A stretch of DNA of 64,000 bases from Bacteroidales bacterium (lineage in GTDB: Bacteria > Bacteroidota > Bacteroidia > Bacteroidales > UBA1402). The stretch covers positions 78,880 through 142,879 of the forward strand of contig JAQVXI010000002.1 of assembly GCA_028709215.1 (NCBI GenBank), in the 5' to 3' direction. The notes beneath the pieces are model-generated. The model was given only the letters and a program-made list of their open reading frames with translations. It was not told the DNA's origin and ran no database searches. The position numbers were made by a program, and so were the translations under genes. Each line of letters begins with the position of its first letter. Positions within the stretch are counted from its first letter, which is position 1. Shown here in pieces: positions 1 through 64,000 of the stretch.

Positions 1-1
1 G

Positions 2-115
2 TTTTTGGCCGAAACGGCTTTTGCCAAAAGTGACTTTGTGGATGTCGCTTATTTTGAGCCCTACTATTTGAAGGATTTTGTGGCAACAATATCCAAAAAG
101 AATGTATTGGCATAA
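2..115 (+). CDS. 3' end (37 codons plus stop) of a gene starting upstream of the window; TsaB-like C-terminus
   Basis: Frame 2 is open from the window edge to TAA at 113-115 and reads FLAETAFAKSDFVDVAYFEPYYLKDFVATISKKNVLA*. The YFEP.YLK.F ending matches my memory of Bacteroidota TsaB (t6A37 complex dimerisation subunit) tails. The assignment rests on this short tail only. The stop overlaps the next ATG (TAATG). Confidence 0.45.
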   Translation, partial: FLAETAFAKSDFVDVAYFEPYYLKDFVATISKKNVLA

Positions 116-747
116 TGATGTTTAACATGAACGTAAACGAATTGGAATATAACACACAACTGGAACGGCTGCCTCTGCCTGAGTATGGCCGTAACATTCA
201 ACGCATGGTAGACCATGCCTTGACGATCGAAGACAAAGAGGAACGCGCCAAATGTGCGCAAACCATCATCAGTATCATGGGTAATCTGTTTCCTCATTTG
301 CGGGATGTGCCGGATTTTAAACATAAACTGTGGGACCATTTGGCCATTATGTCCGATTTTAAATTGGATATCGAATATCCCTATGAGCTGGTTAAAAAAG
401 AGACCCTGCTTTCCAAGCCGGATTCTGTACCTTATAGCAGTAATCGCATCAAGGTGCGTCATTACGGCATCTATCTGGAAGAATTGATGGAAAAAGCGGT
501 TGAAATGCCGGAAGGGCCGGAGCGACTTCGTTTGGTTCAGATGATGGCCAATCACATGAAAAAATGCATTCTAAGTTGGAATCGTGAGTCGGTCGATGAT
601 CAGAAGATTTATGATGATTTGCGTCAGCTTTCCAACGGAAGGATTGATGTGGACGAAACGACCGTAAAATTGTTGGAGGTTCGGGATTATATGCCACGAA
701 AAAACAACAACCCCAGACAAAATCAAAACAATCGCAAATCCAAATAA
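115..747 (+). CDS. DUF4290 domain protein
   Basis: 210-aa ORF. The sequence LPLPEYGRNIQRMVDHA...EERAKCAQTIISIMGNLFPHLRDVPDFKHKLWDHLAIMSDFKLDIEYPY matches my memory of the Bacteroidota DUF4290 family, which typically sits directly upstream of murA. The basic, Asn-rich C-terminal tail is low-complexity. Confidence 0.8.
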   Translation: MMFNMNVNELEYNTQLERLPLPEYGRNIQRMVDHALTIEDKEERAKCAQTIISIMGNLFPHLRDVPDFKHKLWDHLAIMSDFKLDIEYPYELVKKETLLSKPDSVPYSSNRIKVRHYGIYLEELMEKAVEMPEGPERLRLVQMMANHMKKCILSWNRESVDDQKIYDDLRQLSNGRIDVDETTVKLLEVRDYMPRKNNNPRQNQNNRKSK

Positions 748-755
748 AGCAGCGC

Positions 756-2066
756 ATGGCCTCATTTTTAGTGGAGGGCGGACATCGGTTATCCGGTAGC
801 ATTGAAGCACAGGGGGCTAAAAACGAAGCCCTGCAGGTTGTTTGTGCGACCTTGTTGACTGCTGATGTTGTGGAACTTGAAAATATTCCGGACATCCTCG
901 ATGTGCGCAATCTCATTGATCTGTTGAGCGGAATCGGGGTTGATGTAAACGAACTTGGGCAGGGCCGTTGGCGATTTCAGGCCAAGTCGGTTTGCGTTTC
1001 GCGTTTGTTTGAAGCCGACTTTCTAAAGAAGTCCGCCTCTTTGCGCGGTTCGGTGATGTTGGTGGGCCCCTTATTGGCTCGATTTGGTGAGGCTGTTTTA
1101 TCGAAACCCGGTGGGGATAAAATTGGAAGAAGGCGTTTGGATACGCATTTTATAGGGGTTCAAAAACTGGGAGCCCGATTTGAATACGATGTCGAACGAG
1201 GATTGTATCACGTGTGTACGGATGGATTGCAGGGTTGTTACATGCTTCTGGACGAGGCTTCCGTTACCGGAACGGCAAACATTGTGATGGCTGCTGTTTT
1301 GGCCAAAGGCAAAACGACGCTCTACAATGCTGCGTGTGAGCCCTATGTGCAGCAACTTTGCCGCATGCTCAATGCGATGGGGGCTCAAATACGAGGCATC
1401 GGGTCCAATCTTCTTGAGATTGAAGGGGTCGAGTCTTTATCGGGCTGCACGCATCGGATATTACCGGATATGATTGAGGTGGGTAGCTTTATCGGTATGG
1501 CTGCGATGACTCAATCCGAACTTTGCATACGCAATGTTGCCTACAATGAGCTTGGAATGATTCCGGATGCGTTCAAACGTTTGGGCATTCAGTTGGAGTT
1601 AAGAGGGGATGATATTTTTATTCCTCAACAGGATTCTTATGCCGTAGAAACCTTTATGGACGGATCCATCATGACGCTATCTGACGCTCCATGGCCGGGT
1701 CTGACACCGGATTTGCTGAGTGTTTTGCTTGTTGTGGCAACGCAGGCAAAAGGCAGCGTCTTGATCCATCAGAAGATGTTTGAAAGCCGTTTGTTTTTTG
1801 TGGATAAACTCATTGATATGGGTGCGCGAATTATCTTGTGTGATCCCCATCGCGCGACGGTGATCGGTTTGGGACGTGAGCACAGTCTGAGAGGCTGCGT
1901 GATGTCCTCGCCTGATATTCGTGCCGGTATTGCGTTGCTGATTGCAGCCATGTCTGCAAATGGGAAAAGTGTAATCCATGGCATTGAGCAGATCGATCGA
2001 GGATATCAGGGGATTGACGAGCGACTCAATGCCTTGGGAGCAAGCATTAAACGTACAGAGCTATGA
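756..2066 (+). CDS. murA: UDP-N-acetylglucosamine 1-carboxyvinyltransferase (MurA), Asp-type active-site loop
   Basis: 436 aa. It has the N-terminus FLVEGGHRLSGSIEAQGAKNEALQ and the active-site loop KPGGDKIGRRRLDTH, with EPSP-synthase-fold length and layout. It lies 8 nt after DUF4290. Confidence 0.95.
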   Translation: MASFLVEGGHRLSGSIEAQGAKNEALQVVCATLLTADVVELENIPDILDVRNLIDLLSGIGVDVNELGQGRWRFQAKSVCVSRLFEADFLKKSASLRGSVMLVGPLLARFGEAVLSKPGGDKIGRRRLDTHFIGVQKLGARFEYDVERGLYHVCTDGLQGCYMLLDEASVTGTANIVMAAVLAKGKTTLYNAACEPYVQQLCRMLNAMGAQIRGIGSNLLEIEGVESLSGCTHRILPDMIEVGSFIGMAAMTQSELCIRNVAYNELGMIPDAFKRLGIQLELRGDDIFIPQQDSYAVETFMDGSIMTLSDAPWPGLTPDLLSVLLVVATQAKGSVLIHQKMFESRLFFVDKLIDMGARIILCDPHRATVIGLGREHSLRGCVMSSPDIRAGIALLIAAMSANGKSVIHGIEQIDRGYQGIDERLNALGASIKRTEL

Positions 2067-2587
2067 TCGATCAAACGGAAGTTTTCCCTATTGGGCATTT
2101 TTATAAAGTACACGGTGTAAGCGGTGAGCTGGGACTATCGTTTGAGACCGATGTTTTCGATCGAAGTCCGGCACCGTATTGGGTCATTGAGATTGAAGGT
2201 ATTTTGGTTCCCTTTTTTATTGATTCCTACCGCTTCATCGGCAATGCTTCTGCACTGATACGCTTGGAGGGTGTTGATACAGCGGATCGCGCAAAAGCCT
2301 TTGTTGGTCGACCGGTCTTTTTCCCGAGAGCTTATGCAGAGCCGGATGATGCGGTTGAAACCGGCTGGTCTCAACTCATCGGTTTCCAAGTATGGGATCT
2401 CAATAGGGGTTGTATTGGAGAGATAACCGCTATAGATGAATCTACGATGAATGTTTTGTTGATTGTAGAGCAAGAAGGTGTTGATCATTTGTTGCCTGCG
2501 CAAGCTGATTTTATACAAGAAGTAGATGCCGAAAATCAGCAGATTCGTGTTCAATTGCCCGAAGGTTTTCTGGATTTACAAGCATGA
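2063..2587 (+). CDS. rimM: 16S rRNA processing protein RimM
   Basis: 174 aa. The N-terminus reads PIGHFYKVHGVSGELGL (RimM N-domain) and a PRC-barrel-like C-terminal half follows. ATGA start/stop overlap with murA. Confidence 0.85.
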   Translation: MIDQTEVFPIGHFYKVHGVSGELGLSFETDVFDRSPAPYWVIEIEGILVPFFIDSYRFIGNASALIRLEGVDTADRAKAFVGRPVFFPRAYAEPDDAVETGWSQLIGFQVWDLNRGCIGEITAIDESTMNVLLIVEQEGVDHLLPAQADFIQEVDAENQQIRVQLPEGFLDLQA

Positions 2588-3351
2588 TTGAAGGACAACA
2601 ACTGGAAATAGGATACAGCCATCAATCTCGTGGACGTTTAATGGAACCCCTCAATTTTGAGGCTCAAAAAGCATCGCTGGTTTGTGTCTTGGGAACCAAC
2701 GGAACCGGCAAATCGACCTTGCTTAAAACCATTGGTGGGCTTCTGCCCCCGTTGGGTGGCCGGATCAGCATCGATGGGCGTTCCATTCACTCCTTATCTT
2801 TGTCCGAACGGGCCAAACGCTTTGCCTTTGTTTTGACCGATGCCATTCAAGTCGGGTTTATAACAGTTTTTCAACTGGTTTCTATGGGTCGTCATCCGCA
2901 TACCCGAATGACCGGTCGACTGACTTCACAAGATCGGAATCGTGTCGAACAGGCACTTGATGAAGTTCATCTAAGCGGGTTTGATCATCGATACGTGCAT
3001 GAATTATCGGATGGTGAAAAGCAGCGGGTGCTCATTGCAAAAGCGTTGGCTCAGGATACGCCCATCATTTTGTTGGACGAGCCGACTTCATTTCTTGATT
3101 TACCCAATCGCATCGAGACCATGCTACTGCTGCAGCGCCTTGCGCACGAAGCGGGTAAGACCATTGTCCTGTCCACCCATGAGGTTGATTTGGCCTTGCG
3201 TTTGTCGGATCGGATTTGGTTGTTGGAATCCCATGCCGGGCTGATGCAAGGCAGTCCGACCGAATTAATGGATAATGGTTGTATTCAACGAGCATTTAAC
3301 AGCGATCGATTTGGTTTTGATAAAGAAAGCGGTCGGGTTATCATTTTTTAA
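2584..3351 (+). CDS. ABC transporter ATP-binding protein (FepC/BtuD-like), orphan
   Basis: Walker A GTNGTGKST, ABC signature LSDGEKQR, Walker B IILLDEPTSFLD and H-loop STHE. ATGA overlap with rimM. No permease or binding-protein gene is nearby. Confidence 0.85.
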   Translation: MIEGQQLEIGYSHQSRGRLMEPLNFEAQKASLVCVLGTNGTGKSTLLKTIGGLLPPLGGRISIDGRSIHSLSLSERAKRFAFVLTDAIQVGFITVFQLVSMGRHPHTRMTGRLTSQDRNRVEQALDEVHLSGFDHRYVHELSDGEKQRVLIAKALAQDTPIILLDEPTSFLDLPNRIETMLLLQRLAHEAGKTIVLSTHEVDLALRLSDRIWLLESHAGLMQGSPTELMDNGCIQRAFNSDRFGFDKESGRVIIF

Positions 3352-3412
3352 GTAGTTTTCAGCCGGTTTGCGCATTTTTTCTGTTAAATTCGCCCAACAA
3401 TTAAGAACATCG

Positions 3413-4288
3413 ATGGCGAAGCATTCCGCATCCAAACGTTTTTTTGATAAACTTCGTAAAAAATTCCAGTTGAGTATTTTCAACGAAAGCACGCTGGAAT
3501 CGATATTCACCTTACGTGTATCACGTTTGGACGGGCTTTTTATGCTTGTTTCGGTTGGAATGTTGTTTGTGTTTCTCTCTTATCTGTTGATTCGCTTCAC
3601 TCCGGTCGGTCAGTACCTTCCTATGCCGGTTGATCATGGATTGCACAACCAGTTGCTTTCGGATGCGTATCGCGTGGATTCTTTACACGAAGAGTTGCAA
3701 CGACAAATCCGTTATATCGATGTCGTAAAACGCATTGTAGCCGGAGAACTACCCGCCGACAGTACCGAGTACGATCGGGAAATCCCCATGGATACGCTGG
3801 CCAATCATCATTTGGATTTGATGCATGCCTCACAACGAGAGCAGGATTTTCGTGCTCAATACGAGGAAACTGAACGCTACAATCTTTCTTCGTTGAAATC
3901 CGACGAACAAAACCTGGTTCAGTTGTTGTATCTTCCGGTCAAAGGAACACCGGTTGGAGCGTTCAATCCCGCCAAAGATTCGTATGGAATTGAGCTGGAG
4001 GTTGAATCGCATCAGGCTGTTTTGTCGGTTTTGGACGGGACGGTCGTTTATGCCGGGTTTTCACCGGATTTACAATATGTCTTACACATTCAGCACAGCA
4101 ACGATTTTCTATCGGTTTATAAGAATGCTGTTGAGCTCTTGTGTAAGCAAGGAGATGTCGTAAAAGCGGGGGCACCGATTGCAATGGTTGGTAGAAGTCG
4201 GGATACACACAGCCGCTTGTTTCTTATTTTTGAATTGTGGCAACGGGGAAAGGCTTTAAATCCGTTGGAGTATTTAATCATTGAATAA
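3413..4288 (+). CDS. Membrane-anchored degenerate LytM (M23-like) domain protein, probable amidase activator rather than peptidase
   Basis: The ORF track starts at TTG 3368. ATG 3413 (MAKHSASKRFFDKLRKKF...) is followed by one TM helix (LFMLVSVGMLFVFLSYLLI), a coiled-coil-like middle and a C-terminal M23 fold (VLDGTVVYAGF...LHIQHSNDFLSVYKN...GDVVKAGAPIAMVG). The Zn-ligand motifs HxxxD and HxH read SYGIE and RLFLIFE. Confidence 0.75.
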   Translation: MAKHSASKRFFDKLRKKFQLSIFNESTLESIFTLRVSRLDGLFMLVSVGMLFVFLSYLLIRFTPVGQYLPMPVDHGLHNQLLSDAYRVDSLHEELQRQIRYIDVVKRIVAGELPADSTEYDREIPMDTLANHHLDLMHASQREQDFRAQYEETERYNLSSLKSDEQNLVQLLYLPVKGTPVGAFNPAKDSYGIELEVESHQAVLSVLDGTVVYAGFSPDLQYVLHIQHSNDFLSVYKNAVELLCKQGDVVKAGAPIAMVGRSRDTHSRLFLIFELWQRGKALNPLEYLIIE

Positions 4289-4290
4289 GC

Positions 4291-5445
4291 ATGGAAGCAG
4301 CGCGCAAACAAATAGCCCTTTTGGGATCAACCGGATCCATCGGTAAACAAGCATTGGAAGTAATACAGGCACATCCGGATCGTTTTGAAGTCTATGCCTT
4401 GACTGCAAACAATCAAGTGGATGTCCTGATTGATCAGGCCCGTCGTACGTTGCCGGATGCGGTTGTGATCGCCAACGAAACGCATTATTTGAGATTGAAA
4501 GATGCGCTTTCGGATTTGCCCATCAAAGTATATGCGGGAGCGGATGCCATTGCAGATATCGTAACGGCGGAACCCATTGATATGGTACTAACAGCCATGG
4601 TGGGTTATGCCGGACTGCGTCCAACCATTTCTGCCATAAAGGCGGGCAAACCAATCGCCTTAGCCAACAAGGAAACGATGGTTGTGGCCGGTGAAATCAT
4701 CAATCGACTTGCGCACGAAAATCGTGTGCCCATCATTCCTGTTGATTCGGAGCATTCTGCAATCTTTCAGTGCCTCGAATACCACAATCCCATTGAGAAA
4801 ATCATTTTAACGGCATCCGGAGGCCCTTTTCGTACCTGGTCAACCGACCAGCTGGTGCAGGCAACCCGTGCTCAGGCGTTGAAGCATCCCAATTGGGATA
4901 TGGGTGCTAAAATCACCGTTGACTCCGCCAGTATGATGAATAAGGGCTTTGAGGTGATCGAAGCCAAATGGCTTTTTTACCTACAGCCCAATCAAATAGA
5001 GGTGCTGGTTCATCCTCAGTCCATCATTCATTCGATGGTGCAATTTGAGGATGGTAGCATCAAAGCGCAAATGGGTTTGCCGGACATGAAGCTTCCCATA
5101 CTGTATGCTTTTTCGTATCCGGAACGACTACAAACACAGTTTCCGCGTTTAGACTTTTCGGAGTTCGCCACGCTGACGTTTGAAAAACCGGATTTCGATC
5201 GGTTCCGAAACCTTCAATTGGCTTATCACGCAATGAATACCGGTGGCAATATGCCTTGCATCTTGAACGCTGCCAACGAGATTGCTGTTGAAGCTTTTTT
5301 GCAGGATAAAATAAGTTTTTTGGGCATGTCTGATCTGATCGAAAAGACCCTACGTGCGGTTTCTTTTTTGCCTACTCCGGACTACGAAGATTACGTTCGT
5401 ACCGATGCAGAAGCCCGTTTGTTTGCCAAGAGTATCGTACATTAA
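4291..5445 (+). CDS. dxr: 1-deoxy-D-xylulose-5-phosphate reductoisomerase
   Basis: 384 aa. It carries the NADPH motif LGSTGSIGKQAL plus LANKETMV, DSEHSAIFQC, HPNWDMG and NKGFEVIEA. Confidence 0.95.
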   Translation: MEAARKQIALLGSTGSIGKQALEVIQAHPDRFEVYALTANNQVDVLIDQARRTLPDAVVIANETHYLRLKDALSDLPIKVYAGADAIADIVTAEPIDMVLTAMVGYAGLRPTISAIKAGKPIALANKETMVVAGEIINRLAHENRVPIIPVDSEHSAIFQCLEYHNPIEKIILTASGGPFRTWSTDQLVQATRAQALKHPNWDMGAKITVDSASMMNKGFEVIEAKWLFYLQPNQIEVLVHPQSIIHSMVQFEDGSIKAQMGLPDMKLPILYAFSYPERLQTQFPRLDFSEFATLTFEKPDFDRFRNLQLAYHAMNTGGNMPCILNAANEIAVEAFLQDKISFLGMSDLIEKTLRAVSFLPTPDYEDYVRTDAEARLFAKSIVH

Positions 5446-5462
5446 TTAAAAACAATTGTTCT

Positions 5463-6845
5463 ATGGACCTTTTTTTGATCCGAACCCTCCAAATGATTTT
5501 GAGTCTATCCTTGTTGATTTTGATTCATGAGTTTGGACATTTTATCTTTTCAAGACTGTTTGGCATACGCGTCGAAAAGTTTTATTTGTTTTTCAATCCG
5601 TCCTTTTCTTTCTTTCGTGCCAAACGCATCAACGGAAAGATTAAAATGCGTTGGTTTAGTAGAAAATCACCGGCTGAATTTGAAGAACATCCGGAAAAAA
5701 CGGAATTCGGTATGGGTTGGGTCCCCCTGGGAGGCTATTGCAGCATATCCGGTATGATCGACGAATCGTTGAATACCGAACAGATGGCCCAAGAACCCAA
5801 ACCTTGGGAGTTTCGGACCAAGCCGGCATGGCAACGGCTATTTGTTATGGTAGGCGGTGTTCTGTTTAATTTTATTCTTGCGTTGATCCTGTATTCTGCC
5901 ATTCTGCATGTTTGGGGAGATCGTTATTTGCCCTTGCAGGAAGTGAAGATGGGGATGAGTTTCGCTCCTGTTGCGCAGGAAGTCGGATTTGTGGATGGAG
6001 ATGTGTTGCTTTCGGCAGATGGAGTGCGGTTGGAACGCTTTGATGAGAATACCATGCGTTTGATCGCTGAAGCCAAATCGGTAGAGGTGATGCGCGGTGG
6101 ATCCATCGTCGTGTTAACCATGCCCGAAGAATTTATGCAAAAAATCATCGCCGGTGGGCAGGGGTTCGCCGGTTTTCGATATCCAACCATCATCAAGGAG
6201 GTCAATTCAGGTTCACCGGCAGCCATGGCCGGTCTGAAGGAAGGGGATCATTTGGTCGCAATTGCAGGGAAGGAAGTGCCTACTTTTGCTGAGTTCGGAC
6301 TGCGTTTATCTGAGTTTTCCGATCAGCGTGTTTCCTTGGCCTTCTATCGTGATGGCGTGCTGGATTCTGTTCTGGTACAACCCACGTCGGATGGCAAACT
6401 GGGAGTGATGGTTCAATCCATTACCGAGATCTATCCAACCAAAGAAATTTCCTATAGTATCTTGGCTTCCATACCGGCTGGCATTAAAATGGGCTTGGGT
6501 AAATTGACCGGTTATGCCAGTGATATGAAATACGCCTTTACCAAAGAAGGAGCAAAGACCTTGGGCGGTTTTGCTGCCATCGGTAGTTTGTTCCCTCCGG
6601 TTTGGAGTTGGCAGATTTTCTGGCAAACTACTGCATTTTTGTCCATCATCCTGGCGTTTATGAATATTCTTCCAATACCTGCACTCGACGGTGGTCACAT
6701 CCTTTTTCTATTGTATGAGGTTGTTTCCAGACGCAAACCATCGGATAAGTTTATGGAACGAGCGCAAATGATTGGAATGGTTCTTTTGTTTGGTTTGCTG
6801 ATCTTTGCAAACGGAAACGACCTCTACCGGTGGTTGTTTAAATAA
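5463..6845 (+). CDS. rseP: RIP metalloprotease RseP (site-2 protease)
   Basis: 460 aa. HEFGH lies in the first TM segment, the central region is PDZ-like, and the second motif NILPIPALDGGH is present. The dxr-rseP order is conserved. Confidence 0.9.
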   Translation: MDLFLIRTLQMILSLSLLILIHEFGHFIFSRLFGIRVEKFYLFFNPSFSFFRAKRINGKIKMRWFSRKSPAEFEEHPEKTEFGMGWVPLGGYCSISGMIDESLNTEQMAQEPKPWEFRTKPAWQRLFVMVGGVLFNFILALILYSAILHVWGDRYLPLQEVKMGMSFAPVAQEVGFVDGDVLLSADGVRLERFDENTMRLIAEAKSVEVMRGGSIVVLTMPEEFMQKIIAGGQGFAGFRYPTIIKEVNSGSPAAMAGLKEGDHLVAIAGKEVPTFAEFGLRLSEFSDQRVSLAFYRDGVLDSVLVQPTSDGKLGVMVQSITEIYPTKEISYSILASIPAGIKMGLGKLTGYASDMKYAFTKEGAKTLGGFAAIGSLFPPVWSWQIFWQTTAFLSIILAFMNILPIPALDGGHILFLLYEVVSRRKPSDKFMERAQMIGMVLLFGLLIFANGNDLYRWLFK

Positions 6846-6864
6846 TCTAGGGCAAATGACTTGG

Positions 6865-6912
6865 GGTGTACAAAATGCCATTTTCTGTGTGGTAAATTGT
6901 ACACCTCTTTTG
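6865..6912 (+). terminator. Candidate intrinsic terminator after rseP
   Basis: GGTGTACAA (6865-6873) pairs with TTGTACACC (6897-6905). An inner extension (UGCCA / UGGUA, including one G-U pair) leaves a ~9-nt loop. CTCTTTTGTG follows. Folded by eye only. Confidence 0.5.
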
Positions 6913-6928
6913 TGATAATTCTTTTAAA

Positions 6929-6945
6929 ATCCTGATAATCAGGAT
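6929..6945. promoter_or_regulatory. Perfect 17-bp palindrome ATCCTGAT-A-ATCAGGAT upstream of the PUL; candidate operator
   Basis: Two 8-bp arms flank a single central base, which is too tight for an RNA hairpin loop. It lies ~70 nt upstream of the only -7 box before the GH28 gene. TGATAAT also occurs 20 nt upstream (6913-6919). Confidence 0.3.
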
Positions 6946-7015
6946 GGTTTAACCGGTGGCGATTTGAGTGCTTCTTTCTGAACGTTTGACGCACCCCGTT
7001 GCGATTCATTCATGG

Positions 7016-7023
7016 TATATTTG
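7016..7023 (+). promoter_or_regulatory. Bacteroidota -7 promoter box (TATATTTG) for the PUL
   Basis: It matches the TAnnTTTG consensus of Bacteroides-type sigma-A promoters, 27 nt upstream of ATG 7050. I found no well-spaced -33 TTTG. Confidence 0.4.
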
Positions 7024-7049
7024 TTTCAAGTGATGAAACATTTTATATC

Positions 7050-8495
7050 ATGATTAAAACACGGATTCAACGCCCGGTCTTTCTAAGCATCATTCTGCTT
7101 GTTTTGCTCGCTTCTTGTACGAAAAAGGAGCTTCGAAACGGTATACCCAATTTTTCTTGGATTGAAGAGGTAGGAGCCAAACGTTTTCCTACGCAGGATC
7201 ATACCCCCATTTCAGTAAATGATTTCGGTGCGGTTGCCGATACGTCCATCATCAGCACACAAGCCATACAGGCTGCCATCGATGCTTGTGCCGCTCAAGG
7301 CGGTGGTAAAGTCGTGTTTGAAGCAGGTGATTATTGCAGCGGTTCGATTTTTCTTAAATCCGGCGTGCAGTTGCATTTGGATGAAGGTGTCCGTCTTTTT
7401 GGCAGCCAGAACCTAACGGATTATCCATTGATGCCTACTCGGGTTGCCGGTATAGAAATGGAATGGCCTGCCGGTTTAATTACTGCAGTCAATCAGGAAA
7501 ATGTTGCCCTAACCGGATCCGGAGAAATATGGGGACAAGGAAAAGTATTTTGGGACAGTTACTGGAAATTGAGACAAGAATACGATGTTCAACAGCTTCG
7601 GTGGATAACCGATTATGACTGCATGCGTCCGAGAATGGTATTAATTCAAGATTGTACCCACGCAACCATCCTCGGAAACAAATTTTTTGAAGCCGGTTTT
7701 TGGACCATACATATATTATATTCTTCGCAAGTAACCATCGATGGCGTTTTTATCGACAACAACAACGCAGGAAGGGGACCAAGTACGGATGGTATTGACA
7801 TCGATTCCTCCAATCGGATTTTAGTTCAGAATTGTGATATCAGCTGCAACGACGACAATATTTGTCTCAAGGCAGGCAGAGATGCCGACGGTCTGCGCGT
7901 CAATCGTCCGACTGAATTTGTGATCATTCGCAATTCCATAGCCCGTCACGGCGATGGTTTGTTTACCTGTGGCAGCGAGACCTCGGGTGGCATACGCAAC
8001 GTACTATGTTACGATATGAAGGCCATTGAAACAGAAATTGGTTTGCGGTTCAAATCGGCCTTAAATCGCGGTGGAATCGTAGAAAATATATGGATTGCCA
8101 ATGTTGAAATGATTGATTTGCGCGATGCTTTTCAGATCAATTTAAATTGGAACCCCAATTACAGTTATACGCAATTGCCGGAGTCATTTGAGGGAAAATC
8201 CATTCCCAAGCATTGGCAGGTATTGTTGGAACCGGTTTCACCGGAAGAAGGACTACCACAGATTCGAAATATTTACTTTACCGACATTGTGGCAAGAAAT
8301 TGCAAAGTAGGGATGGTCTGTGAAGGTGTTGAGCAATCACCCATTCGTGATTTTCATTTTACCAATGTTTTCGTACATGCCCAACGTCCGGGTCGAATGT
8401 ATTGGGCTCAAGATTGGACGACCAATAATGTTACGTTTGAATTTGAGAATTCTGCTGCAATGGATATTCAGAATAGTCAGAATGCGCAATTATAA
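7050..8495 (+). CDS. Glycoside hydrolase family 28 lipoprotein (polygalacturonase/galacturonosidase-like)
   Basis: The track ORF starts at TTG 6999. ATG 7050 gives MIKTRIQRPVFLSIILLVLLASC (lipobox). GH28 motifs are present: STDGIDIDSS, CNDDNICLKAG, RHGDGLFTCGSE and LRFKS. The N-terminal QAIQAAIDACAAQGGGKVVF is typical. Confidence 0.85.
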   Translation: MIKTRIQRPVFLSIILLVLLASCTKKELRNGIPNFSWIEEVGAKRFPTQDHTPISVNDFGAVADTSIISTQAIQAAIDACAAQGGGKVVFEAGDYCSGSIFLKSGVQLHLDEGVRLFGSQNLTDYPLMPTRVAGIEMEWPAGLITAVNQENVALTGSGEIWGQGKVFWDSYWKLRQEYDVQQLRWITDYDCMRPRMVLIQDCTHATILGNKFFEAGFWTIHILYSSQVTIDGVFIDNNNAGRGPSTDGIDIDSSNRILVQNCDISCNDDNICLKAGRDADGLRVNRPTEFVIIRNSIARHGDGLFTCGSETSGGIRNVLCYDMKAIETEIGLRFKSALNRGGIVENIWIANVEMIDLRDAFQINLNWNPNYSYTQLPESFEGKSIPKHWQVLLEPVSPEEGLPQIRNIYFTDIVARNCKVGMVCEGVEQSPIRDFHFTNVFVHAQRPGRMYWAQDWTTNNVTFEFENSAAMDIQNSQNAQL

Positions 8496-8525
8496 TACGA
8501 AACTAACCATAAAAACAAAAAACCA

Positions 8526-10673
8526 ATGAAAAAAGTCCACCTCTTGTTGCTGACAGCGATTGTTTTGTTGGCCTCTTGTTCCGGCAAAGGCAAACAAGGC
8601 GGTTCCATCGATCGGGAAGCGCTTGTAAAACGGCATCATGTGAACATTCAAACGATTGATTCTTTGTCTTCTTTGTCCGTAGGAAACGGCAATTTTGCAT
8701 TTACGGTTGATGCGACCGGCTTACAAAGTTTTCCCAATTCGTATCGCCTTGGAGTACCTCTGGGCACTCAAGCCCAATGGGGATGGCACAGTTTTCCCAA
8801 CGTACATGGTTTTGAGCCAAAAGATACGTGGAAGGAATACGATTTTCATGGAAAAAAAGAATTGTATGCGACTCAGTTTAACGAAGCGGGTCGTGCACGC
8901 GATGCGGCAAACTACTTGCGCAACAATCCCCACCGGTTGCATCTCGGACACATCGGGCTTCACATGAAACAAAACGACGGAAGTTTGTTTCAACCTTCCG
9001 ATATTCAATCCATTAATCAAACACACAATCTTTGGAACGGATCCATCGAAAGTTCGTTTAAAGCCGGGGAGTATCAAGTGGATGTAGAAACCTTTGTAAC
9101 ACCGGATGCCGATCGGGTTGTTTCCGAAGTACGTTCGACGATGTTTCAAGCGGGAGCAATGTCTGTTTCGTTCCGTTTTGCCTATCCGACCGGCGGACAT
9201 GCAGACGATGCGTGTGATTACAGTAAACCCGATGCGCACAGCAGTAAAATGATTGCTTCCAATGAAAATCTTGCCTTGATTGAACGCACGTTGGACAACG
9301 ATGTCTATTATGTATTGGTACAATGGGAAGGAGATGCTCAATTAAGAGAAACGGACAAACACGTGTTTGAACTGACGCCTTCGACGGAAACGTTACGTTT
9401 TACGACGGAATTTTTGGCCGCGAAACCCAATCTGGATACCCTTGATGCAATTGCGTTTGATGCCGATGAAACCCATACCACACAATGGTGGAATGCGTTT
9501 TGGATGCGTGGTGGTGCCATTGATTTTTCGGATTGCACCGATCCGCGTGCCTTTGAATTGGAGCGCAGAGTGGTTCTTTCTCAACATCTTATGAGTATTC
9601 AATCGGCCGGTATGTATCCTCCACAGGAAACCGGACTGACCTACAACAGTTGGTATGGCAAATTCCATTTGGAAATGCATTGGTGGCACGGAGCTCATTT
9701 CGCGCTTTGGGGACGTCCCGATTTGCTCGAACGCAGCTTGGATTGGTATAATACAGCATTACCCGTTGCAAAATCCATTGCAGAACGACAAGGCTGGAAA
9801 GGTGTTCGTTGGATGAAGATGACCGACCCATCCGCCTTGGAAGCGCCTTCAAAAGTCGGTTCTTTCCTGATTTGGCAACAACCCCACATTATATATATGG
9901 CGGAATTGATGTACCGAAGCAATCCGGACACATCGGTGTTGAATCATTACAAAACATTGGTCTTCGAAACCGCCGAATTTATGGCTGACTTTGTGGACTA
10001 CGAAGAAATTGAAGATCGGTATGTATTGAAAGGAGCCATTCCTGCACAGGAAACCTTGCGTGCTTCCGAAACGGTCAATCCTCCGTTCGAATTAAGTTAT
10101 TGGCATTATGCTCTGTCTACTGCACAGGCCTGGCGTGAACGTTTGGGCATGGAGAAGAATATGGAATGGGAAATCATTCTCGATAAACTATCGCCTCTGG
10201 CGCATCAGGATGGCTTGTATCTTGCAGCCGAAACGGCTTTGGATACCTATGTAGACACACGTTTTACGTCCGACCATATGGCTGTTTTGGGAGCTCTGGG
10301 TATTATGCCGGAATCTCGTCTGGTGCGCAAAGACATCATGACCAATACCTTCAACTGGATTTGGGATAACTGGAACTGGGGTAAAACCTGGGGATGGGAT
10401 TACCCGATGACTGCCATGAGTGCCGCTCGTTTGGGCATGCCGGAACAGGCCATCGGAGCACTTTTGATGGATAAACGTACCAATACATACCTTGTGAATG
10501 GTCACAATTATCAGGACGGTCGTCTGCGTGTGTATTTACCGGGTAACGGTGGTTTGTTGACAGCAGTTGCCATGATGTGTGCCGGTTGGGACGGAAGCGA
10601 AGGGGATGCCCCCGGCTTCCCCAAAGATGGTACATGGAATGTACGCTGGGAAGGTTTGCAACCCATGCCTTAA
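8526..10673 (+). CDS. 715-aa lipoprotein of unknown family; N-terminal beta-rich region plus C-terminal W/H-rich helical region (possible (alpha/alpha)6 glycosidase)
   Basis: Lipobox LLASC|SGKG. The C-terminal ~400 aa is rich in aromatic residues and looks helical (ELERRVVLSQHLMSIQSAGMYPPQETGL, WYGKFHLEMHWWHGAHFALWGRPDLLERSLDWY, FLIWQQPHIIYMAELMY). It sits between GH28 and the secreted proteins of the PUL. The coding call is confident; the function is a guess. Confidence 0.6.
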   Translation: MKKVHLLLLTAIVLLASCSGKGKQGGSIDREALVKRHHVNIQTIDSLSSLSVGNGNFAFTVDATGLQSFPNSYRLGVPLGTQAQWGWHSFPNVHGFEPKDTWKEYDFHGKKELYATQFNEAGRARDAANYLRNNPHRLHLGHIGLHMKQNDGSLFQPSDIQSINQTHNLWNGSIESSFKAGEYQVDVETFVTPDADRVVSEVRSTMFQAGAMSVSFRFAYPTGGHADDACDYSKPDAHSSKMIASNENLALIERTLDNDVYYVLVQWEGDAQLRETDKHVFELTPSTETLRFTTEFLAAKPNLDTLDAIAFDADETHTTQWWNAFWMRGGAIDFSDCTDPRAFELERRVVLSQHLMSIQSAGMYPPQETGLTYNSWYGKFHLEMHWWHGAHFALWGRPDLLERSLDWYNTALPVAKSIAERQGWKGVRWMKMTDPSALEAPSKVGSFLIWQQPHIIYMAELMYRSNPDTSVLNHYKTLVFETAEFMADFVDYEEIEDRYVLKGAIPAQETLRASETVNPPFELSYWHYALSTAQAWRERLGMEKNMEWEIILDKLSPLAHQDGLYLAAETALDTYVDTRFTSDHMAVLGALGIMPESRLVRKDIMTNTFNWIWDNWNWGKTWGWDYPMTAMSAARLGMPEQAIGALLMDKRTNTYLVNGHNYQDGRLRVYLPGNGGLLTAVAMMCAGWDGSEGDAPGFPKDGTWNVRWEGLQPMP

Positions 10674-10705
10674 TGTCGATGTTATACCAATTCTAATAAA
10701 ATAAA

Positions 10706-13264
10706 ATGAAAAAGATCGCCTTCATGATGATGCTGTTGTTGGCCTCGGTTGGTTTTACCGCCCAGGCTGCAACATGGGACTTTGCCAACAAAGGTTTTAG
10801 TGATGCCACCAAAGCCAACTTGGCCGCCGATGCCGCCAATTGGACGGTGAACAACGAGAATCGTTTTACCAATACCACAACCATGTCCGGTGAGCTGATG
10901 GCCAATGGCGTAATCATACCGGAGACTGCTGGAATCTTTTTTGGTTCCATGTCTTCCGGCAAACTCAATATAGACCATGGATACGTACCGCCTCGTGTGA
11001 TGTTGAACGGATCCAATCTAACCTTTTCTTTTAAAGATTTGGAAGCCGGACAAACGATTACACTCGTTACGATGACAGCGAATACTTCTTCTTCGCGCGG
11101 AATTACGTGTTCCAGCAACAATGCAACCCGCATTGCCGGAGAGGAAACATCACTAGAAGAAAATATCAATGTCTTTCAAGTAAATGAAGACGTAGAAGGT
11201 CCGGTAGAAGTACAGTTTAAGACCCTCGTGGGTGGGATTCACATACGATCCGTGACCATCGATGGAGGAGCAATTGATCCGGATGCACCCATTAAGATTG
11301 CCTATTTGTTTGATTCATCGTATGCAAACGGAACCTCACTGGTTGGAACCGAAGAAGATATGATTCTTCAGTATGGTTTGATGCAGAAGGATGTGGTCTC
11401 TATTGACGTAAAAGATCTTACGGATGCCACCAATCAGGTTTTTGTGGATTCACTTGCCGGTCTTCAGCGTAACTACGATGTCGTCGTCATCAGTGAAGCC
11501 ATCTCCAGTAGCCATGCCTTTGGTAAAGCCTTGGTTCATTTGGTCAATCGTGTGCCCATGTTGAATTTAAAATCTTTTTTTTACAAGAGTTCTGTTTGGA
11601 ATTGGGGTTCCGGTGTCAATCCTACCAGTGTGAATAAAGGAGAAGCCGGTGTGACTTCGGTGCAGGTAAACCCTGAATTTCTTGAACATCCCATTTTTGA
11701 AATGGTCGATGTTGAAATGGGCTTGGAATTGTTTACCGGTGATGTCACCGATAAAAATCTGGTTCAGGCGTACACGCCCAGTGCGGGAAGTTTGATCGAA
11801 ACCGACGCCGTACTTGCAACGGTTACAAACGGTACGGATGTATATAATGCGATTCATGAGCATGGTAGTAGCAACGTTTATATGTTGATACCGATGTCAT
11901 CCGATGCATCGCAAACTGTATCTGAGTCGGCCATTCAATTGGTTTTCAATGCTGCGGTATATTTGGCCTCTACAAAAAGTACGGTTGTTCCAGCGGGTAA
12001 ACCCGTGGTTGGTATCGAGTATCGTGACGGTATCAGCATTGTACGCATGTCTTCGTCGACGCCCAGTGCAAACATATATTACACCTTGGATGGAACGGAA
12101 CCTACTGAAGCCAGCCTTTTGTACACCGAACCGTTGCAAATAACTCAGTCGGCTACGGTCAAGGCGATTACAATCCTGCAAGGTTACGACAACAGCTCAG
12201 TGGCGACCGCCGAAGTGCTTGTTAAGACGCAGACTGCAGTACCCGTCGTGAGTATGATCACGATTGAAGGCAATCAGCTCATTCAATTGTCGGCCACGGA
12301 ATCTGCCCGCATTTTTTATACGCTGAATGGAGCCGCTCCCGATACGTTGACAGCTGAGTTCTATACGGAGCCTTTTGTGGTATCCAGACCCAGTCTGTTG
12401 CGTGTAATTGCCTCCGTTTCCGGACAGTTGGTTTCTGAGATTGTTTCGGATTCAGTTCATATCGATGGATATGTCTTACGCAACAAAACGTTGGTTTGGG
12501 CCAATTTTAGCGACCAACCCACTGTTTGGCAATGGGGAGAAGGTAGCAGTACTGGAGATGTGGTCTCAAAATATGCCTATACACTGCCTACCGATGACGA
12601 TCCGACATTAACACCGACTTTGACGGAAGTCGATTTCTTAAATGGTTTTAAAGTGGGCACTTATGGCCAACGCATCAATTTACAGAATACAGGTGTAGCC
12701 GAATCCGGCAATTATAGCCCTGCCTCCGAAGGCGATTTGGGTGCCAGTTCCTTTGCCATGTCCTTTTTGACCACCAATGCCAGTTCCGACCCCACAACGG
12801 CGTATATGGTAACGACCGAAGCGTATGCAGGGCCGTTTGACGTCACGGTTTGGTTTACAGGAGCCAAAAGTACCTCTTACACCGAAAAGCTGGAGATTTC
12901 TATTGCTTCAAGTTTAGATGCTACCGAATGGACGGTATTGGATACCTTGTCGTCAATTGGAGACAAGCTGATCCGTAAGCAAATAGCGTATTACGATTCG
13001 AGCGCTCCGGTTTACGTAAAATTGGCCTCTGCGTCTCAATTGGGAACCAACAGCAACATGATGATTTTTGATCTGAAACTGATGGGTGAGGGTAGCGACC
13101 CCGTTGCGTTGGATCGGACCACGCTGAATAAGACTTTGGTATCGACACGCATCTTTACCGTCGCTGGAACAGAGATTAAAAACTATACGGAAGGAATCAA
13201 TATCCTTCGGAAAACGTATTCCGATGGTTCGGTTCAAATAGAAAAGAAATTGATTAAACAGTGA
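10706..13264 (+). CDS. Secreted multi-domain protein A (852 aa): SP - D1 - D2 - 2x chitobiase/hexosaminidase-C-like repeats - D3 - short T9SS-like C-terminal tail
   Basis: Signal peptide MKKIAFMMMLLLASVGFTAQA. The repeats carry IYYTLDGTEPTEASLLYTEPLQITQSATVKAI and RIFYTLNGAAPDTLTAEFYTEPFVV. The tail reads LVSTRIFTVAGTEIKNYTEGINILRKTYSDGSVQIEKKLIKQ. It is collinear with the next gene. Confidence 0.85.
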   Translation: MKKIAFMMMLLLASVGFTAQAATWDFANKGFSDATKANLAADAANWTVNNENRFTNTTTMSGELMANGVIIPETAGIFFGSMSSGKLNIDHGYVPPRVMLNGSNLTFSFKDLEAGQTITLVTMTANTSSSRGITCSSNNATRIAGEETSLEENINVFQVNEDVEGPVEVQFKTLVGGIHIRSVTIDGGAIDPDAPIKIAYLFDSSYANGTSLVGTEEDMILQYGLMQKDVVSIDVKDLTDATNQVFVDSLAGLQRNYDVVVISEAISSSHAFGKALVHLVNRVPMLNLKSFFYKSSVWNWGSGVNPTSVNKGEAGVTSVQVNPEFLEHPIFEMVDVEMGLELFTGDVTDKNLVQAYTPSAGSLIETDAVLATVTNGTDVYNAIHEHGSSNVYMLIPMSSDASQTVSESAIQLVFNAAVYLASTKSTVVPAGKPVVGIEYRDGISIVRMSSSTPSANIYYTLDGTEPTEASLLYTEPLQITQSATVKAITILQGYDNSSVATAEVLVKTQTAVPVVSMITIEGNQLIQLSATESARIFYTLNGAAPDTLTAEFYTEPFVVSRPSLLRVIASVSGQLVSEIVSDSVHIDGYVLRNKTLVWANFSDQPTVWQWGEGSSTGDVVSKYAYTLPTDDDPTLTPTLTEVDFLNGFKVGTYGQRINLQNTGVAESGNYSPASEGDLGASSFAMSFLTTNASSDPTTAYMVTTEAYAGPFDVTVWFTGAKSTSYTEKLEISIASSLDATEWTVLDTLSSIGDKLIRKQIAYYDSSAPVYVKLASASQLGTNSNMMIFDLKLMGEGSDPVALDRTTLNKTLVSTRIFTVAGTEIKNYTEGINILRKTYSDGSVQIEKKLIKQ
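11288..11980 (+). repeat. D2 module, copy in protein A (aa ~195-425)
   Basis: IKIAYLFDSSYA...YDVVVISEAISSSHAFGKALVHLVNRVPMLNLKSFFYKSSVWNWG...NAIHEHGSSNVYMLIPMS. It aligns by eye with both D2 copies of protein B. Confidence 0.7.
11996..12466 (+). repeat. Tandem pair of ~77-aa chitobiase/beta-hexosaminidase C-terminal-like (Fn3-associated) domains in protein A
   Basis: Each repeat has the pattern (I/R)(Y/F)YT(L)(D/N)G..P....(L/F)YTEP..(I/V)......(K/R)(A/V)I....G...S.V. The equivalent pair in protein B lies at 14755-15228. Confidence 0.7.
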
Positions 13265-13299
13265 TTATAACCCTTATTTCTAACCCAAAACAAAAAAAG

Positions 13300-16041
13300 A
13301 TGAAAAAGAAAAATTTACTCTTTCTTTTTGCGGCGTTGCTTTCTGCAACGAGTTTGTTTGCACAGAAACGCGTCGCGTATGTGTATCAAACCGGCTACAA
13401 TGTGAGCCGGTATGTCTGGGATGCAGAAGGCTACAAGCCTACTCTGGATCCGGTTTACAACGGAATCGCAGCCACCTATGAGGTGACCGATTTTGTGTAT
13501 GCAAGTGCGGATGCACCTGATTTGGAGACCCTTAAAACCTATGATTTAGTTGTTTTGGCTGAAGCCATTTCTGGTGGGTCCGCTTTAGGTAATGCCTTAA
13601 AAGATTTGGTAGGACAGGTTCCGGTATTAAGTCTGAAAGCATACAACTACACCAGTGGTCGTTGGTCTTGGGCAGCTCCGACCAATCCGGCAGCCAAAAC
13701 CCCTTCGGTAACCATCAATCCGGGTTTCGAAAGTCATCCGATTTTTGATGGAGTCACCGGAGCAGGTGGTTTGGTTGAAATCTTTGACGGAACAAACACA
13801 GATAACAACCAGGTTCAAGGGTTTACGACCTTGATTGATGGTGGTTTGATTGAAGCCGACAAAATTATGGCCAACATCACCGGAACGACCACGTCTGCCA
13901 TCCATGAAATCACCACGTTGGATCACAAATATATGTTGATCCCAATTTCAAGTGATGTGTGTACGACCGTTTCTCCCAATGGAGTTAAATTGGTTTTGAA
14001 TGCCTGTGCATACCTAATGGGTGGTGCCGGTGGCTTTGACCCCGATGCTCCGTTCAAAATTGCCTACTTGTATGATTCTTCGTATGCAACCTATGTTGGT
14101 ATTGCCGAGGATCCCATTTACAACTATTCTATTTTGGCAGAAAAAGAAACCGAAGCCATTGATATCAAAGACTTCACGGCTGCTAGTACAGACACCTTAG
14201 CTGCTTTGGAAGGCTACGACTTGATCGTAATCTCAGAAGCCATGGCTAGTGGACATGCATTTGCCAAACCATTGCTGACGTTGGTGAATCGTACCCCTGT
14301 ATTGAATTTCAAATCGTTCTTCTACAAAAATACGGTATGGAATTGGGGAGCAGGAGCCAATCCTTCCTCGGTTAAAACGGTCGATGGTGTGAATGTGATC
14401 AACGTCGCTTCTACCGCCGTCAATCATCCGTTGTTTGAGAACATCGAAGTCATCGACGGTCAAATCGAATTGTTCAACAATGCTGCCGGTGTAAACAAGA
14501 ACATGGTTCAAGGCTATACGGCTTCTGCCAGTGGCCCGATTGCCAACGACAGTGTTTTGGCAACCGTAACTGGTCCTGCAGGAACGTACAATTCCATTCA
14601 CGAACATGGATCCAGCAACATTTATATGTTGATCCCGATGTCTGTGGATGCCTTGATGTGGAACGAAGACATCAATGTATCGGACAATGCCTTCCAAATG
14701 ATTAGCAACGCAGTATATTATTTGTTGGAATCCAAAGGAACGGTTTATCCGGCTGCAGTACCCAGCATGAGTGTTTCGTATGGTGACGGCGTTTCGTATG
14801 TCAGCATGACCACTGCAACGGAAGGAGCAACTATTTATTATACGATCGATGGTAGTGAACCGACGACCAGCAGCAACGTATACTCAGGTACAGTCGAATT
14901 GACGGCTTCTGCTACGGTCAAAGCCATTTCTGCCATGGCCGGTTACAACAACAGTACGGTTGCTTCCATGGATGTTCTTGTGATGTCTAAAGCGGCTACA
15001 CCCGTTATCTCCATCACCGCTGTGGAAGGTGGCAAACAAATCAGTTTGTCTGCTGCTGCCGAAGCGCGTATTTTCTACAGCATTTCCGGTGGTGATCCCG
15101 ATACACTGACCGCTACGCTTTATACAGAACCGTTTGTGGTAACACGTCCGGCATTGATTAAGGCCGTTGCTGCCGAAACCGGCAAATTGGTTTCTGATGT
15201 TGCTGCCGATTCGGCAACCATTGATGGGTACATCAATCGTAATAAAACCTTGGTATGGGCCAACTTCAACGAAGAACCTACTACCTGGACTTGGGCAAAT
15301 ACCGATTCAACAACCACCGATAATGGGGATGTTATTTCAAAATATGCGTACACCACCCCAACCGATGTTGATCCACACTTGACTCCTACTTACAAAGAAG
15401 TGGATTTCCAGAATGGATTTAAGGTCGGAACTTTCGGACAACGCATCAATTTGCAAAAGACGGGTATTGCTGAAACCGGTAATTACAGTTTGGCAACCAG
15501 TGGTGATATCGGTGCAACCGATCGTGCCATGTCATTCCTTACGACGAATGCCGGTTCGGATCCAACGACCGCTTTCATGGTAACGACGACCGCTTATGAC
15601 GGACCATTCGATGTCACGGTTTGGTTTACGGGTGCAAAGAGTACCAGCTACACCGAATTATTGGAAGTGTCGGTTGCCAGCAGCTTGGATGCGACCGAGT
15701 GGACGGTATTGGATACGTTGTCCTCCATTGGAGACAAAAAAATTCGCAAACGTGTGGCTTACTACGATGAAAAAGCGCCTGTATTTGTGAAGTTTGCTTC
15801 TGCATCCAATCTGGGAACCAACAGCAATATGATGATTTTTGACGTGAAATTGATGGGTGAAGGAAACGATCCTGTTTCAGTCGAAAATCCGTCGGTTGAA
15901 AAATCCTTGGTTTCTACACGCATCTTTACGGTATCCGGTATGGAAGTGAAAGCTCCTGTATATGGAATCAACATTGTTCGCAATGTTTATTCTGACGGAT
16001 CTGTTGAAACGAAGAAAGTTTTTGTAAACGATCGATTCTAA
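13300..16041 (+). CDS. Secreted multi-domain protein B (913 aa), paralog of A: SP - D2a - D2b - 2x chitobiase/hexosaminidase-C-like repeats - D3 - short T9SS-like tail
   Basis: The track ORF starts at GTG 13261. ATG 13300 gives MKKKNLLFLFAALLSATSLFAQ. Long stretches are identical to A (GPFDVTVWFTGAKSTSYTE, SSLDATEWTVLDTLSSIGDK, LGTNSNMMIFD). The tail reads LVSTRIFTVSGMEVKAPVYGINIVRNVYSDGSVETKKVFVNDRF. Confidence 0.85.
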   Translation: MKKKNLLFLFAALLSATSLFAQKRVAYVYQTGYNVSRYVWDAEGYKPTLDPVYNGIAATYEVTDFVYASADAPDLETLKTYDLVVLAEAISGGSALGNALKDLVGQVPVLSLKAYNYTSGRWSWAAPTNPAAKTPSVTINPGFESHPIFDGVTGAGGLVEIFDGTNTDNNQVQGFTTLIDGGLIEADKIMANITGTTTSAIHEITTLDHKYMLIPISSDVCTTVSPNGVKLVLNACAYLMGGAGGFDPDAPFKIAYLYDSSYATYVGIAEDPIYNYSILAEKETEAIDIKDFTAASTDTLAALEGYDLIVISEAMASGHAFAKPLLTLVNRTPVLNFKSFFYKNTVWNWGAGANPSSVKTVDGVNVINVASTAVNHPLFENIEVIDGQIELFNNAAGVNKNMVQGYTASASGPIANDSVLATVTGPAGTYNSIHEHGSSNIYMLIPMSVDALMWNEDINVSDNAFQMISNAVYYLLESKGTVYPAAVPSMSVSYGDGVSYVSMTTATEGATIYYTIDGSEPTTSSNVYSGTVELTASATVKAISAMAGYNNSTVASMDVLVMSKAATPVISITAVEGGKQISLSAAAEARIFYSISGGDPDTLTATLYTEPFVVTRPALIKAVAAETGKLVSDVAADSATIDGYINRNKTLVWANFNEEPTTWTWANTDSTTTDNGDVISKYAYTTPTDVDPHLTPTYKEVDFQNGFKVGTFGQRINLQKTGIAETGNYSLATSGDIGATDRAMSFLTTNAGSDPTTAFMVTTTAYDGPFDVTVWFTGAKSTSYTELLEVSVASSLDATEWTVLDTLSSIGDKKIRKRVAYYDEKAPVFVKFASASNLGTNSNMMIFDVKLMGEGNDPVSVENPSVEKSLVSTRIFTVSGMEVKAPVYGINIVRNVYSDGSVETKKVFVNDRF
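13366..14025 (+). repeat. D2a module, extra and degenerate copy in protein B (aa ~23-242)
   Basis: KRVAYVYQTGYN...YDLVVLAEAISGGSALGNALKDLVGQVPVLSLKAYNYTSGRWSWA...SAIHEITTLDHKYMLIPIS. The order of conserved blocks is the same as in D2, but DSS is replaced by QTG and HEHG by HEIT. Confidence 0.65.
14053..14733 (+). repeat. D2b module in protein B (aa ~252-478), positional equivalent of A-D2
   Basis: FKIAYLYDSSYA...YDLIVISEAMASGHAFAKPLLTLVNRTPVLNFKSFFYKNTVWNWG...NSIHEHGSSNIYMLIPMS. Confidence 0.7.
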
Positions 16042-16051
16042 TGTAATCCAA

Positions 16052-16097
16052 CTGCAAAGGGCGGTAGATTCTTTCTGCCGCCCTGTGCAGTTCTTTT
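16052..16097 (+). terminator. Strong intrinsic-terminator-like hairpin inside the PUL, between protein B and the PL1 gene
   Basis: CTGCAAAGGGCGGT (16052-16065) pairs with GCCGCCCTGTGCAG (16077-16090), giving 12 Watson-Crick pairs, 1 G-U pair and 1 mismatch around an 11-nt loop. TTCTTTTAAT follows. Confidence 0.6.
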
Positions 16098-16112
16098 AAT
16101 GCACACATTCAA

Positions 16113-19100
16113 ATGAAACGGAACTTAATCCTATTTCTAATCACGTTCTGTCTTTTTTCCATCACAGAAGCACAGACCAGTCAACTGGCCTTTCCCGGAG
16201 CAGAAGGTTTCGGAAAGTATGCCGTAGGCGGTCGTTACGGCTCTGTCTATCGTGTAACCAACCTAAACGACTCAGGTACAGGTTCATTGCGGGATGCAGT
16301 GAGCAGTTCCAATCGAATTATTGTTTTTGAGGTGGCTGGAGTGATCAACATAAACAGCCCATTAGTTTTTTCAAACAACTTATACATTGCCGGACAAACT
16401 GCTCCGGGTGAAGGTATTGTAATCTACGGAGATCGATCTTCGTTCTCAGGAGCCAGTAATACCATTGTGCGCCACATACGCTTTCGTATGGGCAAAGGAG
16501 GTGCTTCGGGTGCCGATGCCGTGGGCATCGCAAACGGTACCCATATGATTTTTGACCATGTTTCTGTTGCATGGGGTTTGGATGAGACCTTCTCTATTTC
16601 TCCCGATAACAAAGGAGCATTGGGCAACATCACCATTCAGAATTCCATCATCGGCCAAGGCTTGCTTTCACACTCTGCAGGCGGACTTATTCAAGCCGAC
16701 AACATCACACTATATCGCAATTTGTACGTAGATAACTCTACGCGCAATCCCAAAGTCAAAGGGAAGAATCAATACGTAAACAATATTGTATACAATTGGA
16801 AAAATGCAGCCTACATCATGGGCGGTGAATCTACCGGTGATGCTTATTGCAATGCCGTTTCCAATCTGTTTATCAAAGGACCCTCCGGAGGAAGTGTTGC
16901 TTTCAGCGGTGGAAACTCCTTATTCCATCTGTATGCTGCCGACAATTGGGTCGACAAAACGGCAGACGGTAACTTGTCTCCCTATTTAATCCCCAACGCT
17001 GAATATTCGGGTGGACCGGATTTTCAGTCACAACCCTACGATTATCCACAATTGCCTACATGGACGGCCAATCAGTTGGTAGACTCCTTGCTTCCGGTTG
17101 TAGGAGCCAGTCTGCCGTATCGTGATTTGGCCGATTGGTATATGGTCAATGAAGTGCGTTCGTTTGGATTGGAGGGCAAACTCATTTCAGAAGAAAATCA
17201 ATTGCCCATCGGCATTCCGAGCAGTTGGACCTTCTGGTCCGGAATCGCTCGTGCGGACCGTGATCAGGATGGCATGCCCGATGCATGGGAAATAGCCAAC
17301 CAATGCAATCCGGATGTCAATGATGCAATGACCATTGCCGATAACGGCTATGCCAACATTGAAAATTACATCAACAGCATTGATGTAGAAGATCGTCAAG
17401 CCTTTTTGCGTGCGCCGCTCGCCGTTTCTTTACAGGTATCGACTTCATCCAGTCTGACCATCGCTTGGTTGGATTATACGGAAGGAGAGGACGGTTTTGT
17501 AGTAGAAGCCAAAACGGATGCCGATTATGTGGTGATGGCTCAGGTAGAGGCTGGTGTACAATCGGTCACTCTCAACGATCTCCAACCGGCAACCGCTTAC
17601 ACGATACGAATCAAATCGTTCCATTCGGAACGTTCGTCCGAATATACTTCGGAGCAGACGTTTAAAACACAACCCGAGGAAGTCCCGGTCATTGATCCGA
17701 ATGCCTATGTTCCGGACTTAACCTGGTCTGCCGAGTCCGGTATTTGGGACTATGCACAACTCAATTGGAACGATGGAAGCAAAGCCTTTCAAAAGGGGGA
17801 CTCCCTCTTATTTCAACCCTTGAGTGATATTCAAGTTCAATTGAACGATAGTTTGGAAATTGGTGCACTCGTGGTTAAAGATGATGGAAACGTTGCTTTT
17901 ACCGGAACCGGTGTGTTGACCGGTAACGGATCCGTCAATAAAGCCGGAGCCAGCACACTCTCGTTGGGTGACCAACACGTCTATACAGGTGCCAGCGTCC
18001 TATCTGAAGGTACATGGATGCTTTCTTCTTTGCGTGACGGAGGTTTGTCCAGTTCGTTGGGTGCATCCCAGGAATTTGCACAAAATTGGATCTGGAAGGG
18101 TGGCGTATGGAACTATACCGGAGCAACCACCGCAACCAATCGCAATGCGACTTTGTATGGAACATCTACATTTGCCATTTCAAATCCAGCGACTACGGTT
18201 ACATTGAATGGAGCGTTGGAAGGAACCGGTGGCATGATTTTGGATGGAGCAGGAACCTTGCGCATCAATCAGGCATTTGCTTACGAAGGCAATACGGTAC
18301 TAAAAGGTGGTACGTTGTATATTGAGGGAGCCAGTTTGATCGATCAAGGCATCGGAACCTCTCCAAAATTGGTCATGGCCGGTGGTTCTTTTAAAACCAA
18401 AGATTCCAACGATCGTTATGGCGTATACAGTTTCCCGATCGAAGTGCTTGAAGGAACCTATTCTACCCTTTACGTACACAGAAATTGCTCCATCAAATCT
18501 AAGGTGAGCGGTTCGGGTACGTTGGAATACCAGGTAAACTATCTGCGTGAGTATGTTACCGGAGATTGGAGAGACTTTACCGGACACTTAGTGGTCAACG
18601 GAGTAAACTCCAAAGCAGGTGAATGCCAATTCATGTTGTTAAATGGGAATGGTATACCCAATGCGACCTTGTATACTAAAGGAAACGTTCAAATCGTCTG
18701 TTGGTCTACATCCGCAACCTATTATTTGGGCGGATTGTCGGGAGATCCTTACACGTATTTGTCCGGTTCCAGCAAGAATACGACGTCGGCTCAGATGAAA
18801 TGGGTTGTCGGAGGTGCAAATACCGATGAAACCTTCCGTGGAATTATCGACAACCGATGCAGTGCAAGTAGTTACAATGGCACAACATCGATTGTAAAGA
18901 CCGGTGAAGGACTTTGGCGTTTGACCGGAATCAATGTATACAAAGGAACGACTGAAGTTCAGCAAGGCAAATTGATCGTCAACGGGAACCACACCGGTTC
19001 AGGCGCCGTAACGGTGTCTAATGGTGCAGAGCTGGCCGGTGAAGGCAGTTTAAGTGGTCGCGTGACCTTGTTGGACGGCGCCTTGTTGCGCGCCGGCGAT

Positions 19101-19700
19101 ACAATCGTTGACAACAAGATGTTGAACTTGAGAGGCGGATTGACCTTGTCTTCTACGTCTGTGACTCAAATACCCCTATTGAAATCCAGTCCAATCACCC
19201 GCAAGGCAAATCAAATTGTCGTAAACGGAACGGCTGTGTTGAATGGGACACTTCAATTGAATTTGGATCAGATCAGCTATCCACTTCAAAAGAACAACTA
19301 CTTTGACGTGTTTGACTTTTCCAATGCGAGTGTTACCGGAACCTTCTCTGACATATCACCGGCTACACCGGGCGAAGGTCTGATTTGGGATCTGACTTCT
19401 TTGTATACGAATGGTCGCATCTATGTACGCGAAGAAGGATGGGTCAGTGTGCCTCAGATCGGTTTGGAGGATACCGACGTGTATCCGACGATGGTTACCG
19501 ATCATTTATCGGTTCAATTGCCATCAACCGTTGCGGAAGCGAGGGTTGATGTGCTGGATCTGACCGGTGTTGCACACATACAAACGGCCATTTCCGGTTC
19601 TGCATCCATCAATACCTCCGATTTGGCTTCAGGCATGTATATCCTACGCCTGAGCCAATCCAATGGTAAGACGGTTACGAGAAAGATTATGAAGCAATAG
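16113..19700 (+). CDS. PL1-type pectate lyase fused to FN3, autotransporter-associated beta-strand (PATR) repeats and a canonical T9SS type-A C-terminal sorting domain
   Basis: Signal peptide, then AFPGAEGFGKYAVGGRYGSVYRVTNLNDSGTGSLRDAV, MIFDHVSVAWGLDE and NSTRNPKVKG (PL1-like). A Ca-binding-type DRDQDGMPDAWE motif follows. FN3 covers aa ~434-519 (nt 17412-17669). PATR units include GSVNKAGASTLSLGDQHVYTGASVLSEGTWML, GGMILDGAGTLRINQAFAYEGNTVLKGGTLYI and IVKTGEGLWRLTGINVYKGTTEVQQGKLIV. CTD details are in the next feature. Confidence 0.85.
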   Translation: MKRNLILFLITFCLFSITEAQTSQLAFPGAEGFGKYAVGGRYGSVYRVTNLNDSGTGSLRDAVSSSNRIIVFEVAGVININSPLVFSNNLYIAGQTAPGEGIVIYGDRSSFSGASNTIVRHIRFRMGKGGASGADAVGIANGTHMIFDHVSVAWGLDETFSISPDNKGALGNITIQNSIIGQGLLSHSAGGLIQADNITLYRNLYVDNSTRNPKVKGKNQYVNNIVYNWKNAAYIMGGESTGDAYCNAVSNLFIKGPSGGSVAFSGGNSLFHLYAADNWVDKTADGNLSPYLIPNAEYSGGPDFQSQPYDYPQLPTWTANQLVDSLLPVVGASLPYRDLADWYMVNEVRSFGLEGKLISEENQLPIGIPSSWTFWSGIARADRDQDGMPDAWEIANQCNPDVNDAMTIADNGYANIENYINSIDVEDRQAFLRAPLAVSLQVSTSSSLTIAWLDYTEGEDGFVVEAKTDADYVVMAQVEAGVQSVTLNDLQPATAYTIRIKSFHSERSSEYTSEQTFKTQPEEVPVIDPNAYVPDLTWSAESGIWDYAQLNWNDGSKAFQKGDSLLFQPLSDIQVQLNDSLEIGALVVKDDGNVAFTGTGVLTGNGSVNKAGASTLSLGDQHVYTGASVLSEGTWMLSSLRDGGLSSSLGASQEFAQNWIWKGGVWNYTGATTATNRNATLYGTSTFAISNPATTVTLNGALEGTGGMILDGAGTLRINQAFAYEGNTVLKGGTLYIEGASLIDQGIGTSPKLVMAGGSFKTKDSNDRYGVYSFPIEVLEGTYSTLYVHRNCSIKSKVSGSGTLEYQVNYLREYVTGDWRDFTGHLVVNGVNSKAGECQFMLLNGNGIPNATLYTKGNVQIVCWSTSATYYLGGLSGDPYTYLSGSSKNTTSAQMKWVVGGANTDETFRGIIDNRCSASSYNGTTSIVKTGEGLWRLTGINVYKGTTEVQQGKLIVNGNHTGSGAVTVSNGAELAGEGSLSGRVTLLDGALLRAGDTIVDNKMLNLRGGLTLSSTSVTQIPLLKSSPITRKANQIVVNGTAVLNGTLQLNLDQISYPLQKNNYFDVFDFSNASVTGTFSDISPATPGEGLIWDLTSLYTNGRIYVREEGWVSVPQIGLEDTDVYPTMVTDHLSVQLPSTVAEARVDVLDLTGVAHIQTAISGSASINTSDLASGMYILRLSQSNGKTVTRKIMKQ
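19473..19697 (+). other. Canonical T9SS type-A C-terminal sorting domain of the PL1 protein
   Basis: DVYPTMVTDHLSVQLPSTVAEARVDVLDLTGVAHIQTAISGSASINTSDLASGMYILRLSQSNGKTVTRKIMKQ. It contains the YP..(V/A) start, the G(M/I)Y(I/L) motif and the K(I/L).K ending typical of Por/T9SS CTDs. Confidence 0.8.
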
Positions 19701-19729
19701 CATATTACAAAAATTACAAATCAAAAACT

Positions 19730-21994
19730 ATGAGAAATCCCAGATTCAAGTATCTGATGATCGGAATCTTGTCGCTTCCCTGGCTTTTTATGTCCTGTAA
19801 GGACAACATGGACGACCATTATGCGATCCCCGATTGGTTAAAAGGCAGTGCATACGAAGTACTGTTATCAGAAGGTGATTATTCCATTTTTCTGGAAGGA
19901 ATTGATAAGGCCGGTTACAAGCCCATTGTCAATGGAAAGAGCATTTTGACCGTGATGGCACCCAATGATTCTGCATTTACGGTTTATCTGAACGATAAAG
20001 GATATGCCGGTATTTCAGACATGCCGGAGGTTGAGTTAAAAAAACTGATTGGTTTCCACTTAATGTATTATGCATTTGATTGGAACAAACTGGTCAATTT
20101 CCGACCTGCTGAGGGCGATGGTGCAACGGAAGAAGATAAGGCGCAATTTGCCGGCTATTATTTCAAACACCGTACCAAAAGTATGGATCCCGTTTCACGG
20201 GAATACAACTCCATTCTTGGTGATTCCGTATCCGTGTATCATTTTGAACGGTTTTTGCCCGTCTTTTCCTATCAGATGTTCCAGACCAAAGGAATTGATG
20301 CTGCGTCCAATTACGAATACTTCTTCCCCAACTCAACGTGGACGGGTGGAAGTACCGGATTTAATGTGGCAAATGCCAGCGTGCTCAATACAAGTAATGT
20401 AATTACGGATAATGGTTACGTCTACTTTATTGATCAGGTTTTGGAGCCGCTTGAAACCATTTACACCGAGCTCAAAAACAATTATGAGGAGTATTCCATC
20501 TTCTTTGATTTGTACAACTCCTCATCAACGTATGAATTGGATGCGGAGATTACGCGTGACTTTGGTGATGGTGAAGACCTGTACCTACACAGTCACAGTG
20601 GCTTGTTGAACATCGCCTATGAATGGCCTACGTCCAACTATGCTGCGATCGTTGACCTCTCCAGTGTGTGTTACAACATTTTTGCACCTTCCAATACTGC
20701 GTTGACCAACTTTTTTGATTCCTTCTGGAAAGCGGGTGGTTACAACAGCTTGAATGAGTTGGATCCCTTGGTGTTGGAATATTTGATCGCTCAATCCTAT
20801 GCGAACGATACACGTCCGGTTTTCCCGGATGACATTCGCAGCGGTAAGGTTAAGACGGTATTGGGCACACCGGTTGTGTTGAATCCGGAAGATGTAAGCT
20901 TGCGTCGCTTCTGTGTAAACGGTACCTTGTATGGGATTGGCAACATGACTGCACCGGCCATCTTCTCATCGGTAGCCGGCCCTGCATTCAAGTACTTGGA
21001 TTATCGCAACTACCTGTATGCGCTGGATGGATCCGGATTGTTGTTGGCGCTTGCCTCACAGGAAAGTCAGTTCATTACGTTGATGCCGGACACGGCACAA
21101 TTGGCAACCGAACGCATCCGTTTGGCCGAACTGACGACCGGTAACCGTCTTCAAATATTTTCAGACGATGCCGGAGCGTATGTGGATATGTCTGAGAGTG
21201 AAATGTCTAGCATTGTAAACATTCACTTGGCGAGTGGCGTGTCTGAATTAAAGACATCCGGTATTCAGGTATTGGAATCCAATACCGCCTTCAACTACTG
21301 GTATGTCGTAGATGGTAAGATAACAACCAATGCCTTATTCAATCAATACCTGACGCCTGAATTTACGGGTGACCCCTTTGTTGCGTTTACAGAAATTAAA
21401 AACGGAGCATCCACTTGGGACAATGGACGCGCCTACAGTTATGCGTTCGACGGTTTGTTTAAATCGGATGCAGGGGATGGTCTGGAATACACCCTGGCCA
21501 TTGCAAATGATACGCGTTATCCTTACTACATGTTTTCGCAGCTGCTGCAAAAAGCCGGTTTGGTTGATGGTACCGAGCTGACACATTTGATGCCGGATAC
21601 GCGTTTTATCGCATTTATTCCAAGCAACGAAGCCATCAAGGCACGATTGAGCGAAATACCGGGTGCAGACAGATTGTCCGTTACAGCAGGTGGCTCGTTG
21701 AGCGGAACCCTATCCAGTACCAATAAAACGAAATTGGCCAAATGGTTGCGTTCATACTTTATTACTTCCGATCTGAATACGTTTACGCAATATCCGTATC
21801 CAGGATCTTCGGTCAAAGGCGATTATGACACCTATGGTGCAGATAATATGCATGTTGTGGATACCGGAAGTAGCTTGCAAGTGAAATTTCAGGCTTCTGA
21901 AGCAGCCACTGTGTCGGTCGTATCGACCTTCCACTTCCTTCCTTTTGCGTATAAGGACGGCTGTTTTCATGTGATTGAAGATATACTATTGTAA
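19730..21994 (+). CDS. Surface lipoprotein with four fasciclin (FAS1)-like domains
   Basis: Lipobox LFMSC|KDNMDD (acidic +2..+6). FAS1 H1/H2-like motifs recur: LTVMAPNDSAFTVYL / GYVYFIDQVLEPL, NIFAPSNTALTNFF, ITLMPDTAQLA, and IAFIPSNEAIKARL / GCFHVIEDILL at the C-terminus. Confidence 0.8.
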   Translation: MRNPRFKYLMIGILSLPWLFMSCKDNMDDHYAIPDWLKGSAYEVLLSEGDYSIFLEGIDKAGYKPIVNGKSILTVMAPNDSAFTVYLNDKGYAGISDMPEVELKKLIGFHLMYYAFDWNKLVNFRPAEGDGATEEDKAQFAGYYFKHRTKSMDPVSREYNSILGDSVSVYHFERFLPVFSYQMFQTKGIDAASNYEYFFPNSTWTGGSTGFNVANASVLNTSNVITDNGYVYFIDQVLEPLETIYTELKNNYEEYSIFFDLYNSSSTYELDAEITRDFGDGEDLYLHSHSGLLNIAYEWPTSNYAAIVDLSSVCYNIFAPSNTALTNFFDSFWKAGGYNSLNELDPLVLEYLIAQSYANDTRPVFPDDIRSGKVKTVLGTPVVLNPEDVSLRRFCVNGTLYGIGNMTAPAIFSSVAGPAFKYLDYRNYLYALDGSGLLLALASQESQFITLMPDTAQLATERIRLAELTTGNRLQIFSDDAGAYVDMSESEMSSIVNIHLASGVSELKTSGIQVLESNTAFNYWYVVDGKITTNALFNQYLTPEFTGDPFVAFTEIKNGASTWDNGRAYSYAFDGLFKSDAGDGLEYTLAIANDTRYPYYMFSQLLQKAGLVDGTELTHLMPDTRFIAFIPSNEAIKARLSEIPGADRLSVTAGGSLSGTLSSTNKTKLAKWLRSYFITSDLNTFTQYPYPGSSVKGDYDTYGADNMHVVDTGSSLQVKFQASEAATVSVVSTFHFLPFAYKDGCFHVIEDILL

Positions 21995-22012
21995 AATTGA
22001 AATGCACACAAT

Positions 22013-25000
22013 ATGAAATGGTTTAAATATTTTATGGTTGCTATGGTTCTGTTGCTTGCAGCAGATGTCTCGGCTCAGAATATCATCCTTTCCGGTCGTG
22101 TGACCGAACGGTTTGGTGGATCCATTGAGCCCATCTACAGCGCCAACGTGGTCGTAGTCAACAAACAAAACCGCTACTTGAATGGGGTGATTACCGATTT
22201 GGATGGTAATTACAACATTTCTGTTCCCGCCGACGAAGAAGGCTTACGCATTCGCATCTCGTATATTGGTATGAAGACCCAAACCTTCCCCTTTACCGGG
22301 CAGCGTCGTTTGGATGTCCTTCTGGAAGAAGATACACAAACATTGACAGACGTTGTAATCACGGAAAAGAGAATTGAACGGGATGGTATGGGTGTCTCCA
22401 GAAGAGAGCAAACTTCGGCCACCCAAAAGCTGGATATGGAAGAGATCATCTCCAATGTTCCGGTATCTACGATTGAAGAAGCCCTTCAAGGGCAATTGGG
22501 GGGTGTTGACATCGTCTTGGGTGGTGATCCCGGAGCACGAAGCGCCATTCGCATTCGTGGAACCAATTCGTTGAGTGCTTCTTCCGAACCCTTGATCGTA
22601 ATCGATGGAATTCCCTATTCTACAGATATCAGTGATGATTTTTCGTTTGCAACGGCCAACGAAGAAGATTTCGGAGCCTTGTTAAACATTGCTCCCTCGG
22701 ATATCGCCTCCATAGAAGTGTTGAAAGACGCGTCCGCTACGGCCATTTACGGTACCAAAGGATCCAATGGGGTTTTGTTGATCACGACCAAAAAAGGGTC
22801 CAAAGGACGAACCAACTTTACGTTCTCATCCAAGTATACCGCCAAATTTGAACCCGCGTCCATACCCCTGTTGAACGGCAGCCAATACGTTGCCATGGTG
22901 CAGGATGCGTTGTGGAACACAGCCAATGCAAAAGGGCTTGCTTCGGCCAGCAACGAATTGGACTTGTTGTTTAATACCTACGAAATCAACTACGATCCAA
23001 GCTGGCAATTCTTTGACGAATACAACGTGGATACGGATTGGTTGGAACTGGTGCGCCAAACGGCCATCACTTCAGACAACAACTTCTCCCTGTCGGGTGG
23101 GGGAGACAAAGCAACCTATCGTTTTTCGTTGGGTTACTTGAACGAGCAGGGTACAACGATTGGAACCAATTTGGATCGTTTGACCACCAAATTGAACATC
23201 AATTACGACTTCTCGGAACGCCTGCGTGTCACGGCCGATTTTGGTTTTACGCAAAGCGACCGCGCTGCCAACTATTTGAATGTGCGCAGCGAAGCGATGA
23301 CCAAGATGCCCAACAAAAGCCCATACTACTTGGATGATGTGACCGGTCAGACGACCGATATGTATTTTTCAAGACAGGAAGATGATTTTCAGGGTGCGTT
23401 CAATGGCAGCAGCCATTACAACCCCTTGGCCATGGCCAACGAAAGTTACAACAATACGATGCAACGGGAAGAAAAAATCTCGTTCAATATCCAGTACCGT
23501 TTTCCATTCAATTTGACCTATCAAGGGTATGTGGCGATGAACATGCGTACCACACGCAACAACAAGTTCTTGCCTCAGATTGCAACCGGTGTACTTTGGA
23601 CCAGTTCCAACGCCAATCGCAGTACGGATGCCGTATCAGACAACTTTGTCTTGCAGTCCGAAAACAAATTGTTGTACAACAAAACGTTTGATGAAGTGCA
23701 TAGCCTGATTGCGACCGGATTGTTCCGTACCTCTCAATCGCAAAGCTTCAGTTATACCAGTTCAACGTCCGGAAATGCTTCGCCTGAATTATCCGATCCT
23801 ACCGTGGGTAGTGTTGTTGCCGGAATTGGCAGTGGTCTCTCAGAGAGCCGCAGCGTCTCCAGCATTGCACAGGCCATTTATACCTACGACGACCGTTATG
23901 TGTTGAAAGGTACGGTCAATATGGAAGGCAATTCAGCCATGGGTAAATCCAATCGATTCGGAACATTCCCATCCTTTGGTTTGGCATGGAATGCCGAAGA
24001 AGAATCCTTTGTAGAAGATTTGTTCTGGTTGGATGAAGCCAAAGCGCGCGTCAGTTTGGGTTGGAGTGGTAACGCTCCGAGCGGTTCAGCCTTGTATCTG
24101 GGAGCCTATCAATCGTTGGGTTCGTATATGGACATGCCGGCCATTTATCCGGTTCGCATTCAGTTGGATAAATTGAAGTGGGAAACGTCCAGAGAGTGGA
24201 ACTACGGTGTGGATATGCGCTTGTTCCAAAACAAATTGGGCTTTACGGTAGATTATTACAGCAAGTATACGTACGATTTGTTGCTTAGCAATGTAAGTAT
24301 TCCGGCAACAACGGGTTATTCAACGATCAAGTATTTCAATTCGGGTGAGATGAGCAATCGAGGTTGGGAATTCCGTACCGATTATGAAATCTTTAAAAAC
24401 AAAGATTGGCGCGTAGCAGCCAACTTCAACATCAGTCGCAACAACAACAAAGTAGAGAAGTTGCCGGAAAACATGAACGAAGAGAATTACACCTTCGGAA
24501 ACGGAAATTATGCCGTTCGCATTGTTGAGGGTGACCCCATCGGATCGTTCTATGGCTATCGCTACAACGGTGTGTATCAAAATACCGAGGACACCTATGC
24601 GTTGGATGCCGAAGGCAATGTGATGTATGATTACAACGGAGACATCATCGGAATGAAAAATGGTACCCTTTCGGTTTACCCCGGAGATGCCAAGTACGAA
24701 GACATCAACAAAGACGGTGTGATCAACGAATACGACATTGTTTATTTGGGTAATGCCAACCCGATTCTGATCGGTGGGGGCGGATTTACCGTCAAGTACA
24801 AGCAACTCTCGTTGACTACCTTCTTCTATGGTCGATACGGTCAGAAAGTGATCAACTCCGCCCGTATGTCTTTGGAGAATATGTACGGTACCAACAACCA
24901 AAGTACGGCTGTATTGAAGCGTTGGAGAAACGAAGGAGACGACACCGACATTCCTAGAGCTTTGTATGGAATGGGTTACAACTACCTGGGTTCCGATCGC

Positions 25001-25255
25001 TTTGTGGAAGATGCTTCTTTTATGCGCTTGAAGACCTTGTCTTTGTCGTATGCTGTGCCTTCCACGCTGCTTAAGCAGGTAGGCATCAATAGTCTAAGTG
25101 TATTCTGTACCGGATACGATTTGTTTACTTGGACCAATTATACGGGTCAAGATCCGGAAGTCTCGTTGCCTTCTTCGGCAACCAGTCTGGTCAAAGACAA
25201 CGCGACGACGCCTGTATCCAGAAGAGTCTCTCTTGGTTTTAATCTTAATTTCTAA
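22013..25255 (+). CDS. SusC/RagA-family TonB-dependent outer-membrane transporter, pair 1
   Basis: 1080 aa. The order is signal peptide, carboxypeptidase-regulatory-like N-domain (ILSGRVTE...DGNYNISV), TonB-box region DVVITE, plug (IRIRGTNSL...PLIVIDGIPY) and a terminal beta-strand ending in F. There is no N-terminal STN signalling extension. Confidence 0.9.
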   Translation: MKWFKYFMVAMVLLLAADVSAQNIILSGRVTERFGGSIEPIYSANVVVVNKQNRYLNGVITDLDGNYNISVPADEEGLRIRISYIGMKTQTFPFTGQRRLDVLLEEDTQTLTDVVITEKRIERDGMGVSRREQTSATQKLDMEEIISNVPVSTIEEALQGQLGGVDIVLGGDPGARSAIRIRGTNSLSASSEPLIVIDGIPYSTDISDDFSFATANEEDFGALLNIAPSDIASIEVLKDASATAIYGTKGSNGVLLITTKKGSKGRTNFTFSSKYTAKFEPASIPLLNGSQYVAMVQDALWNTANAKGLASASNELDLLFNTYEINYDPSWQFFDEYNVDTDWLELVRQTAITSDNNFSLSGGGDKATYRFSLGYLNEQGTTIGTNLDRLTTKLNINYDFSERLRVTADFGFTQSDRAANYLNVRSEAMTKMPNKSPYYLDDVTGQTTDMYFSRQEDDFQGAFNGSSHYNPLAMANESYNNTMQREEKISFNIQYRFPFNLTYQGYVAMNMRTTRNNKFLPQIATGVLWTSSNANRSTDAVSDNFVLQSENKLLYNKTFDEVHSLIATGLFRTSQSQSFSYTSSTSGNASPELSDPTVGSVVAGIGSGLSESRSVSSIAQAIYTYDDRYVLKGTVNMEGNSAMGKSNRFGTFPSFGLAWNAEEESFVEDLFWLDEAKARVSLGWSGNAPSGSALYLGAYQSLGSYMDMPAIYPVRIQLDKLKWETSREWNYGVDMRLFQNKLGFTVDYYSKYTYDLLLSNVSIPATTGYSTIKYFNSGEMSNRGWEFRTDYEIFKNKDWRVAANFNISRNNNKVEKLPENMNEENYTFGNGNYAVRIVEGDPIGSFYGYRYNGVYQNTEDTYALDAEGNVMYDYNGDIIGMKNGTLSVYPGDAKYEDINKDGVINEYDIVYLGNANPILIGGGGFTVKYKQLSLTTFFYGRYGQKVINSARMSLENMYGTNNQSTAVLKRWRNEGDDTDIPRALYGMGYNYLGSDRFVEDASFMRLKTLSLSYAVPSTLLKQVGINSLSVFCTGYDLFTWTNYTGQDPEVSLPSSATSLVKDNATTPVSRRVSLGFNLNF

Positions 25256-25266
25256 TCTGTACCGTA

Positions 25267-26817
25267 ATGAAACGAATCATACTAGGAATCTGGGCCTTTT
25301 TAAGCCTGTTTACATTTAGCTCCTGTAACGATTGGCTTGACATCTTGCCGTCCAACGAACAAGTGACGGACAATTATTGGAAATCCAAAGAAGATGTTGA
25401 GGCCGTGGTTACGTCCGGCTACTATTATATGCGATCGACCGTACCTCAAATGTTGATTTGGGGTGAGGTGCGCGGCGGAACGTTGTTTTCCAACAATTCA
25501 GCGGACGTTTATCTGCAAAACTTTAATTTAAATCCGAGTCATTCTATTGTAAATTATACTAATGTATATAAAGTCATTAGTATGGCCAATTCGGTCTTAA
25601 AGTACGCACCTTCGGTTCGCGAGATTGACGATACGTATTTTGAGCCCATCATGAATTCGCACCTGGTGGAAGCCTACTTTATGCGCGCATACAGTTACTT
25701 CCTCTTGGTTAAGAATTATCGGGATGTACCCTTGGTGCTAGATGCCTACGTCAACGACGATGCATCCTATGAATTGCCCAAGTCGACGGAAGCTGAAATC
25801 ATCGAGCAGATAAAGAAGGATATTCTTGCTGCGTTAGAAACCGGTGCAGCCAAAGAAAAATATGAGATCGATTGGCAAACCAAAGGTCGTGCCACCGTAT
25901 GGGCTTTGTATGCCTTGATGGCCGATGTTTGCTTATGGAGCGAAGATTACGAAGAGAGCATTGTTTACGCCAACAACATTTTGAATGCAACGGCCGCTTT
26001 TCGTCCTGTATTTATGCAGGATCCGCTCAAATGGTTTGACATCTTCTATCCCGGCAACAGCAACGAATCCATTATGGAATTGAATTGGGACAATACCACC
26101 TATCAACAGAACAACAACTTTGGTGGTTACTTTAATTTGTCCAGCGGATCTCGTCTGCGGTTTACCGATGCCTCCATTCAAACCTTTAAGGATGAAACGG
26201 ATGAAATTAAGAAGGAAAACCCTACGTTGGATGGACGATTGGGACGCACGTTAATGGGCTCTTACGTGCACAGTGGGGCTGCCATTGCCGATTATACAAC
26301 AGCCAATCAGTTTTATGTGTGGAAATACAAAGGAACGGATGTTGCCGATCGGGAGAATCTGCGTACGGCCGAAGATGCCAATTTTATTTTGTATCGTGTA
26401 GCGGAAGTCCTGTTGATCAAGGCCGAGGCGTTGATCTTGCAAGGACCGGCTTATTGGCCCGCTGCCCTGGAAATCATCAATCAAGTGCGTGAGCGTACGT
26501 ATTTGCCTGCCATTGAATTGGAAACTTCCGAAGCCGATGAGTTGACCCTGCTCGAGTTGGTATTGCACGAACGCGAAATGGAATTTGTCGGTGAAGGCAA
26601 ACGATGGTACGATTTGCTTCGCTTTGGTCGCATGCAGTCGTTCAAATACAAAGAACAATTTATAACCAAAATCGTGTCTTCCAATCAGACGACCAATCCG
26701 CAGTGGATCAAATCTGTTTTGAAAAGCGAGGACGCTTGGTATATGCCGATTCCTGAAAGTGAAATTCAAACCAATCCGCTTTTGGAACAAAATCCATATT
26801 ATGCAACTACAAAATAA
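25267..26817 (+). CDS. SusD/RagB-family lipoprotein, pair 1
   Basis: Lipobox FTFSSC|NDWLD. TPR-like SusD signatures are present (AYFMRAYSYFLLVKNY, FILYRVAEVLLIKAEA, ERTYLPA..., REMEFVGEGKRWYDLLRF). It lies 11 nt after SusC. Confidence 0.9.
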   Translation: MKRIILGIWAFLSLFTFSSCNDWLDILPSNEQVTDNYWKSKEDVEAVVTSGYYYMRSTVPQMLIWGEVRGGTLFSNNSADVYLQNFNLNPSHSIVNYTNVYKVISMANSVLKYAPSVREIDDTYFEPIMNSHLVEAYFMRAYSYFLLVKNYRDVPLVLDAYVNDDASYELPKSTEAEIIEQIKKDILAALETGAAKEKYEIDWQTKGRATVWALYALMADVCLWSEDYEESIVYANNILNATAAFRPVFMQDPLKWFDIFYPGNSNESIMELNWDNTTYQQNNNFGGYFNLSSGSRLRFTDASIQTFKDETDEIKKENPTLDGRLGRTLMGSYVHSGAAIADYTTANQFYVWKYKGTDVADRENLRTAEDANFILYRVAEVLLIKAEALILQGPAYWPAALEIINQVRERTYLPAIELETSEADELTLLELVLHEREMEFVGEGKRWYDLLRFGRMQSFKYKEQFITKIVSSNQTTNPQWIKSVLKSEDAWYMPIPESEIQTNPLLEQNPYYATTK

Positions 26818-26824
26818 GTTCCAT

Positions 26825-28474
26825 ATGAAACTCAAACAAATCTTCTTATTTATGCTGCCCCTCCTGGCTTTTATAGCCTGTGAGGATCCGTACAAGGACA
26901 GCACATACCAGGTATACGATGAGAATCCCATCTCCAGCTATTTGTCCGATCAATCCGAGTATTCGGAGTGGGTCAGCATCTTGAAGTATGCCAATATGTT
27001 TAACGCGCTCAATCAAGCCGATCAAGACTTTACCGCTTTTGTGCCCAACAACGAAGCCGTAACCGCTTTTTATCAGAAAAAAGGGGTTGCTTCTATTGAA
27101 GAATTGGGTGCGGAATATGCGAAGAGTTTGGTCTTATTCCACACCGTCTTGGATACCATCAGTGTGGATGATTTCATCAATTCAACGAGTATTACCAATT
27201 TATCCAAGGATCAATTGAGTATTCAAATTGATTCCACAACGGCTGGAGAGGCTATTTTGAATGGAGAAGCCCGTGTCACGCAAATGGCCTTTTCGGTTTC
27301 AAACGGTGTGATTTATTTTCTCGCTGACGTCATGACTCCGCTGGTTGAAACGGTTTACGAGCGGGTTGCTCAGAATGAATCCTACAGCATCATGCGCGAA
27401 GCGCTCGATGCGACCGGTTGGGCTGATTCCCTCAATACCTTGGCCGACACCACCTACTTGGATGGCGTACAGTCCGTGTCTAAGCGGTATTATACGTTTT
27501 TAGCCGTAACAAATGCCAGTTTTGCGCAGGAAGGAATCCAAAACCTATCCGATCTAAAGACAACGTTGGGAGCCGGTGAAAACGTACAGGACAGTGCCAA
27601 CGCTTTGTTTCAATACGTAGCGTATCACATTCTACAGTCCAATTATACCCTTGAAAACCTGACTTCATTCAATGGAGCCGATACATCCAGTATTTGGGAT
27701 ACAGCGGCAGACAATCAGGTAATGATGGTTACGCTGGATAGCCTTTCGCAAGAAAAGTTTTTCTTGAATCAGTTGGGTACACCGGCCAACTTTGTGGTTG
27801 AATCGTCGGATGTGCTGGCGAAGAATGGATTTCTGCATGAGATCAGTGGGTATTTGCCCATTTGGGAACCCCAACAAGCCACCGTTCTATGGGACTTGAC
27901 TGATTACGGAGACGTGCGCAATTTGGTGCCTACCGAAATCTATCAACCCGCTGCACCGGTTTCTTCGGAAGACAATCTGAATATTTTTGATGCCGCCAGC
28001 TACGTAGCAGAAGTGTCTGCTTCGGGCGTGAGCAATCGTACGTACAATTATTTGGCCTACGTCACCTGTAAGACCAATTTGCGCGATGCCAACTATTTTG
28101 ACCGCCTGGTCATCAATTTGGGCTATCTGGGTCATGTAACCATGCGTACACCGACCTTGGTAAAAGGCAAATACCGTGTCGATTTGAAATTTGTTTACCT
28201 GTCCGATCATGCATTCATGCGTACCATGAGTGACGGCAACGGCGGTTTGATGAAAATCAGCTTTGACGGGGATCACGTGGCCAATGTTTCTCCGTATACG
28301 ACGGTTACCCGTACGCTAGCCGGAGTCTACGATGCGACCTTGTATGATGAAATCGAATTTGAAACCACAGCCAAACACGATTTCAAAATCATCATCATGG
28401 ATCCGGCGGCAAGCACCAATTCGAAATTTAGCTTGCAATTGGATTGCATCACCTTTACCCCCATTACGGAATAA
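26825..28474 (+). CDS. Lipoprotein with two FAS1-like domains and a C-terminal beta-sandwich-like module
   Basis: The track ORF starts at 26759 inside susD. ATG 26825 gives MKLKQIFLFMLPLLAFIAC|EDPYKD. FAS1 motifs are FTAFVPNNEAVTAFY / NGVIYFLADVMTPL and YTFLAVTNASF / NGFLHEISGYLPI. The last ~190 aa end ...FSLQLDCITFTPITE. Confidence 0.8.
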   Translation: MKLKQIFLFMLPLLAFIACEDPYKDSTYQVYDENPISSYLSDQSEYSEWVSILKYANMFNALNQADQDFTAFVPNNEAVTAFYQKKGVASIEELGAEYAKSLVLFHTVLDTISVDDFINSTSITNLSKDQLSIQIDSTTAGEAILNGEARVTQMAFSVSNGVIYFLADVMTPLVETVYERVAQNESYSIMREALDATGWADSLNTLADTTYLDGVQSVSKRYYTFLAVTNASFAQEGIQNLSDLKTTLGAGENVQDSANALFQYVAYHILQSNYTLENLTSFNGADTSSIWDTAADNQVMMVTLDSLSQEKFFLNQLGTPANFVVESSDVLAKNGFLHEISGYLPIWEPQQATVLWDLTDYGDVRNLVPTEIYQPAAPVSSEDNLNIFDAASYVAEVSASGVSNRTYNYLAYVTCKTNLRDANYFDRLVINLGYLGHVTMRTPTLVKGKYRVDLKFVYLSDHAFMRTMSDGNGGLMKISFDGDHVANVSPYTTVTRTLAGVYDATLYDEIEFETTAKHDFKIIIMDPAASTNSKFSLQLDCITFTPITE

Positions 28475-28485
28475 TACTGAATGCT

Positions 28486-30177
28486 ATGAAAAAAAATAAA
28501 TTTTTATCGTTGGGAGTGATGGCCCTAACTGCCGTACTCTTCGTTGCGTGCAACGAGAGTTGGAGTGACCATTACGATCGTGTGGACATGGAAATCGAAA
28601 ACGATCAGGTATTGATTGTGAATGAAACCTCCGCAGACTACCTGGATCAAGCGGATGACCTCTCGCAAATGTATGCGTTTCTAAAAAGCGAAGGTGTGTT
28701 TGACACCTTGGCCATCAAGGACCAGTTGCATACCTTGTTTTTGGTCAAAAACGAACATTTTTCGGAGGTCGATCCGGATAAATCCAGTTTTATCGCCAAA
28801 TCGCACGTGACGGATATTGCCATTTCTCCGTCCAACTTGTATGACGGAGAGCGCATTCTGATGTGGCATGGCAAGTACATCTCGGTCTCCATGGACTCCT
28901 TGGCTGCCGCCGGTCACATCGACCACATTCAAATCAACGAGTCGCCGGTTACGGAAGTCATCAAGACAAAAGATGGCTACATCTACGTGTTGGAATCGAT
29001 GATCGAAACGCCGCTCTCGATGTACGATATCATCAACGATTTGGGCGAAGAATACTCCTTGTTTAAGGATATGGTTATGTCTGAAAACGTCTTGGAGTTT
29101 GACCGCCCCAACAGCAAGCCCATTGGTGTCGATAATACCGGAAACACGGTGTACGACTCGGTTTTCATCATCACGAATCCGTTTTTTGATGCCAAACGCT
29201 TTGATCTGACATCTGAATCTTTAACCGCAACGGTGCTGATTCCGACCAATGAAGTCCTTGAGCAGGCCATGGCCGATGCAAAAACCAAGCTGGCCGAGTG
29301 GGAAATGAGTCGTGATACCAACATCATGAAAAAATGGATTCTTGAAGTGGCCTTCTTTAACAAGAAATACAGCGTTGCTGATTTGGAAGAAAACGAAGAC
29401 ATCTTCTCCATTTACGGTCGTCAATGGAGAACAACGGTTCAGCAATTGGATACCGAAAATCCCATCCGTATGAGTAACGGCATCGGTTACCGGGTCAATT
29501 GGATGAAAATCCCCAACAATGTATTGATGTATCGTCTCAAGGATTATTTCTACTATTACGAGAATTGCTCCGAGACGCAAAAAGCAGAATATTTTGTCGG
29601 CAACAACCTACTTTTCAAAGAATGTGTTACCGATGTGCCTGCTTGGTCGCCTTTGGCCGGGGTTTGGCCAGATGTTGAAAACCGTGTACTGGTTTATGAG
29701 TTTATTGATCCGGTGATTGACGGGTTTACCCTGGACTTCACCCCAGTCAAACGTGTAGCCAACGAAGACGGTGGATTTGAAGTGAAACCCTGGAAAATTC
29801 CTCCCGGTGAGTATTCGTTGGGCATGGGTTTCAAACAAAGTTTGAATCTGGAGGTGGATATTTCCATCATCGACGGAAGTGAAGTCACTTCGTATGCTAC
29901 GACCACCTTGGGTTCTGCCACGACCTTCCATTACGATCGTGGATCGGGTAGCTATGCGGAAGGGTATAAGGAAGCACTGGATGCCGGACTTATTTCACAT
30001 AGCAAGAAAGGTAATTACGACCGTGACGGTGGACAAATCGGAACCGTTGAGTTGAAGGGTGACGGTAACGGCAATCCAGCTCCTTTTGTGATTAGAATCA
30101 ACAACGTTACGTTCGGCAGTGCAACCAAAATGGTGTTTCACCACTGGTGTCTGAGACCTACGAGCAATAATTATTAA
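28486..30177 (+). CDS. Lipoprotein with FAS1-like domains and a C-terminal beta-sandwich-like module
   Basis: ATG 28486 gives MKKNKFLSLGVMALTAVLFVAC|NESWSD. FAS1-like motifs are LHTLFLVKNEHF / DGYIYVLESMIETPL and ATVLIPTNEVLEQAM. The C-terminal module ends ...MVFHHWCLRPTSNNY, which resembles the end of the previous protein. Confidence 0.7.
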   Translation: MKKNKFLSLGVMALTAVLFVACNESWSDHYDRVDMEIENDQVLIVNETSADYLDQADDLSQMYAFLKSEGVFDTLAIKDQLHTLFLVKNEHFSEVDPDKSSFIAKSHVTDIAISPSNLYDGERILMWHGKYISVSMDSLAAAGHIDHIQINESPVTEVIKTKDGYIYVLESMIETPLSMYDIINDLGEEYSLFKDMVMSENVLEFDRPNSKPIGVDNTGNTVYDSVFIITNPFFDAKRFDLTSESLTATVLIPTNEVLEQAMADAKTKLAEWEMSRDTNIMKKWILEVAFFNKKYSVADLEENEDIFSIYGRQWRTTVQQLDTENPIRMSNGIGYRVNWMKIPNNVLMYRLKDYFYYYENCSETQKAEYFVGNNLLFKECVTDVPAWSPLAGVWPDVENRVLVYEFIDPVIDGFTLDFTPVKRVANEDGGFEVKPWKIPPGEYSLGMGFKQSLNLEVDISIIDGSEVTSYATTTLGSATTFHYDRGSGSYAEGYKEALDAGLISHSKKGNYDRDGGQIGTVELKGDGNGNPAPFVIRINNVTFGSATKMVFHHWCLRPTSNNY

Positions 30178-30196
30178 TCGGATTAAATAACTACAC

Positions 30197-33100
30197 ATGA
30201 AAAAGATGAGGATATTCTGGATGGCATTGTTACTGGCTTTCTCAACGGTTGCTTCTGCAGCGGTTGTAAGGGGAAAGGTACAGTCCACCGATCAATCTCC
30301 CGTAGCAGATGCGGTCATCACACTGCCCGGTCATGAAAGTGTTCGTTCTTCACAAGACGGTTCGTTTGAATTGAAAGAGGTGGAGGCAACCGGACATCTG
30401 ACCGTTTGGGCGACCGGTTTTTATGTTCAAACACTGCCTTTGAAGGGTCAAACCGAACTACAGATTCAATTGATCCCGGAAGACAAGTACAAATACAACG
30501 AAACCTTGGTTTTACCCTTTCGTACAGAAACCGGAACCAACGAGGGCATTTCTTCCAGCAACCTGAGCAAGAAAGATTTTGCCTTGGGTAGTATGAGCAT
30601 CGACAAAGCGCTCAAAGGAGAAGTGGCCGGTTTGCAGGTTACCCAAAAAAGTGGCATGACCGGTGAAGGCGCGTACTTCAACTTGCGTGGACTTCGTTCG
30701 CTGGTTTCTGACAATGCGCCCTTGATCGTGTTGAATGGTGTACCCTTTTTGCCGAATAAAAACGAATCCAGGTTGATTAGCGGGTATTCCCGTTCTGTCT
30801 TTCAGGCGTTAAACATCAATGATATTCAAAACATTACGGTGTTGAAGGGGGCTGAAGCCGCTTTATATGGTTCGATGGGTTCTAACGGTGTCATTATGAT
30901 TGAAACCGATGGAGCCGCTTCGGATGATTTGAATACCAAGATTAGTTATTTTGCTCAGGTGGGTGTCAATTGGAACAACAAGCAAATGCCTTTGATGAAG
31001 AATCAGGAGTATAAGTCTTATTTGTCGGATATTGGTATGACGTATTACAACAATATGGAGACCTTTTTCGGCGAATTTCCTTTCTTGACCGATCCCAACA
31101 ACATTTATTCCTATTTGTACGACAACAGTACCGATTGGCAAAATGTGATTTCCGGGAACAGCCTGGTCACCGACCACTTGTTTCGGGTAGAAGGAGGGGA
31201 TGCCATCGCCAAATACGATATCTCGTTGGGTTATACCCGAGATGAGGGAACACTGTTGAATACGGCCTCAAGCCGCTATCACACACAGATTAATACAAAC
31301 GTTTTGGTTAGTCAGAAATTTGAGATTGCAACCACAGTTGGTTTGGCATACTTGAATGGAAGTTATCAGGAACAAGGGATGAATGCCGCAACCAACCCGA
31401 TGTTGGCTGCCTATCAAAAGGCCCCACTGTTGAGCCCATTTAAGAGTGATATCAATGGCAACGAGTTGGCGACCTATTCCAGTTACTATTTTGGCGCGTC
31501 CAACAATATGGATTTTGCCGGAAGTAATCCCCTGGCGCTTGTAGAAACACTTACATCCGGAAATCGTCAATACGATGTGAGTGCCAAAGTAGCCTTGACC
31601 TACAAACCCACCAACGATTTGTCATTCAATGCCAACGTGGGACTGTATTACAACTACGATCAGGAAAACATGTTCATCCCGGGTATCAACAACAAGGATA
31701 TCATGCCCATTTACGATCAATACGGGCAAGCGTCCAATACGGTACGTGTTGGAGTTGCTGAAACCTTCAATATGTACGTTGGACTGACCGGTGCCTATAA
31801 GAAAACACTGGACGAACGCAACCGATTGGATGCCAACGCCGGTTTTCAAATGATCACTACGTCCAATGAATTTGATGCCGGTTCGGGTCGTAATACGCCG
31901 AATGACTTTTATCAAACCTTGGGTGACGTGAACGCTGTAGGACGGTATTTCTTTGGTTACATCGACGTCTGGAATTGGATGAGCTATTATGCACGTGTTG
32001 CCCATACGTATGACGATGTATTGCGTACTTCTGTTAATGTTTCCATCGATGGAGCGTCTTCTACCGGTGCCGATGCACCGCAGTTTGGCGTCTTCCCTTC
32101 GTTGAGTATGACGTATATGGCAAAGAACGCCGGATGGTTGTCGGGTGTGGATGCCATCAATACGTTCAACCTGCGTGCTGAGTACGGATTGACCGGAAAT
32201 AGTCGTTATTCTTCCAAATATGGAAAATACTATTACACCAGTCGTCCGTATCAGGGTATTTCCGGTATCATTCGTGCCAACGTACCCAATACGGAATTGG
32301 AATGGGAGAAGAATGCTCAGTTTGATTTGGGTATGGATGTTTCGATGCTCAATAATCGTGTGGATGTATCGCTGGGTTATTACAACAGCCAGTCTACCGA
32401 TGTGTTGATGATCAGCCCCAATTCCTCTGTTTATGGTACGGGAGTATACTACAGCAACGATGCGGCCATTTCTTCGGATGGTGTGGAATTGTCTGTCAAC
32501 GTAACGCCCGTACAAACCAAGGATTTCCGTTGGGTACTGGGTGGAAACGTAGCCAAGGCAAACAATTCTGTCAAATCATTGGGTGGTGTTCAGGAAACGC
32601 TGATCACTCTATCGGATGATGCTCAGTTGATTACGCGTGTCGGTGAAGATCCGTATGCTTTTTACGGGTATGAGACCGAGGGTGTTTTTGCTACGACAGA
32701 CGAGGCTGTTTCAGCAAACTTGAAGAACCTGAATGGTTTGTCTTATTCTGCCGGTGATGTCCGTTATGTGGATCAAAACAACGATGGGTACATCAACGAA
32801 GAAGATCGTGTGATTTTGGGTTCGGCTTCTCCTGATTTGTTGGGAGGCGTTTTTAACCGTTTCCAATACAAACAGTTTGCGCTGGATGTAAATTTGGCCT
32901 TCTCGATTGGGAATGAGGCATACAATGCCGTGCGCAGAAGCATGGAATCCTCTTCGGATTTTAGCAATCAATCCAGAGCGGTCAATCGTCGATGGACCAT
33001 GGAAGGACAAATTACGGATATGCCCAAAGCAAGCTGGGGCGATGTGATTGGAAACAACGATTTCTCGGATCGCTGGATTGAAGACGCTTCGTATGTGAAA

Positions 33101-33322
33101 CTGCGCGACGTTACGTTGAGTTATTCTTTCAACAAACCCGTATGGAATTTCTTCCAATCTGGTGTGTTGTTTGTGACGGGTGAGAACTTATTGACATTTA
33201 CCAACTACCTGGGTATGGATCCGGAATTCTCTTATTCCTATAGCGATGCCTTGCAAGGGATTGATTACGCGAAAGTAGCTTTGCCCAAAACGGTCAAAGT
33301 TGGTGTTAACTTGAAATTCTAA
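30197..33322 (+). CDS. SusC/RagA-family TonB-dependent outer-membrane transporter, pair 2
   Basis: 1041 aa. The order is signal peptide, carboxypeptidase-regulatory-like N-domain (VRGKVQSTD...DGSFEL), plug (FNLRGLRSL...PLIVLNGVPF) and the C-terminal strand VKVGVNLKF. There is no STN extension. It is only distantly similar to pair-1 SusC. Confidence 0.9.
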   Translation: MKKMRIFWMALLLAFSTVASAAVVRGKVQSTDQSPVADAVITLPGHESVRSSQDGSFELKEVEATGHLTVWATGFYVQTLPLKGQTELQIQLIPEDKYKYNETLVLPFRTETGTNEGISSSNLSKKDFALGSMSIDKALKGEVAGLQVTQKSGMTGEGAYFNLRGLRSLVSDNAPLIVLNGVPFLPNKNESRLISGYSRSVFQALNINDIQNITVLKGAEAALYGSMGSNGVIMIETDGAASDDLNTKISYFAQVGVNWNNKQMPLMKNQEYKSYLSDIGMTYYNNMETFFGEFPFLTDPNNIYSYLYDNSTDWQNVISGNSLVTDHLFRVEGGDAIAKYDISLGYTRDEGTLLNTASSRYHTQINTNVLVSQKFEIATTVGLAYLNGSYQEQGMNAATNPMLAAYQKAPLLSPFKSDINGNELATYSSYYFGASNNMDFAGSNPLALVETLTSGNRQYDVSAKVALTYKPTNDLSFNANVGLYYNYDQENMFIPGINNKDIMPIYDQYGQASNTVRVGVAETFNMYVGLTGAYKKTLDERNRLDANAGFQMITTSNEFDAGSGRNTPNDFYQTLGDVNAVGRYFFGYIDVWNWMSYYARVAHTYDDVLRTSVNVSIDGASSTGADAPQFGVFPSLSMTYMAKNAGWLSGVDAINTFNLRAEYGLTGNSRYSSKYGKYYYTSRPYQGISGIIRANVPNTELEWEKNAQFDLGMDVSMLNNRVDVSLGYYNSQSTDVLMISPNSSVYGTGVYYSNDAAISSDGVELSVNVTPVQTKDFRWVLGGNVAKANNSVKSLGGVQETLITLSDDAQLITRVGEDPYAFYGYETEGVFATTDEAVSANLKNLNGLSYSAGDVRYVDQNNDGYINEEDRVILGSASPDLLGGVFNRFQYKQFALDVNLAFSIGNEAYNAVRRSMESSSDFSNQSRAVNRRWTMEGQITDMPKASWGDVIGNNDFSDRWIEDASYVKLRDVTLSYSFNKPVWNFFQSGVLFVTGENLLTFTNYLGMDPEFSYSYSDALQGIDYAKVALPKTVKVGVNLKF

Positions 33323-33326
33323 AACA

Positions 33327-35003
33327 ATGAATACAGGAAAGAAAATTTTATCAGGATGGTTGGTTTTGATGTTTCTGGGTCTGACCTTCACCGGTTGCAA
33401 CGACTTTTTTGAGCCGGAGACCGACGATGCGCTGACCGGTGACAAATACATTCAAACTCAAACCGAAATGTATACCGGATTTTTGGGCATTGTGACCAAG
33501 ATGCAGGCGGTAGGCGATAAAGCCATTTACTTGACCGATACCCGAGGCGAGTTGCTGGAACCAACCAGCAACAGCCCTTCGGAACTGATTGCGATTTATA
33601 ATTACGAATCCAATTTGCAAGGAAATGCCTATGCAGACCCTGCCGGATATTACGATGTAGTCATTGCGTGCAACGATTTCATCTCGAATATGTTGGAGTA
33701 TAAGGAGAAGTATACGGAGTCTATTGATGTAGAACATTTTAATGCCTTGATCAGTTCGACCTTGCGCATCAAGGTTTGGGCATACATGACCATAGGTAAG
33801 ATTTACGGTCAGGCCTTGTGGTTTAGTGATCCGATGGTTAAGATCCAGGATCTGTCGGATGCCAGTAAATTTGAATTGTTGGATTTGGATGGCGTGATGA
33901 ATGCCTGTATCAATCTTCTGGAACAGGGTGTCGATGGAATTGATGGTTCTCTGACCTTCTCTTGGTATGAATGGTTGGATCCGGAAACCGCACTTGGAGA
34001 CAGCGAGTATCGTTTCTGGGACTATATGACGCCGGATTATGCCGGACTGTATGGCGAATTGTGCTTGTGGACCGGAAGGTATCAGGATGCAGCGGATGTG
34101 CTGTTGGATGCTTTGAATGAGAAGATTTCTTCTTCAACTTCGGATGCAACCCCTTGGATCCGCAACGTGACGTTGAACGGAAACTACGCAACCATCTGGA
34201 ATTATCCGGATCCTTATGCACGTGAAGTTGTTTCGGCCATCATTTACAGTTATACCAACGATCAAACCAATGACCTGTTGCGCCATTTTGGTACGGAGTA
34301 TCCCAACGAGTATTTGTTGAGACCAACCGACTTTGGAATGGCTCGTTTTAGCAACGACACGTTGAATCCAGTGGGTTCCGGTAGTGAAACGCGTATGGGT
34401 GTAACGTTTACAACCTTGTCTGGTGGACGTTCTGTGATATGTAAGTTCCGTCCAAACGGCAACCGTCGCCCGTATCCTTACCAGGATGATGTACATATCT
34501 ACATATTCCGTGCATCCGAATATCATTTTATGTTGGCGGAAGCATTGAACAACTTGGGTCGATTTGAAGAGGCCGATGCGTTGATCAACAAAGGTGTTTC
34601 CGGTAAATTCCCAACCGGTGGTGTCACCTGGGACGGATTTACCGATGACTGGACCACTTCTACGGCTTTGGGTACCCGTAAATACCCCAACGTGGGTATT
34701 CGTGGCACGTTTGGCCTTTCAAGTCGTACCTTCCGTACCATTGTGTCGGATGCGGCAAAGGAAGAAGCAAAAAAGTTTAACGATCTTGCCATCATGGATG
34801 AAATGCTGCTGGAATTCCCTTGTGAAGGGAAGATTTATCCTGCATTGATTCGTGTGGCCAAACGCTGGAACGATTACAACGTGGTTGCCGATCGGGTCGT
34901 GGGTAAGTATGGTGATCGTGCGGAGGAAGTCCGTAGCATCATTAACAGTGAGGTGAATGGTGTTCAAGGTTGTTTTGTGCCTTGGGATTTGGAACTGAAT
35001 TGA
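33327..35003 (+). CDS. SusD/RagB-family lipoprotein, pair 2
   Basis: Lipobox LTFTGC|NDFFE. SusD-like helices are present (IYIFRASEYHFMLAEALNNLGRFEEA, EFPCEGKIYPALIRVAK). It lies 4 nt after SusC. Confidence 0.85.
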   Translation: MNTGKKILSGWLVLMFLGLTFTGCNDFFEPETDDALTGDKYIQTQTEMYTGFLGIVTKMQAVGDKAIYLTDTRGELLEPTSNSPSELIAIYNYESNLQGNAYADPAGYYDVVIACNDFISNMLEYKEKYTESIDVEHFNALISSTLRIKVWAYMTIGKIYGQALWFSDPMVKIQDLSDASKFELLDLDGVMNACINLLEQGVDGIDGSLTFSWYEWLDPETALGDSEYRFWDYMTPDYAGLYGELCLWTGRYQDAADVLLDALNEKISSSTSDATPWIRNVTLNGNYATIWNYPDPYAREVVSAIIYSYTNDQTNDLLRHFGTEYPNEYLLRPTDFGMARFSNDTLNPVGSGSETRMGVTFTTLSGGRSVICKFRPNGNRRPYPYQDDVHIYIFRASEYHFMLAEALNNLGRFEEADALINKGVSGKFPTGGVTWDGFTDDWTTSTALGTRKYPNVGIRGTFGLSSRTFRTIVSDAAKEEAKKFNDLAIMDEMLLEFPCEGKIYPALIRVAKRWNDYNVVADRVVGKYGDRAEEVRSIINSEVNGVQGCFVPWDLELN

Positions 35004-35014
35004 AAACTTGATTT

Positions 35015-36184
35015 ATGAAGAATATTAAAAAAATATGTATTGGAATGGTCATGGCTCTTGTAGCCATGACTTCCTGTTCCCAGGCGCCCCGCATGTCGGT
35101 GCGTATGGCCGATTCGGAGATGGCACGTTTTCCGCAATTGTATCAGTTCGACCACGGCAAACGATTGTATTTTGGTTATACCCAGGGTCTGGGTGGACTG
35201 GCTTTTATAAAAATGTGGAAAGCAACGGGCAATTCGGCCTACTATGACTACGTATACCAATGGGGAGATACCATCATCGGTGAAGACGGATCCATTCATT
35301 TGTACAAGATGAAGGATTACAACCTGGATTTTATCAATGCCGGTAAAGTCTTATTTACGTTATACGAGGAAACGGGCGAGCCGCGTTTTCGCATGGCCAT
35401 GGACACTCTGTTGAGGCAGTTTGAAAAGCATCCGCGCACGGCAGATGGTGGTTTCTGGCATAAGAACATCTATACCCATCAAATGTGGTTGGATGGTTTG
35501 TATATGGCCTCTCCGTTTATGTCTGAATACGGTGCTCGATTTGATCAACCGCAGTGGATTGAAGAAGCGATCCATCAGTTGGTGACGGTTGATATCCATA
35601 CCTATGATACTGTTTCCGGTTTGTTTTATCATGCTTGGGACGAAAGCCGTTCGCAGCAATGGGCCGATTCCATCACCGGACGCTCGCCCAATTTTTGGGG
35701 TAGAAGCATCGGATGGTATGCCATGGCATTGGTGGACAATTTGGATTTTATTCCGGAAGACCATCCAAGACGCGTGGAAGTACTGGATATCGTGCAACGT
35801 TTGGCGGATGGGATGCTGACCTATCAGGACGAAGACGGTCTGTGGTGGCAGGTGGTAGACAAAGCAGGAGAAGAAGGCAACTATCAGGAAGCATCGGTTT
35901 CTTCGATGATGATGTACTTTTATGCCAAGGCATACAACAAAGGCTACCTGTCAAAGATGTATCAGGATGCTGCGCAAAAGGCGTTTGATGGCATTCAGAA
36001 ACGATTGATTCTTGAGAACGAAGATGGAAGCGTATCGCTGACCAATTGTTGCGCCGTAGCCGGATTGGGAGGTAAGCCCTACCGGGATGGTTCGTACGAG
36101 TACTACGTCAACGAGCGCAAGCGTGACAACGATGGCAAATCGACCGGTCCGTTTATCATGGGTTGCTTGGAATTGGGAAAATAA
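35015..36184 (+). CDS. GH105 unsaturated rhamnogalacturonyl/galacturonyl hydrolase (YteR-like) lipoprotein
   Basis: Lipobox AMTSC|SQAP. It shows the (alpha/alpha)6 YteR-type signatures WHKNIYTHQMWLDGLYMASPFMSEYG, FYHAWDES, FWGRSIGWYAMALVD and GLWWQVVDK. Confidence 0.85.
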   Translation: MKNIKKICIGMVMALVAMTSCSQAPRMSVRMADSEMARFPQLYQFDHGKRLYFGYTQGLGGLAFIKMWKATGNSAYYDYVYQWGDTIIGEDGSIHLYKMKDYNLDFINAGKVLFTLYEETGEPRFRMAMDTLLRQFEKHPRTADGGFWHKNIYTHQMWLDGLYMASPFMSEYGARFDQPQWIEEAIHQLVTVDIHTYDTVSGLFYHAWDESRSQQWADSITGRSPNFWGRSIGWYAMALVDNLDFIPEDHPRRVEVLDIVQRLADGMLTYQDEDGLWWQVVDKAGEEGNYQEASVSSMMMYFYAKAYNKGYLSKMYQDAAQKAFDGIQKRLILENEDGSVSLTNCCAVAGLGGKPYRDGSYEYYVNERKRDNDGKSTGPFIMGCLELGK

Positions 36185-37240
36185 TTAAAGAACCTTACCG
36201 TTTTTCTTCGTATACAACCAAAACAGAACCAGCTCAAAGAGCACCGCAGCAAGGAATACGGTAAGAATGCCCAACCAAATGGGCCATGCGCCGGTGCAAA
36301 GGGCGATGCCTACCGCCAAAACGTTAAAGGCAATCAGAACAAGCGTCACCCCGCTGTGACCCAGGCCAAGTGCCAGGAGTCGATGGTGGGTGTGGCGCAT
36401 GTCTGCATTAAAGGGGGAGACGCCGTGGTATGTCCGTATCAGGATAACGGTAACCATATCCATGATGGGAATGATGAGCAATGAAAGCGCCAACGAGATG
36501 GGGTTGTTTATCGGTATGATGCCAAGGCGAAGCGGATCCAAACTGGAAAGTTTGATGGCAAATACGGCCAGGAAGACACCCAGCAGCATGGAGCCGATAT
36601 CACCCATGAAAATCTTAGCAGGACTGATGTTAAAGAGTAAGAAACCCAGTGTGCTTCCAGCCAGTGCCAACGACAGGAAGGCGTACGAGCGTTCTCCGTA
36701 TTGATAGAAAAAGAACGAAAATCCCAATAAGGCAAGCAGCGAAATACCCCCGGCCAGGCTGTCAATGCCATCGATAAAATTGACCGCATTAATCATGGCT
36801 ACAATAAAAATGAGTGAAACGATCATGTTGATTACACGTACGGCAACATGATCTGCTTCAAAAAACGGGAAATTATAAAAGTAGACTTGTCCGATCAAGA
36901 CAATGATCAGCGCAATTAAAAACTGGTAAAACAAACGGATCACAGGGGCCGTTGAGATCAAGTCGTCTTTGAGCGCCACGAAGAAGAGCAGGACCGATGC
37001 CGCGCATAGGGCACTCAACTCGACAGAATCGCATAAGATACGGAAGGTCAGTACACTAAAAAAGAATCCAAGGAAAATAGACACTCCACCTAAGTTGGGC
37101 GTACACTGGGTATGTATCTTTCGATCTTCTGAGGGACGATCAAAAAGTGACTTCTCCTTCGACACTTTGATGATGCTGGGAATAGCCAGTAAAGATACAA
37201 GGAATGATATGATGAAAATGAGTAGAGCTGTTACGTGCAT
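36185..37240 (-). CDS. Glycosyltransferase family 4 (MraY/WecA-type) undecaprenyl-phosphate sugar-1-phosphate transferase
   Basis: 351 aa, polytopic membrane protein. NAVNFIDGIDSLAGG and IFMGDIGSMLLG motifs are present. Its stop codon abuts the GH105 stop with a 0-nt gap. Confidence 0.8.
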   Translation of the reverse strand: MHVTALLIFIISFLVSLLAIPSIIKVSKEKSLFDRPSEDRKIHTQCTPNLGGVSIFLGFFFSVLTFRILCDSVELSALCAASVLLFFVALKDDLISTAPVIRLFYQFLIALIIVLIGQVYFYNFPFFEADHVAVRVINMIVSLIFIVAMINAVNFIDGIDSLAGGISLLALLGFSFFFYQYGERSYAFLSLALAGSTLGFLLFNISPAKIFMGDIGSMLLGVFLAVFAIKLSSLDPLRLGIIPINNPISLALSLLIIPIMDMVTVILIRTYHGVSPFNADMRHTHHRLLALGLGHSGVTLVLIAFNVLAVGIALCTGAWPIWLGILTVFLAAVLFELVLFWLYTKKNGKVL

Positions 37241-37292
37241 AGAGTCACTATATAGTTATAGAATAGAAACTGCAAATATCCCCATTTTATTG

Positions 37293-37300
37293 TATGTTTG
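37293..37300 (+). promoter_or_regulatory. Candidate -7 box (TATGTTTG) for ruvA-sprA
   Basis: It matches TAnnTTTG, 103 nt upstream of the ruvA ATG. Motif match only. Confidence 0.3.
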
Positions 37301-37402
37301 CAGTAAATAATTTCACAAAAATTCAGACTTTTTACAAAAACGCTCAAAAAGCATTTTTTTGCAAAGGTATACGTTTTTTTCAATCCAGCCGTTTACATAC
37401 AT

Positions 37403-37996
37403 ATGATAGCTTACATTACCGGAAAAATTGCCGATCTGAATCCAACTACGGTTATCCTTGAAAACGGAGGAATCGGGTACGAAGTGTTTATCACACTCAA
37501 CACGTATACAGACATTCGTACACTCGAAACCTGTCGTTTACACATCTACGAGATTTTGCGTGAGGATACCCATGTGTTGTATGGCTTTTATACAAGAGAA
37601 GAGCGGCAGGTGTTTACGCAACTCATCGGCGTTTCTGGCGTGGGAGCCAATACGGCACGTATGATTTTGTCGTCGCTTAACGTGGAAGAATTTCAGATTT
37701 GTGTTGCGGGAGGTGATGTTCAAGCATTGAAGTCGGTCAAAGGCATCGGATCCAAAACGGCCGAACGCATTTTGGTGGATTTGAAAGACAAAATGACAAA
37801 AATGCAACTGGGTGAAAATGCCGTACTCGGTTCGAAGGCACATCGAAACGAGCAGGTGCGTAACGAAGCACTTGCTGCACTTCAAATGTTGGGCTTTCCG
37901 ACGGGGATTTCTCAAAAGGCAGTCACAAAACTTTTGTCCGAGCAACCCGATTTACCGGTCGAGAAGGTGGTTAAGGCCGCACTGAAAATGCTATAA
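37403..37996 (+). CDS. ruvA: Holliday junction DNA helicase subunit RuvA
   Basis: 197 aa. MIAYITGKI...LENGGIGYEV, followed by the HhH motifs LIGVSGVGANTARMILS and LKSVKGIGSKTAERI. Confidence 0.95.
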   Translation: MIAYITGKIADLNPTTVILENGGIGYEVFITLNTYTDIRTLETCRLHIYEILREDTHVLYGFYTREERQVFTQLIGVSGVGANTARMILSSLNVEEFQICVAGGDVQALKSVKGIGSKTAERILVDLKDKMTKMQLGENAVLGSKAHRNEQVRNEALAALQMLGFPTGISQKAVTKLLSEQPDLPVEKVVKAALKML

Positions 37997-38016
37997 ATCC
38001 GTAATCGTTTTCGCTG

Positions 38017-41000
38017 ATGCAGATACACAGACATCTTGTTCGCGCATGTTGCTTGCTGTCTTTATTGATGGCTTCGCCTTTGCCTGCTCAAGAAGAAGGT
38101 GCACAAACCATCCGTTATCCGATTGGACAAGCTGTACCCATGCAATCGGAGGATTTGTTGCGTACTGCTCCGGTCGATTTGCGTCAACCCGAAAACATTC
38201 AAACCGTAACGGAATACGATGCAAAGGACGGTAAATACTACATTCGCACCTATGTGGGTGAACGTGAGTTGGGTACGCCCATCGTAATGACACAAGCCGA
38301 ATACCTGGCCTATCAGGAGGATCGTTCGGCGGCTGCTTTTTGGAAGGCCAAAAATAAGATTGATTATTCGAAGTCTGCCGATGACTTCTCGTTGACCGAT
38401 ATGCAGTTCGATTTGGGTTTTGGCGACAAGATTTTTGGAGAGGGTGGTGTACGCTTGCGCACCCAGGGGTCGGTTGAAGTGAAGTTTGGAGTCAAAACCA
38501 ACAAGGTCGACAATCCTGCATTATCCGAACGGGCCAGAAATCGAACGTATTTTGATTTCGATCAGGAAATCCAGATGAGTGTCAACGGACGGGTCGGTGA
38601 CAAGATCAACGTTAACATGAATTACGATACGGAGGCAACGTTTGATTACGATGCCAAATCCATGAAATTGCGGTACGACGGCAAAGAGGATGAAATCATT
38701 CGCACGTTGGAGGCCGGTAATGTCAGTATGCCTTTAAATAGTTCGTTGATTACCGGAGGCACCTCGTTGTTTGGGATTAAAACGGAGTTGCAGTTTGGCA
38801 AACTTTCCGTCGCCGGCGTTGTTTCCCAACAGCAGTCTCAGATGCGTTCGGTACAATTGGACGGTGGCGTTCAGACGCGTTCGTACGAGGTGGCTGTGGA
38901 TGCCTACGATGAGAACCGACATTTTTTTCTATCGCATTATTTCCGGGACCACTACGATGAGTGGATGAAAAAAATCCCTTACATCGCTTCCGGCATTCAA
39001 ATCACGAAGGTTGAAGTCTGGGTCACCAACAAATCAGCGGTGCTCGACAATGCACGCAACATTGTCGCCTTTGCCGATATGGCGGAACCTTCGGTGATCA
39101 GCAATTCCCATTGGTCGGCCTCCGGTGCCGGATTGCCTGCGAACGAATCCAATTCGGTCTATCCAACGTTGATTCAAAACCATTCAGATGCCAGACAATT
39201 TGCACAGGTAAGTCCTTCGTTTGAACCGCTCACACAGGCAGGCGTTCGCATTGGGCAAGATTACGAACGCTTGGAAAGTGCACGTCGGCTGGAATCGTCG
39301 GAATATTCATTGAACACTTCGTTGGGTTATATCTCACTCAAGCAAGCCTTAAACAGCGATGAGATTCTGGCCGTCGCCTACACCTATACCCGCGGAGGAA
39401 AAAGTTACCAGGTTGGAGAATTTTCGACGGATGGTATTGAGTCTCCCAAAACGCTTTTTGTTAAATTGTTAAAAGGTACGTATCAATCTCCGGAGGCGCC
39501 GGGTTGGGACCTTATGATGAAGAATATTTACGTGCTTGGAGATGCCTATAATTTAACTTCAGAAGATTTTACCCTCAATATTGTGTACCGAAACGATTCC
39601 ATTGGTACCGATTTGACCTACCTTACCGAAGGGCGCATTCGGAACGAACTGTTGCTGCGTGTGATGGGACTGGATCGATTGAATTCTAAGAAAGAAGCCT
39701 ATCCGGATGGGTTGTTTGATTATGTGGAGGGGCTTACCGTTCAGTCTGCCAACGGCCGAATTGTATTTCCGGTTCTGGAGCCGTTTGGCGCCCATTTGCG
39801 TAGCCAATTGAATGACCCGACATTGGCCGAACGGTATTGTTTTGATGCACTGTACGATTCGACTTTGACCGTAGCCCAACAGCTTACGGAACAGAATAAG
39901 TTTAAATTAACGGGTTCGTATAAGGCGGCTTCCGGGGCAAGTATCTCCTTGGGTGCTATGAATGTGGCACCAGGCTCTGTGACCGTTACAGCCGGTGGTC
40001 AGGTGCTGACCGAAAATGTGGATTACACCGTGGATTATATTTCAGGAACCGTAACCATCACCAATACGGATCTGGTGCGTTCCGGAACGGCCATCAGTGC
40101 AACCTGTGAGGATCAGGCAACTTTTAGCATGATTCGAAAAACGATGACCGGTCTGCATCTGGAATATAAGTTCAACGAAGATTTTAGCCTGGGAGGGACG
40201 CTGATGCGCTTGTCCGAACGCCCGTTGACCACCAAAGTGGATATGGGATATGAATCCGTCAACAATACCATCTTTGGTTTCAACACCTCGTATCGAAGTG
40301 ATTTTCAGTGGTTGACCAATGTGGTGGATAAACTGCCTTTCCTGGAAGCGACCCAACCTTCTTCGTTGAAGTTGAATGCAGAATACGCCCAGTTGATCGC
40401 GGGCACCTCAAAGGACGTTGGCAATACCTCGTATGTCGATGATTTTGAAGCAGCCAAAAAAACCTATAGTCTAAAAGACGTAAATCTGTGGTTTTTGGCC
40501 AGTACGCCCCACGATCCCAACGGTGGACTGTTCCCGGAAGCGGCTTATTCCAATGATTTTCGGTATGGTTACAACCGGTCACATTTGGCCTGGTACATCA
40601 TCGATGGTTTGTTCAATCACCGCAATGGCAGTCAAACACCGAGTCACATTCGGAACGACATGGAACAATTGTCCAACCACTACGTACGTGCCGTGAACGA
40701 AAAAGAAATCTTTCCCAACCGGGACATTGCTTACAATCAAACCGGAACCTTACCCGTGCTCAACCTGGTCTTTTATCCGGAGGAACGGGGAGCCTACAAT
40801 TACAATGTGGACGATCTGATGCCCAACGGTCGCTTACGGGATCCTCAAACACGCTGGGGGGGCATCATGCGCCGCATCGAGTCCGGTTATACCAATTTTG
40901 AAGCAAACAACGTCGAATACGTCGAATTTTGGCTGATGGATCCGTTTGTTTACGATACGGCTTCCGTACAAACCGGAGGTGATTTATACATCAATCTGGG

Positions 41001-44000
41001 TGAATTGTCCGAAGATGTGCTCAAAGACGGAAAGCGTTCGTTTGAGAATGGCTTGCCCGTAACGCAGGCAGACGAGAATTTGATCAGTACGACGGCTTGG
41101 GGGAAGGTTTCTTCAAAAACGTCCACGGCCTATGCTTTTGACAATACAGCCGGTGTACGCATCAAGCAGGATGTCGGCTTGGATGGTTTGTCGGACAGTG
41201 ACGAGCATCAATGGCCGGGCATAACAGAGTATGTTCAGGCTGTTCGGTCGAAAGTCGATCTGCAAACCTTACAGGAAATGGAAGCCGATCCGTTTAGCCC
41301 GTTGAACGACCCGGCAGGGGATAATTATCATTATTATCGGGGGTCTGATTTTGATGACGACAAAACCTCGATTCTGGACCGGTACAAACGCTATAACGGA
41401 ATGGAAGGCAATTCGCTTTCGCAGGAGTATACGAATGAGTCTTATTCGACCGCTGCAACCACCTTACCCAACGTGGAGGACATCAATCTGGACTTTACCC
41501 TGAATGAAACAGAACGCTATTATCAGTACCGCATATCCTTGCGACCGGAAGATATGCAGGTAGGTCAAAATTACATCAATGACGTGCGTAAAGCCAGTGT
41601 GCAACTCAAAAACGGAAAAACGGAAGAGGTGACCTGGTATCAATTTAAGGTGCCGGTTTCGGATTACAACGAGAAAATCGGAAGCATCAACGGATTCAAC
41701 AGCATCCGTTTTATGCGTATGTTTCTAACTGATTTTGAGGAACAGGTTGTGCTTCGATTTGCTACGCTTGATTTGGTTCGCGGCGATTGGAGAAGGTATA
41801 CCAAACCCTTGTATTTGGATGGGACAGTGCCTTCTACGGATGCCACTCTGGATGTTTCGACCATCAGTTTGGAAGAAAATTCCGGCCGACAACCCATCAA
41901 TTATCGCATGCCTCCCGGTGTACAGCAGGAGACAGACCCCAGTCAGCCCGGTGTTTTTATGGAAGATGAGCAATCCATGATCATGAAAATTACGGACCTG
42001 GCTCATGGGGATGCGCGTGCTGTGTATCGCAATACCAGTTATGATTTCAGGCAATACGAACGCTTGCAATTGTTTGTGCATGCAGAAGCGTTCTTGGATG
42101 CCTTGGAGCCGGTTAAGGACTACGAATTGACTGCATTTATTCGTTTGGGCTCTGATTTTCAGAGTAATTACTACGAGTATGAGATCCCCTTAGAAATCTC
42201 TCCCTTTTACAACCATGCGGCGACTTCTATCTGGCCAGAGAATAACTATTTTGATATTCCGTTTGAATTGTTGACACGCTTGAAAAATACCCGCAACAGT
42301 ACCGGTCAAAGTTATCATCAAATCTTCTCAGAATACGACCCGGAGAATGCACAGAATCGGGTGAGCATGCGGGGCAATCCCAGTTTGTCTGATGTACGAA
42401 CCATTATGATCGGTATTCGCAATCGAAGCGGTCGGGTACGTTCGGTTGAAGTCTGGTTGAATGAGATGCGATTGAATGGTTTTCGGGAAGAAGGCGGTTG
42501 GGCCGGTGTGGGCAGTGCGGTTTTAAATCTATCGGATGTCGGGAACATCACTGCCAGCGGAAAGTATCTGTCGAGTGGTTTTGGCAGCTTGGAGCAAAGC
42601 GTTTCGCAGCGGCGTCAAGACGATTACAGTCAGTACAACATCGCATTAAATTTTGAATTGGGACGCTTTTTTTCGGAGAAACTGGACTTCCATTTCCCCT
42701 TGTATTATTCCATTTCCAACGAGCGCATTTTACCCAAATACGACCCCTTAAATCAGGATTTGATGTTGAAAGACGTTTTGGATGCCGCTGCAACGGATGC
42801 CATCCGGGATTCCATATTAAATTATAGCCTGACGTTGAAAAAATACAGAAGCTTAAACTTCTCCAACGTACGATTGAACGTGCGTAGCAAAACCCCCATG
42901 CCGTATGATCCGTCCAATTTCACCTTCAATTACAACGAAACAAGGTCTGTTGCGCAGGATCCTACAACCGATCACGAAGTTACCAAAAATTATAACGGAG
43001 GAGTAAGTTATTCGTACGCAAGTCCTTTGAAGACCTGGCAACCGTTCAGCCAAGCGGTTAAAAATCCATCTCCTTGGTTGAAGGCGCTCAAGGAGTTCAA
43101 TCTCAATCCACTACCCAATACCTTATCGGCGAGTAGCAATCTGACGCGCTACTACTACGAAATGCAGTCGCGTGATTTGTCCTCGTCTACGGATGGATAT
43201 ACCAGTCCATTGACGGTTCAAAAGAACTTTTTGTGGAATACCGATTTAAATCTACAGTGGAACATCACCAAAAATATTCGTAGCAGCTTTAGCATCAATA
43301 ATCAGGCAGAAGTGCTTGAAACGCGCTATTCTCCGGTGAATAAAACCTTGTACGCAACGGAGTACGAGCATTGGAAAGATACGGTCAGTCAAAGTTTGCG
43401 GGAATTTGGGAGCCCCTTGGATTATCGTCACGACGTCAATCTAACCTGGAACGTTCCGTTGAATTACCTTCCGATCCTCGATTTTATGACGCTGAACGCA
43501 CAGTACCATGCATTCTATAACTGGCAACGGAGCACGTCCTCGGGCTCGGATACGGAGATGGGTAATCAAATCTCCAATCAACGCAGCCTGAGTGTCAATC
43601 AGAATGCAAATTTGTTGAATCTGTATCAGAAATCGGAATTGCTCAAAGGATTTTTACGGCCGACAAGTCCGACTCCAACGGCCAAAGAGGCAAAGCGTTA
43701 TCAGGAAGAATTGCTTTTGTACGGGGATACCACGCTAATGATTGCACACCAGTTGAACAACAAGCGAATTCAGGTGAATGTCGTGGATACACTGACCGGT
43801 CGAAAACAGCCGGTACGTTTTACGATCGTGGATGAAAATCAGCTACGTTTGCAAGCCAATCTGGCGGATTCTTCCGTTCTGCGGGTGGTGATCTTGCAGA
43901 AGAAACCGTTGGAAGAGCAACCTTGGTATGCGGCTGTTCGTTTGATTGGCCGTACGTTGATGTCGTTGCGATCGTTTAATGTTACGTACAAAGAAACCGA

Positions 44001-45333
44001 TGGATTGACCATTCCCGGTTTCAAACCGGAGTCCGGTTTGTGGTCGGCCAACGATTACGGTCGTGCCCCGGGTTGGGATTTTGCTTTGGGCGTTCAATCT
44101 TCGGATTATTTGGAAAAAGCAGTCGGACGGGATTGGCTGATTCGTTCGGATTCCATTGTTTCCCCCGCTTACCAAAGCAAACAAAAAGATTTGCGCATCA
44201 AGGCCGGTTTTGAGTTGTTGCCCAGCCTGAAGATTGATTTGAATGCGCTGCGTACTTGGAATTTTAACACCGAAATTCAGTATATGTTTGACGGAATGCC
44301 CGAAATGAGAACCGGTAGTTTTACGATTTCAACCGTTGCGATTCGTTCTTCTTTTGAGTCTCCCAAAGCATCCAACGGTTATTATTCGGCTTCGTTTGAA
44401 CGTTTTCTGGAAAATCGGGCGGTCATTGCATCCCGTTTGGAGGCCAAATTGATCGGTACAAACTATCCGAGTACCGGCTTTATGAAAGGGCATGCCTTAG
44501 CCGGAGAGCCCTTTGATCCGGCAAACGGTACGTTTGCAGCCAATTCGGCGGATGTGTTGATTCCTGCATTTTTGGCAGCCTATACGGGTGGAGATGCGCG
44601 CAATTCCTCGTTGGAATTGTTTCCTGGATTGTTGTCTATGTTGCCCAATTGGTCCGTATCGTATGATGGCTTGTCTAAACTCGAATTTGTGCAAAAATAT
44701 TTCAGGAATCTGACCCTCAACCACGGGTATACCAGTACCTACAGTGTCTCTTCATTCTCCTCGTTTTCCAACTTTGCAGAAGGGGAGTCCGGGCTGGGTT
44801 ATGTACGCAACGTCTTGAGCAATGCACCAACGCCTTCATCCATGTATGATGTGGCAGGTGTGAGTCTTACGGAGTCCTTCAACCCCTTGTTCCGTGTGCA
44901 GGGCACCCTTAAAAATGGTTTTACCCTGCGTACAGAGATGCGTAAAACCCGCAATTTAAACCTGAGTATCAGCGGTGGGCAGATCGTGGAGGCCGATCAG
45001 GATCAATGGACGGTCGGCACCAGCTACAAACTGTCCAACTTCCATCCCTGGGGCTTTATGAGTGAATCCAAGATACCAAACGATTTGAGTTTGACCGGAA
45101 ATCTTTCGTATCGAAACCAACACAACTTACTGCGCAAGATTGACGAAGCCTACACGCAGGCCTCATCCGGCAATCGCAGTTTTGCCCTTGAGCTGATGGG
45201 CGATTACGTCATCAGCCGAAACATGAACCTGACGTTTTTTTACGACTTAGAATCGACCGTTCCGCTGGTCTCTTCCTATCCCATAACAACCTCCAATTTC
45301 GGATTTAGTGTTCGGTTCTCGTTGAATCGTTGA
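38017..45333 (+). CDS. sprA: T9SS translocon / cell-surface gliding protein SprA (Sov)
   Basis: 2438 aa with a signal peptide. LEAGNVSMPLNSSLITGGTSLFGIKTELQFGKLSVAGVVSQQQSQ is the SprA hallmark region as I remember it. Size and beta-barrel-like composition persist throughout. It lies 20 nt after ruvA. Confidence 0.9.
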   Translation: MQIHRHLVRACCLLSLLMASPLPAQEEGAQTIRYPIGQAVPMQSEDLLRTAPVDLRQPENIQTVTEYDAKDGKYYIRTYVGERELGTPIVMTQAEYLAYQEDRSAAAFWKAKNKIDYSKSADDFSLTDMQFDLGFGDKIFGEGGVRLRTQGSVEVKFGVKTNKVDNPALSERARNRTYFDFDQEIQMSVNGRVGDKINVNMNYDTEATFDYDAKSMKLRYDGKEDEIIRTLEAGNVSMPLNSSLITGGTSLFGIKTELQFGKLSVAGVVSQQQSQMRSVQLDGGVQTRSYEVAVDAYDENRHFFLSHYFRDHYDEWMKKIPYIASGIQITKVEVWVTNKSAVLDNARNIVAFADMAEPSVISNSHWSASGAGLPANESNSVYPTLIQNHSDARQFAQVSPSFEPLTQAGVRIGQDYERLESARRLESSEYSLNTSLGYISLKQALNSDEILAVAYTYTRGGKSYQVGEFSTDGIESPKTLFVKLLKGTYQSPEAPGWDLMMKNIYVLGDAYNLTSEDFTLNIVYRNDSIGTDLTYLTEGRIRNELLLRVMGLDRLNSKKEAYPDGLFDYVEGLTVQSANGRIVFPVLEPFGAHLRSQLNDPTLAERYCFDALYDSTLTVAQQLTEQNKFKLTGSYKAASGASISLGAMNVAPGSVTVTAGGQVLTENVDYTVDYISGTVTITNTDLVRSGTAISATCEDQATFSMIRKTMTGLHLEYKFNEDFSLGGTLMRLSERPLTTKVDMGYESVNNTIFGFNTSYRSDFQWLTNVVDKLPFLEATQPSSLKLNAEYAQLIAGTSKDVGNTSYVDDFEAAKKTYSLKDVNLWFLASTPHDPNGGLFPEAAYSNDFRYGYNRSHLAWYIIDGLFNHRNGSQTPSHIRNDMEQLSNHYVRAVNEKEIFPNRDIAYNQTGTLPVLNLVFYPEERGAYNYNVDDLMPNGRLRDPQTRWGGIMRRIESGYTNFEANNVEYVEFWLMDPFVYDTASVQTGGDLYINLGELSEDVLKDGKRSFENGLPVTQADENLISTTAWGKVSSKTSTAYAFDNTAGVRIKQDVGLDGLSDSDEHQWPGITEYVQAVRSKVDLQTLQEMEADPFSPLNDPAGDNYHYYRGSDFDDDKTSILDRYKRYNGMEGNSLSQEYTNESYSTAATTLPNVEDINLDFTLNETERYYQYRISLRPEDMQVGQNYINDVRKASVQLKNGKTEEVTWYQFKVPVSDYNEKIGSINGFNSIRFMRMFLTDFEEQVVLRFATLDLVRGDWRRYTKPLYLDGTVPSTDATLDVSTISLEENSGRQPINYRMPPGVQQETDPSQPGVFMEDEQSMIMKITDLAHGDARAVYRNTSYDFRQYERLQLFVHAEAFLDALEPVKDYELTAFIRLGSDFQSNYYEYEIPLEISPFYNHAATSIWPENNYFDIPFELLTRLKNTRNSTGQSYHQIFSEYDPENAQNRVSMRGNPSLSDVRTIMIGIRNRSGRVRSVEVWLNEMRLNGFREEGGWAGVGSAVLNLSDVGNITASGKYLSSGFGSLEQSVSQRRQDDYSQYNIALNFELGRFFSEKLDFHFPLYYSISNERILPKYDPLNQDLMLKDVLDAAATDAIRDSILNYSLTLKKYRSLNFSNVRLNVRSKTPMPYDPSNFTFNYNETRSVAQDPTTDHEVTKNYNGGVSYSYASPLKTWQPFSQAVKNPSPWLKALKEFNLNPLPNTLSASSNLTRYYYEMQSRDLSSSTDGYTSPLTVQKNFLWNTDLNLQWNITKNIRSSFSINNQAEVLETRYSPVNKTLYATEYEHWKDTVSQSLREFGSPLDYRHDVNLTWNVPLNYLPILDFMTLNAQYHAFYNWQRSTSSGSDTEMGNQISNQRSLSVNQNANLLNLYQKSELLKGFLRPTSPTPTAKEAKRYQEELLLYGDTTLMIAHQLNNKRIQVNVVDTLTGRKQPVRFTIVDENQLRLQANLADSSVLRVVILQKKPLEEQPWYAAVRLIGRTLMSLRSFNVTYKETDGLTIPGFKPESGLWSANDYGRAPGWDFALGVQSSDYLEKAVGRDWLIRSDSIVSPAYQSKQKDLRIKAGFELLPSLKIDLNALRTWNFNTEIQYMFDGMPEMRTGSFTISTVAIRSSFESPKASNGYYSASFERFLENRAVIASRLEAKLIGTNYPSTGFMKGHALAGEPFDPANGTFAANSADVLIPAFLAAYTGGDARNSSLELFPGLLSMLPNWSVSYDGLSKLEFVQKYFRNLTLNHGYTSTYSVSSFSSFSNFAEGESGLGYVRNVLSNAPTPSSMYDVAGVSLTESFNPLFRVQGTLKNGFTLRTEMRKTRNLNLSISGGQIVEADQDQWTVGTSYKLSNFHPWGFMSESKIPNDLSLTGNLSYRNQHNLLRKIDEAYTQASSGNRSFALELMGDYVISRNMNLTFFYDLESTVPLVSSYPITTSNFGFSVRFSLNR

Positions 45334-47761
45334 TGTCGTACCAATTCATTGTCCAGGAACGGATTAAAAGAGGAGCTCCTCCCATGTAGCGCAGCAGGAA
45401 ACCTCCGGCCGATCTCGGTTCAACGGACGTCTCCATGTGGAATGTTTGATATTGATTCGAAGCCTCTCTGACTTCAGCCATCAACAGATTGCCCGTGATC
45501 GACAGCGTAATGGAGCAATCGGGACGAAAACTTTTCAATACTTCCGGTGCACAAAGAGGCTGCATTTCTCCGCCTTTATAAGCCATCAATACGCCTTCGA
45601 TGGCATCGCTTTGTGCAGTCGTGCGAATCAGACGCAGTCCGTAGCCGGATTGCGTCGCTTCATCCCATTTGATGAGCAGATCCATATACATCCCTGCTCT
45701 GCTAAATCCTTGTCCAGCAGTTTTGAACGGATAGACATGCAGCCGCAGCCTACTGTTTCCGCATTGATCAAAACCCGGCTCAAAGCCGAGTATGGCACTG
45801 CGTCCTCTTGGCATCAAGCCGGTTTGGCCTTTGGCCCCATCCTGTCCGGTGCCGTAAAACCATGCATCCAAGTCAGAGGGGTGTTCCCAGTGATCCAATC
45901 TCCAAGATCCGGAAAGGACAAGCTTCTGATTTCGGGCGGACTGTTGGGAAAAGGTGGTTTTATATTCCAATGAATCGTTCGGTAAGAGCGGATAGGCAAT
46001 CGGTGCGCTCCGTAAGCGCCGACCGGCTCCGGCCTGGCTTCTGCTATCTGCCGGTTTTATTTCGGCTTCGATGCAATATCCGTGATCAAAGGGGCTTAGC
46101 GGATAGATTGGGCAGGGGCTGCCCGGTGAGGAGACACGTTGTTCCAATCGGAGGTTGTCCTGTGTTGGTGAAACGCGATGCCAACGTATGTCGGAAAAGT
46201 CTTTGCGTCTGCTGTTGAGCTGATACTTCAGCTCAATGCGTTGAAGCGGCGCGTTGTACTGAAGCGTGGGCTCTTGTAAGAAGTCGGGGGCCGGCAAGGT
46301 TCCAGCCCGTACCTCGATCAGACAGGCCGCCTCCAGGCCGTAAGCATCGATTATGCACAATTTGATTTGTTTTGTATCGTCTTCGGTATGTGTCGGTACG
46401 AGCAGACAGCGGCTACCGTCCACCGATGGCAGGAGCTGTAGGGAAGCGGAATCCTTGTGTTGGAGTATCCATACCGGATCCTTTGGAGGGATACGTTTGC
46501 CTCCGTATCCAAGGGCGGAAAGCTCCAGCCAGCAGCTGTCCCGGCCGGTTTCCAGTTGAATTCGTTCGGGAATGCATCGAAGTTGTACGGGTAGCTGCGT
46601 TAACGGCCTTTTTAATGCGATGGCTGCCTGTTCCGTTTGGTGTTTGAGATTCATAGGATCCCAACCATCCACACTTCCGGTCAGATTGTACAGATTGTAT
46701 TGTTTTTTTCCTTTCCATTCGTACTGATAAGCAAATCGAGCGGAAATCGCACTCAAATCAATGCCCTGTTCCGGATGTCTTGCGTCTATCTTGATGTTTT
46801 TGTTGTTCCACCGCACATTCATCTGATAGTTTCGTTCGTACGAGGGTACTTCGTCACGCCATGCCAAGGTGCTGTGTTCCGGTCCTGTAAATCGGGTGTC
46901 GATCAGTGCAACCGGACCTCCCGCTTTGGTGAAATATTGCTGTCCCGAAGTATGGCTTAGGATTTCGCAATCCAGAAAGACCGCTCCGGTACCTTCGGTT
47001 CTATAAAACGGTTTTGAGCTAAAGAACACAAAGCTGCATTGGTGATAGATGCCGGTTCCGCAGAGTGCATCATCCGTGCATTCGATGTGGCAACGATTGA
47101 ACAAGGCCCGGGTTGCGCCCACAAATGGGCAGGTGTTGAGTCGGCTGATGAAGCGACAATTATTGGCCACGACTCGATCCCCCTTGCAGTGTATGAGCTG
47201 GGCCTGTACGATGGTTGAACTGCGCTTTGTTCGGTTTAGGCTGGTATCCGGAGGGTAAACCAAATCGACGTTGCAATAGTTTCCAAACGTGAGGTTGTCC
47301 GTTCGAATCCCGTTGCCTGTTAAATGCAGTAACGTAAAGTTTCCTTCAGCTCCAAGCGTTTGCCCCCGATTGCATGCCAAAACCACGTGACTAGGATCGT
47401 GAGCCATCCCGTAAAGATGGAGGTATTCACAGGCGACCTCAAGTGCGTAGGGTGTGGTTCCGTTTTTGGGGCGTCTTTGTTTCGGATCTTCCGGGTCGTC
47501 CAACCAGTACACATAGGGTGCGATGAAAACACGCATCGGTCGCAGTTTGTTGCCGTGTTGTACCTGTTGTAAAGCCGTCTTAAGATCGTTGAAAACATAG
47601 GCATGAGCCGATGCTTCTTCATCCGACAAACGGCCGTCTACATAAAACGTCCACGGGTTCAACTGAGCTTGGATTTCCTCGTATGTGATCGGGATGGATT
47701 CGGCAGCCTGTACCATAGGCAGAAACAGGCAGTAGACCAGGAGTGCAAGACCTCGGTACAT
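45305..47761 (-). CDS. Secreted 818-aa protein: degenerate pectinesterase-like right-handed beta-helix, Ig-like domain, C-terminal lectin/LamG-like module
   Basis: Signal peptide MYRGLALLVYCLFLPMVQA|AE. IVQAQLIHCKGDRVVANNCRFISRLNTCPFVGATRALFNRCHIECTDDALCGTGIYHQCSF has the block spacing of the CE8 QAVAL..GDr..f..C.f.G.QDTL....R..f..C.I.G.vDFIFG motif, but QDT is not conserved. Function unknown. Confidence 0.7.
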   Translation of the reverse strand: MYRGLALLVYCLFLPMVQAAESIPITYEEIQAQLNPWTFYVDGRLSDEEASAHAYVFNDLKTALQQVQHGNKLRPMRVFIAPYVYWLDDPEDPKQRRPKNGTTPYALEVACEYLHLYGMAHDPSHVVLACNRGQTLGAEGNFTLLHLTGNGIRTDNLTFGNYCNVDLVYPPDTSLNRTKRSSTIVQAQLIHCKGDRVVANNCRFISRLNTCPFVGATRALFNRCHIECTDDALCGTGIYHQCSFVFFSSKPFYRTEGTGAVFLDCEILSHTSGQQYFTKAGGPVALIDTRFTGPEHSTLAWRDEVPSYERNYQMNVRWNNKNIKIDARHPEQGIDLSAISARFAYQYEWKGKKQYNLYNLTGSVDGWDPMNLKHQTEQAAIALKRPLTQLPVQLRCIPERIQLETGRDSCWLELSALGYGGKRIPPKDPVWILQHKDSASLQLLPSVDGSRCLLVPTHTEDDTKQIKLCIIDAYGLEAACLIEVRAGTLPAPDFLQEPTLQYNAPLQRIELKYQLNSRRKDFSDIRWHRVSPTQDNLRLEQRVSSPGSPCPIYPLSPFDHGYCIEAEIKPADSRSQAGAGRRLRSAPIAYPLLPNDSLEYKTTFSQQSARNQKLVLSGSWRLDHWEHPSDLDAWFYGTGQDGAKGQTGLMPRGRSAILGFEPGFDQCGNSRLRLHVYPFKTAGQGFSRAGMYMDLLIKWDEATQSGYGLRLIRTTAQSDAIEGVLMAYKGGEMQPLCAPEVLKSFRPDCSITLSITGNLLMAEVREASNQYQTFHMETSVEPRSAGGFLLRYMGGAPLLIRSWTMNWYDINDSTRTEH

Positions 47762-47767
47762 ATTGGA

Positions 47768-49294
47768 TTATTTTCGTTTGAACAACTGATAAAGATCCGT
47801 TCTACGGTCGTTTAAGTTGCGAACACTGCCACTTTTGTTGATTTCAACCAGCAAATCCATATCCACATCGACGACCAGAATCATTTCAGTATTGGGTGTC
47901 GCTTCTGCTTTGACCCCGTTTACGGGGAATGCAAAATCACAGGGAGTGAACACCATGGATTGAGCATATTGAATGTCCATGTTGTGTACTTTTGGCAGGT
48001 TGCCGACGCTGCCCGCAATGGCGACATAACATTCATTTTCGATGGCCCGTGCCTGTGCGCAATGCCGCACGCGAGAATAGCCGTTTTGCGTATCGGTCAG
48101 GAAGGGTACAAACAAAATGCGCATGCCTTCTTCTGCCAGTAAACGACTCAGTTCTGGAAATTCTACGTCGTAACAAATCAGGATGCCGATTTTGCCGCAA
48201 TCGGTATCGAAGGTTTTCAACTGTCTTCCTCCAACCAGACCCCACACTTTCTCTTCATCCGGTGTAATGTGCAGTTTTTCGAAGCGTTCTACCGATCCGT
48301 CCCGACGGCACAAATACCCGACGTTGTACAACTTTTCATCCTTGATTTCAGGCATGCTTCCCGTAATAATGTTGATGTTGTACGAAACAGAAAATTCAGA
48401 GAATTTGTCCACAATTCGATCGGTATAACCGGCCAGTTCCCGAATGGCATCGGGTTCAGAAAGGTGGTTGTAATCGGCCATTAAAGGCGCATTAAAGAAT
48501 TCCGGGAAAAGGGCGAAGTCACATCGATAGGCCGATACGGCATCGATAAAAAACTCAACTTGCTGAATCAGCTCGTCGAAATCTTTGTATAAACGCATCT
48601 GCCATTGAACCAGCCCCAGTCGCGCATAATTTTTGACTGAGATGGCGTTGTCGTTCGGTTCTTCGTAATAAATGTTATCCCAACGCAACAGTGCGGCATA
48701 TTCTCCGGAAGCCGTGTCACCAAGCAAATAGTTGCGTAAAATCCGAATGGGGTGGAAGTCGTTTGATAATTGAAAATTGAGTACCGGATCGTGTATTTCT
48801 TTTTCACGAACCTTTTGCAGGTACTCTTTGGGCGTCATTTTGTCCGCATATTCGTGGTAGTTGGGGATTCGACCACCAAATAAGATTCCTTTTAAGTTGA
48901 GGCGTTCGCAGAGATCTTTCCGGTAATCGTATAATCGTCTGCCCAGACGCAGCCCCCGAAATTCAGGGTGGATAAACACATCAATGCCGTATAAGAAATC
49001 GCCTTTTGCGCTGTGCGTACTAAAGGAGTAATCACCGGTGATTTCTTTGTAGGTGTGTTTCTTTTCAGCCATTTTCCCGTCAACGATGATGGAAAGCGCC
49101 GCACCGGCGATGTGTCCGTTCACCTTGACGACAATTTGTCCTTCCGGAAAAAGGGTGAGCAATTTGGCGATCTTCTCTTCTTTCCAGTAGGATTCCGGCA
49201 TGCCGGAATAGGAGGATATCATGGCCTCTTTAAATTCAGGGTAATCAGCCAGCTCCAGGAGACTCAGTTCTACGTTTTCTATGTTGGTTTTCAT
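47768..49294 (-). CDS. Bifunctional GNAT N-acetyltransferase / carbon-nitrogen hydrolase (nitrilase superfamily) fusion protein
   Basis: The N-terminal GNAT has the acetyl-CoA motif FIHPEFRGLRLGRRLY. The C-terminal CN-hydrolase has Glu (LFPEFFNAP), Lys (FEKLHITPDE) and Cys (GILICYDVEFPE) blocks. Confidence 0.85.
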   Translation of the reverse strand: MKTNIENVELSLLELADYPEFKEAMISSYSGMPESYWKEEKIAKLLTLFPEGQIVVKVNGHIAGAALSIIVDGKMAEKKHTYKEITGDYSFSTHSAKGDFLYGIDVFIHPEFRGLRLGRRLYDYRKDLCERLNLKGILFGGRIPNYHEYADKMTPKEYLQKVREKEIHDPVLNFQLSNDFHPIRILRNYLLGDTASGEYAALLRWDNIYYEEPNDNAISVKNYARLGLVQWQMRLYKDFDELIQQVEFFIDAVSAYRCDFALFPEFFNAPLMADYNHLSEPDAIRELAGYTDRIVDKFSEFSVSYNINIITGSMPEIKDEKLYNVGYLCRRDGSVERFEKLHITPDEEKVWGLVGGRQLKTFDTDCGKIGILICYDVEFPELSRLLAEEGMRILFVPFLTDTQNGYSRVRHCAQARAIENECYVAIAGSVGNLPKVHNMDIQYAQSMVFTPCDFAFPVNGVKAEATPNTEMILVVDVDMDLLVEINKSGSVRNLNDRRTDLYQLFKRK

Positions 49295-50045
49295 ACAAGC
49301 GATGTTTATTTATGGATGTAAAATACAACTGCAGATAGTCTAAGGCTTGTTGGTATGCAGCTTCCATGCTTTTGCCTAAAGCCAGTTGGCAGGCGATGGC
49401 TGTAGAGAGCGTGCAACCGGTGCCGTGTTGGTACGTCCAGTTTGATTTTGTATGCGTAAATATACGAACTTCTTGTGAATGAATGAGTGTATCTTGTACG
49501 GATTCCCCTTCGTAATGACCGCCTTTTAGTAGGATCGACGTCTGCCATTCGTTGCTTTTTTGCTGTGCTGTCCAAACGGCTTCTTTGTGTTGTGCAAAAT
49601 CTCTGCCGCAAAGCAGTTCGAATTCTTGACGATTGGGTGTAATCAATTGGCACAAAGGAAATAACTCCTGTTTCATTAAGGACCAGGCATCTGTATCCAG
49701 AAGCGGTGTTGCACGGCTGGAAAAAAGCACGGGGTCCAACACCACCGGGATGTCGGGATGCGCTTGAAGCAAGTCAATCGTCGTTTGTAGATGTATCCGG
49801 TTGCAAAGCGTCCCGATTTTGATGGCATCCACTCGAAAGTGATTCAAACAGGTGCTCAACTGTTGCGCAAACCATTCGTCCGGAACGGCGTGAACACGAT
49901 AAACATGCGTAAAGTCTTGAACGGTGATGCCGGTGAGAGCTGTCAGTGCCCAACAACCCAGATCACTGGCCACTTTGATGTCTTGTTGCATGCCGGCACC
50001 CGAACTGGAGTCGGATGCCGAGATACTCAATAGGCTTGGAATCAT
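49245..50045 (-). CDS. thiD: Hydroxymethylpyrimidine/phosphomethylpyrimidine kinase ThiD
   Basis: The start is taken at ATG 50045 (MIPSLLSISASDSSSGAGMQQDIKV...), which forms an ATGA overlap with the thiC stop; the track start 50093 is a non-ATG extension. It has the ribokinase-fold motifs LLKGGH and GTGCTLSTAIA. The last ~50 nt overlap the next gene. Confidence 0.85.
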   Translation of the reverse strand: MIPSLLSISASDSSSGAGMQQDIKVASDLGCWALTALTGITVQDFTHVYRVHAVPDEWFAQQLSTCLNHFRVDAIKIGTLCNRIHLQTTIDLLQAHPDIPVVLDPVLFSSRATPLLDTDAWSLMKQELFPLCQLITPNRQEFELLCGRDFAQHKEAVWTAQQKSNEWQTSILLKGGHYEGESVQDTLIHSQEVRIFTHTKSNWTYQHGTGCTLSTAIACQLALGKSMEAAYQQALDYLQLYFTSINKHRLYENQHRKRRTESPGAG

Positions 50046-51316
50046 AATCCTCGATCGTTCTTGACAGCACACAAGTTGCCACACATACTGCAATGGTCTT
50101 CATCGTTGCTTTCCGATTGAGTTTTGCGTTCCCGAGCCCGTATGGGATCGAGGGCTGCTTCGTACATGCCTTCCCAGTCCAAATCACGTCTGGCTTGAGA
50201 CATGCGACGATCCCGTTCCTTGTTTTTCGGATTGCCTTTGACCAAATCGGCACTGTGTGCAGCAATCCGACTCGCCATGACGCCTTCACGCACGTCGTCT
50301 GCATTGGGTAAACATAGGTGTTCGGCAGGCGTGACGTAGCACAAGAAATCAGCGCCATGAATGGCTGCCCATGTCCCTCCAATGGCCGATACGATGTGGT
50401 CGTAACCGGGGGCCGAATCCGTGACCAGAGGACCCAGCACATAAAAAGGTGCTTGATGACAGATTCGCTTCATCAGGCGCATGTTCGCTTCAATCTGATC
50501 CATCGGCATATGCCCGGGACCTTCCACCATAACTTGAACGCCTTTTGCCCGAGCCCGGTCAACCAAGCTGCCCAAGGTGAGCAATTCGGCGATTTGTCCC
50601 CGATCAGACGCATCCTCACCACAACCGGGACGGATACCATCACCAAGACTGATGGTGACATCGTATGTGTGGCAGATGTCCAATAAACGGTCGTACTGTT
50701 CGTATAAAGGGTTTTCTCGTTGGTTCTCCTGCATCCAACGTTTGAGTAAAGCACCCCCACGACTGACCAGACCGCACAATCGGGGATCCTCTTCCAAAAA
50801 ACCGAGGCTGTAGGACGTGATGCCTGCATGCAAGGTCATAAAATCAACTCCCATGGATGCCTGAAGCTCAATTTCTTCAAACAACATTTCCGGATCCAAT
50901 GCTGCAATGGGCTTCCCTTGTCTCAGTAGTTTGCATGCAACCGCATACAAGGGGACCGTTCCCACCATGACAGAGGATTCTTTGATGACTTGCTTGAGCT
51001 GCTGATGCAATTGGCCGGCCGTTGAAAGATCCATCACGGCATCGGCTCCAAAGCGAATGGCCAGGTGCATTTTTTCCAGTTCTTCCGTGGGATTGCAGTG
51101 TTTTTCGGATGTCCCGAAATTGGCATTCACTTTTGTGCTGAGTCCCAGTCCAATTCCTTTGGGCGAAAAGTTGTGATGTTTGTTTTTGGGAATGACAATG
51201 TGACCGGTAGCCATCTGTTGACGCAACCACTCAGGCGCAACCGATTCCTGCTCGGCCACAAAGATCATTTCCGGACTGATTTGTCCCAATCGTGCGATAT
51301 CTATTTGTGTACTCAT
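50042..51316 (-). CDS. thiC: Phosphomethylpyrimidine synthase ThiC (short form, 425 aa)
   Basis: The real start is ATG 51316 (MSTQIDIARLGQISPEM...); the 235-codon upstream extension in the track is an Arg/His/Ser-rich read-through across thiE. It has conserved ThiC blocks (TVPLY, DFMTLHAG, VMVEGPGH, LGPLVTD) and the C-terminal Fe-S motif CSMCGNLCA. Confidence 0.9.
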   Translation of the reverse strand: MSTQIDIARLGQISPEMIFVAEQESVAPEWLRQQMATGHIVIPKNKHHNFSPKGIGLGLSTKVNANFGTSEKHCNPTEELEKMHLAIRFGADAVMDLSTAGQLHQQLKQVIKESSVMVGTVPLYAVACKLLRQGKPIAALDPEMLFEEIELQASMGVDFMTLHAGITSYSLGFLEEDPRLCGLVSRGGALLKRWMQENQRENPLYEQYDRLLDICHTYDVTISLGDGIRPGCGEDASDRGQIAELLTLGSLVDRARAKGVQVMVEGPGHMPMDQIEANMRLMKRICHQAPFYVLGPLVTDSAPGYDHIVSAIGGTWAAIHGADFLCYVTPAEHLCLPNADDVREGVMASRIAAHSADLVKGNPKNKERDRRMSQARRDLDWEGMYEAALDPIRARERKTQSESNDEDHCSMCGNLCAVKNDRGL

Positions 51317-51933
51317 GTGTTGTTTGTGTGTTGAATTTTTTGATTCAGAAACCGGAGCCGTGCTTCGAAATCGGTCGTCTGCATCAAAAATCGTATAACG
51401 GAGACGTTTCTGGCACCGGCCTGAACGACCTCGTCGATGTTTTCGGGAAAAATTCCACCGATGGCTACCACCGGTCGATCGGAAAAGCTCAATACGGTTT
51501 TTAACGCTTCGCAACCCACGGGTGGATCCGGTTTGGCCTTTGCATTGGTGGGGAAAATGGGACCAAATCCGATGTATTCGGGTTTTTCCAACAGCGCTTT
51601 GCGTGCTTGTTCGATGGAATGGGTGGATAAGCCAATGGGCAGGTCGCCGACGATTTTTCGCGCTTCGGCAATGGGTAAATCGTCCTGCCCCAGATGCAAT
51701 ACATCCGCTTCGCATAGAAGCGCAAGGTCGGGTCTGTCGTTGATGACCAATCGAGTGCTGCTTCCCTTTGTGATGCTTTTTAGGGTTCTGCCCAACCGAA
51801 TGAGATCTCGATCGCTCATGTGCTTTTCGCGAAGTTGCAGCATGCGCACCCCCAGCTTGACACAGGATTCCGCAATGGCCGTATGACCCAGCAATGGCTG
51901 TGTCAAAATAACGTAGGTATTGTAATCGTCCAT
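51313..51933 (-). CDS. thiE: Thiamine-phosphate synthase ThiE
   Basis: 206 aa. VRMLQLREK, VINDRPDLA, ADVLHLGQDD, YIGFGPIFPT and VVAIGGI are present. It overlaps thiC by 4 nt and thi4 by 1 nt. Confidence 0.9.
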   Translation of the reverse strand: MDDYNTYVILTQPLLGHTAIAESCVKLGVRMLQLREKHMSDRDLIRLGRTLKSITKGSSTRLVINDRPDLALLCEADVLHLGQDDLPIAEARKIVGDLPIGLSTHSIEQARKALLEKPEYIGFGPIFPTNAKAKPDPPVGCEALKTVLSFSDRPVVAIGGIFPENIDEVVQAGARNVSVIRFLMQTTDFEARLRFLNQKIQHTNNT

Positions 51934-52703
51934 TATACCGTCGTTTGATCCAGGATGAGTTCAGCCACTTTTTTCCCCGAAAGCAACATGCCTCCAAAAA
52001 TGGGCCCCATTCGGAAACCACCGCTTACACCGTTGCTTGCCATACCACAGACGTACAATCCGGGATAGATCTCCTTGGTGTTTTCGACGGTTGTGCGTTC
52101 GGCTTCTTCAACCGAGAGCGAACGTTCACCAATGACCTTGCCTGTGCTGGTATTGAGTCGTACGTCATTTTTGCGTTCCAGCGTGCGCGCGATGTCACAA
52201 TCGTGTCCGGTGCCGTCGATGACGGCTTTTGCCATAATGACCAGTGGGTCGATGTGCATGCGTTCGCGTTGTACCGGTGCCCAGTTCAACACAATGCCGG
52301 CCACTTTTTGGTCTTGAAACACGACATCTTCGATGGTCGTATTGTTAAAAATACGTACACCGGCCTTGCTTGCGTGATAGATGAGTGAAGAAGTCGCCTG
52401 AACCGAATCCAGGGTGTAGTAATCTTCTTTGTAATGCGTGTACTCAATGCCAAATTCCTCCAGGATCGGTAAGGCAATGGATTGCACAATGATTTCATTA
52501 AACATCATGGCTCCGCCCCACATGCCACCACCGGGTGCATTCTTACGTTCGTACAAGGCCACACGAAGACCTTTTTTTGCCAAGTAATACGAGGCGACCA
52601 ATCCCGAAGGACCCCCACCTACAATGGCAACATCAACTTCAAGCGATGATTTGAGTTTGTTGAAAAAGGAATCGACAATTCCACTGGATACAAGTTGCTC
52701 CAT
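51933..52703 (-). CDS. thi4: Thi4-family thiazole synthase (ADP-thiazole synthase), His-type (non-Cys) active site
   Basis: The start is taken at ATG 52703 (MEQLVSSGIVDSFF...); the track start 52769 is a TTG inside the riboswitch. It has the FAD/NAD motif VDVAIVGGGPSGL, GGGMWGG, RMHIDPL, DGTGHD and YPGLYVCGMA..GGFRMGPIFGGMLLSGKK. Confidence 0.85.
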   Translation of the reverse strand: MEQLVSSGIVDSFFNKLKSSLEVDVAIVGGGPSGLVASYYLAKKGLRVALYERKNAPGGGMWGGAMMFNEIIVQSIALPILEEFGIEYTHYKEDYYTLDSVQATSSLIYHASKAGVRIFNNTTIEDVVFQDQKVAGIVLNWAPVQRERMHIDPLVIMAKAVIDGTGHDCDIARTLERKNDVRLNTSTGKVIGERSLSVEEAERTTVENTKEIYPGLYVCGMASNGVSGGFRMGPIFGGMLLSGKKVAELILDQTTV

Positions 52704-52733
52704 TTTACTGTTTTTTTTTTCGGTTAATACGAT

Positions 52734-52852
52734 CAAATAAACAGGGGGAGCAGATATGGCAGACGCCAAGTGTCCGATTCTTTCCTACGCAGGCATTATC
52801 CTGATCAGGTCGAGGGTATGATCTCAGCCGGTAACGGCACCCCTAGTTTATC
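52734..52852 (-). promoter_or_regulatory. TPP (THI-box) riboswitch in the thi4 leader
   Basis: The minus-strand RNA reads ...AAACUAGGGGUGCCGUUACCGGCUGAGAUCAUACCCUCGACCUGAUCAGGAUAAUGCCUGCGUAGGAAAG... This contains GGGGUGC, CUGAGA, ACCC, ACCUGAUC.GGAUAAUGCC.GCGUAGG. P5 carries a compensatory change (CAGG/CCUG versus consensus CUGG/CCAG). An A10 tract precedes the ATG. Confidence 0.9.
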
Positions 52853-52857
52853 TGCGA

Positions 52858-52865
52858 CAAAGTTA
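52858..52865 (-). promoter_or_regulatory. Candidate -7 box (TAACTTTG on the minus strand) driving the riboswitch and thi operon
   Basis: CAAAGTTA on the plus strand equals TAnnTTTG on the minus strand, a few nt upstream of the riboswitch 5' end. Confidence 0.45.
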
Positions 52866-52889
52866 GAATAAATTCGTAAAAAAAAACAC

Positions 52890-55106
52890 TTAGTCTAGAA
52901 TTCTTTGTTTGTGGGAGTGGACAAACAGGATGTTTCCCATCGAATCAAATCCATCAAAGTAACTGGTATCCAGGCTTTTTCCGCTGTCTCCACGGAAACC
53001 GATAATGCACAAGCCGGCTTCGGAAGAATGTGATCCGATCAAATCCTTCTGTGATTGGTGTTGGTCTTCGGTGATGATGGTCACATTTTGAGGCGTGATG
53101 GGCAAACGTCCGTTTTCGATCAGCGCTTTCATTTGTTCTCGTGTCTCATCCACTGTGTCTTCTTTGCATAGGTTGAATATGCGAATATTGGCCTGTTTCC
53201 AGTCCGGATGCCCCAGCAGAATAAAACTCAGGATGATCATCAGATTGGCATTGTCCTCATCCGATGTCTTTATCCAAACATGGATGCCATTCTTAAAAAT
53301 AATGGGTTTTCTACTGGATGCTAAAATGCATACATCAAAATTGCCTGCGTTGACCAGTCGGAAGTTGTCCAGAATGTCGTCCAGCTCAATGGGATTCTCC
53401 TTGTCGTACTCCAATATCAGCATGTTGTTTTCCATTCCGGAAATACCGGGAATCTGGATGGATTGTGCAATGGCCGAAGTATAGGAGGGCGAAATGATGG
53501 TGTCCACATACACGTGACTTTGTTCTCCGTAATAGCGAATGAGCTTGGCCAACTCTTCTTGTGCCGTTTGATTGGTTGCTTTTGAGTAATAACCGTCGAT
53601 GCGATGCAAGTACGTTCCAAAACCATATTTGTAAGAGATCCAATTGGTTAGCTTGAAGGCACTGTCCCGTTCGAAAGAACTCTTCGAAATGCAGATCGCA
53701 CTGGGTCTCCAATCGCCCGACGCCTTGACCAATTTGCTTTTTTGAAGGAAAAGTTGCAGACTTCGATTGATCTGGAAGAGTGTGTTGGCAAAAATGGAAC
53801 TGATGCCTTTGCGGTGTTTGTGTACGTGATCGATGTACAAATAGAGCGCAACCATAATACCAAAAGCAATCAAGGTATAAGCCGTATTGATCATAAACAT
53901 GACCCAGACGGAGGCCAAAAAACCAATCAGTGACAGCATCCACTTGGATTTGAAGGAAGGCCGGTAGGAGGGAGACGATCCAAAATGGTTCAAAAAAGAG
54001 ATCAGGTTCAGCGAACCGTATGTAATCATAAAGAACATGGATATAATCTGTGCCACAAGGTTGACATCACCTACCGCAACAAAGAACAAAGCAATGCCGC
54101 AAGTGACCAGCGAGGCATGTTGCGGTTCGTGATCGTTGCTGCGACCGAAACGGAGCCAGCGGTTCATTCGTTGGATGGGAAACGAGTCATCGTGGGCCAA
54201 CGCCTGTAACGTTCTGGGTGCGACCATAACCGAACCCAATGCAGAGGAGATGGTGGAGGCTGCCAGTCCCAATGGAATAAAGAGGCCACCCCACAAGGCA
54301 ATCTTTGACATGATAAACTGGTCGTTAAGCAGGTCTTCCGGGCTGGCTGAAATATAGAGCTTGTAAGTGATAAAAAAATACAGTACCATACCAATGAGTG
54401 TGGCGGAGATGGTTCCCATGGGAATGGATTTGGAAGGCTCGCGCAGGTCTCCTGACAGTCCGACACCGGCTGTCATGCCGGTAAATGCCGGAAAGATGAT
54501 GGCAAAAATGAAGAAGAACTGATTGGAATTGCGGAATTCAATGCTGCTCAGATTAAACACTGCGGTTTCGGAATAAGCGGTGTTGCCAAGAAAAAACAAC
54601 ACAAGAGAAAGTGCCAATATACCGACAACAACGTAAAGGGCCTTAACGCCCAAATTGGCCCCTTTGGTCAGAATCAGCCACGAAAGTAAAAGCATTACAG
54701 GTATGCTGATGACTTGTCTAGGCAGTAGAAGGCCGGTTTGCTGAAAGATGTAGTCAAAAAAGAATTGAAACGCCTCGGTAAAGGCAATGACATAAAAGGC
54801 AACGCTGATGGATTGTGAGAGGTATAAGGCGATGCCGATGGTGGCACCGATGTTTAAGCCGAAGGAACGCGAAATAATGAAGTATTCACCTCCGCCTTCC
54901 ACGCGTTTGTTGGTCGCAATTTCGGAAATCGCCAGTGCTGTCGGGATGGTTACGATGTGCCCCAGTAAAATAAGCAGTACCACGCCAACGTATCCGACGG
55001 TACCCAAGGCAAAACCAAATCTCAAAAAGAGTATGGCTCCAAGGATGGTAGAGATGGCCGTAAAAAAGACCGGAGCGGTTCCGAATTTTTGGCTTCCAGC
55101 ATTCAT
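52890..55106 (-). CDS. APC-superfamily transporter with a long cytoplasmic C-terminal domain (SLC12 cation-chloride-cotransporter-like)
   Basis: The N-terminal ~440 aa has ~12 TM helices (amino-acid-permease fold) and the C-terminal ~290 aa is soluble. ATG 55106 (MNAGSQKFG...) is preferred, because the track start TTG 55139 lies inside a -7 box. Confidence 0.75.
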   Translation of the reverse strand: MNAGSQKFGTAPVFFTAISTILGAILFLRFGFALGTVGYVGVVLLILLGHIVTIPTALAISEIATNKRVEGGGEYFIISRSFGLNIGATIGIALYLSQSISVAFYVIAFTEAFQFFFDYIFQQTGLLLPRQVISIPVMLLLSWLILTKGANLGVKALYVVVGILALSLVLFFLGNTAYSETAVFNLSSIEFRNSNQFFFIFAIIFPAFTGMTAGVGLSGDLREPSKSIPMGTISATLIGMVLYFFITYKLYISASPEDLLNDQFIMSKIALWGGLFIPLGLAASTISSALGSVMVAPRTLQALAHDDSFPIQRMNRWLRFGRSNDHEPQHASLVTCGIALFFVAVGDVNLVAQIISMFFMITYGSLNLISFLNHFGSSPSYRPSFKSKWMLSLIGFLASVWVMFMINTAYTLIAFGIMVALYLYIDHVHKHRKGISSIFANTLFQINRSLQLFLQKSKLVKASGDWRPSAICISKSSFERDSAFKLTNWISYKYGFGTYLHRIDGYYSKATNQTAQEELAKLIRYYGEQSHVYVDTIISPSYTSAIAQSIQIPGISGMENNMLILEYDKENPIELDDILDNFRLVNAGNFDVCILASSRKPIIFKNGIHVWIKTSDEDNANLMIILSFILLGHPDWKQANIRIFNLCKEDTVDETREQMKALIENGRLPITPQNVTIITEDQHQSQKDLIGSHSSEAGLCIIGFRGDSGKSLDTSYFDGFDSMGNILFVHSHKQRILD

Positions 55107-55136
55107 AAGCGTGTTTTTTTTGGAATCGTATTTTCT

Positions 55137-55144
55137 CAAAGATA
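55137..55144 (-). promoter_or_regulatory. Candidate -7 box (TATCTTTG, minus strand) for the transporter gene
   Basis: CAAAGATA on the plus strand, 31 nt upstream of ATG 55106. Confidence 0.4.
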
Positions 55145-55157
55145 TGCAAAAAGGATG

Positions 55158-55165
55158 TATCTTTG
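55158..55165 (+). promoter_or_regulatory. Candidate -7 box (TATCTTTG) for the DUF4301 gene
   Basis: It matches TAnnTTTG, 26 nt upstream of ATG 55191, back-to-back with the divergent box. Confidence 0.4.
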
Positions 55166-55190
55166 TACAAATTGCTAAATATTATCGCCC

Positions 55191-56714
55191 ATGATCACGC
55201 AAAAAGACATACAACAGCTCAATCAAAAAGGCATTCGCCCGGAACAAATCGATCAACAATTGCTGCGTTTTAAGGAGGGTTTTCCGTTTTTGGAATTGCA
55301 CGCATCCGCAACAGAAGGCAACGGAATACGTGTGATGTCGGATGCGGAAATTCAACGCTGTCAGCACCTTTGGGATGCCTATATGGGGGGCAGTCGTCGC
55401 GTCCTTAAATTTGTTCCGGCATCGGGAGCAGCCAGCCGTATGTTTAAAGACCTGTTTGCGTTTTTGGATTCCGATCACGAAGGGCCACAGTCCGCATTTG
55501 AAAAACATTTTTTTGAAAATCTGCACCAATTTGCCTTTGCCGAAGACCTGGATGCAGTCTGTAAAAAACAGCAGCACCGCTCACTGGAAGAAATGATGCG
55601 TGCGCATCAATACAAGGAGATTGTCCGTTTGCTGTTGGATTCGGATGGTTTGAACTACGGTGTGTTGCCCAAGGGTTTGCTGGCCTTTCACCGTTACCCC
55701 GACGGAGTGCGTTTGGCAGTCGCCGAACACTTGGTTGAAGGCGCCTTGTATGCAAAAGGAAACGATGGAAAGGTGTACGTGCATTTTACCGTTTCCGAAG
55801 ACCATCTTAGCCTGTTTCAGCAAGCGGTCGCTAAGGTTGCGCCCGTCATTGCAAAGGCGCACAAGCTGCAGTTTGATGTGGGCTATTCCATTCAGAAAGC
55901 GTCGACCGATACGTTGGCGGCAGATGCGCAGAATCAACCGTTTCGAGCGGATGACGGAAGTCTTTTGTTTCGTCCGGGTGGTCATGGTGCATTGATTGAA
56001 AACATGAACGATCTGGATGCTGATATCGTCTTTGTAAAAAATATTGACAACGTAGTACCCGATCGTCTGAAAGCAGACACCGTCACCTACAAAAAGGTCT
56101 TGGCCGGCTTATTGGTGGATGTGCAACAGCGGATTTTCAATTATTTGGATGTGCTTGAGCGTGGTCAGTATACACACGACGACTTGTTGGAAATGATTCA
56201 TTTTTTGCAACAGGACCTCTGTACACGCAATCCGGAGACGAAGCTATTGGAAGATAGTGAACTGGCCTTGTATCTGAAATCAAAATTCAATCGCCCCGTT
56301 CGCGTATGTGGCATGGTTAAAAACCAGGGTGAGCCTGGTGGAGGCCCTTTCTGGGCGTACAACTCGGATGGAACGTATTCGTTGCAGATTCTGGAAAGTT
56401 CTCAAATAGACATGCAGGATCCAAAGAAAAAAGCCTTGTTTGAGCAGGGAACCCACTTCAATCCGGTCGATTTGGTTTGTGCAATTAAGGATTTTAAGGG
56501 CAATCCCTTCCATCTGCCTGATTTTGTGGATCCGGCTACCGGTTTTATTTCTAACAAATCAAAAGGTGGGAAAGAATTAAAGGCACTGGAACTGCCCGGG
56601 CTCTGGAACGGTGCAATGTCCGATTGGTCAACCCTTTTTGTCGAAGTACCGTTGAGTACATTCAATCCGGTTAAAACCGTAAATGACCTGCTCCGCTCGG
56701 AACATCAGGCGTAA
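55191..56714 (+). CDS. DUF4301-family protein (nucleotidyltransferase/UDP-sugar-pyrophosphorylase-like motifs)
   Basis: 507 aa. The N-terminal QLNQKGIRPEQIDQQLLRFKEGFPF matches my memory of DUF4301. KFVPASGAASRMFK and FRPGGHGALIEN resemble the G-rich NTP loop and the PGGHG motif of UGPase-type enzymes. Confidence 0.55.
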   Translation: MITQKDIQQLNQKGIRPEQIDQQLLRFKEGFPFLELHASATEGNGIRVMSDAEIQRCQHLWDAYMGGSRRVLKFVPASGAASRMFKDLFAFLDSDHEGPQSAFEKHFFENLHQFAFAEDLDAVCKKQQHRSLEEMMRAHQYKEIVRLLLDSDGLNYGVLPKGLLAFHRYPDGVRLAVAEHLVEGALYAKGNDGKVYVHFTVSEDHLSLFQQAVAKVAPVIAKAHKLQFDVGYSIQKASTDTLAADAQNQPFRADDGSLLFRPGGHGALIENMNDLDADIVFVKNIDNVVPDRLKADTVTYKKVLAGLLVDVQQRIFNYLDVLERGQYTHDDLLEMIHFLQQDLCTRNPETKLLEDSELALYLKSKFNRPVRVCGMVKNQGEPGGGPFWAYNSDGTYSLQILESSQIDMQDPKKKALFEQGTHFNPVDLVCAIKDFKGNPFHLPDFVDPATGFISNKSKGGKELKALELPGLWNGAMSDWSTLFVEVPLSTFNPVKTVNDLLRSEHQA

Positions 56715-56716
56715 AA

Positions 56717-58165
56717 TTAATGGCTTGGTTTGCTCGCCCCTTTGACCGGGGTGAGCCCCATTTTTTTGGCCTTGTCAAGCATGTACTCCCAGGCTGCATC
56801 AAAGTCGTTCGGGATGACGCCATCCAGAATCGCATCCTTGATGGAGGATTTTAGCGAACCGATTTCCTTGCAGGGCTTTAAGTCAAAATATGCCATAATT
56901 TGTTCACCGGTAACGGGCGGTTGCATGTTGCGGATTTTATCCTTCTCTTCCAGTTCTTTTAGCTTCGTGCGAACCAGTTTGAAGTTTTCCGAAAATCGTT
57001 TGACCCGCTCTTTATTTTTAGAGGTGATGTCTGCTTCGCACAGTTGCATCAAGTCGTCGATGTCGTCTCCTGCATCAAACAGAAGACGTCGGATGGCCGA
57101 ATCCGTCACGGTTTCTTCGCTCAATACGATGGGGCGCATGTGTAGGCCGACCATTTTTTGAACGTATTTCATCTTCTCATTCATCGGGAAGCGCATGCGA
57201 CGAAAGACGTCCGGAATCATTTTTTCACCGATGAAGTTGTGGTTGTGAAAGGTCCAACCCTGTTTGTTGTCCCAACGTTTGGAGATGGGTTTGCCAATGT
57301 CGTGCAAGAGAGCAGACCAACGCAACCAAAGGTTGTCGGATGTCGTGCACAGGTTGTCCAGCACCAGGAGACTGTGTTGAAAATTATCTTTATGCCCAAT
57401 GCCGTCTTTGGTTTCTGCCCCTTTGAGTTGTGTCAATTCGGGTAGTATAATGGGCAGAATACCCGTCGCATCGAGCAAACGAAAGCCAATGGAAGGTTTG
57501 CGTGCAAGCATCATTTTGTTGAGTTCGTCTGCGATGCGTTCGCCGGAAACGATGCGGATGCGCTCCTTATTGCGCTCCATGGCTTCGATGGCTTCTGCTT
57601 CGATGTCAAAATCAAGTTGACAGGCAAAACGCACGGCGCGCATCATGCGCAAGGGATCATCGCTAAACGTAATGTCGGGATCGAGGGGGGTGCGCAACAG
57701 CATGTCGCGTAAATCCTCACGACCGTAAAACGGATCGATTAGATCTCCAAAATGATCGGAGTCCAATCGGATGGCCATGGCATTGATGGTAAAATCCCTG
57801 CGTTTCTGATCATCCTCCAGACTACCGTCCTCCACAATCGGTTTGCGTGAATGGCGTTCGTAGGATTCTTTTCGGGCACCCACAAATTCAATCTCAATCT
57901 GCTTAAATTTGATCTGAGCCGTCCCGAAATTCTTGAAATAATTCACTTTCACGTTGTTTCCCAACTTTTGAGCCACCCGTTTGGCCAGTTCGATGCCACT
58001 TCCTACGACGACAACGTCGATGTCCTTCGAGGGTCGTTTTAAGAAAATATCACGCACATAACCACCTATAACATAGGTTTCTACCTGTAGTTCGTTGCCC
58101 GCTTCCGATAGGACTCGAAAAATGGGGTTTTCTAGCTTTTCACGTAAATTCACACTTGTTTCCAT
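56717..58165 (-). CDS. CCA-adding enzyme / poly(A) polymerase-family tRNA nucleotidyltransferase with HD domain
   Basis: Head domain VIGGYVRDIFL...SKDIDVVVVG, RRDFTINAMA, and an HD region LLHDIGKP. ATG 58165 (METSVNL) is preferred over the track TTG 58168. Confidence 0.85.
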   Translation of the reverse strand: METSVNLREKLENPIFRVLSEAGNELQVETYVIGGYVRDIFLKRPSKDIDVVVVGSGIELAKRVAQKLGNNVKVNYFKNFGTAQIKFKQIEIEFVGARKESYERHSRKPIVEDGSLEDDQKRRDFTINAMAIRLDSDHFGDLIDPFYGREDLRDMLLRTPLDPDITFSDDPLRMMRAVRFACQLDFDIEAEAIEAMERNKERIRIVSGERIADELNKMMLARKPSIGFRLLDATGILPIILPELTQLKGAETKDGIGHKDNFQHSLLVLDNLCTTSDNLWLRWSALLHDIGKPISKRWDNKQGWTFHNHNFIGEKMIPDVFRRMRFPMNEKMKYVQKMVGLHMRPIVLSEETVTDSAIRRLLFDAGDDIDDLMQLCEADITSKNKERVKRFSENFKLVRTKLKELEEKDKIRNMQPPVTGEQIMAYFDLKPCKEIGSLKSSIKDAILDGVIPNDFDAAWEYMLDKAKKMGLTPVKGASKPSH

Positions 58166-58176
58166 CAATTATGAGA

Positions 58177-58184
58177 CAAAAGTA
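58177..58184 (-). promoter_or_regulatory. Candidate -7 box (TACTTTTG, minus strand) for the CCA-enzyme gene
   Basis: CAAAAGTA on the plus strand, 12 nt upstream of ATG 58165, which implies a very short leader. Confidence 0.35.
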
Positions 58185-58205
58185 CCAAATTTTCAGGGAA
58201 TGGAG

Positions 58206-58213
58206 TAATTTTG
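58206..58213 (+). promoter_or_regulatory. Candidate -7 box (TAATTTTG) for the lipoprotein gene
   Basis: It matches TAnnTTTG and covers the track TTG start at 58211. The true ATG at 58241 is 28 nt downstream. Confidence 0.4.
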
Positions 58214-58240
58214 CATTTTACAAATACAGTTGTTACGCGC

Positions 58241-59092
58241 ATGGCTCATCGTTTTTTGCCCTATATGTTGTACAGCTTGGCCGGTCTGTTGTATGCTTGT
58301 ACGGCCGGGAAAGACTCCCCGGATGATTATTTGACCCGGGCCAGGGAAATGGTACGTGCAGAGCAGTATCAAATGGCTAAGATGTATCTGGACAGCATTC
58401 GGATTTTATTCCCGGATGATTTGACTAAAATCAAAGAGGGGATGAAGGTCATGCGAGAGGTGGATTTTGCCGAGCAACAGCGCACCCTGGCTTTTTGTGA
58501 CAGTGTTTTAAAACAACGTCAGACCGAACTTCCCATGGTCAGTAAAAACTTTGTATTTGAAAAAAATGCCGAATACGAACGACTGGGGCATTATTTCTAC
58601 AAAACCCAAAAGTACGAGGATAATTTCGGACGTACTTTCTTGCAATCCAAAGTCGATGAAAAAGGACGCTTGGTGATCACCAGTTACTATTCGGGCTCCA
58701 CACCCATCAATCATACCCGATTTACCGCATACAACCCTCAGCGTTTGTTTGCACAAACCCAACCGGTAGCAAAAGACGGAGCCATGAACTACTCCTTTGA
58801 AGACGATGGTACAACCTATGAGATCGTACGCTACAACTACCGAACCGAGAACGGTGTTGTCAACTTTATGCTGGAACACTTGAACGAACCCATCTCCATT
58901 GAATTGAACGGCATTCGAAACCATCAGTATTCGTTGGCTCAACGGGACAAGGAAGCGTTGAAAGCAGCGGTCGATTTGTCGCTCGTCTTGTCCGATATCA
59001 ATCGTCTGCTGGATGAAATGCGTTTGGCCCAGGCCAAAATGGAGTATATTCTAAGTCGTAAGGATCATCCGGTGGAGGAGCCGAATAACTAA
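58241..59092 (+). CDS. Hypothetical lipoprotein
   Basis: MAHRFLPYMLYSLAGLLYAC|TAGKD lipobox. I recognise no family. Confidence 0.7.
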   Translation: MAHRFLPYMLYSLAGLLYACTAGKDSPDDYLTRAREMVRAEQYQMAKMYLDSIRILFPDDLTKIKEGMKVMREVDFAEQQRTLAFCDSVLKQRQTELPMVSKNFVFEKNAEYERLGHYFYKTQKYEDNFGRTFLQSKVDEKGRLVITSYYSGSTPINHTRFTAYNPQRLFAQTQPVAKDGAMNYSFEDDGTTYEIVRYNYRTENGVVNFMLEHLNEPISIELNGIRNHQYSLAQRDKEALKAAVDLSLVLSDINRLLDEMRLAQAKMEYILSRKDHPVEEPNN

Positions 59093-59104
59093 GCCTACAT
59101 AGGT

Positions 59105-61321
59105 ATGGAAAAAATCGTGTTCACAGAGAAGGAACGTCAGCAAACGCTCAAATTGTATCGTTCGATCCTTCGAACAATACACGATGTTACCCCGATGCAT
59201 CAGATTCGTGCGGTACGTGATCTATTGAAGGAAGCCATCCAATCCGGAGCCATTCAACGCAGTATTCCCGAGGTTAATCCCATTGTGCGGAATCTCAACA
59301 CCGCATCCATTGTCTGCAAAGAGATGGGTCTAAGGCACTCCTCTGTCATCAGTGCCATGTTGCTGGATGTGGTTCATGCCAAATGTTTGAGCATCGAGGA
59401 AGCCGAAAAGCGATTTGGCTCTTCGGTAGCCGGAATCTTGCGCGGATTGACGCGTGTGAATGAATTGTACGATCGAAACGCAGCCATAGAAACCGAGAAC
59501 TTTCGTAATCTACTGCTTTCTTTTGCACAGGACGGTCGTGTGATTCTGATCATGATTGCCGATCGCCTCAATACGATGCGCGTTTTGAAATTTTATCCGG
59601 AGGAAGAGCGAATAAAAATCGCTCGGGAAGCCTCGTACCTGTTTGGTCCATTGGCTCACCGGATGGGTTTGTACAACATCAAAACGGAGTTGGAAGACCT
59701 TTCGATGAAATTCATTCATTCGGGCATCTATCAGGAAATAGCCCGCAAACTGGATGAAACCAAGCTCTCTCGCGATCAATACATCCACGATTTTATTGAG
59801 CCGCTAAAGAAACGTGTTGATTCAACGGTATCGTTTGAATATGAGATTAAGGGGCGAACCAAATCCATCAGTTCCATCTGGAATAAACTGAAGAAGCAAA
59901 AAATTCCGTTTGAGGATATTTATGATTTGTTTGCCATCCGTATCATCATTGATACCGATACCGCAATGGAGAAACCGGCTTGTTGGCAGGTGTATTCCAT
60001 TGTAACCGATATGTATACACCCAATACTGCGCGTTTGAAGGATTGGTTGTCCATACCCAAATCGAATGGTTACGAGTCGTTGCACATCACGGTAATGGGG
60101 CCGCAGGGCCGCTGGGTGGAAGTGCAAATACGAAGTCGGCGCATGGATGAAATCGCTGAGCGTGGCTTGGCAGCACACTGGAAATATAAGGGCTTGCGCG
60201 GTGAACAGGGTTTGGATGATATGTTGACCCGCATCCGTGAAATATTGGAAAGTCCAGAAACCAGCTCTGCGAGATTGATGGATGATTTTCGTCTGGATCT
60301 GTATTCGGATGAGATCTATGTCTTTACTCCCAAAGGCGAAGTACATAAATTGCCCAAAGGAGCCACCGTACTTGACTTTGCATACAGCATTCATACCAAT
60401 TTGGGTAGTCGCTGTGTGGGTGCAAAAGTTGACGGAAAAAATGTGCCCATTCGTTATGTGTTGAAAAGTGGTGATCAGGTTGAAGTACAAACGGCGACCA
60501 ACCAAACACCCAAGCAGGATTGGGTCAACTACGTAGTAACCAGCAAGGCGCGCAATCGAATTCGACAGACCTTGAAGGAAGTCGCTCAAAAAGAAGCCGA
60601 ATTTGGACGAGAAAGCCTCAAACGAAAGTTTAAGAACCGTAAGATCGAGTACGATGAGGCGCTGTTGATGAAAGTGGTCAAGAAGTTAAAATTTCGTACG
60701 GTCACCGATTTTTTTGCCGATCTGGGCGCACAACGTCAGGACATCAATCATGTCATCGAATTGTATTTGGACGTTGAAAAAGTCGAAAGGCAAGCGTTCG
60801 AAACCGTAGAGCAGCGATCGGCTGAGTCCTACTTTCTGGAAACCGTTCCTGAAAAAACGGGAGTCAAGGAAGATGTTTTGCTGATTGATCAACAATTGTC
60901 CGGTATCGATTATAAATTGGCAAAATGTTGTAATCCCATTTATGGGGACGATGTATTCGGATTTGTGTCTTCAACCGGCGGAATAAAAATCCATCGAATA
61001 GACTGCAGCAATGCACCACAAATGATGGAACGCTTTGGCTATCGTGTTGTAAAGGCTCGCTGGGCCGGAAAATCCGAAGGGTCCAGCTATCCTGTCACCT
61101 TGCAGGTCGTAGGGAACGATGATATTGGCATCGTGACCAACATCACGTCGCTCATCTCAAAGGAAGCGGGTGTTTCGTTGCGTTCCATCAGCATTGATTC
61201 GACCGATGGATTGTTCCGTGGACAACTGACCATCATGGTCTCCGATACGCGTCAGCTCAATGGGGTCATCAAGCGGATCAAAGCCATCAAGGGTGTCAAG
61301 CAGGTGGATCGTACCAATTGA
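59105..61321 (+). CDS. relA: RelA/SpoT homolog (long RSH) with a degenerate hydrolase domain; (p)ppGpp synthetase
   Basis: Synthetase blocks are YDLFAIRIIIDT, RLKDWLSIPKSNGYESLHITV, VEVQIRSRRMDEIAERGLAAHWKYK. TGS (VFTPKGEVHKLPKGATVLDFAYSIH) and ACT (VGNDDIGIVTNITSLIS) domains follow. The hydrolase metal motifs are altered: LLHDVVED reads LLDVVHAK, and ADRLHNM reads ADRLNTM. Confidence 0.9.
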   Translation: MEKIVFTEKERQQTLKLYRSILRTIHDVTPMHQIRAVRDLLKEAIQSGAIQRSIPEVNPIVRNLNTASIVCKEMGLRHSSVISAMLLDVVHAKCLSIEEAEKRFGSSVAGILRGLTRVNELYDRNAAIETENFRNLLLSFAQDGRVILIMIADRLNTMRVLKFYPEEERIKIAREASYLFGPLAHRMGLYNIKTELEDLSMKFIHSGIYQEIARKLDETKLSRDQYIHDFIEPLKKRVDSTVSFEYEIKGRTKSISSIWNKLKKQKIPFEDIYDLFAIRIIIDTDTAMEKPACWQVYSIVTDMYTPNTARLKDWLSIPKSNGYESLHITVMGPQGRWVEVQIRSRRMDEIAERGLAAHWKYKGLRGEQGLDDMLTRIREILESPETSSARLMDDFRLDLYSDEIYVFTPKGEVHKLPKGATVLDFAYSIHTNLGSRCVGAKVDGKNVPIRYVLKSGDQVEVQTATNQTPKQDWVNYVVTSKARNRIRQTLKEVAQKEAEFGRESLKRKFKNRKIEYDEALLMKVVKKLKFRTVTDFFADLGAQRQDINHVIELYLDVEKVERQAFETVEQRSAESYFLETVPEKTGVKEDVLLIDQQLSGIDYKLAKCCNPIYGDDVFGFVSSTGGIKIHRIDCSNAPQMMERFGYRVVKARWAGKSEGSSYPVTLQVVGNDDIGIVTNITSLISKEAGVSLRSISIDSTDGLFRGQLTIMVSDTRQLNGVIKRIKAIKGVKQVDRTN

Positions 61322-61744
61322 TTACAATCGATCCTTTAGGGTCGGTTTGTGGTATTCCTCCATGTCACTTAAGTGAAATTCGAGTGCTTTGACCGAGATC
61401 TGTATTTCTCGAACAGAAATGCCCAGTGATGCGATGAGCAAAAGCAATGCCACTGCAAAAACCCATACCGCAGGGTCTTGCATGCCTACGTATAAAAGAA
61501 ACATACTTACCACGCATAAGAAAAGGCTGGAAATGCCCAGCATCTGCATGGAACGGGTCAGGTACAAACGTCTGCGAAGATTATGGATTTGTTTTTCTGT
61601 AACCGACGTCGGATTGCTCATGTGCTGATCTTTCAACGTACGAACCAATTGAGAATAGGATAAAAACCGGTTGGTATAGGCCAACATCAACAAAGAAATT
61701 GCCGAAAACAAAAAGGTCGGTGTAATTAAGTTGAACTCTTCCAT
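61322..61744 (-). CDS. DUF2721 membrane protein
   Basis: 140 aa with 3 TM helices. The N-terminal LLMLAYTNRFLSYSQLVRTL matches my memory of DUF2721. Its stop abuts the relA stop with a 0-nt gap. Confidence 0.7.
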   Translation of the reverse strand: MEEFNLITPTFLFSAISLLMLAYTNRFLSYSQLVRTLKDQHMSNPTSVTEKQIHNLRRRLYLTRSMQMLGISSLFLCVVSMFLLYVGMQDPAVWVFAVALLLLIASLGISVREIQISVKALEFHLSDMEEYHKPTLKDRL

Positions 61745-61764
61745 AACAGCTGTGTTTATACTAG

Positions 61765-61772
61765 CAAAGATA
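61765..61772 (-). promoter_or_regulatory. Candidate -7 box (TATCTTTG, minus strand) for DUF2721
   Basis: CAAAGATA on the plus strand, 21 nt upstream of ATG 61744. Confidence 0.4.
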
Positions 61773-61793
61773 TCTGATTTGCCTCGAAATGCC

Positions 61794-61801
61794 TATTTTT
61801 G
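61794..61801 (+). promoter_or_regulatory. Candidate -7 box (TATTTTTG) for menA
   Basis: It matches TAnnTTTG, 16 nt upstream of the TTG start at 61817. Confidence 0.4.
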
Positions 61802-61816
61802 TTGAAAATTTAAACA

Positions 61817-62707
61817 TTGACCGTGACACAATCCAGTCCTCTTCGTATCTGGCTGTTGGCCACCCGTCCAAAAACTTTGGCCGCCGGATCGGTTCCCGTG
61901 CTCGTTGCGTCTGCGTTGGCTGCCAGTCGAGATGCATTTATGTGGCAACCTGCACTGCTATGCCTGCTCTTTGCGCTGTTGGCGCAGATTGCCTCCAATT
62001 TTAGCAACGACTATTTTGACTTCTTCAAAGGCACAGATACGTCCGATCGTTTGGGGCCGGAACGAGCCGTAGCATCCGGTTGGATCAAGCCCCGACAGAT
62101 GCTGATCGCAACCATCGCTGTCATCGCAACCGCCAGTTTGGTTGGAATGGGACTGATTGCTTACGGAGGTTGGTCATTGATTTGGGTGGGCATCGCCTGT
62201 ATTGTGGCACTTCTGGCCTATACTGCCGGGCCTTGGCCGTTGGCCTATCATGGTTTGGGTGATGTCTTTGTTTTGGTTTTCTTTGGTTTGGTCTCGGTCG
62301 TTTTTACCTATTACGTACAGACCGGCTCGGTCGATTGGCTTGCGATTGTAACCGGTTTTATCGTCGGTCTACCTGCGGTAAACATCTTATTGTTAAACAA
62401 CTATAGAGATCGGGATGGAGATGCCGTTGCCGGGAAAAATACCACCGTGGTTCTGTTTGGCGCCGGATTTGCGCAAAACGCCTACCTCATCAATGGCCTT
62501 CTTGCCTGGTTGATGACGTTTGCATTTGTGTTTGTAGATCTTACTTGGATCCCTTTGATGACATGTGTCTATATCCCGTTGCATCGAGCAACGTGGAGAA
62601 AAATGAAACGCATTGATCATGGAAAAGCGTTAAATCCGCTGTTGGGGGAGACTGCCCGTAATTTATTGATTTTTGGAGTTTTACTGGCCTTTGGCCTAAT
62701 CATTTAA
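61817..62707 (+). CDS. menA: 1,4-dihydroxy-2-naphthoate polyprenyltransferase (MenA, UbiA family)
   Basis: 296 aa, polytopic. WLLATRPKTL and the Asp-rich motif NDYFDFFKGTD are present, with a second motif NNYRDRDGD. Non-ATG start (TTG 61817 or GTG 61823). Confidence 0.85.
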   Translation: MTVTQSSPLRIWLLATRPKTLAAGSVPVLVASALAASRDAFMWQPALLCLLFALLAQIASNFSNDYFDFFKGTDTSDRLGPERAVASGWIKPRQMLIATIAVIATASLVGMGLIAYGGWSLIWVGIACIVALLAYTAGPWPLAYHGLGDVFVLVFFGLVSVVFTYYVQTGSVDWLAIVTGFIVGLPAVNILLLNNYRDRDGDAVAGKNTTVVLFGAGFAQNAYLINGLLAWLMTFAFVFVDLTWIPLMTCVYIPLHRATWRKMKRIDHGKALNPLLGETARNLLIFGVLLAFGLII

Positions 62708-62711
62708 TCGA

Positions 62712-63503
62712 ATGAGAACAATTATAAAGATAAACGAAGAGGTTTGCAACGGATGTGGAGCCTGTGTGGCGGGTTGCCACGAGGGTGCCTTGCAGATGAT
62801 TGATGGCAAAGCCGTTTTGGTGAGTGCCATGTATTGCGACGGATTGGGTGCCTGCATGGGGGATTGCCCGGTGAACGCGATTGAGTTGGAAACACGTGAA
62901 GCGGAAGCCTACGATGAAACACGCGTGATGGAGCAGTTGATTCCCAAAGGAGAGGCTGTTTTGCGTGCACATTTTCGGCACTTAAAGGATCATGGCGAAA
63001 CGTCTTTGCTCCAACAAGGCTTACAGGTGCTCAAAGAAAAAGGGCATCCGATGGATGTTGCTGACTTTCAACCGGAGAAGCCCAAGCCCAGCTTGTTGAG
63101 GCCTATGGGTTTACGTCCTTCCGTAAAACCGGTTTTGTCATCGCAACCGGCCCAGTCTGCGGTCCGTCGAAATTTCCCCATTCAATTGCATTTGATTCAA
63201 CCTCAATCGGCTTCGTTTGTGGATGCCGATGTCTTACTTGCTGCCGATTGCACCGCATTTGCCTGTGCTTCGTTTCATTCGGATTATTTAAAAGACAAAA
63301 CACTGGTCATTGCTTGTCCCAAACTTGATCAGAATTTACAGAGCTATGAAGATAAGCTCCAGATCATGTTGACTCAATCCAATATCCGGTCCTTAACTGT
63401 ATTGACCATGTCCGTTCCTTGTTGCAAGGGTTTGCTTGCGTTGGCCAAAAGAGCGGTGGAGGCAAGTGGGAGGGATGTTCCGTTCACGTCTATTGTGCTT
63501 TAA
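62712..63503 (+). CDS. 4Fe-4S dicluster domain protein with an uncharacterised Cys-containing C-terminal domain
   Basis: The N-terminus has CNGCGACVAGC...CDGLGACMGDCP (two ferredoxin-type clusters). The C-terminal domain has LAADCTAFA, VIACPKLD and MSVPCCKG. It lies 4 nt after menA. Confidence 0.75.
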   Translation: MRTIIKINEEVCNGCGACVAGCHEGALQMIDGKAVLVSAMYCDGLGACMGDCPVNAIELETREAEAYDETRVMEQLIPKGEAVLRAHFRHLKDHGETSLLQQGLQVLKEKGHPMDVADFQPEKPKPSLLRPMGLRPSVKPVLSSQPAQSAVRRNFPIQLHLIQPQSASFVDADVLLAADCTAFACASFHSDYLKDKTLVIACPKLDQNLQSYEDKLQIMLTQSNIRSLTVLTMSVPCCKGLLALAKRAVEASGRDVPFTSIVL

Positions 63504-63508
63504 AAAAA

Positions 63509-63530
63509 AGGTGTGCATTCCTGCACACCT
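63509..63530. terminator. Terminator hairpin between convergent genes (strong for the minus-strand gene)
   Basis: AGGTGTGCA-TTCC-TGCACACCT forms a 9-bp perfect stem with a 4-nt loop. It is flanked by A8 on the plus strand, which is U8 after the hairpin for the minus-strand transcript, and by TATAAAA downstream on the plus strand. Confidence 0.8.
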
Positions 63531-63549
63531 TATAAAAGGAACGGGTCGA

Positions 63550-64000
63550 TTATAAACCCAAAGAGGACATAACCGCTTTGATCTTATCGTCTGCCTTCGA
63601 AATGGTGGCATCGTAGTCGTCGCGCCGTTTCATTTCACCCAGCACTTCAATGTAGAATTTAATTTTTGGTTCCGTTCCGGATGGGCGAATCGATACTTTA
63701 CTGCCGTCTTGAGAGAAATACTGTAAGACATTTGACTTTTCAGGCATTTCCAGTGTACTGACTTCTCCTGTTTGTGGATTGCTTGCTACGCAAGTTGAAA
63801 AATCCTTGATCAGGCAAACAGGTGATCCGGCAATCTCTTTGGGCGGATTTGCACGGAATTGACGCATCATTTCCTGAATTTCATCGGCACCGGATTTGCC
63901 TTTTTTGACCACGGAGATGCCCTTTTCACGCGAGAATCCATACTCGACGTAGATGTCCATTAGCAATTGATAGAGGGATTTCCCTTGTGATTTTGCCCAG
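63550..64000 (-). CDS. Phosphoglucomutase/phosphomannomutase-family protein, C-terminal part (gene continues past the window end)
   Basis: The frame stays open to position 64000 (...WAKSQGKSLYQLLMDIYVEYGF...). RPSGTEPKIKFY is the conserved phosphohexomutase domain-4 motif. The M at 63966 in the track is an internal TTG. Confidence 0.85.
   Translation of the reverse strand, partial: WAKSQGKSLYQLLMDIYVEYGFSREKGISVVKKGKSGADEIQEMMRQFRANPPKEIAGSPVCLIKDFSTCVASNPQTGEVSTLEMPEKSNVLQYFSQDGSKVSIRPSGTEPKIKFYIEVLGEMKRRDDYDATISKADDKIKAVMSSLGL

Follow-up and report, generated by a model that had tools for sequence, protein, structure and literature searches.

A compact Bacteroidales PUL for the plant pectin backbone shares the core layout of a Bacteroides RG-I locus

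The rhamnogalacturonan-I (RG-I) locus of B. thetaiotaomicron is a well-studied gut Bacteroides system. Within it, BT4164/65 and BT4168/69 form SusC/D pairs and BT4167 is an RG-I-binding protein (PMC8002723). In the BT4164-69 row of PMC10434189, a DUF5108 protein and hypothetical proteins are entered together with a SusC and a TonB-dependent receptor. Two hybrid two-component system (HTCS) genes, BT4178 and BT4182, belong to the same locus (PMC3878776). In Segatella copri, the pectin locus NQ544_01765-01830 is induced on both homogalacturonan (HG) and RG-I; it is not reported to contain a regulator, and the uronate catabolic genes that pectin induces are encoded at other sites of the genome (PMC11784079). 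PULs with distal or unidentified regulators have already been described (PMC4769552).

Positions 7050-36184 of a 64-kb window (the whole stretch of Bacteroidales DNA analysed here, 64,000 nt) hold a real 13-gene cluster for the capture and digestion of the plant pectin backbone, a slimmed-down relative of the Bacteroides system. Its genes (g1 to g13) and the flanking genes are as follows.

5463-6845: rseP, upstream flank of the locus
7050-8495, + strand: g1, GH28 lipoprotein, predicted to face the periplasm (Pfam GH28, 9e-22)
8526-10673, + strand: g2, lipoprotein of 715 aa with a GH65/GH95/GH139-like fold (AF2 pTM 0.75), from an uncharacterized family
10706-13264, + strand: g3, secreted (SPI) protein of 852 aa with several domains, two of them Fn3_assoc/CHB_HEX_C; paralog of g4
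13300-16041, + strand: g4, 913-aa secreted multidomain protein (AF2 pLDDT 84)
16113-19700, + strand: g5, secreted PL1-like lyase of 1195 aa that also carries fn3, PATR repeats and, at its C-terminus, a T9SS type-A domain
19730-21994, + strand: g6, surface lipoprotein of 754 aa with a fasciclin domain (Pfam Fasciclin, 5e-11), a candidate for glycan binding
22013-25255, + strand: g7, SusC-like transporter 1, no STN (TIGR04056, 762 bits; only CarboxypepD_reg and Plug domains)
25267-26817, + strand: g8, SusD-like lipoprotein 1 (Pfam SusD_RagB, 6e-38; SusD-like_3)
26825-28474, + strand: g9, fasciclin and DUF5108 surface lipoprotein (Pfam DUF5108, 7e-26; Fasciclin, 2.5e-24)
28486-30177, + strand: g10, surface lipoprotein with a fasciclin domain (Pfam Fasciclin, 1.6e-9), placed as BT4167 is
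30197-33322, + strand: g11, SusC-like transporter 2, no STN (TIGR04056, 594 bits)
33327-35003, + strand: g12, divergent SusD-like lipoprotein 2 (weak Pfam SusD match, 3e-5)
35015-36184, + strand: g13, GH105 lipoprotein of YteR type, predicted to face the periplasm (Pfam GH88 clan, 4e-104)
36185-37240, - strand: GT4/WecA-like gene, convergent, abutting the g13 stop codon
38017-45333: SprA translocon gene (SprA score 1.6e-207)

The ORF listing and inspection of start codons bore out the original prediction of 13 co-directional genes, and its gaps of 30, 32, 35, 71, 29, 18, 11, 7, 11, 19, 4 and 11 nt matched exactly; the gene and domain listing likewise placed the cluster between housekeeping flanks, with rseP upstream and the convergent WecA-like gene downstream. 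Every gene from 115 to 36184 lies on the + strand, so co-directionality is not peculiar to the locus. As expected of a PUL, adjacent susC-like and susD-like genes are present, here as two pairs, together with same-strand, co-located CAZymes (GH28, the PL1-like lyase, GH105 and the GH65/95-fold protein). Recent horizontal acquisition is unsupported: GC is 0.460 in the locus, like the 0.464 and 0.475 of its flanks, and relatives keep the rseP context.

The import core (g7-g12, 22013-35003) is highly conserved. Its order, SusC-SusD-fasciclin/DUF5108-fasciclin-SusC-SusD, was the same in all related loci fetched, 6/6 from genomes and 80/80 from metagenomes, which fall into 32 groups at >=90% SusD2 identity; the position of g10 is kept in 86/86, and a g12-type SusD follows SusC2 in every one. 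Among named genomes, B. finegoldii JCM 13345 (L005) comes nearest, at 43-60% identity. The fasciclin/DUF5108 protein g9 marks this as an RG-I-type core, and the 772 homologs of g6 always adjoin it. Acidic export motifs follow the lipobox cysteine in the SusD-like and fasciclin lipoproteins (C-KDNMDD in g6) and are missing from GH28, g2 and GH105. The two SusC/D pairs had been called divergent and not a recent duplication, which agrees with 27% identity between SusC1 and SusC2 and about 21%, over a partial alignment, between SusD1 and SusD2. Domain searches also upheld the view that neither SusC has an STN extension.

Three genes encode enzymes of recognizable families. From its sequence, g1 is predicted to be of exo-galacturonidase or rhamnogalacturonidase type: in NCBIfam it scores best with the models for BT4153 and BT4155, in each case far under the equivalog cut-off, and among structures it matches 3jur, an exo-polygalacturonase, and 5olp at 1e-45. 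Its lipobox, LASC, lacks an acidic export signal. GH28s that neighbour the core in other lineages share only ~30% identity with g1, so they are unusable for inferring its specificity. The lyase g5 is a divergent PL1, scoring under the Pfam gathering threshold; its matches include pectate lyase 9buj (2e-29) and the NCBIfam PelZ model (9e-32; 110 bits, cut-off 840), and it also resembles VexL. Its C-terminal sorting domain (TIGR04183, 41 bits against a cut-off of 23; Pfam Por_Secre_tail, 7e-8) and the SprA gene in the window identify it as T9SS cargo. A reading of g5 as a third SusC was rejected on the domain searches. For g13, matches to 4wu0 (2e-95), YteR (4e-74) and an unsaturated 3S-rhamnoglycuronyl hydrolase point to a putative unsaturated (rhamno)galacturonyl hydrolase of YteR type; an exact-sequence look-up of this protein returned no match.

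What is new in the locus is confined to its uncharacterized enzymes. No Pfam, NCBIfam or PDB sequence match was found for g2 (best E 0.13 for its family profile against PDB), and its >8000 homologs are all named 'hypothetical'; the UniRef name is 'GH65 N-terminal domain'. Its model has an N-terminal β-supersandwich and an (α/α)6 barrel, like clan GH-L (GH15/GH65/GH95/GH139), with Foldseek matches to GH65/GH95/GH139 at 9e-18 to 4e-10 and TM about 0.55-0.6. We infer from this fold a candidate exo-glycosidase that may substitute for an α-L-rhamnosidase; g2 and GH106 never co-occur in the visible flanks of related loci. The paralogs g3 and g4 are 59% identical over 677 aa. The g4 model contains two unclassified α/β domains of ThuA-like fold, for which Foldseek retrieved 1t0b and 8wc1. 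It also has a pair of Fn3_assoc domains, a β-sandwich resembling a CBM and, at the C-terminus, a small β domain; the g4 family is rare (~60 clusters), and the α/β domain has 199 representatives among 1.84e9 proteins. In distant homologs this domain is fused to PL11, GH105, CE8 (pectinesterase), CBM77 and T9SS tails. The C-termini of g3 and g4 look like sorting domains by eye only, with no Pfam or NCBIfam sorting-domain match even at E up to 5; Por_Secre_tail occurs in 6/50 distant homologs. Literature searches on DUF4450 and on fasciclin in PULs found essentially nothing. It is conceivable that g2 founds a new GH family performing the RG-I rhamnosidase step instead of GH106, that the g3/g4 α/β domain represents a new type of binding or esterase module specific to pectin and that g5 has an RG-I-related specificity new to PL1, a combination that we consider doubtful as a whole.

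Neighbours of the core in other lineages bear on the substrate. PL11 RG lyases lie beside it in L095 and L089 and PL9 in L055 (L numbers are our handles for related loci); Pfam identifies GH106 in L095 and L060, and BLAST against these two proteins adds L063; GH78 occurs in L010 and a SASA esterase in L060. Across the 86 loci, all assignable neighbours are pectin-related (GH28, GH105, PL1, PL9, PL11, GH106, GH78). The original prediction of an HG/pectin target thus stands as to pectin, HG being probably too narrow or wrong in view of the DUF5108 core, the PL11/PL9/GH106 neighbours and the YteR-like GH105. Because the core is flanked by PL11/PL9, GH106 and HTCS in other lineages, we infer that an RG-I-type backbone is a more likely target than plain HG.

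Were the locus instead HG-specific, the PL1 would cut de-esterified HG, and GH105 and GH28 would finish the oligogalacturonides, with esterases encoded elsewhere. To our knowledge, all characterized PL1 enzymes act on HG, not RG-I. The pectate lyase and PelZ matches of g5 and the 3jur match of g1 favour this account, as does the B. thetaiotaomicron HG PUL, in which PL1, GH105 and GH28 likewise accompany two SusC/D pairs (PMC8002723), and two absences in the window count against an RG-I target: no rhamnogalacturonan lyase (PL4, PL9, PL11, PL26) was found, the PL1-like lyase being the only one, and no α-L-rhamnosidase of GH106 or GH78. Yet the surface marker is DUF5108, as in BT4164-69, whereas the HG row BT4109-14 has DUF5123 (PMC10434189); the same core has RG-I-type neighbours elsewhere, and the GH105 comes closest to YteR. 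Nor is there a CE8/CE12 gene: as first proposed, none occurs in any ORF of the 64 kb, and Pectinesterase, SGNH and DUF5123 had no match in 13/13 locus proteins. On this evidence we judge HG specificity unlikely.

Four cis features occur upstream of and within the cluster.

6863-6907, + strand: rseP terminator hairpin followed by CUUUUGUG (-23.5 kcal/mol, z -5.4), the upstream boundary of the locus
6929-6945, no strand assigned: 8-1-8 palindrome ATCCTGATAATCAGGAT, probably no operator
7016-7023, + strand: Bacteroidetes-type -7 box TATATTTG (TAnnTTTG), 27 nt before the GH28 ATG, read from sequence
16050-16092, + strand: strong hairpin followed by UCUUUUAAUG, in the 71-nt g4-g5 gap (-32.3 kcal/mol, z -7.1)

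The -7 box is invariant in 5/5 aligned relatives, and relatives carry strong hairpins of differing sequence at the position of the rseP terminator. The palindrome, flagged in the original prediction, occurs once in the window. Its fold is weak (z -0.84), only TGATAATCAG (10 nt) is common to 1/4 relatives, and the stronger 6863-6907 hairpin is the true rseP terminator; the operator reading was rejected. A direct repeat near the promoter, CCGGTGGCGATT/CCCGTTGCGATT (6953-6964 and 6995-7006), was treated as a probable chance match, and a sigma-70 promoter/terminator scan was uninformative, as such scans are for Bacteroidetes. The 16050-16092 hairpin is a possible attenuator, partial terminator or processing site; at the same junction L016 has a hairpin of other sequence (-24.2 kcal/mol, z -5.5). 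Since it is terminator-like, a single transcript is not assured, and it could split the cluster into two units.

The absence of a linked regulator holds for every ORF of the 64 kb, sense or antisense; the antisense ones within the locus match no family and are therefore rejected as regulators. Reg_prop, HisKA, Response_reg and HTH_AraC domains were not found in the window, and tblastn with three HTCS proteins gave no match there. Signal peptides, extracytoplasmic architectures and the lack of DNA-binding or kinase domains exclude g2, g3 and g4 as hidden regulators. An inner-membrane sugar transporter and kdu/uxa catabolic genes are also missing, as stated originally, with no MFS-type family and no such catabolic gene in any ORF of the 64 kb; all these absences pertain to the 64 kb examined, not to the whole genome. 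The significance that they were taken to have did not survive comparison. A missing transporter and missing catabolic genes are the norm for PULs, Segatella copri having its uronate genes elsewhere, and the missing regulator and esterases are likewise ordinary. An HTCS lies within 10 kb downstream in at least 7/32 sequence groups of the locus family, so loci of the same kind with a known regulator type, which the original prediction had regarded as counting against it, do exist.

By Pfam, L073 and L089 have a full HTCS architecture beside the core, and L019 and L095 have Reg_prop N-termini there; BLAST to those HTCS adds L056, L060, L063, L069, L074, L076, L077 and L080. The family's usual regulator is an HTCS, which in this genome is probably unlinked. 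With >=9 kb visible downstream, 11/33 loci have one within 10 kb and 22/33 have none, as have upstream flanks in four lineages, which makes the unlinked HTCS an extrapolation. The cluster might alternatively have no dedicated sensor and be constitutive, under global carbohydrate control or governed by a new cis element (the 6929-6945 palindrome or the 16050 hairpin). The regulator-free 64 kb would fit, as would close relatives in the same rseP context, which show no regulator in the parts seen (in L008 and L017, GH105 runs straight into wecA, ruvA and sprA), the variability of the HTCS even at >=90% SusD2 identity (L069 with, L070 without) and the conserved position of the g4-g5 hairpin. Against this, the palindrome is single-copy, weak and unconserved, an HTCS is the recurrent partner of the core wherever a regulator is visible, and distal or unidentified PUL regulators are already known (PMC4769552); a sensorless locus is, in our estimate, quite improbable. 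Another uronate polymer as target, for instance an acidic polysaccharide of bacteria or algae, would suit the resemblance of g5 to VexL, a lyase for acetylated galactosaminuronan, the lack of known specificity for g2, g3 and g4 and the several unsaturated uronides on which GH105 members act, and is very improbable given the uniformly pectin-related neighbours and the fusion of the g3/g4 α/β domain to pectinesterase, PL11 and CBM77.

We consider it fairly probable that the locus is a compact RG-I-type pectin-backbone PUL with a full uptake scheme and HTCS control in trans. Transcription would start at the -7 box, downstream of the rseP terminator. Exported by type IX secretion, g5 would cleave a galacturonate-containing backbone by β-elimination outside the cell, where g3 and g4, likewise secreted, probably serve to bind or condition the pectin. 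The surface lipoproteins g6, g9 and g10 and the two SusD-like proteins would capture fragments for import by the two divergent SusC transporters. In the periplasm, GH105 would remove the unsaturated uronate, GH28 galacturonate and g2, to judge by its fold, rhamnose, the second sugar of the backbone. Monosaccharide uptake and uronate and rhamnose catabolism would be encoded elsewhere, as in most PULs, and control would most likely come from an unlinked hybrid two-component sensor of the type found beside the core in other lineages.

The question of PULs without a regulator is little changed by this locus: gut and rumen Bacteroidales commonly carry its core, often with a linked HTCS, and whatever else is missing is usually missing from PULs. 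The double-SusC/D core with DUF5108 and fasciclin proteins is a usable marker for RG-I-type loci, and strain-level presence or absence of the HTCS offers a natural experiment on how tightly a PUL regulator must be linked. New families of CAZymes or binding modules could emerge from three groups of genes that travel with the core: the widespread GH65/95-fold proteins (g2), the rare g3/g4 α/β domain and the long PL1-like lyases (g5).

The chitin utilization locus of Flavobacterium johnsoniae also combines a T9SS-secreted depolymerase with two SusC/D pairs, but has another substrate, other enzymes and a linked two-component regulator. By gene content, the pectin-backbone PUL of Segatella copri DSM 18205 (NQ544_01765-01830) is similarly compact, with two SusC/D pairs, PL1, GH28 and GH105, and differs in having CE8, GH95 and GH43_10 genes (PMC11784079). 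The B. thetaiotaomicron HG PUL (BT4108-BT4124) shares PL1, GH28, GH105 and two SusC/D pairs (PMC8002723), whereas its CE8/CE12, DUF5123-type surface protein and HTCS BT4111 and BT4124 have no counterpart here. The core layout matches that of BT4164-69 in the B. thetaiotaomicron RG-I PUL (BT4145-BT4183), in domain content and gene order: in both, a DUF5108 protein and another glycan-binding surface protein lie between two SusC/D pairs, GH28 and GH105 are present, and an extracellular lyase precedes periplasmic exo-degradation (PMC8002723, PMC10434189). The window locus is far smaller, 13 genes where the Bacteroides PUL spans roughly 39 locus tags, and has a T9SS-secreted PL1-like lyase in place of the surface PL9 BT4170 or PL11, and no GH106, GH2, GH35, esterases or HTCS, while g2, g3, g4 and g6 are its additions to the Bacteroides plan.

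The ORF listing places 13 consecutive plus-strand genes (g1-g13) at 7050-36184, with starts set at ATG codons chosen to give normal signal peptides. They were originally predicted to form a polysaccharide utilization locus (PUL), and that description of a real PUL is correct: the gaps of 30, 32, 35, 71, 29, 18, 11, 7, 11, 19, 4 and 11 nt were reproduced exactly, the two SusC/D pairs are indeed divergent (27% identity between the SusC proteins; ~21% between the SusD proteins, over a partial alignment), and domain search found no STN domain in either SusC. Every gene from 115 to 36184, not just those of the PUL, lies on the plus strand, so co-directionality is not special to the locus. Domain searches gave the following features.

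g1 (+), GH28
g2 (+), 715-aa protein without a family
g3 and g4 (+), 852- and 913-aa proteins, each with two Fn3_assoc/CHB_HEX_C domains
14041-14760 (+), unclassified α/β domain with a ThuA-like fold, g4 residues 248-487; also in g3 and as g4 domain 1
g5 (+), 1195-aa PL1-like lyase, catalytic domain at residues ~22-430, also fn3, PATR repeats and a T9SS C-terminal sorting domain
g6 (+), 754-aa fasciclin lipoprotein
g7 and g8 (+), SusC1 and SusD1
g9 (+), lipoprotein with fasciclin and DUF5108 (7e-26) domains
g10 (+), fasciclin lipoprotein
g11 and g12 (+), SusC2 and a divergent SusD2
g13 (+), GH105

The flanks are housekeeping, as first described, and so is the rest of the window: DUF4290, murA, rimM, an ABC ATPase, an M23 peptidase, dxr and rseP upstream, and a convergent GT4/WecA-like gene, ruvA, sprA (T9SS translocon), thiamine genes, relA/spoT and an amino-acid permease-family transporter carrying an SLC12 domain downstream. 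Two further ORFs, of 818 aa (45305-47761, -) and 293 aa (58211-59092, +), have no Pfam or NCBIfam family, and a TPP riboswitch (Rfam RF00059, 60 bits; 52765-52854, -) lies upstream of minus-strand thi4-thiC-thiD. sprA (38017-45333, +; 2438 aa) begins 1.8 kb downstream of a locus with at least one T9SS cargo, a proximity that is probably coincidental synteny.

Close relatives carry the locus at the same chromosomal site, with rseP followed by GH28 and g2, and two (L008 and L017) share the downstream order GH105, wecA, ruvA and sprA. The middle content is variable: a single g3/g4 family member is present in L015 and L016, L001 carries both members but lacks the lyase, and L002 and L003 have neither. 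The order of the six-gene core g7-g12 (SusC, SusD, DUF5108 fasciclin protein, fasciclin protein, SusC, SusD) is invariant in 6 species-representative genome loci (Bacteroides finegoldii and Bacteroides sp. 224 are among the species) and in 80 metagenome loci (32 groups at ≥90% SusD2 identity), many from human gut or rumen. The core is far more widespread than the rseP-site arrangement. Homologs of g6 and the g5 lyase lie upstream of the core in Prevotella and in a Bacteroidaceae MAG, the latter with a g4-like gene, GH105 and GH78 nearby. Frame breaks split or truncate the SusD1, SusC2, SusD2 and GH28 homologs of B. finegoldii JCM 13345 (L005; AP027244.1, 1902312-1923930); in this complete genome, the affected genes are either pseudogenes or the product of assembly errors.

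Pectin was the predicted substrate class, and core neighbours in other lineages bear this out, being pectin-backbone enzymes. PL11 rhamnogalacturonan lyases directly follow the core in L089 and L095 and a PL9-type helix does so in L055; GH106 α-L-rhamnosidases occur after it in L060, L063 and L095, the first of which also has a SASA-type esterase and an AraC regulator there. The closest relative of the g13 GH105 is YteR, an unsaturated rhamnogalacturonyl hydrolase (4e-74). The best model scores of the g1 GH28 are to BT4153 and BT4155 of B. thetaiotaomicron, far under their cut-offs. Homogalacturonan (HG), the target first proposed, is the main rival: g5 is PL1-like, a family known for HG, and in PDB it is most similar to pectate lyase 9buj (2e-29) and VexL. 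Against HG stand the YteR-like GH105, the PL11, PL9 and GH106 neighbours, and the core itself, whose DUF5108 protein matches the rhamnogalacturonan-I (RG-I) PUL row BT4164-69; the HG PUL row BT4109-14 has a DUF5123 protein instead (PMC10434189). Weighing this RG-I-type core and its neighbours against the PL1-like g5, we consider an RG-I-containing pectin backbone the most likely substrate.

More than 8000 homologs of g2 exist, mostly in Bacteroidales and all unnamed, with 'GH65 N-terminal domain' as the name on one UniRef entry of the family. Searches of Pfam, NCBIfam and PDB gave no sequence-level match, the family profile included. Its AlphaFold model (pTM 0.75) combines an N-terminal β-supersandwich with an (α/α)6 barrel and matches GH65, GH95 and GH139 structures (E 9e-18 to 4e-10). 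As a lipoprotein that lacks the acidic motif for surface export, g2 probably represents an undescribed family of periplasmic exo-glycosidases. We infer that it may supply the missing rhamnosidase step from one observation, that no visible flank of a related locus holds g2 together with GH106. In Bacteroides loci the core is followed by g2, a ~1087-aa protein and GH28; DUF4450, the sole Pfam match of the ~1087-aa protein (L004, 13855-17118; L009, 14002-17274; many metagenome loci), had no mention in the literature searched.

The paralogs g3 and g4 (59% identity across 677 aa) come from a rare family that accounts for about 60 clusters in 5.8 billion proteins. In the g4 model (pLDDT 84), the fold closest to the two α/β domains is ThuA-like (1t0b, target-normalised TM-score 0.57), and a β-sandwich is similar to a pectate-lyase carbohydrate-binding domain (8wc1, target-normalised TM-score 0.62); the other parts are two Fn3_assoc domains and a small C-terminal β domain. 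Taken by itself, the α/β domain is represented just 199 times in 1.84 billion clusters. Its partners in 50 distant homologs include Ig-like repeats and, in 6 of the 50, T9SS tails, and distant homologs also join it to Listeria-Bacteroides repeats. Single proteins fuse it to PL11 RG lyase, GH105, pectinesterase or CBM77. Given these fusions and tails, the domain behaves like an accessory part of secreted enzymes that act on pectin; its most widely conserved residues are aromatic, which suits binding better than catalysis.

Upstream of g1, a terminator-like hairpin follows rseP (6863-6907; -23.5 kcal/mol, z -5.4), then CUUUUGUG; strong hairpins also occupy this position in relatives, with unrelated sequences. 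A Bacteroidetes -7 box (TAnnTTTG; 7016-7023), 27 nt upstream of the g1 ATG, is invariant across five aligned relatives. The 71-nt g4-g5 gap holds a very stable hairpin (16050-16092, +; -32.3 kcal/mol, z -7.1) with a U-rich tail, and the 73%-identical relative L016 has a hairpin of different sequence at this junction (~14955-14995). No TAnnTTTG box was found after 16050-16092. With this hairpin inside the locus, a single transcript spanning all 13 genes is plausible rather than certain.

A palindrome at 6929-6945, between the rseP hairpin and the -7 box, is unsupported as an operator: it occurs once in the window, its fold is weak (z -0.84), and it is poorly kept, with no more than the inner TGATAATCAG shared by one of four relatives. 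A direct repeat, CCGGTGGCGATT / CCCGTTGCGATT (6953-6964 and 6995-7006, +; 42 nt apart), lies just 5' of the -7 box, where a direct-repeat site for a hybrid two-component regulator (HTCS) would be expected; it is likely a chance match. A block GTGTAAnAnTTGnTGnAAATAGG...GTTAAAT, conserved between the rseP stop and the terminator in L001, L002, L015 and L016, is kept only partly in the window (6864-6896).

The missing regulator, esterase, sugar-acid transporter and kdu/uxa genes were the headline anomaly of the original prediction. None of these families was found in the whole 64-kb window, g2, g3 and g4 are not regulators, antisense ORFs within the locus had no family match, and tblastn with three HTCS proteins gave zero matches to the window. 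The absence of a regulator thus stands but is not anomalous, since an HTCS adjoins the same core elsewhere. Full HTCS architecture (Reg_prop, Y_Y_Y, HisKA, HATPase, Response_reg and HTH_AraC by Pfam) is encoded beside the core in L073 and L089, L019 and L095 have Reg_prop N-termini that run off the contig, and BLAST with these four proteins identified HTCS in L056, L060, L063, L069, L074, L076, L077 and L080. Of the 33 loci whose downstream flank extends 9 kb or more, 11 have an HTCS in that flank (7/32 sequence groups). Linkage varies within one group: L069 has the HTCS and L070 unrelated genes, the two being 97% identical through the end of GH28 and diverging afterwards. The human-gut pairs L069/L070 and L056/L057 (SusD2 ≥90% identical) differ after GH28, at ~18.7 kb of the locus, with an HTCS in some and a 111-aa ORF plus unrelated genes in others. 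The B. thetaiotaomicron RG-I locus contains HTCS BT4178 and BT4182 (PMC3878776), and B. xylanisolvens is reported to have PULs for which no regulator was identified (PMC4769552). The simplest interpretation is that an HTCS controls loci of this family and that, in this case, its gene lies beyond the 64 kb. Segatella copri has a compact two-SusC/D pectin PUL, induced by HG and RG-I, with co-induced uronate pathway genes scattered elsewhere (PMC11784079). By such comparisons, we regard the absent transporter, esterase and uronate genes as ordinary.

Lipobox and export-motif patterns predict surface SusD-like and fasciclin proteins and periplasmic GH28, g2 and GH105; g5 has a T9SS tail, and sprA is in the same window. 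In the mechanism we propose, g5 would cleave the backbone extracellularly, with g3 and g4 assisting on the substrate; fasciclin and SusD proteins would capture oligosaccharides, whose different size or structure classes would be shared out between the two SusC proteins for import. GH105, GH28 and g2 would then degrade oligosaccharides to monosaccharides, an intermediate being sensed by a distal HTCS.

By domain content and gene order, the B. thetaiotaomicron RG-I PUL has the same core as the window, with two SusC/D pairs (BT4164/65 and BT4168/69), the RG-I-binding surface protein BT4167 and the surface lyase BT4170 (PMC8002723); the DUF5108 of g9 has its counterpart within BT4164-69. What is new is limited to three uncharacterized families, those of g2, of g3/g4 and of the long PL1-like lyases, and the locus is most likely a reduced, T9SS-using variant of a known RG-I-type PUL.

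Follow-up and report, generated by a model that had tools for sequence, protein, structure and literature searches.

Class-I glutamine amidotransferases and the related enzymes of peptidase family C26 (the CTP- and GMP-synthase glutaminases, γ-glutamyl hydrolase, and PuuD) are cytoplasmic proteins with a Cys-His-Glu triad, in which Cys stands at a "nucleophile elbow" between a strand and a helix and His-x-Glu lies near the C-terminus. The amidotransferase-like fold can also host a Ser-His-Glu hydrolase, as in peptidase family S51 (dipeptidase E and cyanophycinase), which has Ser at the elbow, and in GH42 β-galactosidases an amidotransferase-like domain serves as a spacer or oligomerisation unit. 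Of the esterase families considered here, CE12 (SGNH/GDSL) is a three-layer α/β/α fold with a Ser near the end of strand β1, and CE8 is a β-helix. Bacteroides surface glycan-binding proteins (SusE/F-like proteins; SGBP-B, PDB 7kwb; BT2857, PDB 7m1b) bind glycans through β-sandwich domains, and we know of none that contains an amidotransferase-like domain. A triad-less amidotransferase-like protein does occur in Bacteroides uniformis (the ThuA-like protein BACUNI_01602, PDB 4jqs). In its passages on ThuA, one article links ThuA to trehalose/3-keto-disaccharide metabolism, not to pectin, and those passages hold no mechanistic lead for the domain described below (PMC8121099).

We analyzed this domain, D2, in two genes (A and B) of a polysaccharide utilisation locus within a 64,000-nucleotide stretch of a Bacteroidales genome, referred to here as the window (GenBank assembly GCA_028709215.1, contig JAQVXI010000002.1, positions 78,880 to 142,879 of the forward strand; Table 1). 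Pfam scans of the locus and of nearly all other large open reading frames (ORFs) in the window gave the order GH28, an unknown 715-aa protein, A, B, PL1 with a type IX secretion system (T9SS) tail, a fasciclin protein, and SusC/SusD, followed by two fasciclin proteins (one with DUF5108), a second SusC/SusD pair, and GH88/GH105. The proposal that the locus contains PL1, GH28, and GH105 but lacks CE8 and CE12 therefore holds at the Pfam level for the window genes scanned, and no recognisable esterase was found in the locus at that level. Two features of the arrangement count against a binding role for A and B: they belong to its enzyme block without any other candidate catalytic domain, and three fasciclin-domain proteins already fill the usual positions of surface glycan-binding proteins.

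Table 1. Features of the locus, of genes A and B, and of the D2 modules (nucleotide positions are those of the window; amino acid ranges are those of protein A)
Feature	Position	Strand	Description and basis
Polysaccharide utilisation locus	6999..36184	+	Pfam scans
Gene A	10706..13264	+	852 aa; ORF list
Gene A signal peptide	aa 1-21
Gene A D1	aa 22-186		β-sandwich
Gene A D2	aa 195-425
Gene A Ig-like domains	aa 434-585		Two Fn3_assoc/CHB_HEX_C domains; Pfam match twice
Gene A D4	aa 592-797		β-sandwich
Gene A tail	aa 811-852		Short; T9SS C-terminal-domain-like
A-D2	11288..11980	+	Predicted GATase1/ThuA-like α/β/α module, D2b type; AlphaFold, Foldseek, three-copy alignment
DSS of A-D2 (D9-S10-S11)	11312..11320	+	Loop directly past strand β1; B-D2b equivalent 14074-14082; translation, DSSP
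Conserved-residue span of A-D2	11495..11905	+	Also contains N111, N157, and Q160; conservation across 82 copies
E70	11495-11497	+
K95	11570-11572	+
Y99	11582-11584	+
W104	11597-11599	+
D173	11804-11806	+
HEHG of A-D2 (H190-G193)	11855..11866	+	C-terminal end of strand 184-192; B-D2b equivalent 14599-14610; translation, DSSP
S204	11897-11899	+
D206	11903-11905	+
Gene B	13300..16041	+	913 aa from ATG 13300; ORF list
B-D2a	13366..14025	+	D2 module, separate conserved sub-lineage; QTG and HEI replace DSS and HEH
B-D2b	14053..14733	+	D2 module; equivalent to A-D2 by position and phylogeny

The domain limits of A were taken from DSSP and from the low-confidence linkers of its full-length AlphaFold model (pLDDT 85), in which everything outside D2 consists of β-sandwich and Ig-like domains. 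A thus shares with the surface glycan-binding proteins a signal peptide, a string of such domains, and an origin in a polysaccharide utilisation locus, and 7kwb and 7m1b are among its fold neighbours. Gene B has a mechanical ORF that opens at GTG 13261, overlapping the stop codon of A; the two genes are paralogues (59% identity across 677 aa), and in B a second copy of D2 replaces D1. The presence of three homologous modules of about 225 aa in the two proteins was borne out by a full-length alignment with 57 invariant columns; A-D2 shares 54% identity with B-D2b and 40% with B-D2a, and its similarity to the latter is far beyond chance (BLASTP E-value 8e-34). Both A and B seem to be exported by the T9SS and not to be lipoproteins. 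Neither protein matched the T9SS C-terminal-domain profiles (Por_Secre_tail/TIGR04183) in Pfam or NCBIfam, but the last 41 residues of A align to the terminal part of the neighbouring PL1 protein's Por_Secre_tail (E 0.001), the model of A has a small terminal β domain beyond a disordered linker, and SprA is encoded within the window.

D2 belongs to a family of secreted domains that is large and has so far gone unannotated: a full HMMER search recovered at least 504 representative clusters at 50% identity (E ≤ 1e-3). D2 had no sequence match in Pfam, NCBIfam, or the PDB, searches of solved-structure sequences (with a 3-sequence profile, a 41-sequence profile, and full-length A) returned nothing relevant, and word-index protein searches found only a near-identical fragment from a Bacteroidales MAG (P0001) and one B-like fragment (P0002). 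The literature searched does not describe the domain. The family consists mostly of giant surface proteins of the adhesin type, rich in repeats, and in 44 further members the Pfam partners of D2 are Ig-like repeats and T9SS tails only. We had considered tandem copies as a sign of a binding module, and this argument was dropped because 134 of the 151 family proteins contain a single copy of D2.

The family is associated with pectin loci. We found related loci with an alignment of eight close-relative sequences, and the sample is therefore biased towards close relatives; 17 of the 30 loci keep the order GH28/unknown-715/A(/B)/PL1/fasciclin/SusC, or GH105/A/PL1 and similar arrangements, and the other 13 have no such pectin genes in their flanks (up to 10 kb on each side, with some contigs ending sooner). 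The conserved pectin locus with D2 recurs in rumen and gut Bacteroidales, and relatives of D2 are occasionally fused to PL11, GH105, CE8 (one member), or CBM77. Fusion to GH105 would suit a co-acting enzyme better than a binding module; GH105 enzymes rarely carry binding modules. In the syntenic locus L019, a conventional GDSL/SGNH and α/β-hydrolase gene adjoins the ortholog of the D2 protein, and this esterase, together with the CE8-fused family member, weakens the argument that D2 supplies an esterase missing from the locus. Whatever its role, the D2 family would be a part of these bacteria's pectin processing that has so far gone unrecognised.

D2 had been thought to have an alternating β/α fold, either GATase1/ThuA-like or SGNH-like. 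The AlphaFold model of A-D2 (pLDDT 94.7, pTM 0.92) matched the CTP-synthase and GMP-synthase glutaminase domains, γ-glutamyl hydrolase, and 4jqs with a probability of 1.0 and TM 0.5–0.7 when Foldseek was run against the PDB, and all of its significant matches were amidotransferase-like. For the class-I amidotransferases and C26 peptidases, E was 9e-6 to 6e-4 and TM was at most 0.62 when normalised to the query and 0.70 when normalised to the target; 4jqs was among the best matches by TM-score (0.62/0.59, rmsd 4.5 Å, 10% identity). These results agree with the first suggestion and not with the second, as no SGNH structure was present among the 50 fold matches listed and no GDSL match (PF00657/PF13472) was found at E ≤ 1 in A, B, or the three modules, or in the 41 family domains scanned. 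As a positive control, the same Pfam library did find GDSL in the gene that adjoins the L019 ortholog (E 6e-27). Pectinesterase (PF01095) likewise had no match in A or B. At the sequence level the kinship is faint: PF06283 (ThuA-like) had no match at E ≤ 1 in A, B, the modules, or the 41 family domains, PF00117 (GATase) matched one of the 41 weakly (E 0.2), and hhalign of the D2 family profile against the amidotransferase domain of E. coli GuaA gave a probability of 0.1%. Three stretches of D2 (YDVVVISEA, VPMLNLK, and YMLIPMSSD) we take to be faint echoes of the amidotransferase motifs PDGIILSGGP, PxLGxC, and YGVQFHPE. D2 is thus predicted to adopt a class-I glutamine-amidotransferase/ThuA-like α/β/α fold, with the strand-elbow-helix after β4 and the C-terminal helix of that class and without its Cys-His-Glu triad, and it differs in this fold from the β-helix of CE8.

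The differences from the class-I enzymes are concentrated at the active site. A-D2 contains no cysteine at all, and it has neither a Cys at the elbow nor a His-x-Glu near the C-terminus. In the DSSP analysis of the model, K95 falls between strand 91-93 and helix 96-99, which together constitute the nucleophile-elbow element, and E70 directly past strand 65-68; the C-terminal loop equivalent to His-x-Glu reads S204-S205-D206. Lys therefore stands where the amidotransferases have Cys and family S51 has Ser, and D2 is secreted in surface proteins whereas the amidotransferases are cytoplasmic. Across 82 full-length family copies, the conservation of E70 was 93%, K95 94%, Y99 95%, W104 99%, S204 85%, and D206 87%; S96, the residue next after K95, is variable (S/A/T/M). 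Of the 82 copies, 64 have the exact E-K-Y-W-S-D set, as do all three in the window, and decayed copies lose its residues jointly, as in P0006, in which D2b reads GN-WSE and D2a is intact. Mean-field covariation on 203 sequences (effective number 176), an analysis of low power that is confounded by phylogeny, ranked E70-K95 16th, E70-D206 88th, S204-Q160 81st, and N111-N157 11th of 21,949 pairs. In the predicted structure, the six residues would occupy the site of the amidotransferase Cys-His-Glu. Six polar or aromatic residues that stay 85–99% conserved among copies with as little as about 25% identity suggest a catalytic or cofactor site at least as readily as a binding site, and this speaks against binding.

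The explanation that we consider best, with a probability of roughly 0.4, is that the functional centre of D2 is a pectin-recognising pocket formed by E70, K95, Y99, W104, S204, and D206, and not the DSS and HEHG motifs emphasised in the original prediction. The cluster, flanked by N111, N157, and Q160, would lie at the C-terminal edge of the sheet in the position of the amidotransferase active site, with K95 at the strand-helix elbow, E70 in the oxyanion-hole loop, and S204-x-D206 in place of His-x-Glu. It would recognise a pectic sugar unit, and all three window copies would be equipped to do so. A and B, as beads-on-a-string surface proteins exported via type IX secretion, would engage pectin for the adjoining PL1/GH28 enzymes and SusC/D transporters. 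We infer binding as opposed to catalysis indirectly, from the locus context, the fusion partners, and the kinds of residue at the conserved site; a mix of Asp, Glu, Asn, Gln, and Lys with Trp and Tyr is typical of sugar-binding pockets. A pectin-binding D2 would be the first carbohydrate-recognition module known to us with an amidotransferase-like fold.

The D2 modules are strongly acidic, with a net charge of -10 to -15 and a pI of ~4.4, so binding of polyanionic pectate would be awkward without bridging Ca2+. For the same reason, CBM77-like charge-driven binding of pectate was rejected as a simple model.

It is possible, although we regard it as doubtful, that D2 is instead a new pectin-acting catalytic domain (an esterase/deacetylase, lyase, or hydrolase), that A and B are enzymes, and that both D2 types are active, with the family-wide E70/K95/Y99/S204/D206 as the active site on an old amidotransferase scaffold. 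Such a role would account for a six-residue polar set that is conserved over deep divergence and lost as a unit, and the probable placement of K95 at the elbow and of S204-x-D206 at the His-x-Glu position, judged from DSSP and GATase1 architecture, is consistent with it, as is the precedent of family S51. A and B stand among enzyme genes, D2 is their sole domain that is not a β-sandwich, and CE8 and CE12 are absent from the locus; pectinase fusions with several catalytic domains are known, and the fusions of D2 with PL11, GH105, and CE8 look similar to them; most family proteins are single-copy. However, D2 has no known catalytic motif, no sequence link to enzyme families was found, the adhesin-type surface proteins make up the majority of the family, and the syntenic L019 owns an SGNH and α/β-hydrolase esterase. 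We found no positive support for an esterase function of D2 in general.

In the D2b sub-lineage, catalysis could alternatively depend on a metal bound by D173, H190, and H192, as in Asp-His-His metallo-deacetylases. D173 is 100% conserved in the 31 family copies that keep both H190 and H192 (the HxH subgroup), it lies opposite H192 in the hairpin register assigned by DSSP, and the H190-D173 coupling ranked 39th of the 21,949 pairs in the 203-sequence, low-power covariation analysis. D173 and HEHG probably form an Asp/His/His cluster specific to this sub-lineage, and DSS, HxHG, and D173 may form a second, possibly metal-binding, predicted site. Against a catalytic role for this site, it is missing from most family members and is retained in a clade that lacks K95 (P0040, P0045, and P0049), so that no single reaction can require both sites. 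If D2 is catalytic, it would represent a new enzyme family with an unusual substitution of Lys/Ser/Asp for the Cys-His-Glu triad. The fullest version of this idea seems rather unlikely: that D2 is the founding member of a new carbohydrate-active enzyme family (esterase/deacetylase or lyase) in which Lys95/Ser204/Asp206 with Glu70 and Tyr99 replace the triad and D2b adds an Asp173/His190/His192 metal site, making A and B the otherwise absent de-esterifying or depolymerising enzymes of the locus, with two specificities in B.

We also think it unlikely that D2 is a ligand-free pseudo-enzyme scaffold, a rigid spacer or oligomerisation unit in which E70-K95-D206 would be a buried structural salt bridge that replaces the triad. 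Non-catalytic GATase1-like domains exist in carbohydrate-active enzymes, the E70-K95 and E70-D206 couplings fit charge pairing, and D2 is found in very varied surface-protein architectures and in some loci without any carbohydrate context. In contrast, the polar ring (N111, N157, Q160, and S204) and the aromatic residues (Y99, W104, and W106) are hard to ascribe to packing alone, and the recurrent link of D2 to pectin loci and pectin enzymes points to a role related to the substrate.

The remaining explanation, that A-D2 and B-D2b are serine-type esterases acting through DSS and HEH(G) and that B-D2a is an inactivated duplicate, is very unlikely. Translation did confirm DSS and HEHG in both positionally equivalent copies, as well as the readings YVYQTGYN and IHEITTLDHK in B-D2a; the motifs are co-enriched in one sub-lineage, with exact DSS in 18 of the 31 HxH copies and only in copies with D173/H190/H192, and the locus lacks CE8 and CE12. 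Across the 82 family copies, however, the conservation of D9/S10/S11 was 34/51/32% and that of H190/E191/H192 was 68/27/41%. Even within the HxH subgroup, S10 was kept in 81%, S11 in 61%, and E191 in 35% of copies; in 19–39% of them S10 and S11 have given way to A, K, P, E, T, G, D, or N, and E191 is replaced in 65%. Outside that sub-lineage the DSS and HEH motifs are absent, including from the CE8-fused member. These residues are too poorly conserved in homologs for a catalytic Ser/His/Glu, and DSS and HxHG (with D173), as judged from the alignment, are derived markers of one sub-lineage.

The predicted structure likewise provides little support for a triad. H190-E191-H192 lie in a β-strand according to DSSP, so E191 should face away from the two His residues, and by topology the parallel strands would have DSS at their C-terminal edge and an antiparallel hairpin strand would have HEH at its far end. 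Like CE12, D2 is a three-layer α/β/α domain with a Ser near the end of β1, but DSS lacks the conservation expected of block I, and the DxxH of block V is absent, the His residues occurring as HxH within a β-strand. DSS showed no covariation with H190, H192, or D173 (ranks 1,528–19,367 of 21,949 in the low-power, phylogeny-confounded analysis); it covaries instead with the end of strand β2. Mutation of DSS and HEH would probe the wrong residues, the relevant ones forming two separate sets, E70, K95, Y99, S204, and D206 on the one hand and D173, H190, and H192 on the other.

The contrast between an active domain and a relaxed derivative was not sustained for B-D2a and B-D2b. In comparisons with the P0003 ortholog, D2a (63.6% identity) has diverged as slowly as D2b (63.0%), and D2a retains 21 of the 22 family-wide conserved columns. 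The pattern in which A-D2 equals B-D2b and differs from D2a is found in 62 alignment columns (22 of them D, E, H, S, C, or K), indicating that the distribution of DSS and HEHG mirrors the tree ((A-D2, B-D2b), D2a) and is not specific to the motifs. D2a is also nearer than D2b to distant family members, which together with its conservation suggests that DSS and HxHG were gained in the D2b lineage and not lost in D2a.

The D2 module, a domain of about 225 residues found once in protein A and twice in protein B, has no sequence match in Pfam, NCBIfam, or PDB. We modeled the copy in A (A-D2) with AlphaFold2 from a 41-sequence family alignment (pLDDT 94.7, pTM 0.92) and compared the model with PDB using Foldseek. 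Significant E-values were obtained solely for class-I glutamine-amidotransferase-like structures, all at 8-14% identity. The model resembles the glutaminase domain of CTP synthase (E 9e-6), the amidotransferase subunit of GMP synthetase (TM 0.70, normalised to the target), the ThuA-like protein 4jqs of Bacteroides uniformis (TM 0.62/0.59), and gamma-glutamyl hydrolase (TM 0.60). Because the significant matches are all amidotransferase-like, the flavodoxin/ThuA/GATase1-like fold of the original prediction was right and its SGNH-like alternative was wrong. A-D2 contains no cysteine, and D2 is the sole alpha/beta domain in a model of full-length A (pLDDT 85). The fold neighbors of that model are multi-beta-sandwich proteins of a generic kind, among them surface glycan-binding proteins of Bacteroides. 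We conclude that D2 is an amidotransferase/ThuA-like domain without the catalytic triad, and that it represents a large unannotated family.

A word-index search with the D2 protein matched nothing beyond the protein itself, and an exhaustive HMMER search retrieved 504 representatives at E<=1e-3, 275 of them at E<=1e-10. D2 occurs once in 134 of 151 family proteins, twice in 14, and three times in 3. Isolated D2 domains (n = 41) gave no consistent match to any Pfam family, and the literature that we searched contains no description of the domain. Partner domains were scanned in 61 representatives. The pectin-related partners were a PL11 rhamnogalacturonan lyase, a GH88/105, a CE8 pectinesterase, and a CBM77, each found once; the remainder were only Ig-like, Flg_new, Fn3_assoc, fn3, Big, and cadherin-like repeats and T9SS tails.

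The polysaccharide utilisation locus that contains A and B runs in the order GH28, a 715-residue protein, A, B, PL1, fasciclin, SusC, SusD, two fasciclin genes (one with DUF5108), a second SusC/SusD pair, and GH88/GH105. SusC/SusD pairs number two in the locus and fasciclin-domain proteins three, and we found within it no regulator gene, whether hybrid two-component, ECF/anti-sigma, or other. Over 677 residues A and B share 59% identity, and by our reading of their sequences both carry cleavable signal peptides. The mechanical open reading frame of B overlaps the stop codon of A by 4 bases, and the downstream ATG, where the signal peptide begins, is the more likely start. The last 41 residues of A and B align with the end of the Por_Secre_tail of the PL1 protein (E 0.001), and no Pfam or NCBIfam profile matched these putative T9SS tails.

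Features of the window and of protein A
Feature	Position	Strand	Remarks
Polysaccharide utilisation locus	6999-36184
715-aa protein	8526-10673	+	between GH28 and A
Gene A	10706-13264	+	852 aa; ORF list
Gene B	ORF from GTG 13261; likely start ATG 13300	+	913 aa
A-D2	11288-11980	+	single copy in A
B-D2a	13366-14025	+	first of two copies in B
B-D2b	14053-14733	+	second of two copies in B
S74 codon (A-D2)	11507-11509
N87/R88 codons (A-D2)	11546-11551
V103 codon (A-D2)	11594-11596
A signal peptide	N-terminus	+	full-length A model
A D1 beta-sandwich	aa 22-186	+	full-length A model
A D2	aa 195-422	+	full-length A model
A two Ig-like domains	aa 434-585	+	full-length A model
A D4 beta-sandwich	aa 592-797; 12479-13096	+	full-length A model; equivalent in B
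A small terminal beta domain	aa 811-850	+	after disordered linker; full-length A model
PL1 pectate lyase		 	1195 aa, with T9SS tail; downstream of A and B
Fasciclin-domain protein	19730-21994
Fasciclin-domain protein	26759-28474		DUF5108
Fasciclin-domain protein	28444-30177
SprA (T9SS translocon)	38017-45333		beyond locus end

A genome scan, with one genome per species, found 30 related loci, all in Bacteroidales (rumen and gut MAGs, Prevotella, and the cultured Bacteroides salyersiae DSM 18765). Seventeen of them place the D2 gene in this same pectin locus, in one of two arrangements: GH28/unknown-715/A(/B)/PL1/fasciclin/SusC or GH105/A(/B)/PL1/fasciclin/SusC. The other 13 have none of these pectin genes within their flanks, which extend up to 10 kb per side and are shorter on some contigs. 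The D2 family is enriched in pectin loci.

Conservation over 82 full-length D2 copies picks out as family-wide invariants (A-D2 numbering) W104 (99%), P90 (96%), Y99 (95%), K95 (94%), E70 (93%), N221 (89%), D206 (87%), and S204 (85%); W106, N111, P112, N157, and Q160 are also conserved. The exact E-K-Y-W-S-D set of the conserved site occurs in 64 of the 82 copies, as it does in each of the three copies of the window, and its residues disappear jointly in decayed copies. We also carried out a mean-field covariation analysis (203 sequences, effective number 176), which is weak and phylogenetically confounded; the contacts between strands that it reproduces are plausible ones (beta1-beta2, beta1-beta3, beta3-beta4, and the 174-192 hairpin). 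Pairs involving the conserved residues ranked high among 21,949: N111-N157 (11), K95-S74 (13), E70-K95 (16), S204-Q160 (81), and E70-D206 (88). In the A-D2 model, DSSP places K95 where strand 91-93 meets helix 96-99; E70 comes immediately past strand 65-68, and the loop that follows strand 198-203 holds S204/D206. Class-I amidotransferases carry at the same three places the nucleophilic Cys (in the nucleophile elbow), the oxyanion-hole loop, and the His-x-Glu pair, and we infer from the model that K95, E70, and S204/D206 may be the residue-level equivalents of these elements.

The strongest covariation in the family is that of S74 with V103. The D2b lineage has N87-R/K88 with V103, and the rest of the family has G87 with R103 ("SGRW"); in the alignment, it looks as if an Arg has moved between two backbone positions close to the conserved site.

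Our preferred reading, to which we assign a probability of roughly 0.4, is that the conserved site would form a pocket that recognises a ligand. The composition of the site (Asp, Glu, Asn, Gln, and Lys together with Trp and Tyr), a surface-protein architecture that otherwise consists only of beta-sandwiches, and the existence of adhesin-like relatives all favor binding, although the strongly acidic character of the domain (pI about 4.4) argues against simple binding of pectate. A new catalytic activity of some kind is the next most likely reading, less probable than binding; in its favor are the depth of site conservation, the location of the site at the active site of an enzyme scaffold, the placement of A and B among enzyme genes, and the family fusions to GH105, PL11, and CE8. 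The lack of an esterase in the window locus points the same way, and the original remark on the lack of CE8 and CE12 holds: no window gene scanned has a Pfam match to either. The missing-esterase argument is weakened by a syntenic locus (L019) in which a GDSL/SGNH domain fused to a Peptidase_S9-like alpha/beta-hydrolase (5457-6887, + strand) lies directly upstream of the unknown-715 and D2 genes, so that a conventional esterase and a D2 protein can coexist. A role for D2 as a ligand-free scaffold is improbable.

The proposal that DSS (D9-S10-S11) and HEHG (H190-G193) supply the Ser/His/Glu residues of an esterase fared worst. Translation places both motifs exactly where they had been reported, and the residues are not conserved in homologs, as judged by the conservation figures together with the weak covariation; the original prediction had itself named this outcome as refuting it. 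Over the 82 copies, conservation is 34% for D9, 51% for S10, 32% for S11, 68% for H190, 27% for E191, and 41% for H192. Among the 31 copies that retain both H190 and H192 (the HxH subgroup), it is 77% for D9, 81% for S10, 61% for S11, and 84% for G193, and E191 is present in only 35%, being otherwise I, L, R, K, T, V, Q, and others. Exact DSS is confined to this subgroup (18/31), and the CE8-fused family member has NST and IFSRGD at the two positions. H190-E191-H192 lie within strand 184-192 of the A-D2 model, so both His residues are expected on one face and E191 on the opposite face; DSS occupies the loop that immediately follows strand beta1. DSS showed no covariation signal with H190, H192, or D173 (ranks 1,528-19,367 of 21,949), and it covaries instead with D40 and K42, where strand beta2 ends.

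B-D2b is 54% and B-D2a 40% identical to A-D2 (A-D2 versus B-D2a, BLASTP E 8e-34), with 57 columns invariant across the three copies. In 62 columns of the three-way alignment, A-D2 and B-D2b agree and B-D2a differs, and 22 of these hold D, E, H, S, C, or K. This alignment-wide pattern arises because the tree is ((A-D2, B-D2b), D2a), and on the alignment the sharing of DSS and HEHG by A-D2 and B-D2b appears less special than it had seemed. We conclude that DSS and HEHG are lineage markers. The esterase hypothesis as stated is not supported, and a Ser/His esterase built from these motifs is scarcely credible; the D2 family itself, new to a known class of folds, is real, and so is its association with pectin.

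Nor is B-D2a a relaxed, non-catalytic derivative, as had been proposed. Its identity to the D2a copies of other B-type proteins is similar to that of B-D2b to their D2b copies (63.6% versus 63.0% for the B ortholog P0003, 48.2% versus 44.4% for P0006, and 42.5% versus 49.3% for P0004), indicating that both copies evolve at the same rate. Across the family, 22 columns reach 80% conservation or more, and B-D2a retains 21 of them; its mean identity to the 42 most distant family members is 31.8%, compared with about 27.5% for A-D2 or B-D2b. In the B-like protein P0006, it is the D2b copy (residues 259-487) that has decayed (GN-WSE; replacements E70G, K95N, H190Y, and D206E) and D2a that is intact, the opposite direction to that proposed for the window. 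These data indicate that DSS/HxHG was derived in the D2b lineage rather than being ancestral and lost in D2a, which is a full member of the family.

A second cluster, specific to the sub-lineage, consists of H190, H192, D173 (100% conserved in the 31 HxH copies), and N196 (90%). The register of the hairpin puts D173 across from H192; H190 covaries with Y99 (rank 34) and D173 (rank 39). Speculatively, D173-H190-H192 could be a putative metal-binding Asp-His-His arrangement. A clade that lacks K95 (P0040, P0045, and P0049, in which E70 or S204 is also lost) retains HxH; the two clusters are therefore separable.

The 715-residue protein, which has no sequence match in Pfam, NCBIfam, or PDB, has orthologs in nine related loci (59-84% identity), always directly upstream of the D2 gene, and between GH28 and D2 wherever a locus has a GH28. 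As a candidate for an unrecognised enzyme of the locus it is on a par with D2. In L019, the GDSL/SGNH-hydrolase gene takes the slot that GH28 holds in the window. A and B share a well-conserved C-terminal domain D4, which has no BLAST match (E<=1e-8) in any of the 30 related loci, not even in those whose D1, D2, and Ig domains are 40-60% identical; from these comparisons, D4 seems to have been exchanged among orthologs.

Among the 13 loci without these pectin genes are L018 and its relatives (L015, L018, L022, and L024, around 12300-20400; rumen MAGs), in which the D2 gene is followed by genes for a TonB-dependent receptor, DUF5074, DUF4465, a carboxylesterase, and a periplasmic binding protein (Peripla_BP_2), a set that looks more like a cofactor or metal uptake cluster than a glycan locus. 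Cultured human-gut B. salyersiae DSM 18765, which might serve for genetics, encodes a 1106-residue homologue (L025, 9332-12652) that combines D1 and D2 with three Fn3_assoc domains. The gene is not part of a pectin locus; nearby are a fimbrillin-like (Mfa-like) gene, AraC regulators, and fumarate reductase. Upstream of the GH105/D2/PL1 locus of a buffalo-rumen Bacteroidaceae MAG (L010, 1774-7079) are a CotH-kinase-like gene with a dockerin, a domain that is unusual in Bacteroidales, and an MBG (YGX-type) gene.

Follow-up and report, generated by a model that had tools for sequence, protein, structure and literature searches.

The three fasciclin-domain (FAS1) lipoproteins encoded in the window, i.e. 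the whole 64,000-nucleotide stretch of a Bacteroidales contig that was analysed, are probably surface-exposed accessory proteins of a conserved uptake cassette, which would serve as the transport core of a locus for pectin backbones, mainly rhamnogalacturonan-I (RG-I). Their most likely function is the capture of pectin at the cell surface. Four features were observed directly: the domain content of these proteins, their lipoprotein signals, the strict synteny of their genes and the pectin-related enzymatic context (Table 1).

Table 1. Genes and domains of the locus (window positions)
Feature	Position (nt)	Strand	Characteristics
GH28 (rhamno)galacturonidase-like enzyme	6999..8495	+	Pfam Glyco_hydro_28, 78 bits
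715-aa conserved protein, no assigned function	8526..10673	+	
852-aa secreted protein	10706..13264	+	Fn3_assoc / CHB_HEX_C repeats
926-aa paralogue of the 852-aa protein	13261..16041	+	52% identity; same Pfam repeats
Pectate-lyase-like enzyme	16113..19700	+	T9SS C-terminal sorting domain; predicted cell-surface
FAS-A lipoprotein, 754 aa	19730..21994	+	Pfam Fasciclin 43.2 bits, E 5e-11
FAS-A, four FAS1-like repeats	about 19817-20455, 20456-20965, 20966-21499, 21500-21991		
SusC1 TonB-dependent transporter	22013..25255	+	TIGR04056 762 bits; Plug and CarboxypepD_reg domains
SusD1 lipoprotein	25267..26817	+	SusD_RagB 131.5 bits; SusD-like_3 67 bits
FAS-B lipoprotein, 549 aa	26825..28474	+	Pfam Fasciclin 86.5 bits, E 2e-24, two stretches
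FAS-B, FAS1 domains	26921-27340, 27347-27862		
FAS-B, DUF5108 beta-sandwich	27872-28471		
FAS-C lipoprotein, 563 aa	28486..30177	+	Pfam Fasciclin 38.5 bits, E 1.5e-9
FAS-C, FAS1 domains	28603-29013, 29014-29520		
FAS-C, beta-sandwich	29521-30174		Own sequence family
SusC2 TonB-dependent transporter	30197..33322	+	TIGR04056 594 bits
SusD2, very divergent SusD-like lipoprotein	33327..35003	+	Pfam SusD_RagB 24.2 bits; lipobox conserved
GH105 unsaturated rhamnogalacturonyl hydrolase	35015..36184	+	PF07470 (Pfam model named GH88), 349 bits

The cassette consists of seven genes of the same orientation in the order FAS-A, SusC1, SusD1, FAS-B, FAS-C, SusC2, SusD2; open reading frames and independent gene calls agree with the coordinates and the layout given in the initial annotation. 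The intergenic gaps inside the cassette amount to 4-19 bp (29 bp upstream of FAS-A), and from these gaps and the constant gene order we infer that the cassette is co-transcribed. In each of the two transport units, a TonB-dependent transporter of the SusC/RagA type precedes a lipoprotein of the SusD family. Both transporters pass the TIGR04056 cut-off of 368, SusC2 being 27% identical to SusC1 (BLASTP). As to SusD2, its profile matches the SusD1 family (hhalign probability 99%, E 2e-18), and a profile search of the PDB yielded no match to it.

The FAS1 fold, about 140 residues long and present in tandem copies, had been proposed for all three lipoproteins, and the matches to Pfam PF02469 (Fasciclin, cut-off 22 bits) are indeed significant in each case. 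Of the approximately four FAS1-like domains ascribed to FAS-A, those at residues 30-242 and 243-412 are firm (hhalign probability 96-97%), while those at residues 413-590 and 591-754 are only probable (60-77%; Pfam E 0.06). Aligned with the first domain of FAS-B, repeats 1-4 scored 96.8%, 96.3%, 60%, and 75%, respectively (hhalign), and H1- and H2-like motifs are found in each of them. Neither a C-terminal beta-sandwich or CBM-like module nor a match to DUF5108 (PF17133) was detected in FAS-A. In FAS-B and FAS-C, the predicted pairs of FAS1 domains were recovered by Foldseek searches with AlphaFold2 models (pLDDT 84 and 76.5, respectively), which align over about 305-340 columns to the FAS1 pairs of periostin, TGFBIp and fasciclin I. 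The pair of FAS-B matches periostin and TGFBIp with E about 1e-16, the pair of FAS-C is matched with E 3e-11, and the single domains of both proteins reach target-normalised TM-scores of 0.7-0.84.

The C-terminus of FAS-B (residues 399-547) belongs to DUF5108 (91.7 bits, E 7e-26, against a cut-off of 27.4), which refutes the earlier statement that no DUF-type surface glycan-binding protein (SGBP) is present. This family is narrow, with only 86 clusters in a set of 1.84 billion representatives; almost all its proteins are 520-620 aa long and carry the domain at the C-terminus, and the architecture is almost confined to the cassette under discussion. The FAS1/DUF5108 combination appears not to be described in the literature searched. 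At the level of fold, the C-terminal part of FAS-B gives CBM35/CBM6-type Foldseek matches with E from 9e-7 to 1e-4 (PDB 7byx, 3zm8, and 4qaw among them), and that of FAS-C, modelled with pLDDT 47-59 over residues 471-520, gives weak CBM35/CBM6/CBM61 matches with E about 1e-3, including 2w1w and 2w47, the latter being the complex of a CBM35 with delta-4,5-anhydrogalacturonic acid. The two modules, whose ends (LQLDCITFTPI and FHHWCLRPT) had been quoted correctly, were initially described as related; this is true of their fold class, but no relationship between their sequences could be detected: FAS-C has no Pfam match to DUF5108, and the hhalign probability for its C-terminus against this family is 0.9%. 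Pfam CBM models did not match FAS-B or FAS-C at the thresholds used. On the strength of their CBM6/35-like predicted folds, the modules make reasonable candidates for the parts that bind sugar, as had been suggested. The reported lack of SusE/F-like proteins was borne out: none of the three proteins has a Pfam SusE or SusF match, and the 50 best Foldseek matches listed for the FAS-B model and for the FAS-C model do not include a SusE/F structure. These listed matches comprise FAS1 and CBM-like folds only, and no catalytic fold.

The lipobox sequences are those noted initially (CKDNMDD, CEDPYKD, and CNESWSD; in FAS-A, FMSC is followed by KDNMDD), and in all three proteins the cysteine follows a hydrophobic region. 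It is retained in 61/62 FAS-A, 77/77 FAS-B, and 73/73 FAS-C orthologues (211/212 in total), and acidic residues are enriched after it at positions +2 and +5/+6, like in the SusD controls. This pattern matches the published lipoprotein export signal of Bacteroidetes, K-(D/E)2 (PMC5080379). The conserved cysteine and the downstream acidic residues thus fit the proposed surface location, and the FAS1 proteins are predicted to be exposed on the cell surface.

The seven-gene order is complete in 58 of 58 related loci testable upstream and 60 of 60 testable downstream. These loci come from six families of Bacteroidales (Prevotellaceae, Bacteroidaceae, Muribaculaceae, Dysgonomonadaceae, Rikenellaceae, and Odoribacteraceae) and one genome of Marinilabiliales (Mangrovibacterium). 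The association of the FAS1 genes with the SusC/D pairs, supposed from the window, thus holds in every testable relative; in none of 80 loci do they occur apart from two such pairs. The mean identity to the window proteins is 43-60% for the FAS domains and 50-58% for the SusDs, so that the former seem to be about as strongly conserved as the latter.

The genes flanking the cassette point to its substrate. The GH28 gene, which probably opens the operon, is nearest to the NCBIfam models of the rhamnogalacturonidase BT4153 and the alpha-D-galacturonidase BT4155, scoring below the cut-offs of both. The N-terminus of the lyase matches the pectate lyase 9buj (E 5e-29); the enzyme is PelZ-like by NCBIfam, and its sorting domain scores 33 bits with Pfam Por_Secre_tail and 41 bits with TIGR04183. 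The GH105 enzyme matches YteR (1nc5, E 4e-74) and 4wu0 (E 2e-95). In related loci, PL1 and an esterase-GH105 fusion occur in B. finegoldii, and a human-gut contig encodes GH105, GH2, and a PL11 RG-I lyase adjoining the cassette. The PL1-like lyase, GH28, YteR-like GH105, and the PL11 of a relative bear out the pectin-directed character of the locus and indicate a pectin backbone, chiefly RG-I, as the substrate; homogalacturonan would fit as a further one, given the PL1/PelZ-like lyase. The 715-aa protein, with no Pfam or NCBIfam match, gave weak profile matches to GH65-type PDB structures (E 0.007-0.02) and is possibly an (alpha/alpha)6 glycosidase; its orthologues (52-56% identity) adjoin the cassette in 7 loci. 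The C-terminus of the 852-aa protein is weakly similar to the lyase's T9SS sorting domain, and in loci of Prevotellaceae, relatives of this protein (26-29% identity) are encoded on the downstream side of the cassette.

The following scheme could be proposed. The polymer would be cut by the cell-surface lyase, exported here via the type IX secretion system, while FAS-B and FAS-C would keep it or its fragments close to the transporters, their tandem FAS1 domains forming a stalk that rises from the lipid anchor and their CBM6/35-like beta-sandwiches acting as glycan-binding tips. The fragments should then be imported through both SusC/D pairs, and GH28 and GH105 should complete the degradation in the periplasm. 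For FAS-A, with its four FAS1 repeats and no beta-sandwich, the part of a scaffold or of a docking subunit seems more likely than that of a classical binding protein. The three FAS1 proteins may serve both SusC/D pairs, as the initial annotation has it. The physical association with SusC/D, the binding of glycans and the respective tasks of stalk and tip are what we infer from the above. We know of no established carbohydrate-binding role for FAS1 domains.

The FAS1 proteins might instead be structural subunits on which the transporter complex depends and not glycan binders, with any contact with sugar being secondary; their task would then be to stabilise a mixed SusC1D1-SusC2D2 assembly or to dock the surface lyase. 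Accessory binding proteins are usually less conserved, and conservation equal to that of SusD is unusually high for them. The constancy of the gene order over a wide taxonomic span, the composition of FAS-A, with four FAS1 repeats and without a CBM-like module, and the known function of FAS1 domains as protein-protein interaction modules (PMC6032426) also agree with a structural role. We still regard it as rather unlikely, as FAS-B and FAS-C have sandwiches of CBM6/35-like predicted fold at their C-termini and the B. thetaiotaomicron gene in the FAS-C position is reported to encode an RG-I binder (PMC8002723). Moreover, binding and structural roles are mutually compatible.

Bacterial fasciclin proteins are usually annotated as adhesins, FAS1 being classically a cell-adhesion domain. 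However, the constant company of two SusC/D pairs, the operon-tight gaps and the near restriction of the DUF5108 architecture to the cassette make it quite improbable that the proteins in question are general adhesins to plant particles or other cells, only loosely linked to transport, as bacterial FAS1 proteins are treated elsewhere (PMC10199937, PMC7661554, PMC3914696). Least of all do we expect them to be lipoproteins that face the periplasm, or enzymes of a family not yet recognised that act on imported oligosaccharides: the acidic residues after the lipobox cysteine resemble those of the SusD controls, and no catalytic fold came up among the Foldseek matches listed, even though surface exposure is deduced from sequence alone and several neighbours in the locus have no known function either.

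As surface-exposed accessory proteins of pectin uptake, the FAS proteins resemble SusE/SusF and SGBP-B in being multi-domain lipoproteins with no catalytic domain, encoded right after susD and bearing a distal beta-sandwich, sugar binding by the FAS proteins being predicted only; unlike them, they are conserved as highly as the SusDs. The stalks of classical SGBPs usually consist of Ig-like or FN3-like domains, whereas here the stalk would be built of FAS1 domains. The counterpart in the homogalacturonan locus of B. xylanisolvens is FnIII-like (PMC4769552). TGFBIp and periostin, like FAS-A, contain four tandem FAS1 domains and, together with fasciclin I, are the best structural matches of FAS-B and FAS-C (E 1e-16 to 1e-11), but with only 10-18% sequence identity. 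In contrast to these eukaryotic matrix proteins, the bacterial ones are lipid-anchored, fused to CBM-like modules and encoded in a nutrient-uptake operon, instead of serving integrin-mediated adhesion. The CBM35 and CBM6 modules, which include binders of uronic acids, resemble in their beta-jelly-roll fold the predicted C-termini of FAS-B and FAS-C, with no membership detected at the sequence level, DUF5108 being a separate, very small sequence family. Uronic-acid ligands of the CBM35 type would suit the products of the lyase.

Finally, the cassette appears to be present in the RG-I locus of B. thetaiotaomicron (BT4145-83, PMC3243724), the comparison being made by annotation names and gene order alone. 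The grounds for this link are the annotated DUF5108 protein within BT4164-BT4169 (PMC10434189, table), the near restriction of DUF5108 to the architecture described and the equal layout: the core of PUL77 (BT4145-BT4183), like that of the window, comprises SusC, SusD, two accessory genes, SusC, SusD (PMC8002723), with BT4166 and BT4167 between the pairs and BT4163 upstream. In the same review, BT4167 is named the RG-I surface glycan-binding protein, located between the SusC/D pairs BT4164/65 and BT4168/69. In view of these two reports, the initial annotation's belief that the role of FAS1 proteins next to SusC/D pairs is experimentally undefined is not supported; their binding of glycans is plausible and probably has an experimental precedent. 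Next to BT_4164/65, BT_4163 also figures among the PUL77 entries that are tabulated as lowered in a dma2 mutant; the table belongs to a section about OMV cargo (PMC13088901). The enzymatic context of GH28, GH105, and a lyase is common to PUL77 and the window locus. The latter is far smaller, and there is no hybrid two-component regulator in its vicinity. The window organism differs from B. thetaiotaomicron in being an uncultured member of Bacteroidales equipped with a type IX secretion system. Its surface lyase is PL1-like and bears a T9SS sorting domain; in B. thetaiotaomicron, the lyase in use is BT4170, which we take to be a PL9 enzyme. Since the cassette seems to be part of an RG-I locus that has already been studied, it is not a new kind of system.

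The window carries 13 consecutive genes on one strand, separated by gaps of 4-32 bp with the exception of one four-base overlap and one 71-bp gap. Seven of them form a cassette encoding three fasciclin (FAS1) lipoproteins, designated FAS-A, FAS-B and FAS-C, and, between and after them, two SusC-type transporters (TIGR04056, 762 and 594 bits) and two SusD-type lipoproteins, of which SusD1 is a clear SusD. All three FAS proteins score above the cut-off of the Pfam Fasciclin model (gathering score 22 bits). With the transporters and SusDs identified as above, the order FAS-A, SusC1, SusD1, FAS-B, FAS-C, SusC2, SusD2, proposed in the initial annotation, is real. The starts and ends assigned there to the FAS genes are correct as well: independent gene calls, made on identical public contigs, gave the same protein lengths.

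Features of the pectin locus and of other regions of the window
Feature	Position	Strand	Length (aa)	Family match
13-gene run	6999-36184	one strand
GH28	6999-8495
715-aa protein	8526-10673		715
852-aa protein	10706-13264		852	Fn3_assoc, CHB_HEX_C
926-aa protein	13261-16041		926	Fn3_assoc, CHB_HEX_C
Pectate lyase	16113-19700		1195	9buj, E 5e-29
FAS-A	19730-21994		754	Fasciclin, 43.2 bits
FAS-B	26825-28474		549	Fasciclin, 86.5 bits
FAS-C	28486-30177		563	Fasciclin, 38.5 bits
SusD2	33327-35003			SusD (Pfam), 24.2 bits
GH105	35015-36184			1nc5, E 4e-74
SprA	38017-45333
818-aa ORF	45305-47761	-	818
Thi4, ThiC, ThiD	49245-52769
TPP riboswitch	52765-52854	-		60 bits, E 3e-9

The AlphaFold2 model of FAS-B (mean pLDDT 84) consists of two FAS1 domains followed by a beta-sandwich. 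According to Foldseek, the FAS1 pair resembles periostin, TGFBIp and fasciclin I (E about 1e-16 to 1e-14) and the C-terminal part resembles CBM35/CBM6-type modules (7byx, 3zm8, 4qaw, 7ehg, xanthan lyase module). This C-terminal part is the Pfam domain DUF5108 (91.7 bits); hence the earlier statement that no DUF-type module is present was wrong. Conserved residues of this module are W356, D357, D360, Y412, G471-G474 and D526-D540. For FAS-B, sequence searches of the PDB returned FAS1 proteins of eukaryotes only, and for FAS-A and FAS-C no significant match; none of the three is recognised by an NCBIfam model. Full-length relatives of FAS-B number in the hundreds and bear the names 'DUF5108 domain-containing protein' or 'uncharacterized surface protein with fasciclin (FAS1) repeats'. 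Searched alone, the DUF5108 domain is found in just 86 clusters in a set of 1.84 billion representative proteins, nearly all of them 520-620 aa long with the domain at the C-terminus. So few clusters of such uniform make-up, together with the constant gene order, indicate that the architecture is narrow and tied to the cassette.

The predicted model of FAS-C (pLDDT 76.5) likewise contains a FAS1 pair (E 3e-11) and a beta-sandwich, the second FAS1 domain being hardly detectable by sequence (Pfam, 17 bits). The sandwich gave weak Foldseek matches (E about 1e-3) to CBM35 (2w1w and 2w47), CBM6 and CBM61; 2w47 is a CBM35 with bound delta-4,5-anhydrogalacturonic acid. The C-terminal modules of FAS-B and FAS-C had been described as related; a sequence relationship between the FAS-C module and DUF5108 was rejected (hhalign 0.9%, no BLASTP alignment), and the description therefore holds at the level of fold class only. 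The relatives of FAS-C are named 'hypothetical protein'. As for FAS-A, about four FAS1-like domains had been ascribed to it, of which profile-profile comparison makes two firm (96-97%) and the other two only probable (60-77%). Each of its four segments contains one H1-like motif (LTVMAPNDSAF, YNIFAPSNTAL, FITLMPDTAQL and FIAFIPSNEAI) and an H2-like end. The FAS-A sequence yielded no CBM-like module.

In each FAS protein a hydrophobic leader is followed by a cysteine, which is kept in 61 of 62, 77 of 77 and 73 of 73 orthologues of FAS-A, FAS-B and FAS-C, respectively, drawn from 80 related loci. Acidic residues are enriched at positions +2 and +5/+6 of these orthologues, as they are in SusD1 and SusD2, used as controls for surface lipoproteins. 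The lipoprotein export signal of Bacteroidetes is K-(D/E)2 (PMC5080379), and the pattern after the cysteine fits it, which is a sequence proxy for surface exposure rather than proof of it.

The two SusC/D pairs must have diverged long ago, as SusC1 and SusC2 are only 27% identical. SusD2 is just over the Pfam cut-off and has no NCBIfam match and no PDB match even with a 12-sequence profile; judging by profile-profile comparison with the SusD1 family (99% probability, E 2e-18), it is very divergent yet clearly related to SusD1.

Scanning one genome per species yielded 104 loci, 80 of which were kept; their ORFs were called and matched to the window proteins. All seven genes are present in 56 loci, and wherever the flank was long enough the set was complete and its order unchanged (58 of 58 loci upstream, 60 of 60 downstream). 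The hosts belong to Prevotellaceae, Bacteroidaceae, Muribaculaceae, Dysgonomonadaceae, Rikenellaceae, Odoribacteraceae and, within the Marinilabiliales, Mangrovibacterium; it is widespread among Bacteroidales of the rumen and gut, and cultured representatives with the cassette are B. finegoldii and B. xylanisolvens. The FAS domains and the SusDs are about equally conserved (mean identity to the window proteins 43-60% vs 50-58%). The flanks are variable: a lyase is often located upstream, and downstream the 715-aa protein or distant relatives of the 852-aa protein are frequent. In three Bacteroidaceae loci the cassette has a hybrid two-component regulator as its direct neighbour; neither such a regulator nor any other typical of these systems was found among the window ORFs of at least 180 aa.

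The target of the locus is the pectin backbone. The last gene of the run, labeled GH88 by Pfam, encodes a YteR-like GH105 unsaturated rhamnogalacturonyl hydrolase, which makes pectin, rather than glucuronate-containing glycans, the inferred substrate. The surface lyase begins with a PelZ-like pectate lyase domain and carries at its C-terminus a sorting domain for type IX secretion; 18 kb downstream of it lies the gene for SprA, a core component of this secretion system. The equivalent PL1 gene of B. finegoldii encodes only 521 aa, so that one and the same cassette is accompanied by differently exported lyases depending on the lineage. In B. finegoldii this PL1 gene and an esterase-GH105 fusion precede the cassette, and on a human-gut contig it is flanked by GH105/GH2 and a PL11 RG-I lyase. 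The GH28 protein is nearest to the models of BT4153 and BT4155 from the B. thetaiotaomicron RG-I locus, below their cut-offs. The most likely substrate is RG-I; homogalacturonan is also possible.

The 715-aa protein matches no Pfam or NCBIfam family, is highly conserved with 71% mean column identity over six orthologues, and adjoins the cassette in seven loci. Its sole leads, marginal PDB profile matches to (alpha/alpha)6 enzymes of the GH65 type (E 0.007-0.02), make it a possible member of a glycosidase family not yet classified. The 852-aa and 926-aa proteins are tandem paralogues (52% identity), whose recognised parts are the repeats listed in the table only; their C-termini weakly resemble the type IX sorting domain, and in many Prevotellaceae loci the cassette is followed by relatives with 26-29% identity. 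The PDB matches of the two proteins run through the accessory repeats only. Elsewhere in the window, a TPP riboswitch precedes the thiamine biosynthesis cluster; the TTG start listed for the Thi4 ORF overlaps the riboswitch, and the true start therefore probably lies further downstream. For the 818-aa ORF, Pfam gave no match at E-values up to 1e-4.

The initial annotation regarded the FAS proteins as the surface glycan-binding complement of both SusC/D pairs; the observation itself is confirmed and the interpretation is partly supported. We consider it probable that they serve a two-transporter pectin-uptake cassette as accessory lipoproteins on the cell surface. In this reading the stalk would consist of FAS1 domains and the predicted glycan-binding tips of the C-terminal sandwiches that FAS-B and FAS-C possess, while FAS-A would more likely be a scaffold. 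The main rival is that the FAS proteins are chiefly structural and hold a mixed SusC1D1-SusC2D2 assembly together; their high conservation and the failure to detect a CBM-like module in FAS-A speak for it, and we regard it as unlikely overall. Pure adhesins fit the data poorly and seem quite improbable, and a periplasmic or enzymatic role, also a poor fit, still more so.

Going beyond the accessory role in pectin uptake, one may tentatively imagine a hetero-oligomeric double SusC/D machine, in which SusC1D1 and SusC2D2 are joined and decorated by the FAS proteins as fixed subunits. Such a unit would have been conserved since before the Bacteroidales-Marinilabiliales split, with FAS1 as a prokaryotic stalk and scaffold for glycan capture and with DUF5108 and the FAS-C C-terminus as two unrecognised families of uronic-acid-binding modules; taken as a whole, this is a doubtful proposition. 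The strict conservation of the seven genes makes the cassette a good cryo-EM target as a two-transporter complex.

Pectin is a major dietary fibre, and the presence of the cassette could be used to predict pectin-backbone loci in metagenomes. Accessory proteins now labeled only 'DUF5108 domain-containing protein' or 'hypothetical protein' appear here as FAS1-stalked lipoproteins with predicted CBM-like tips. This make-up, locked to two SusC/D pairs, provides a concrete hypothesis for DUF5108 and would extend the FAS1 fold to bacterial nutrient capture.

Literature searches on fasciclin with SusC/D or utilisation loci yielded nothing relevant, bacterial FAS1 being treated solely as an adhesin; the FAS1/DUF5108 make-up of the accessory proteins and the strict seven-gene conservation seem to be undescribed in the searchable literature. 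In a search with a divergent human-gut orthologue, names looked up for 20 clusters included Bacteroides sp. 224 as well as B. finegoldii and B. xylanisolvens, but not B. thetaiotaomicron. In B. thetaiotaomicron, BT4145-83 is the RG-I locus (PMC3243724), in which, by gene order alone, BT4163, BT4166 and BT4167 would correspond to FAS-A, FAS-B and FAS-C, respectively. A table of PUL77 entries that are lowered in a dma2 mutant has BT_4163 next to BT_4164/65; it belongs to a section dealing with OMV cargo (PMC13088901). According to a review, BT4167 is a surface protein binding RG-I, which is imported via BT4164/65 and BT4168/69 (PMC8002723); this precedent weakens the earlier claim that the role of FAS1 proteins next to SusC/D pairs is experimentally undefined. 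The pectin-backbone locus NQ544_01775-01830 of Segatella copri, compared by layout, is similar to the locus described here and is induced on homogalacturonan and RG-I.
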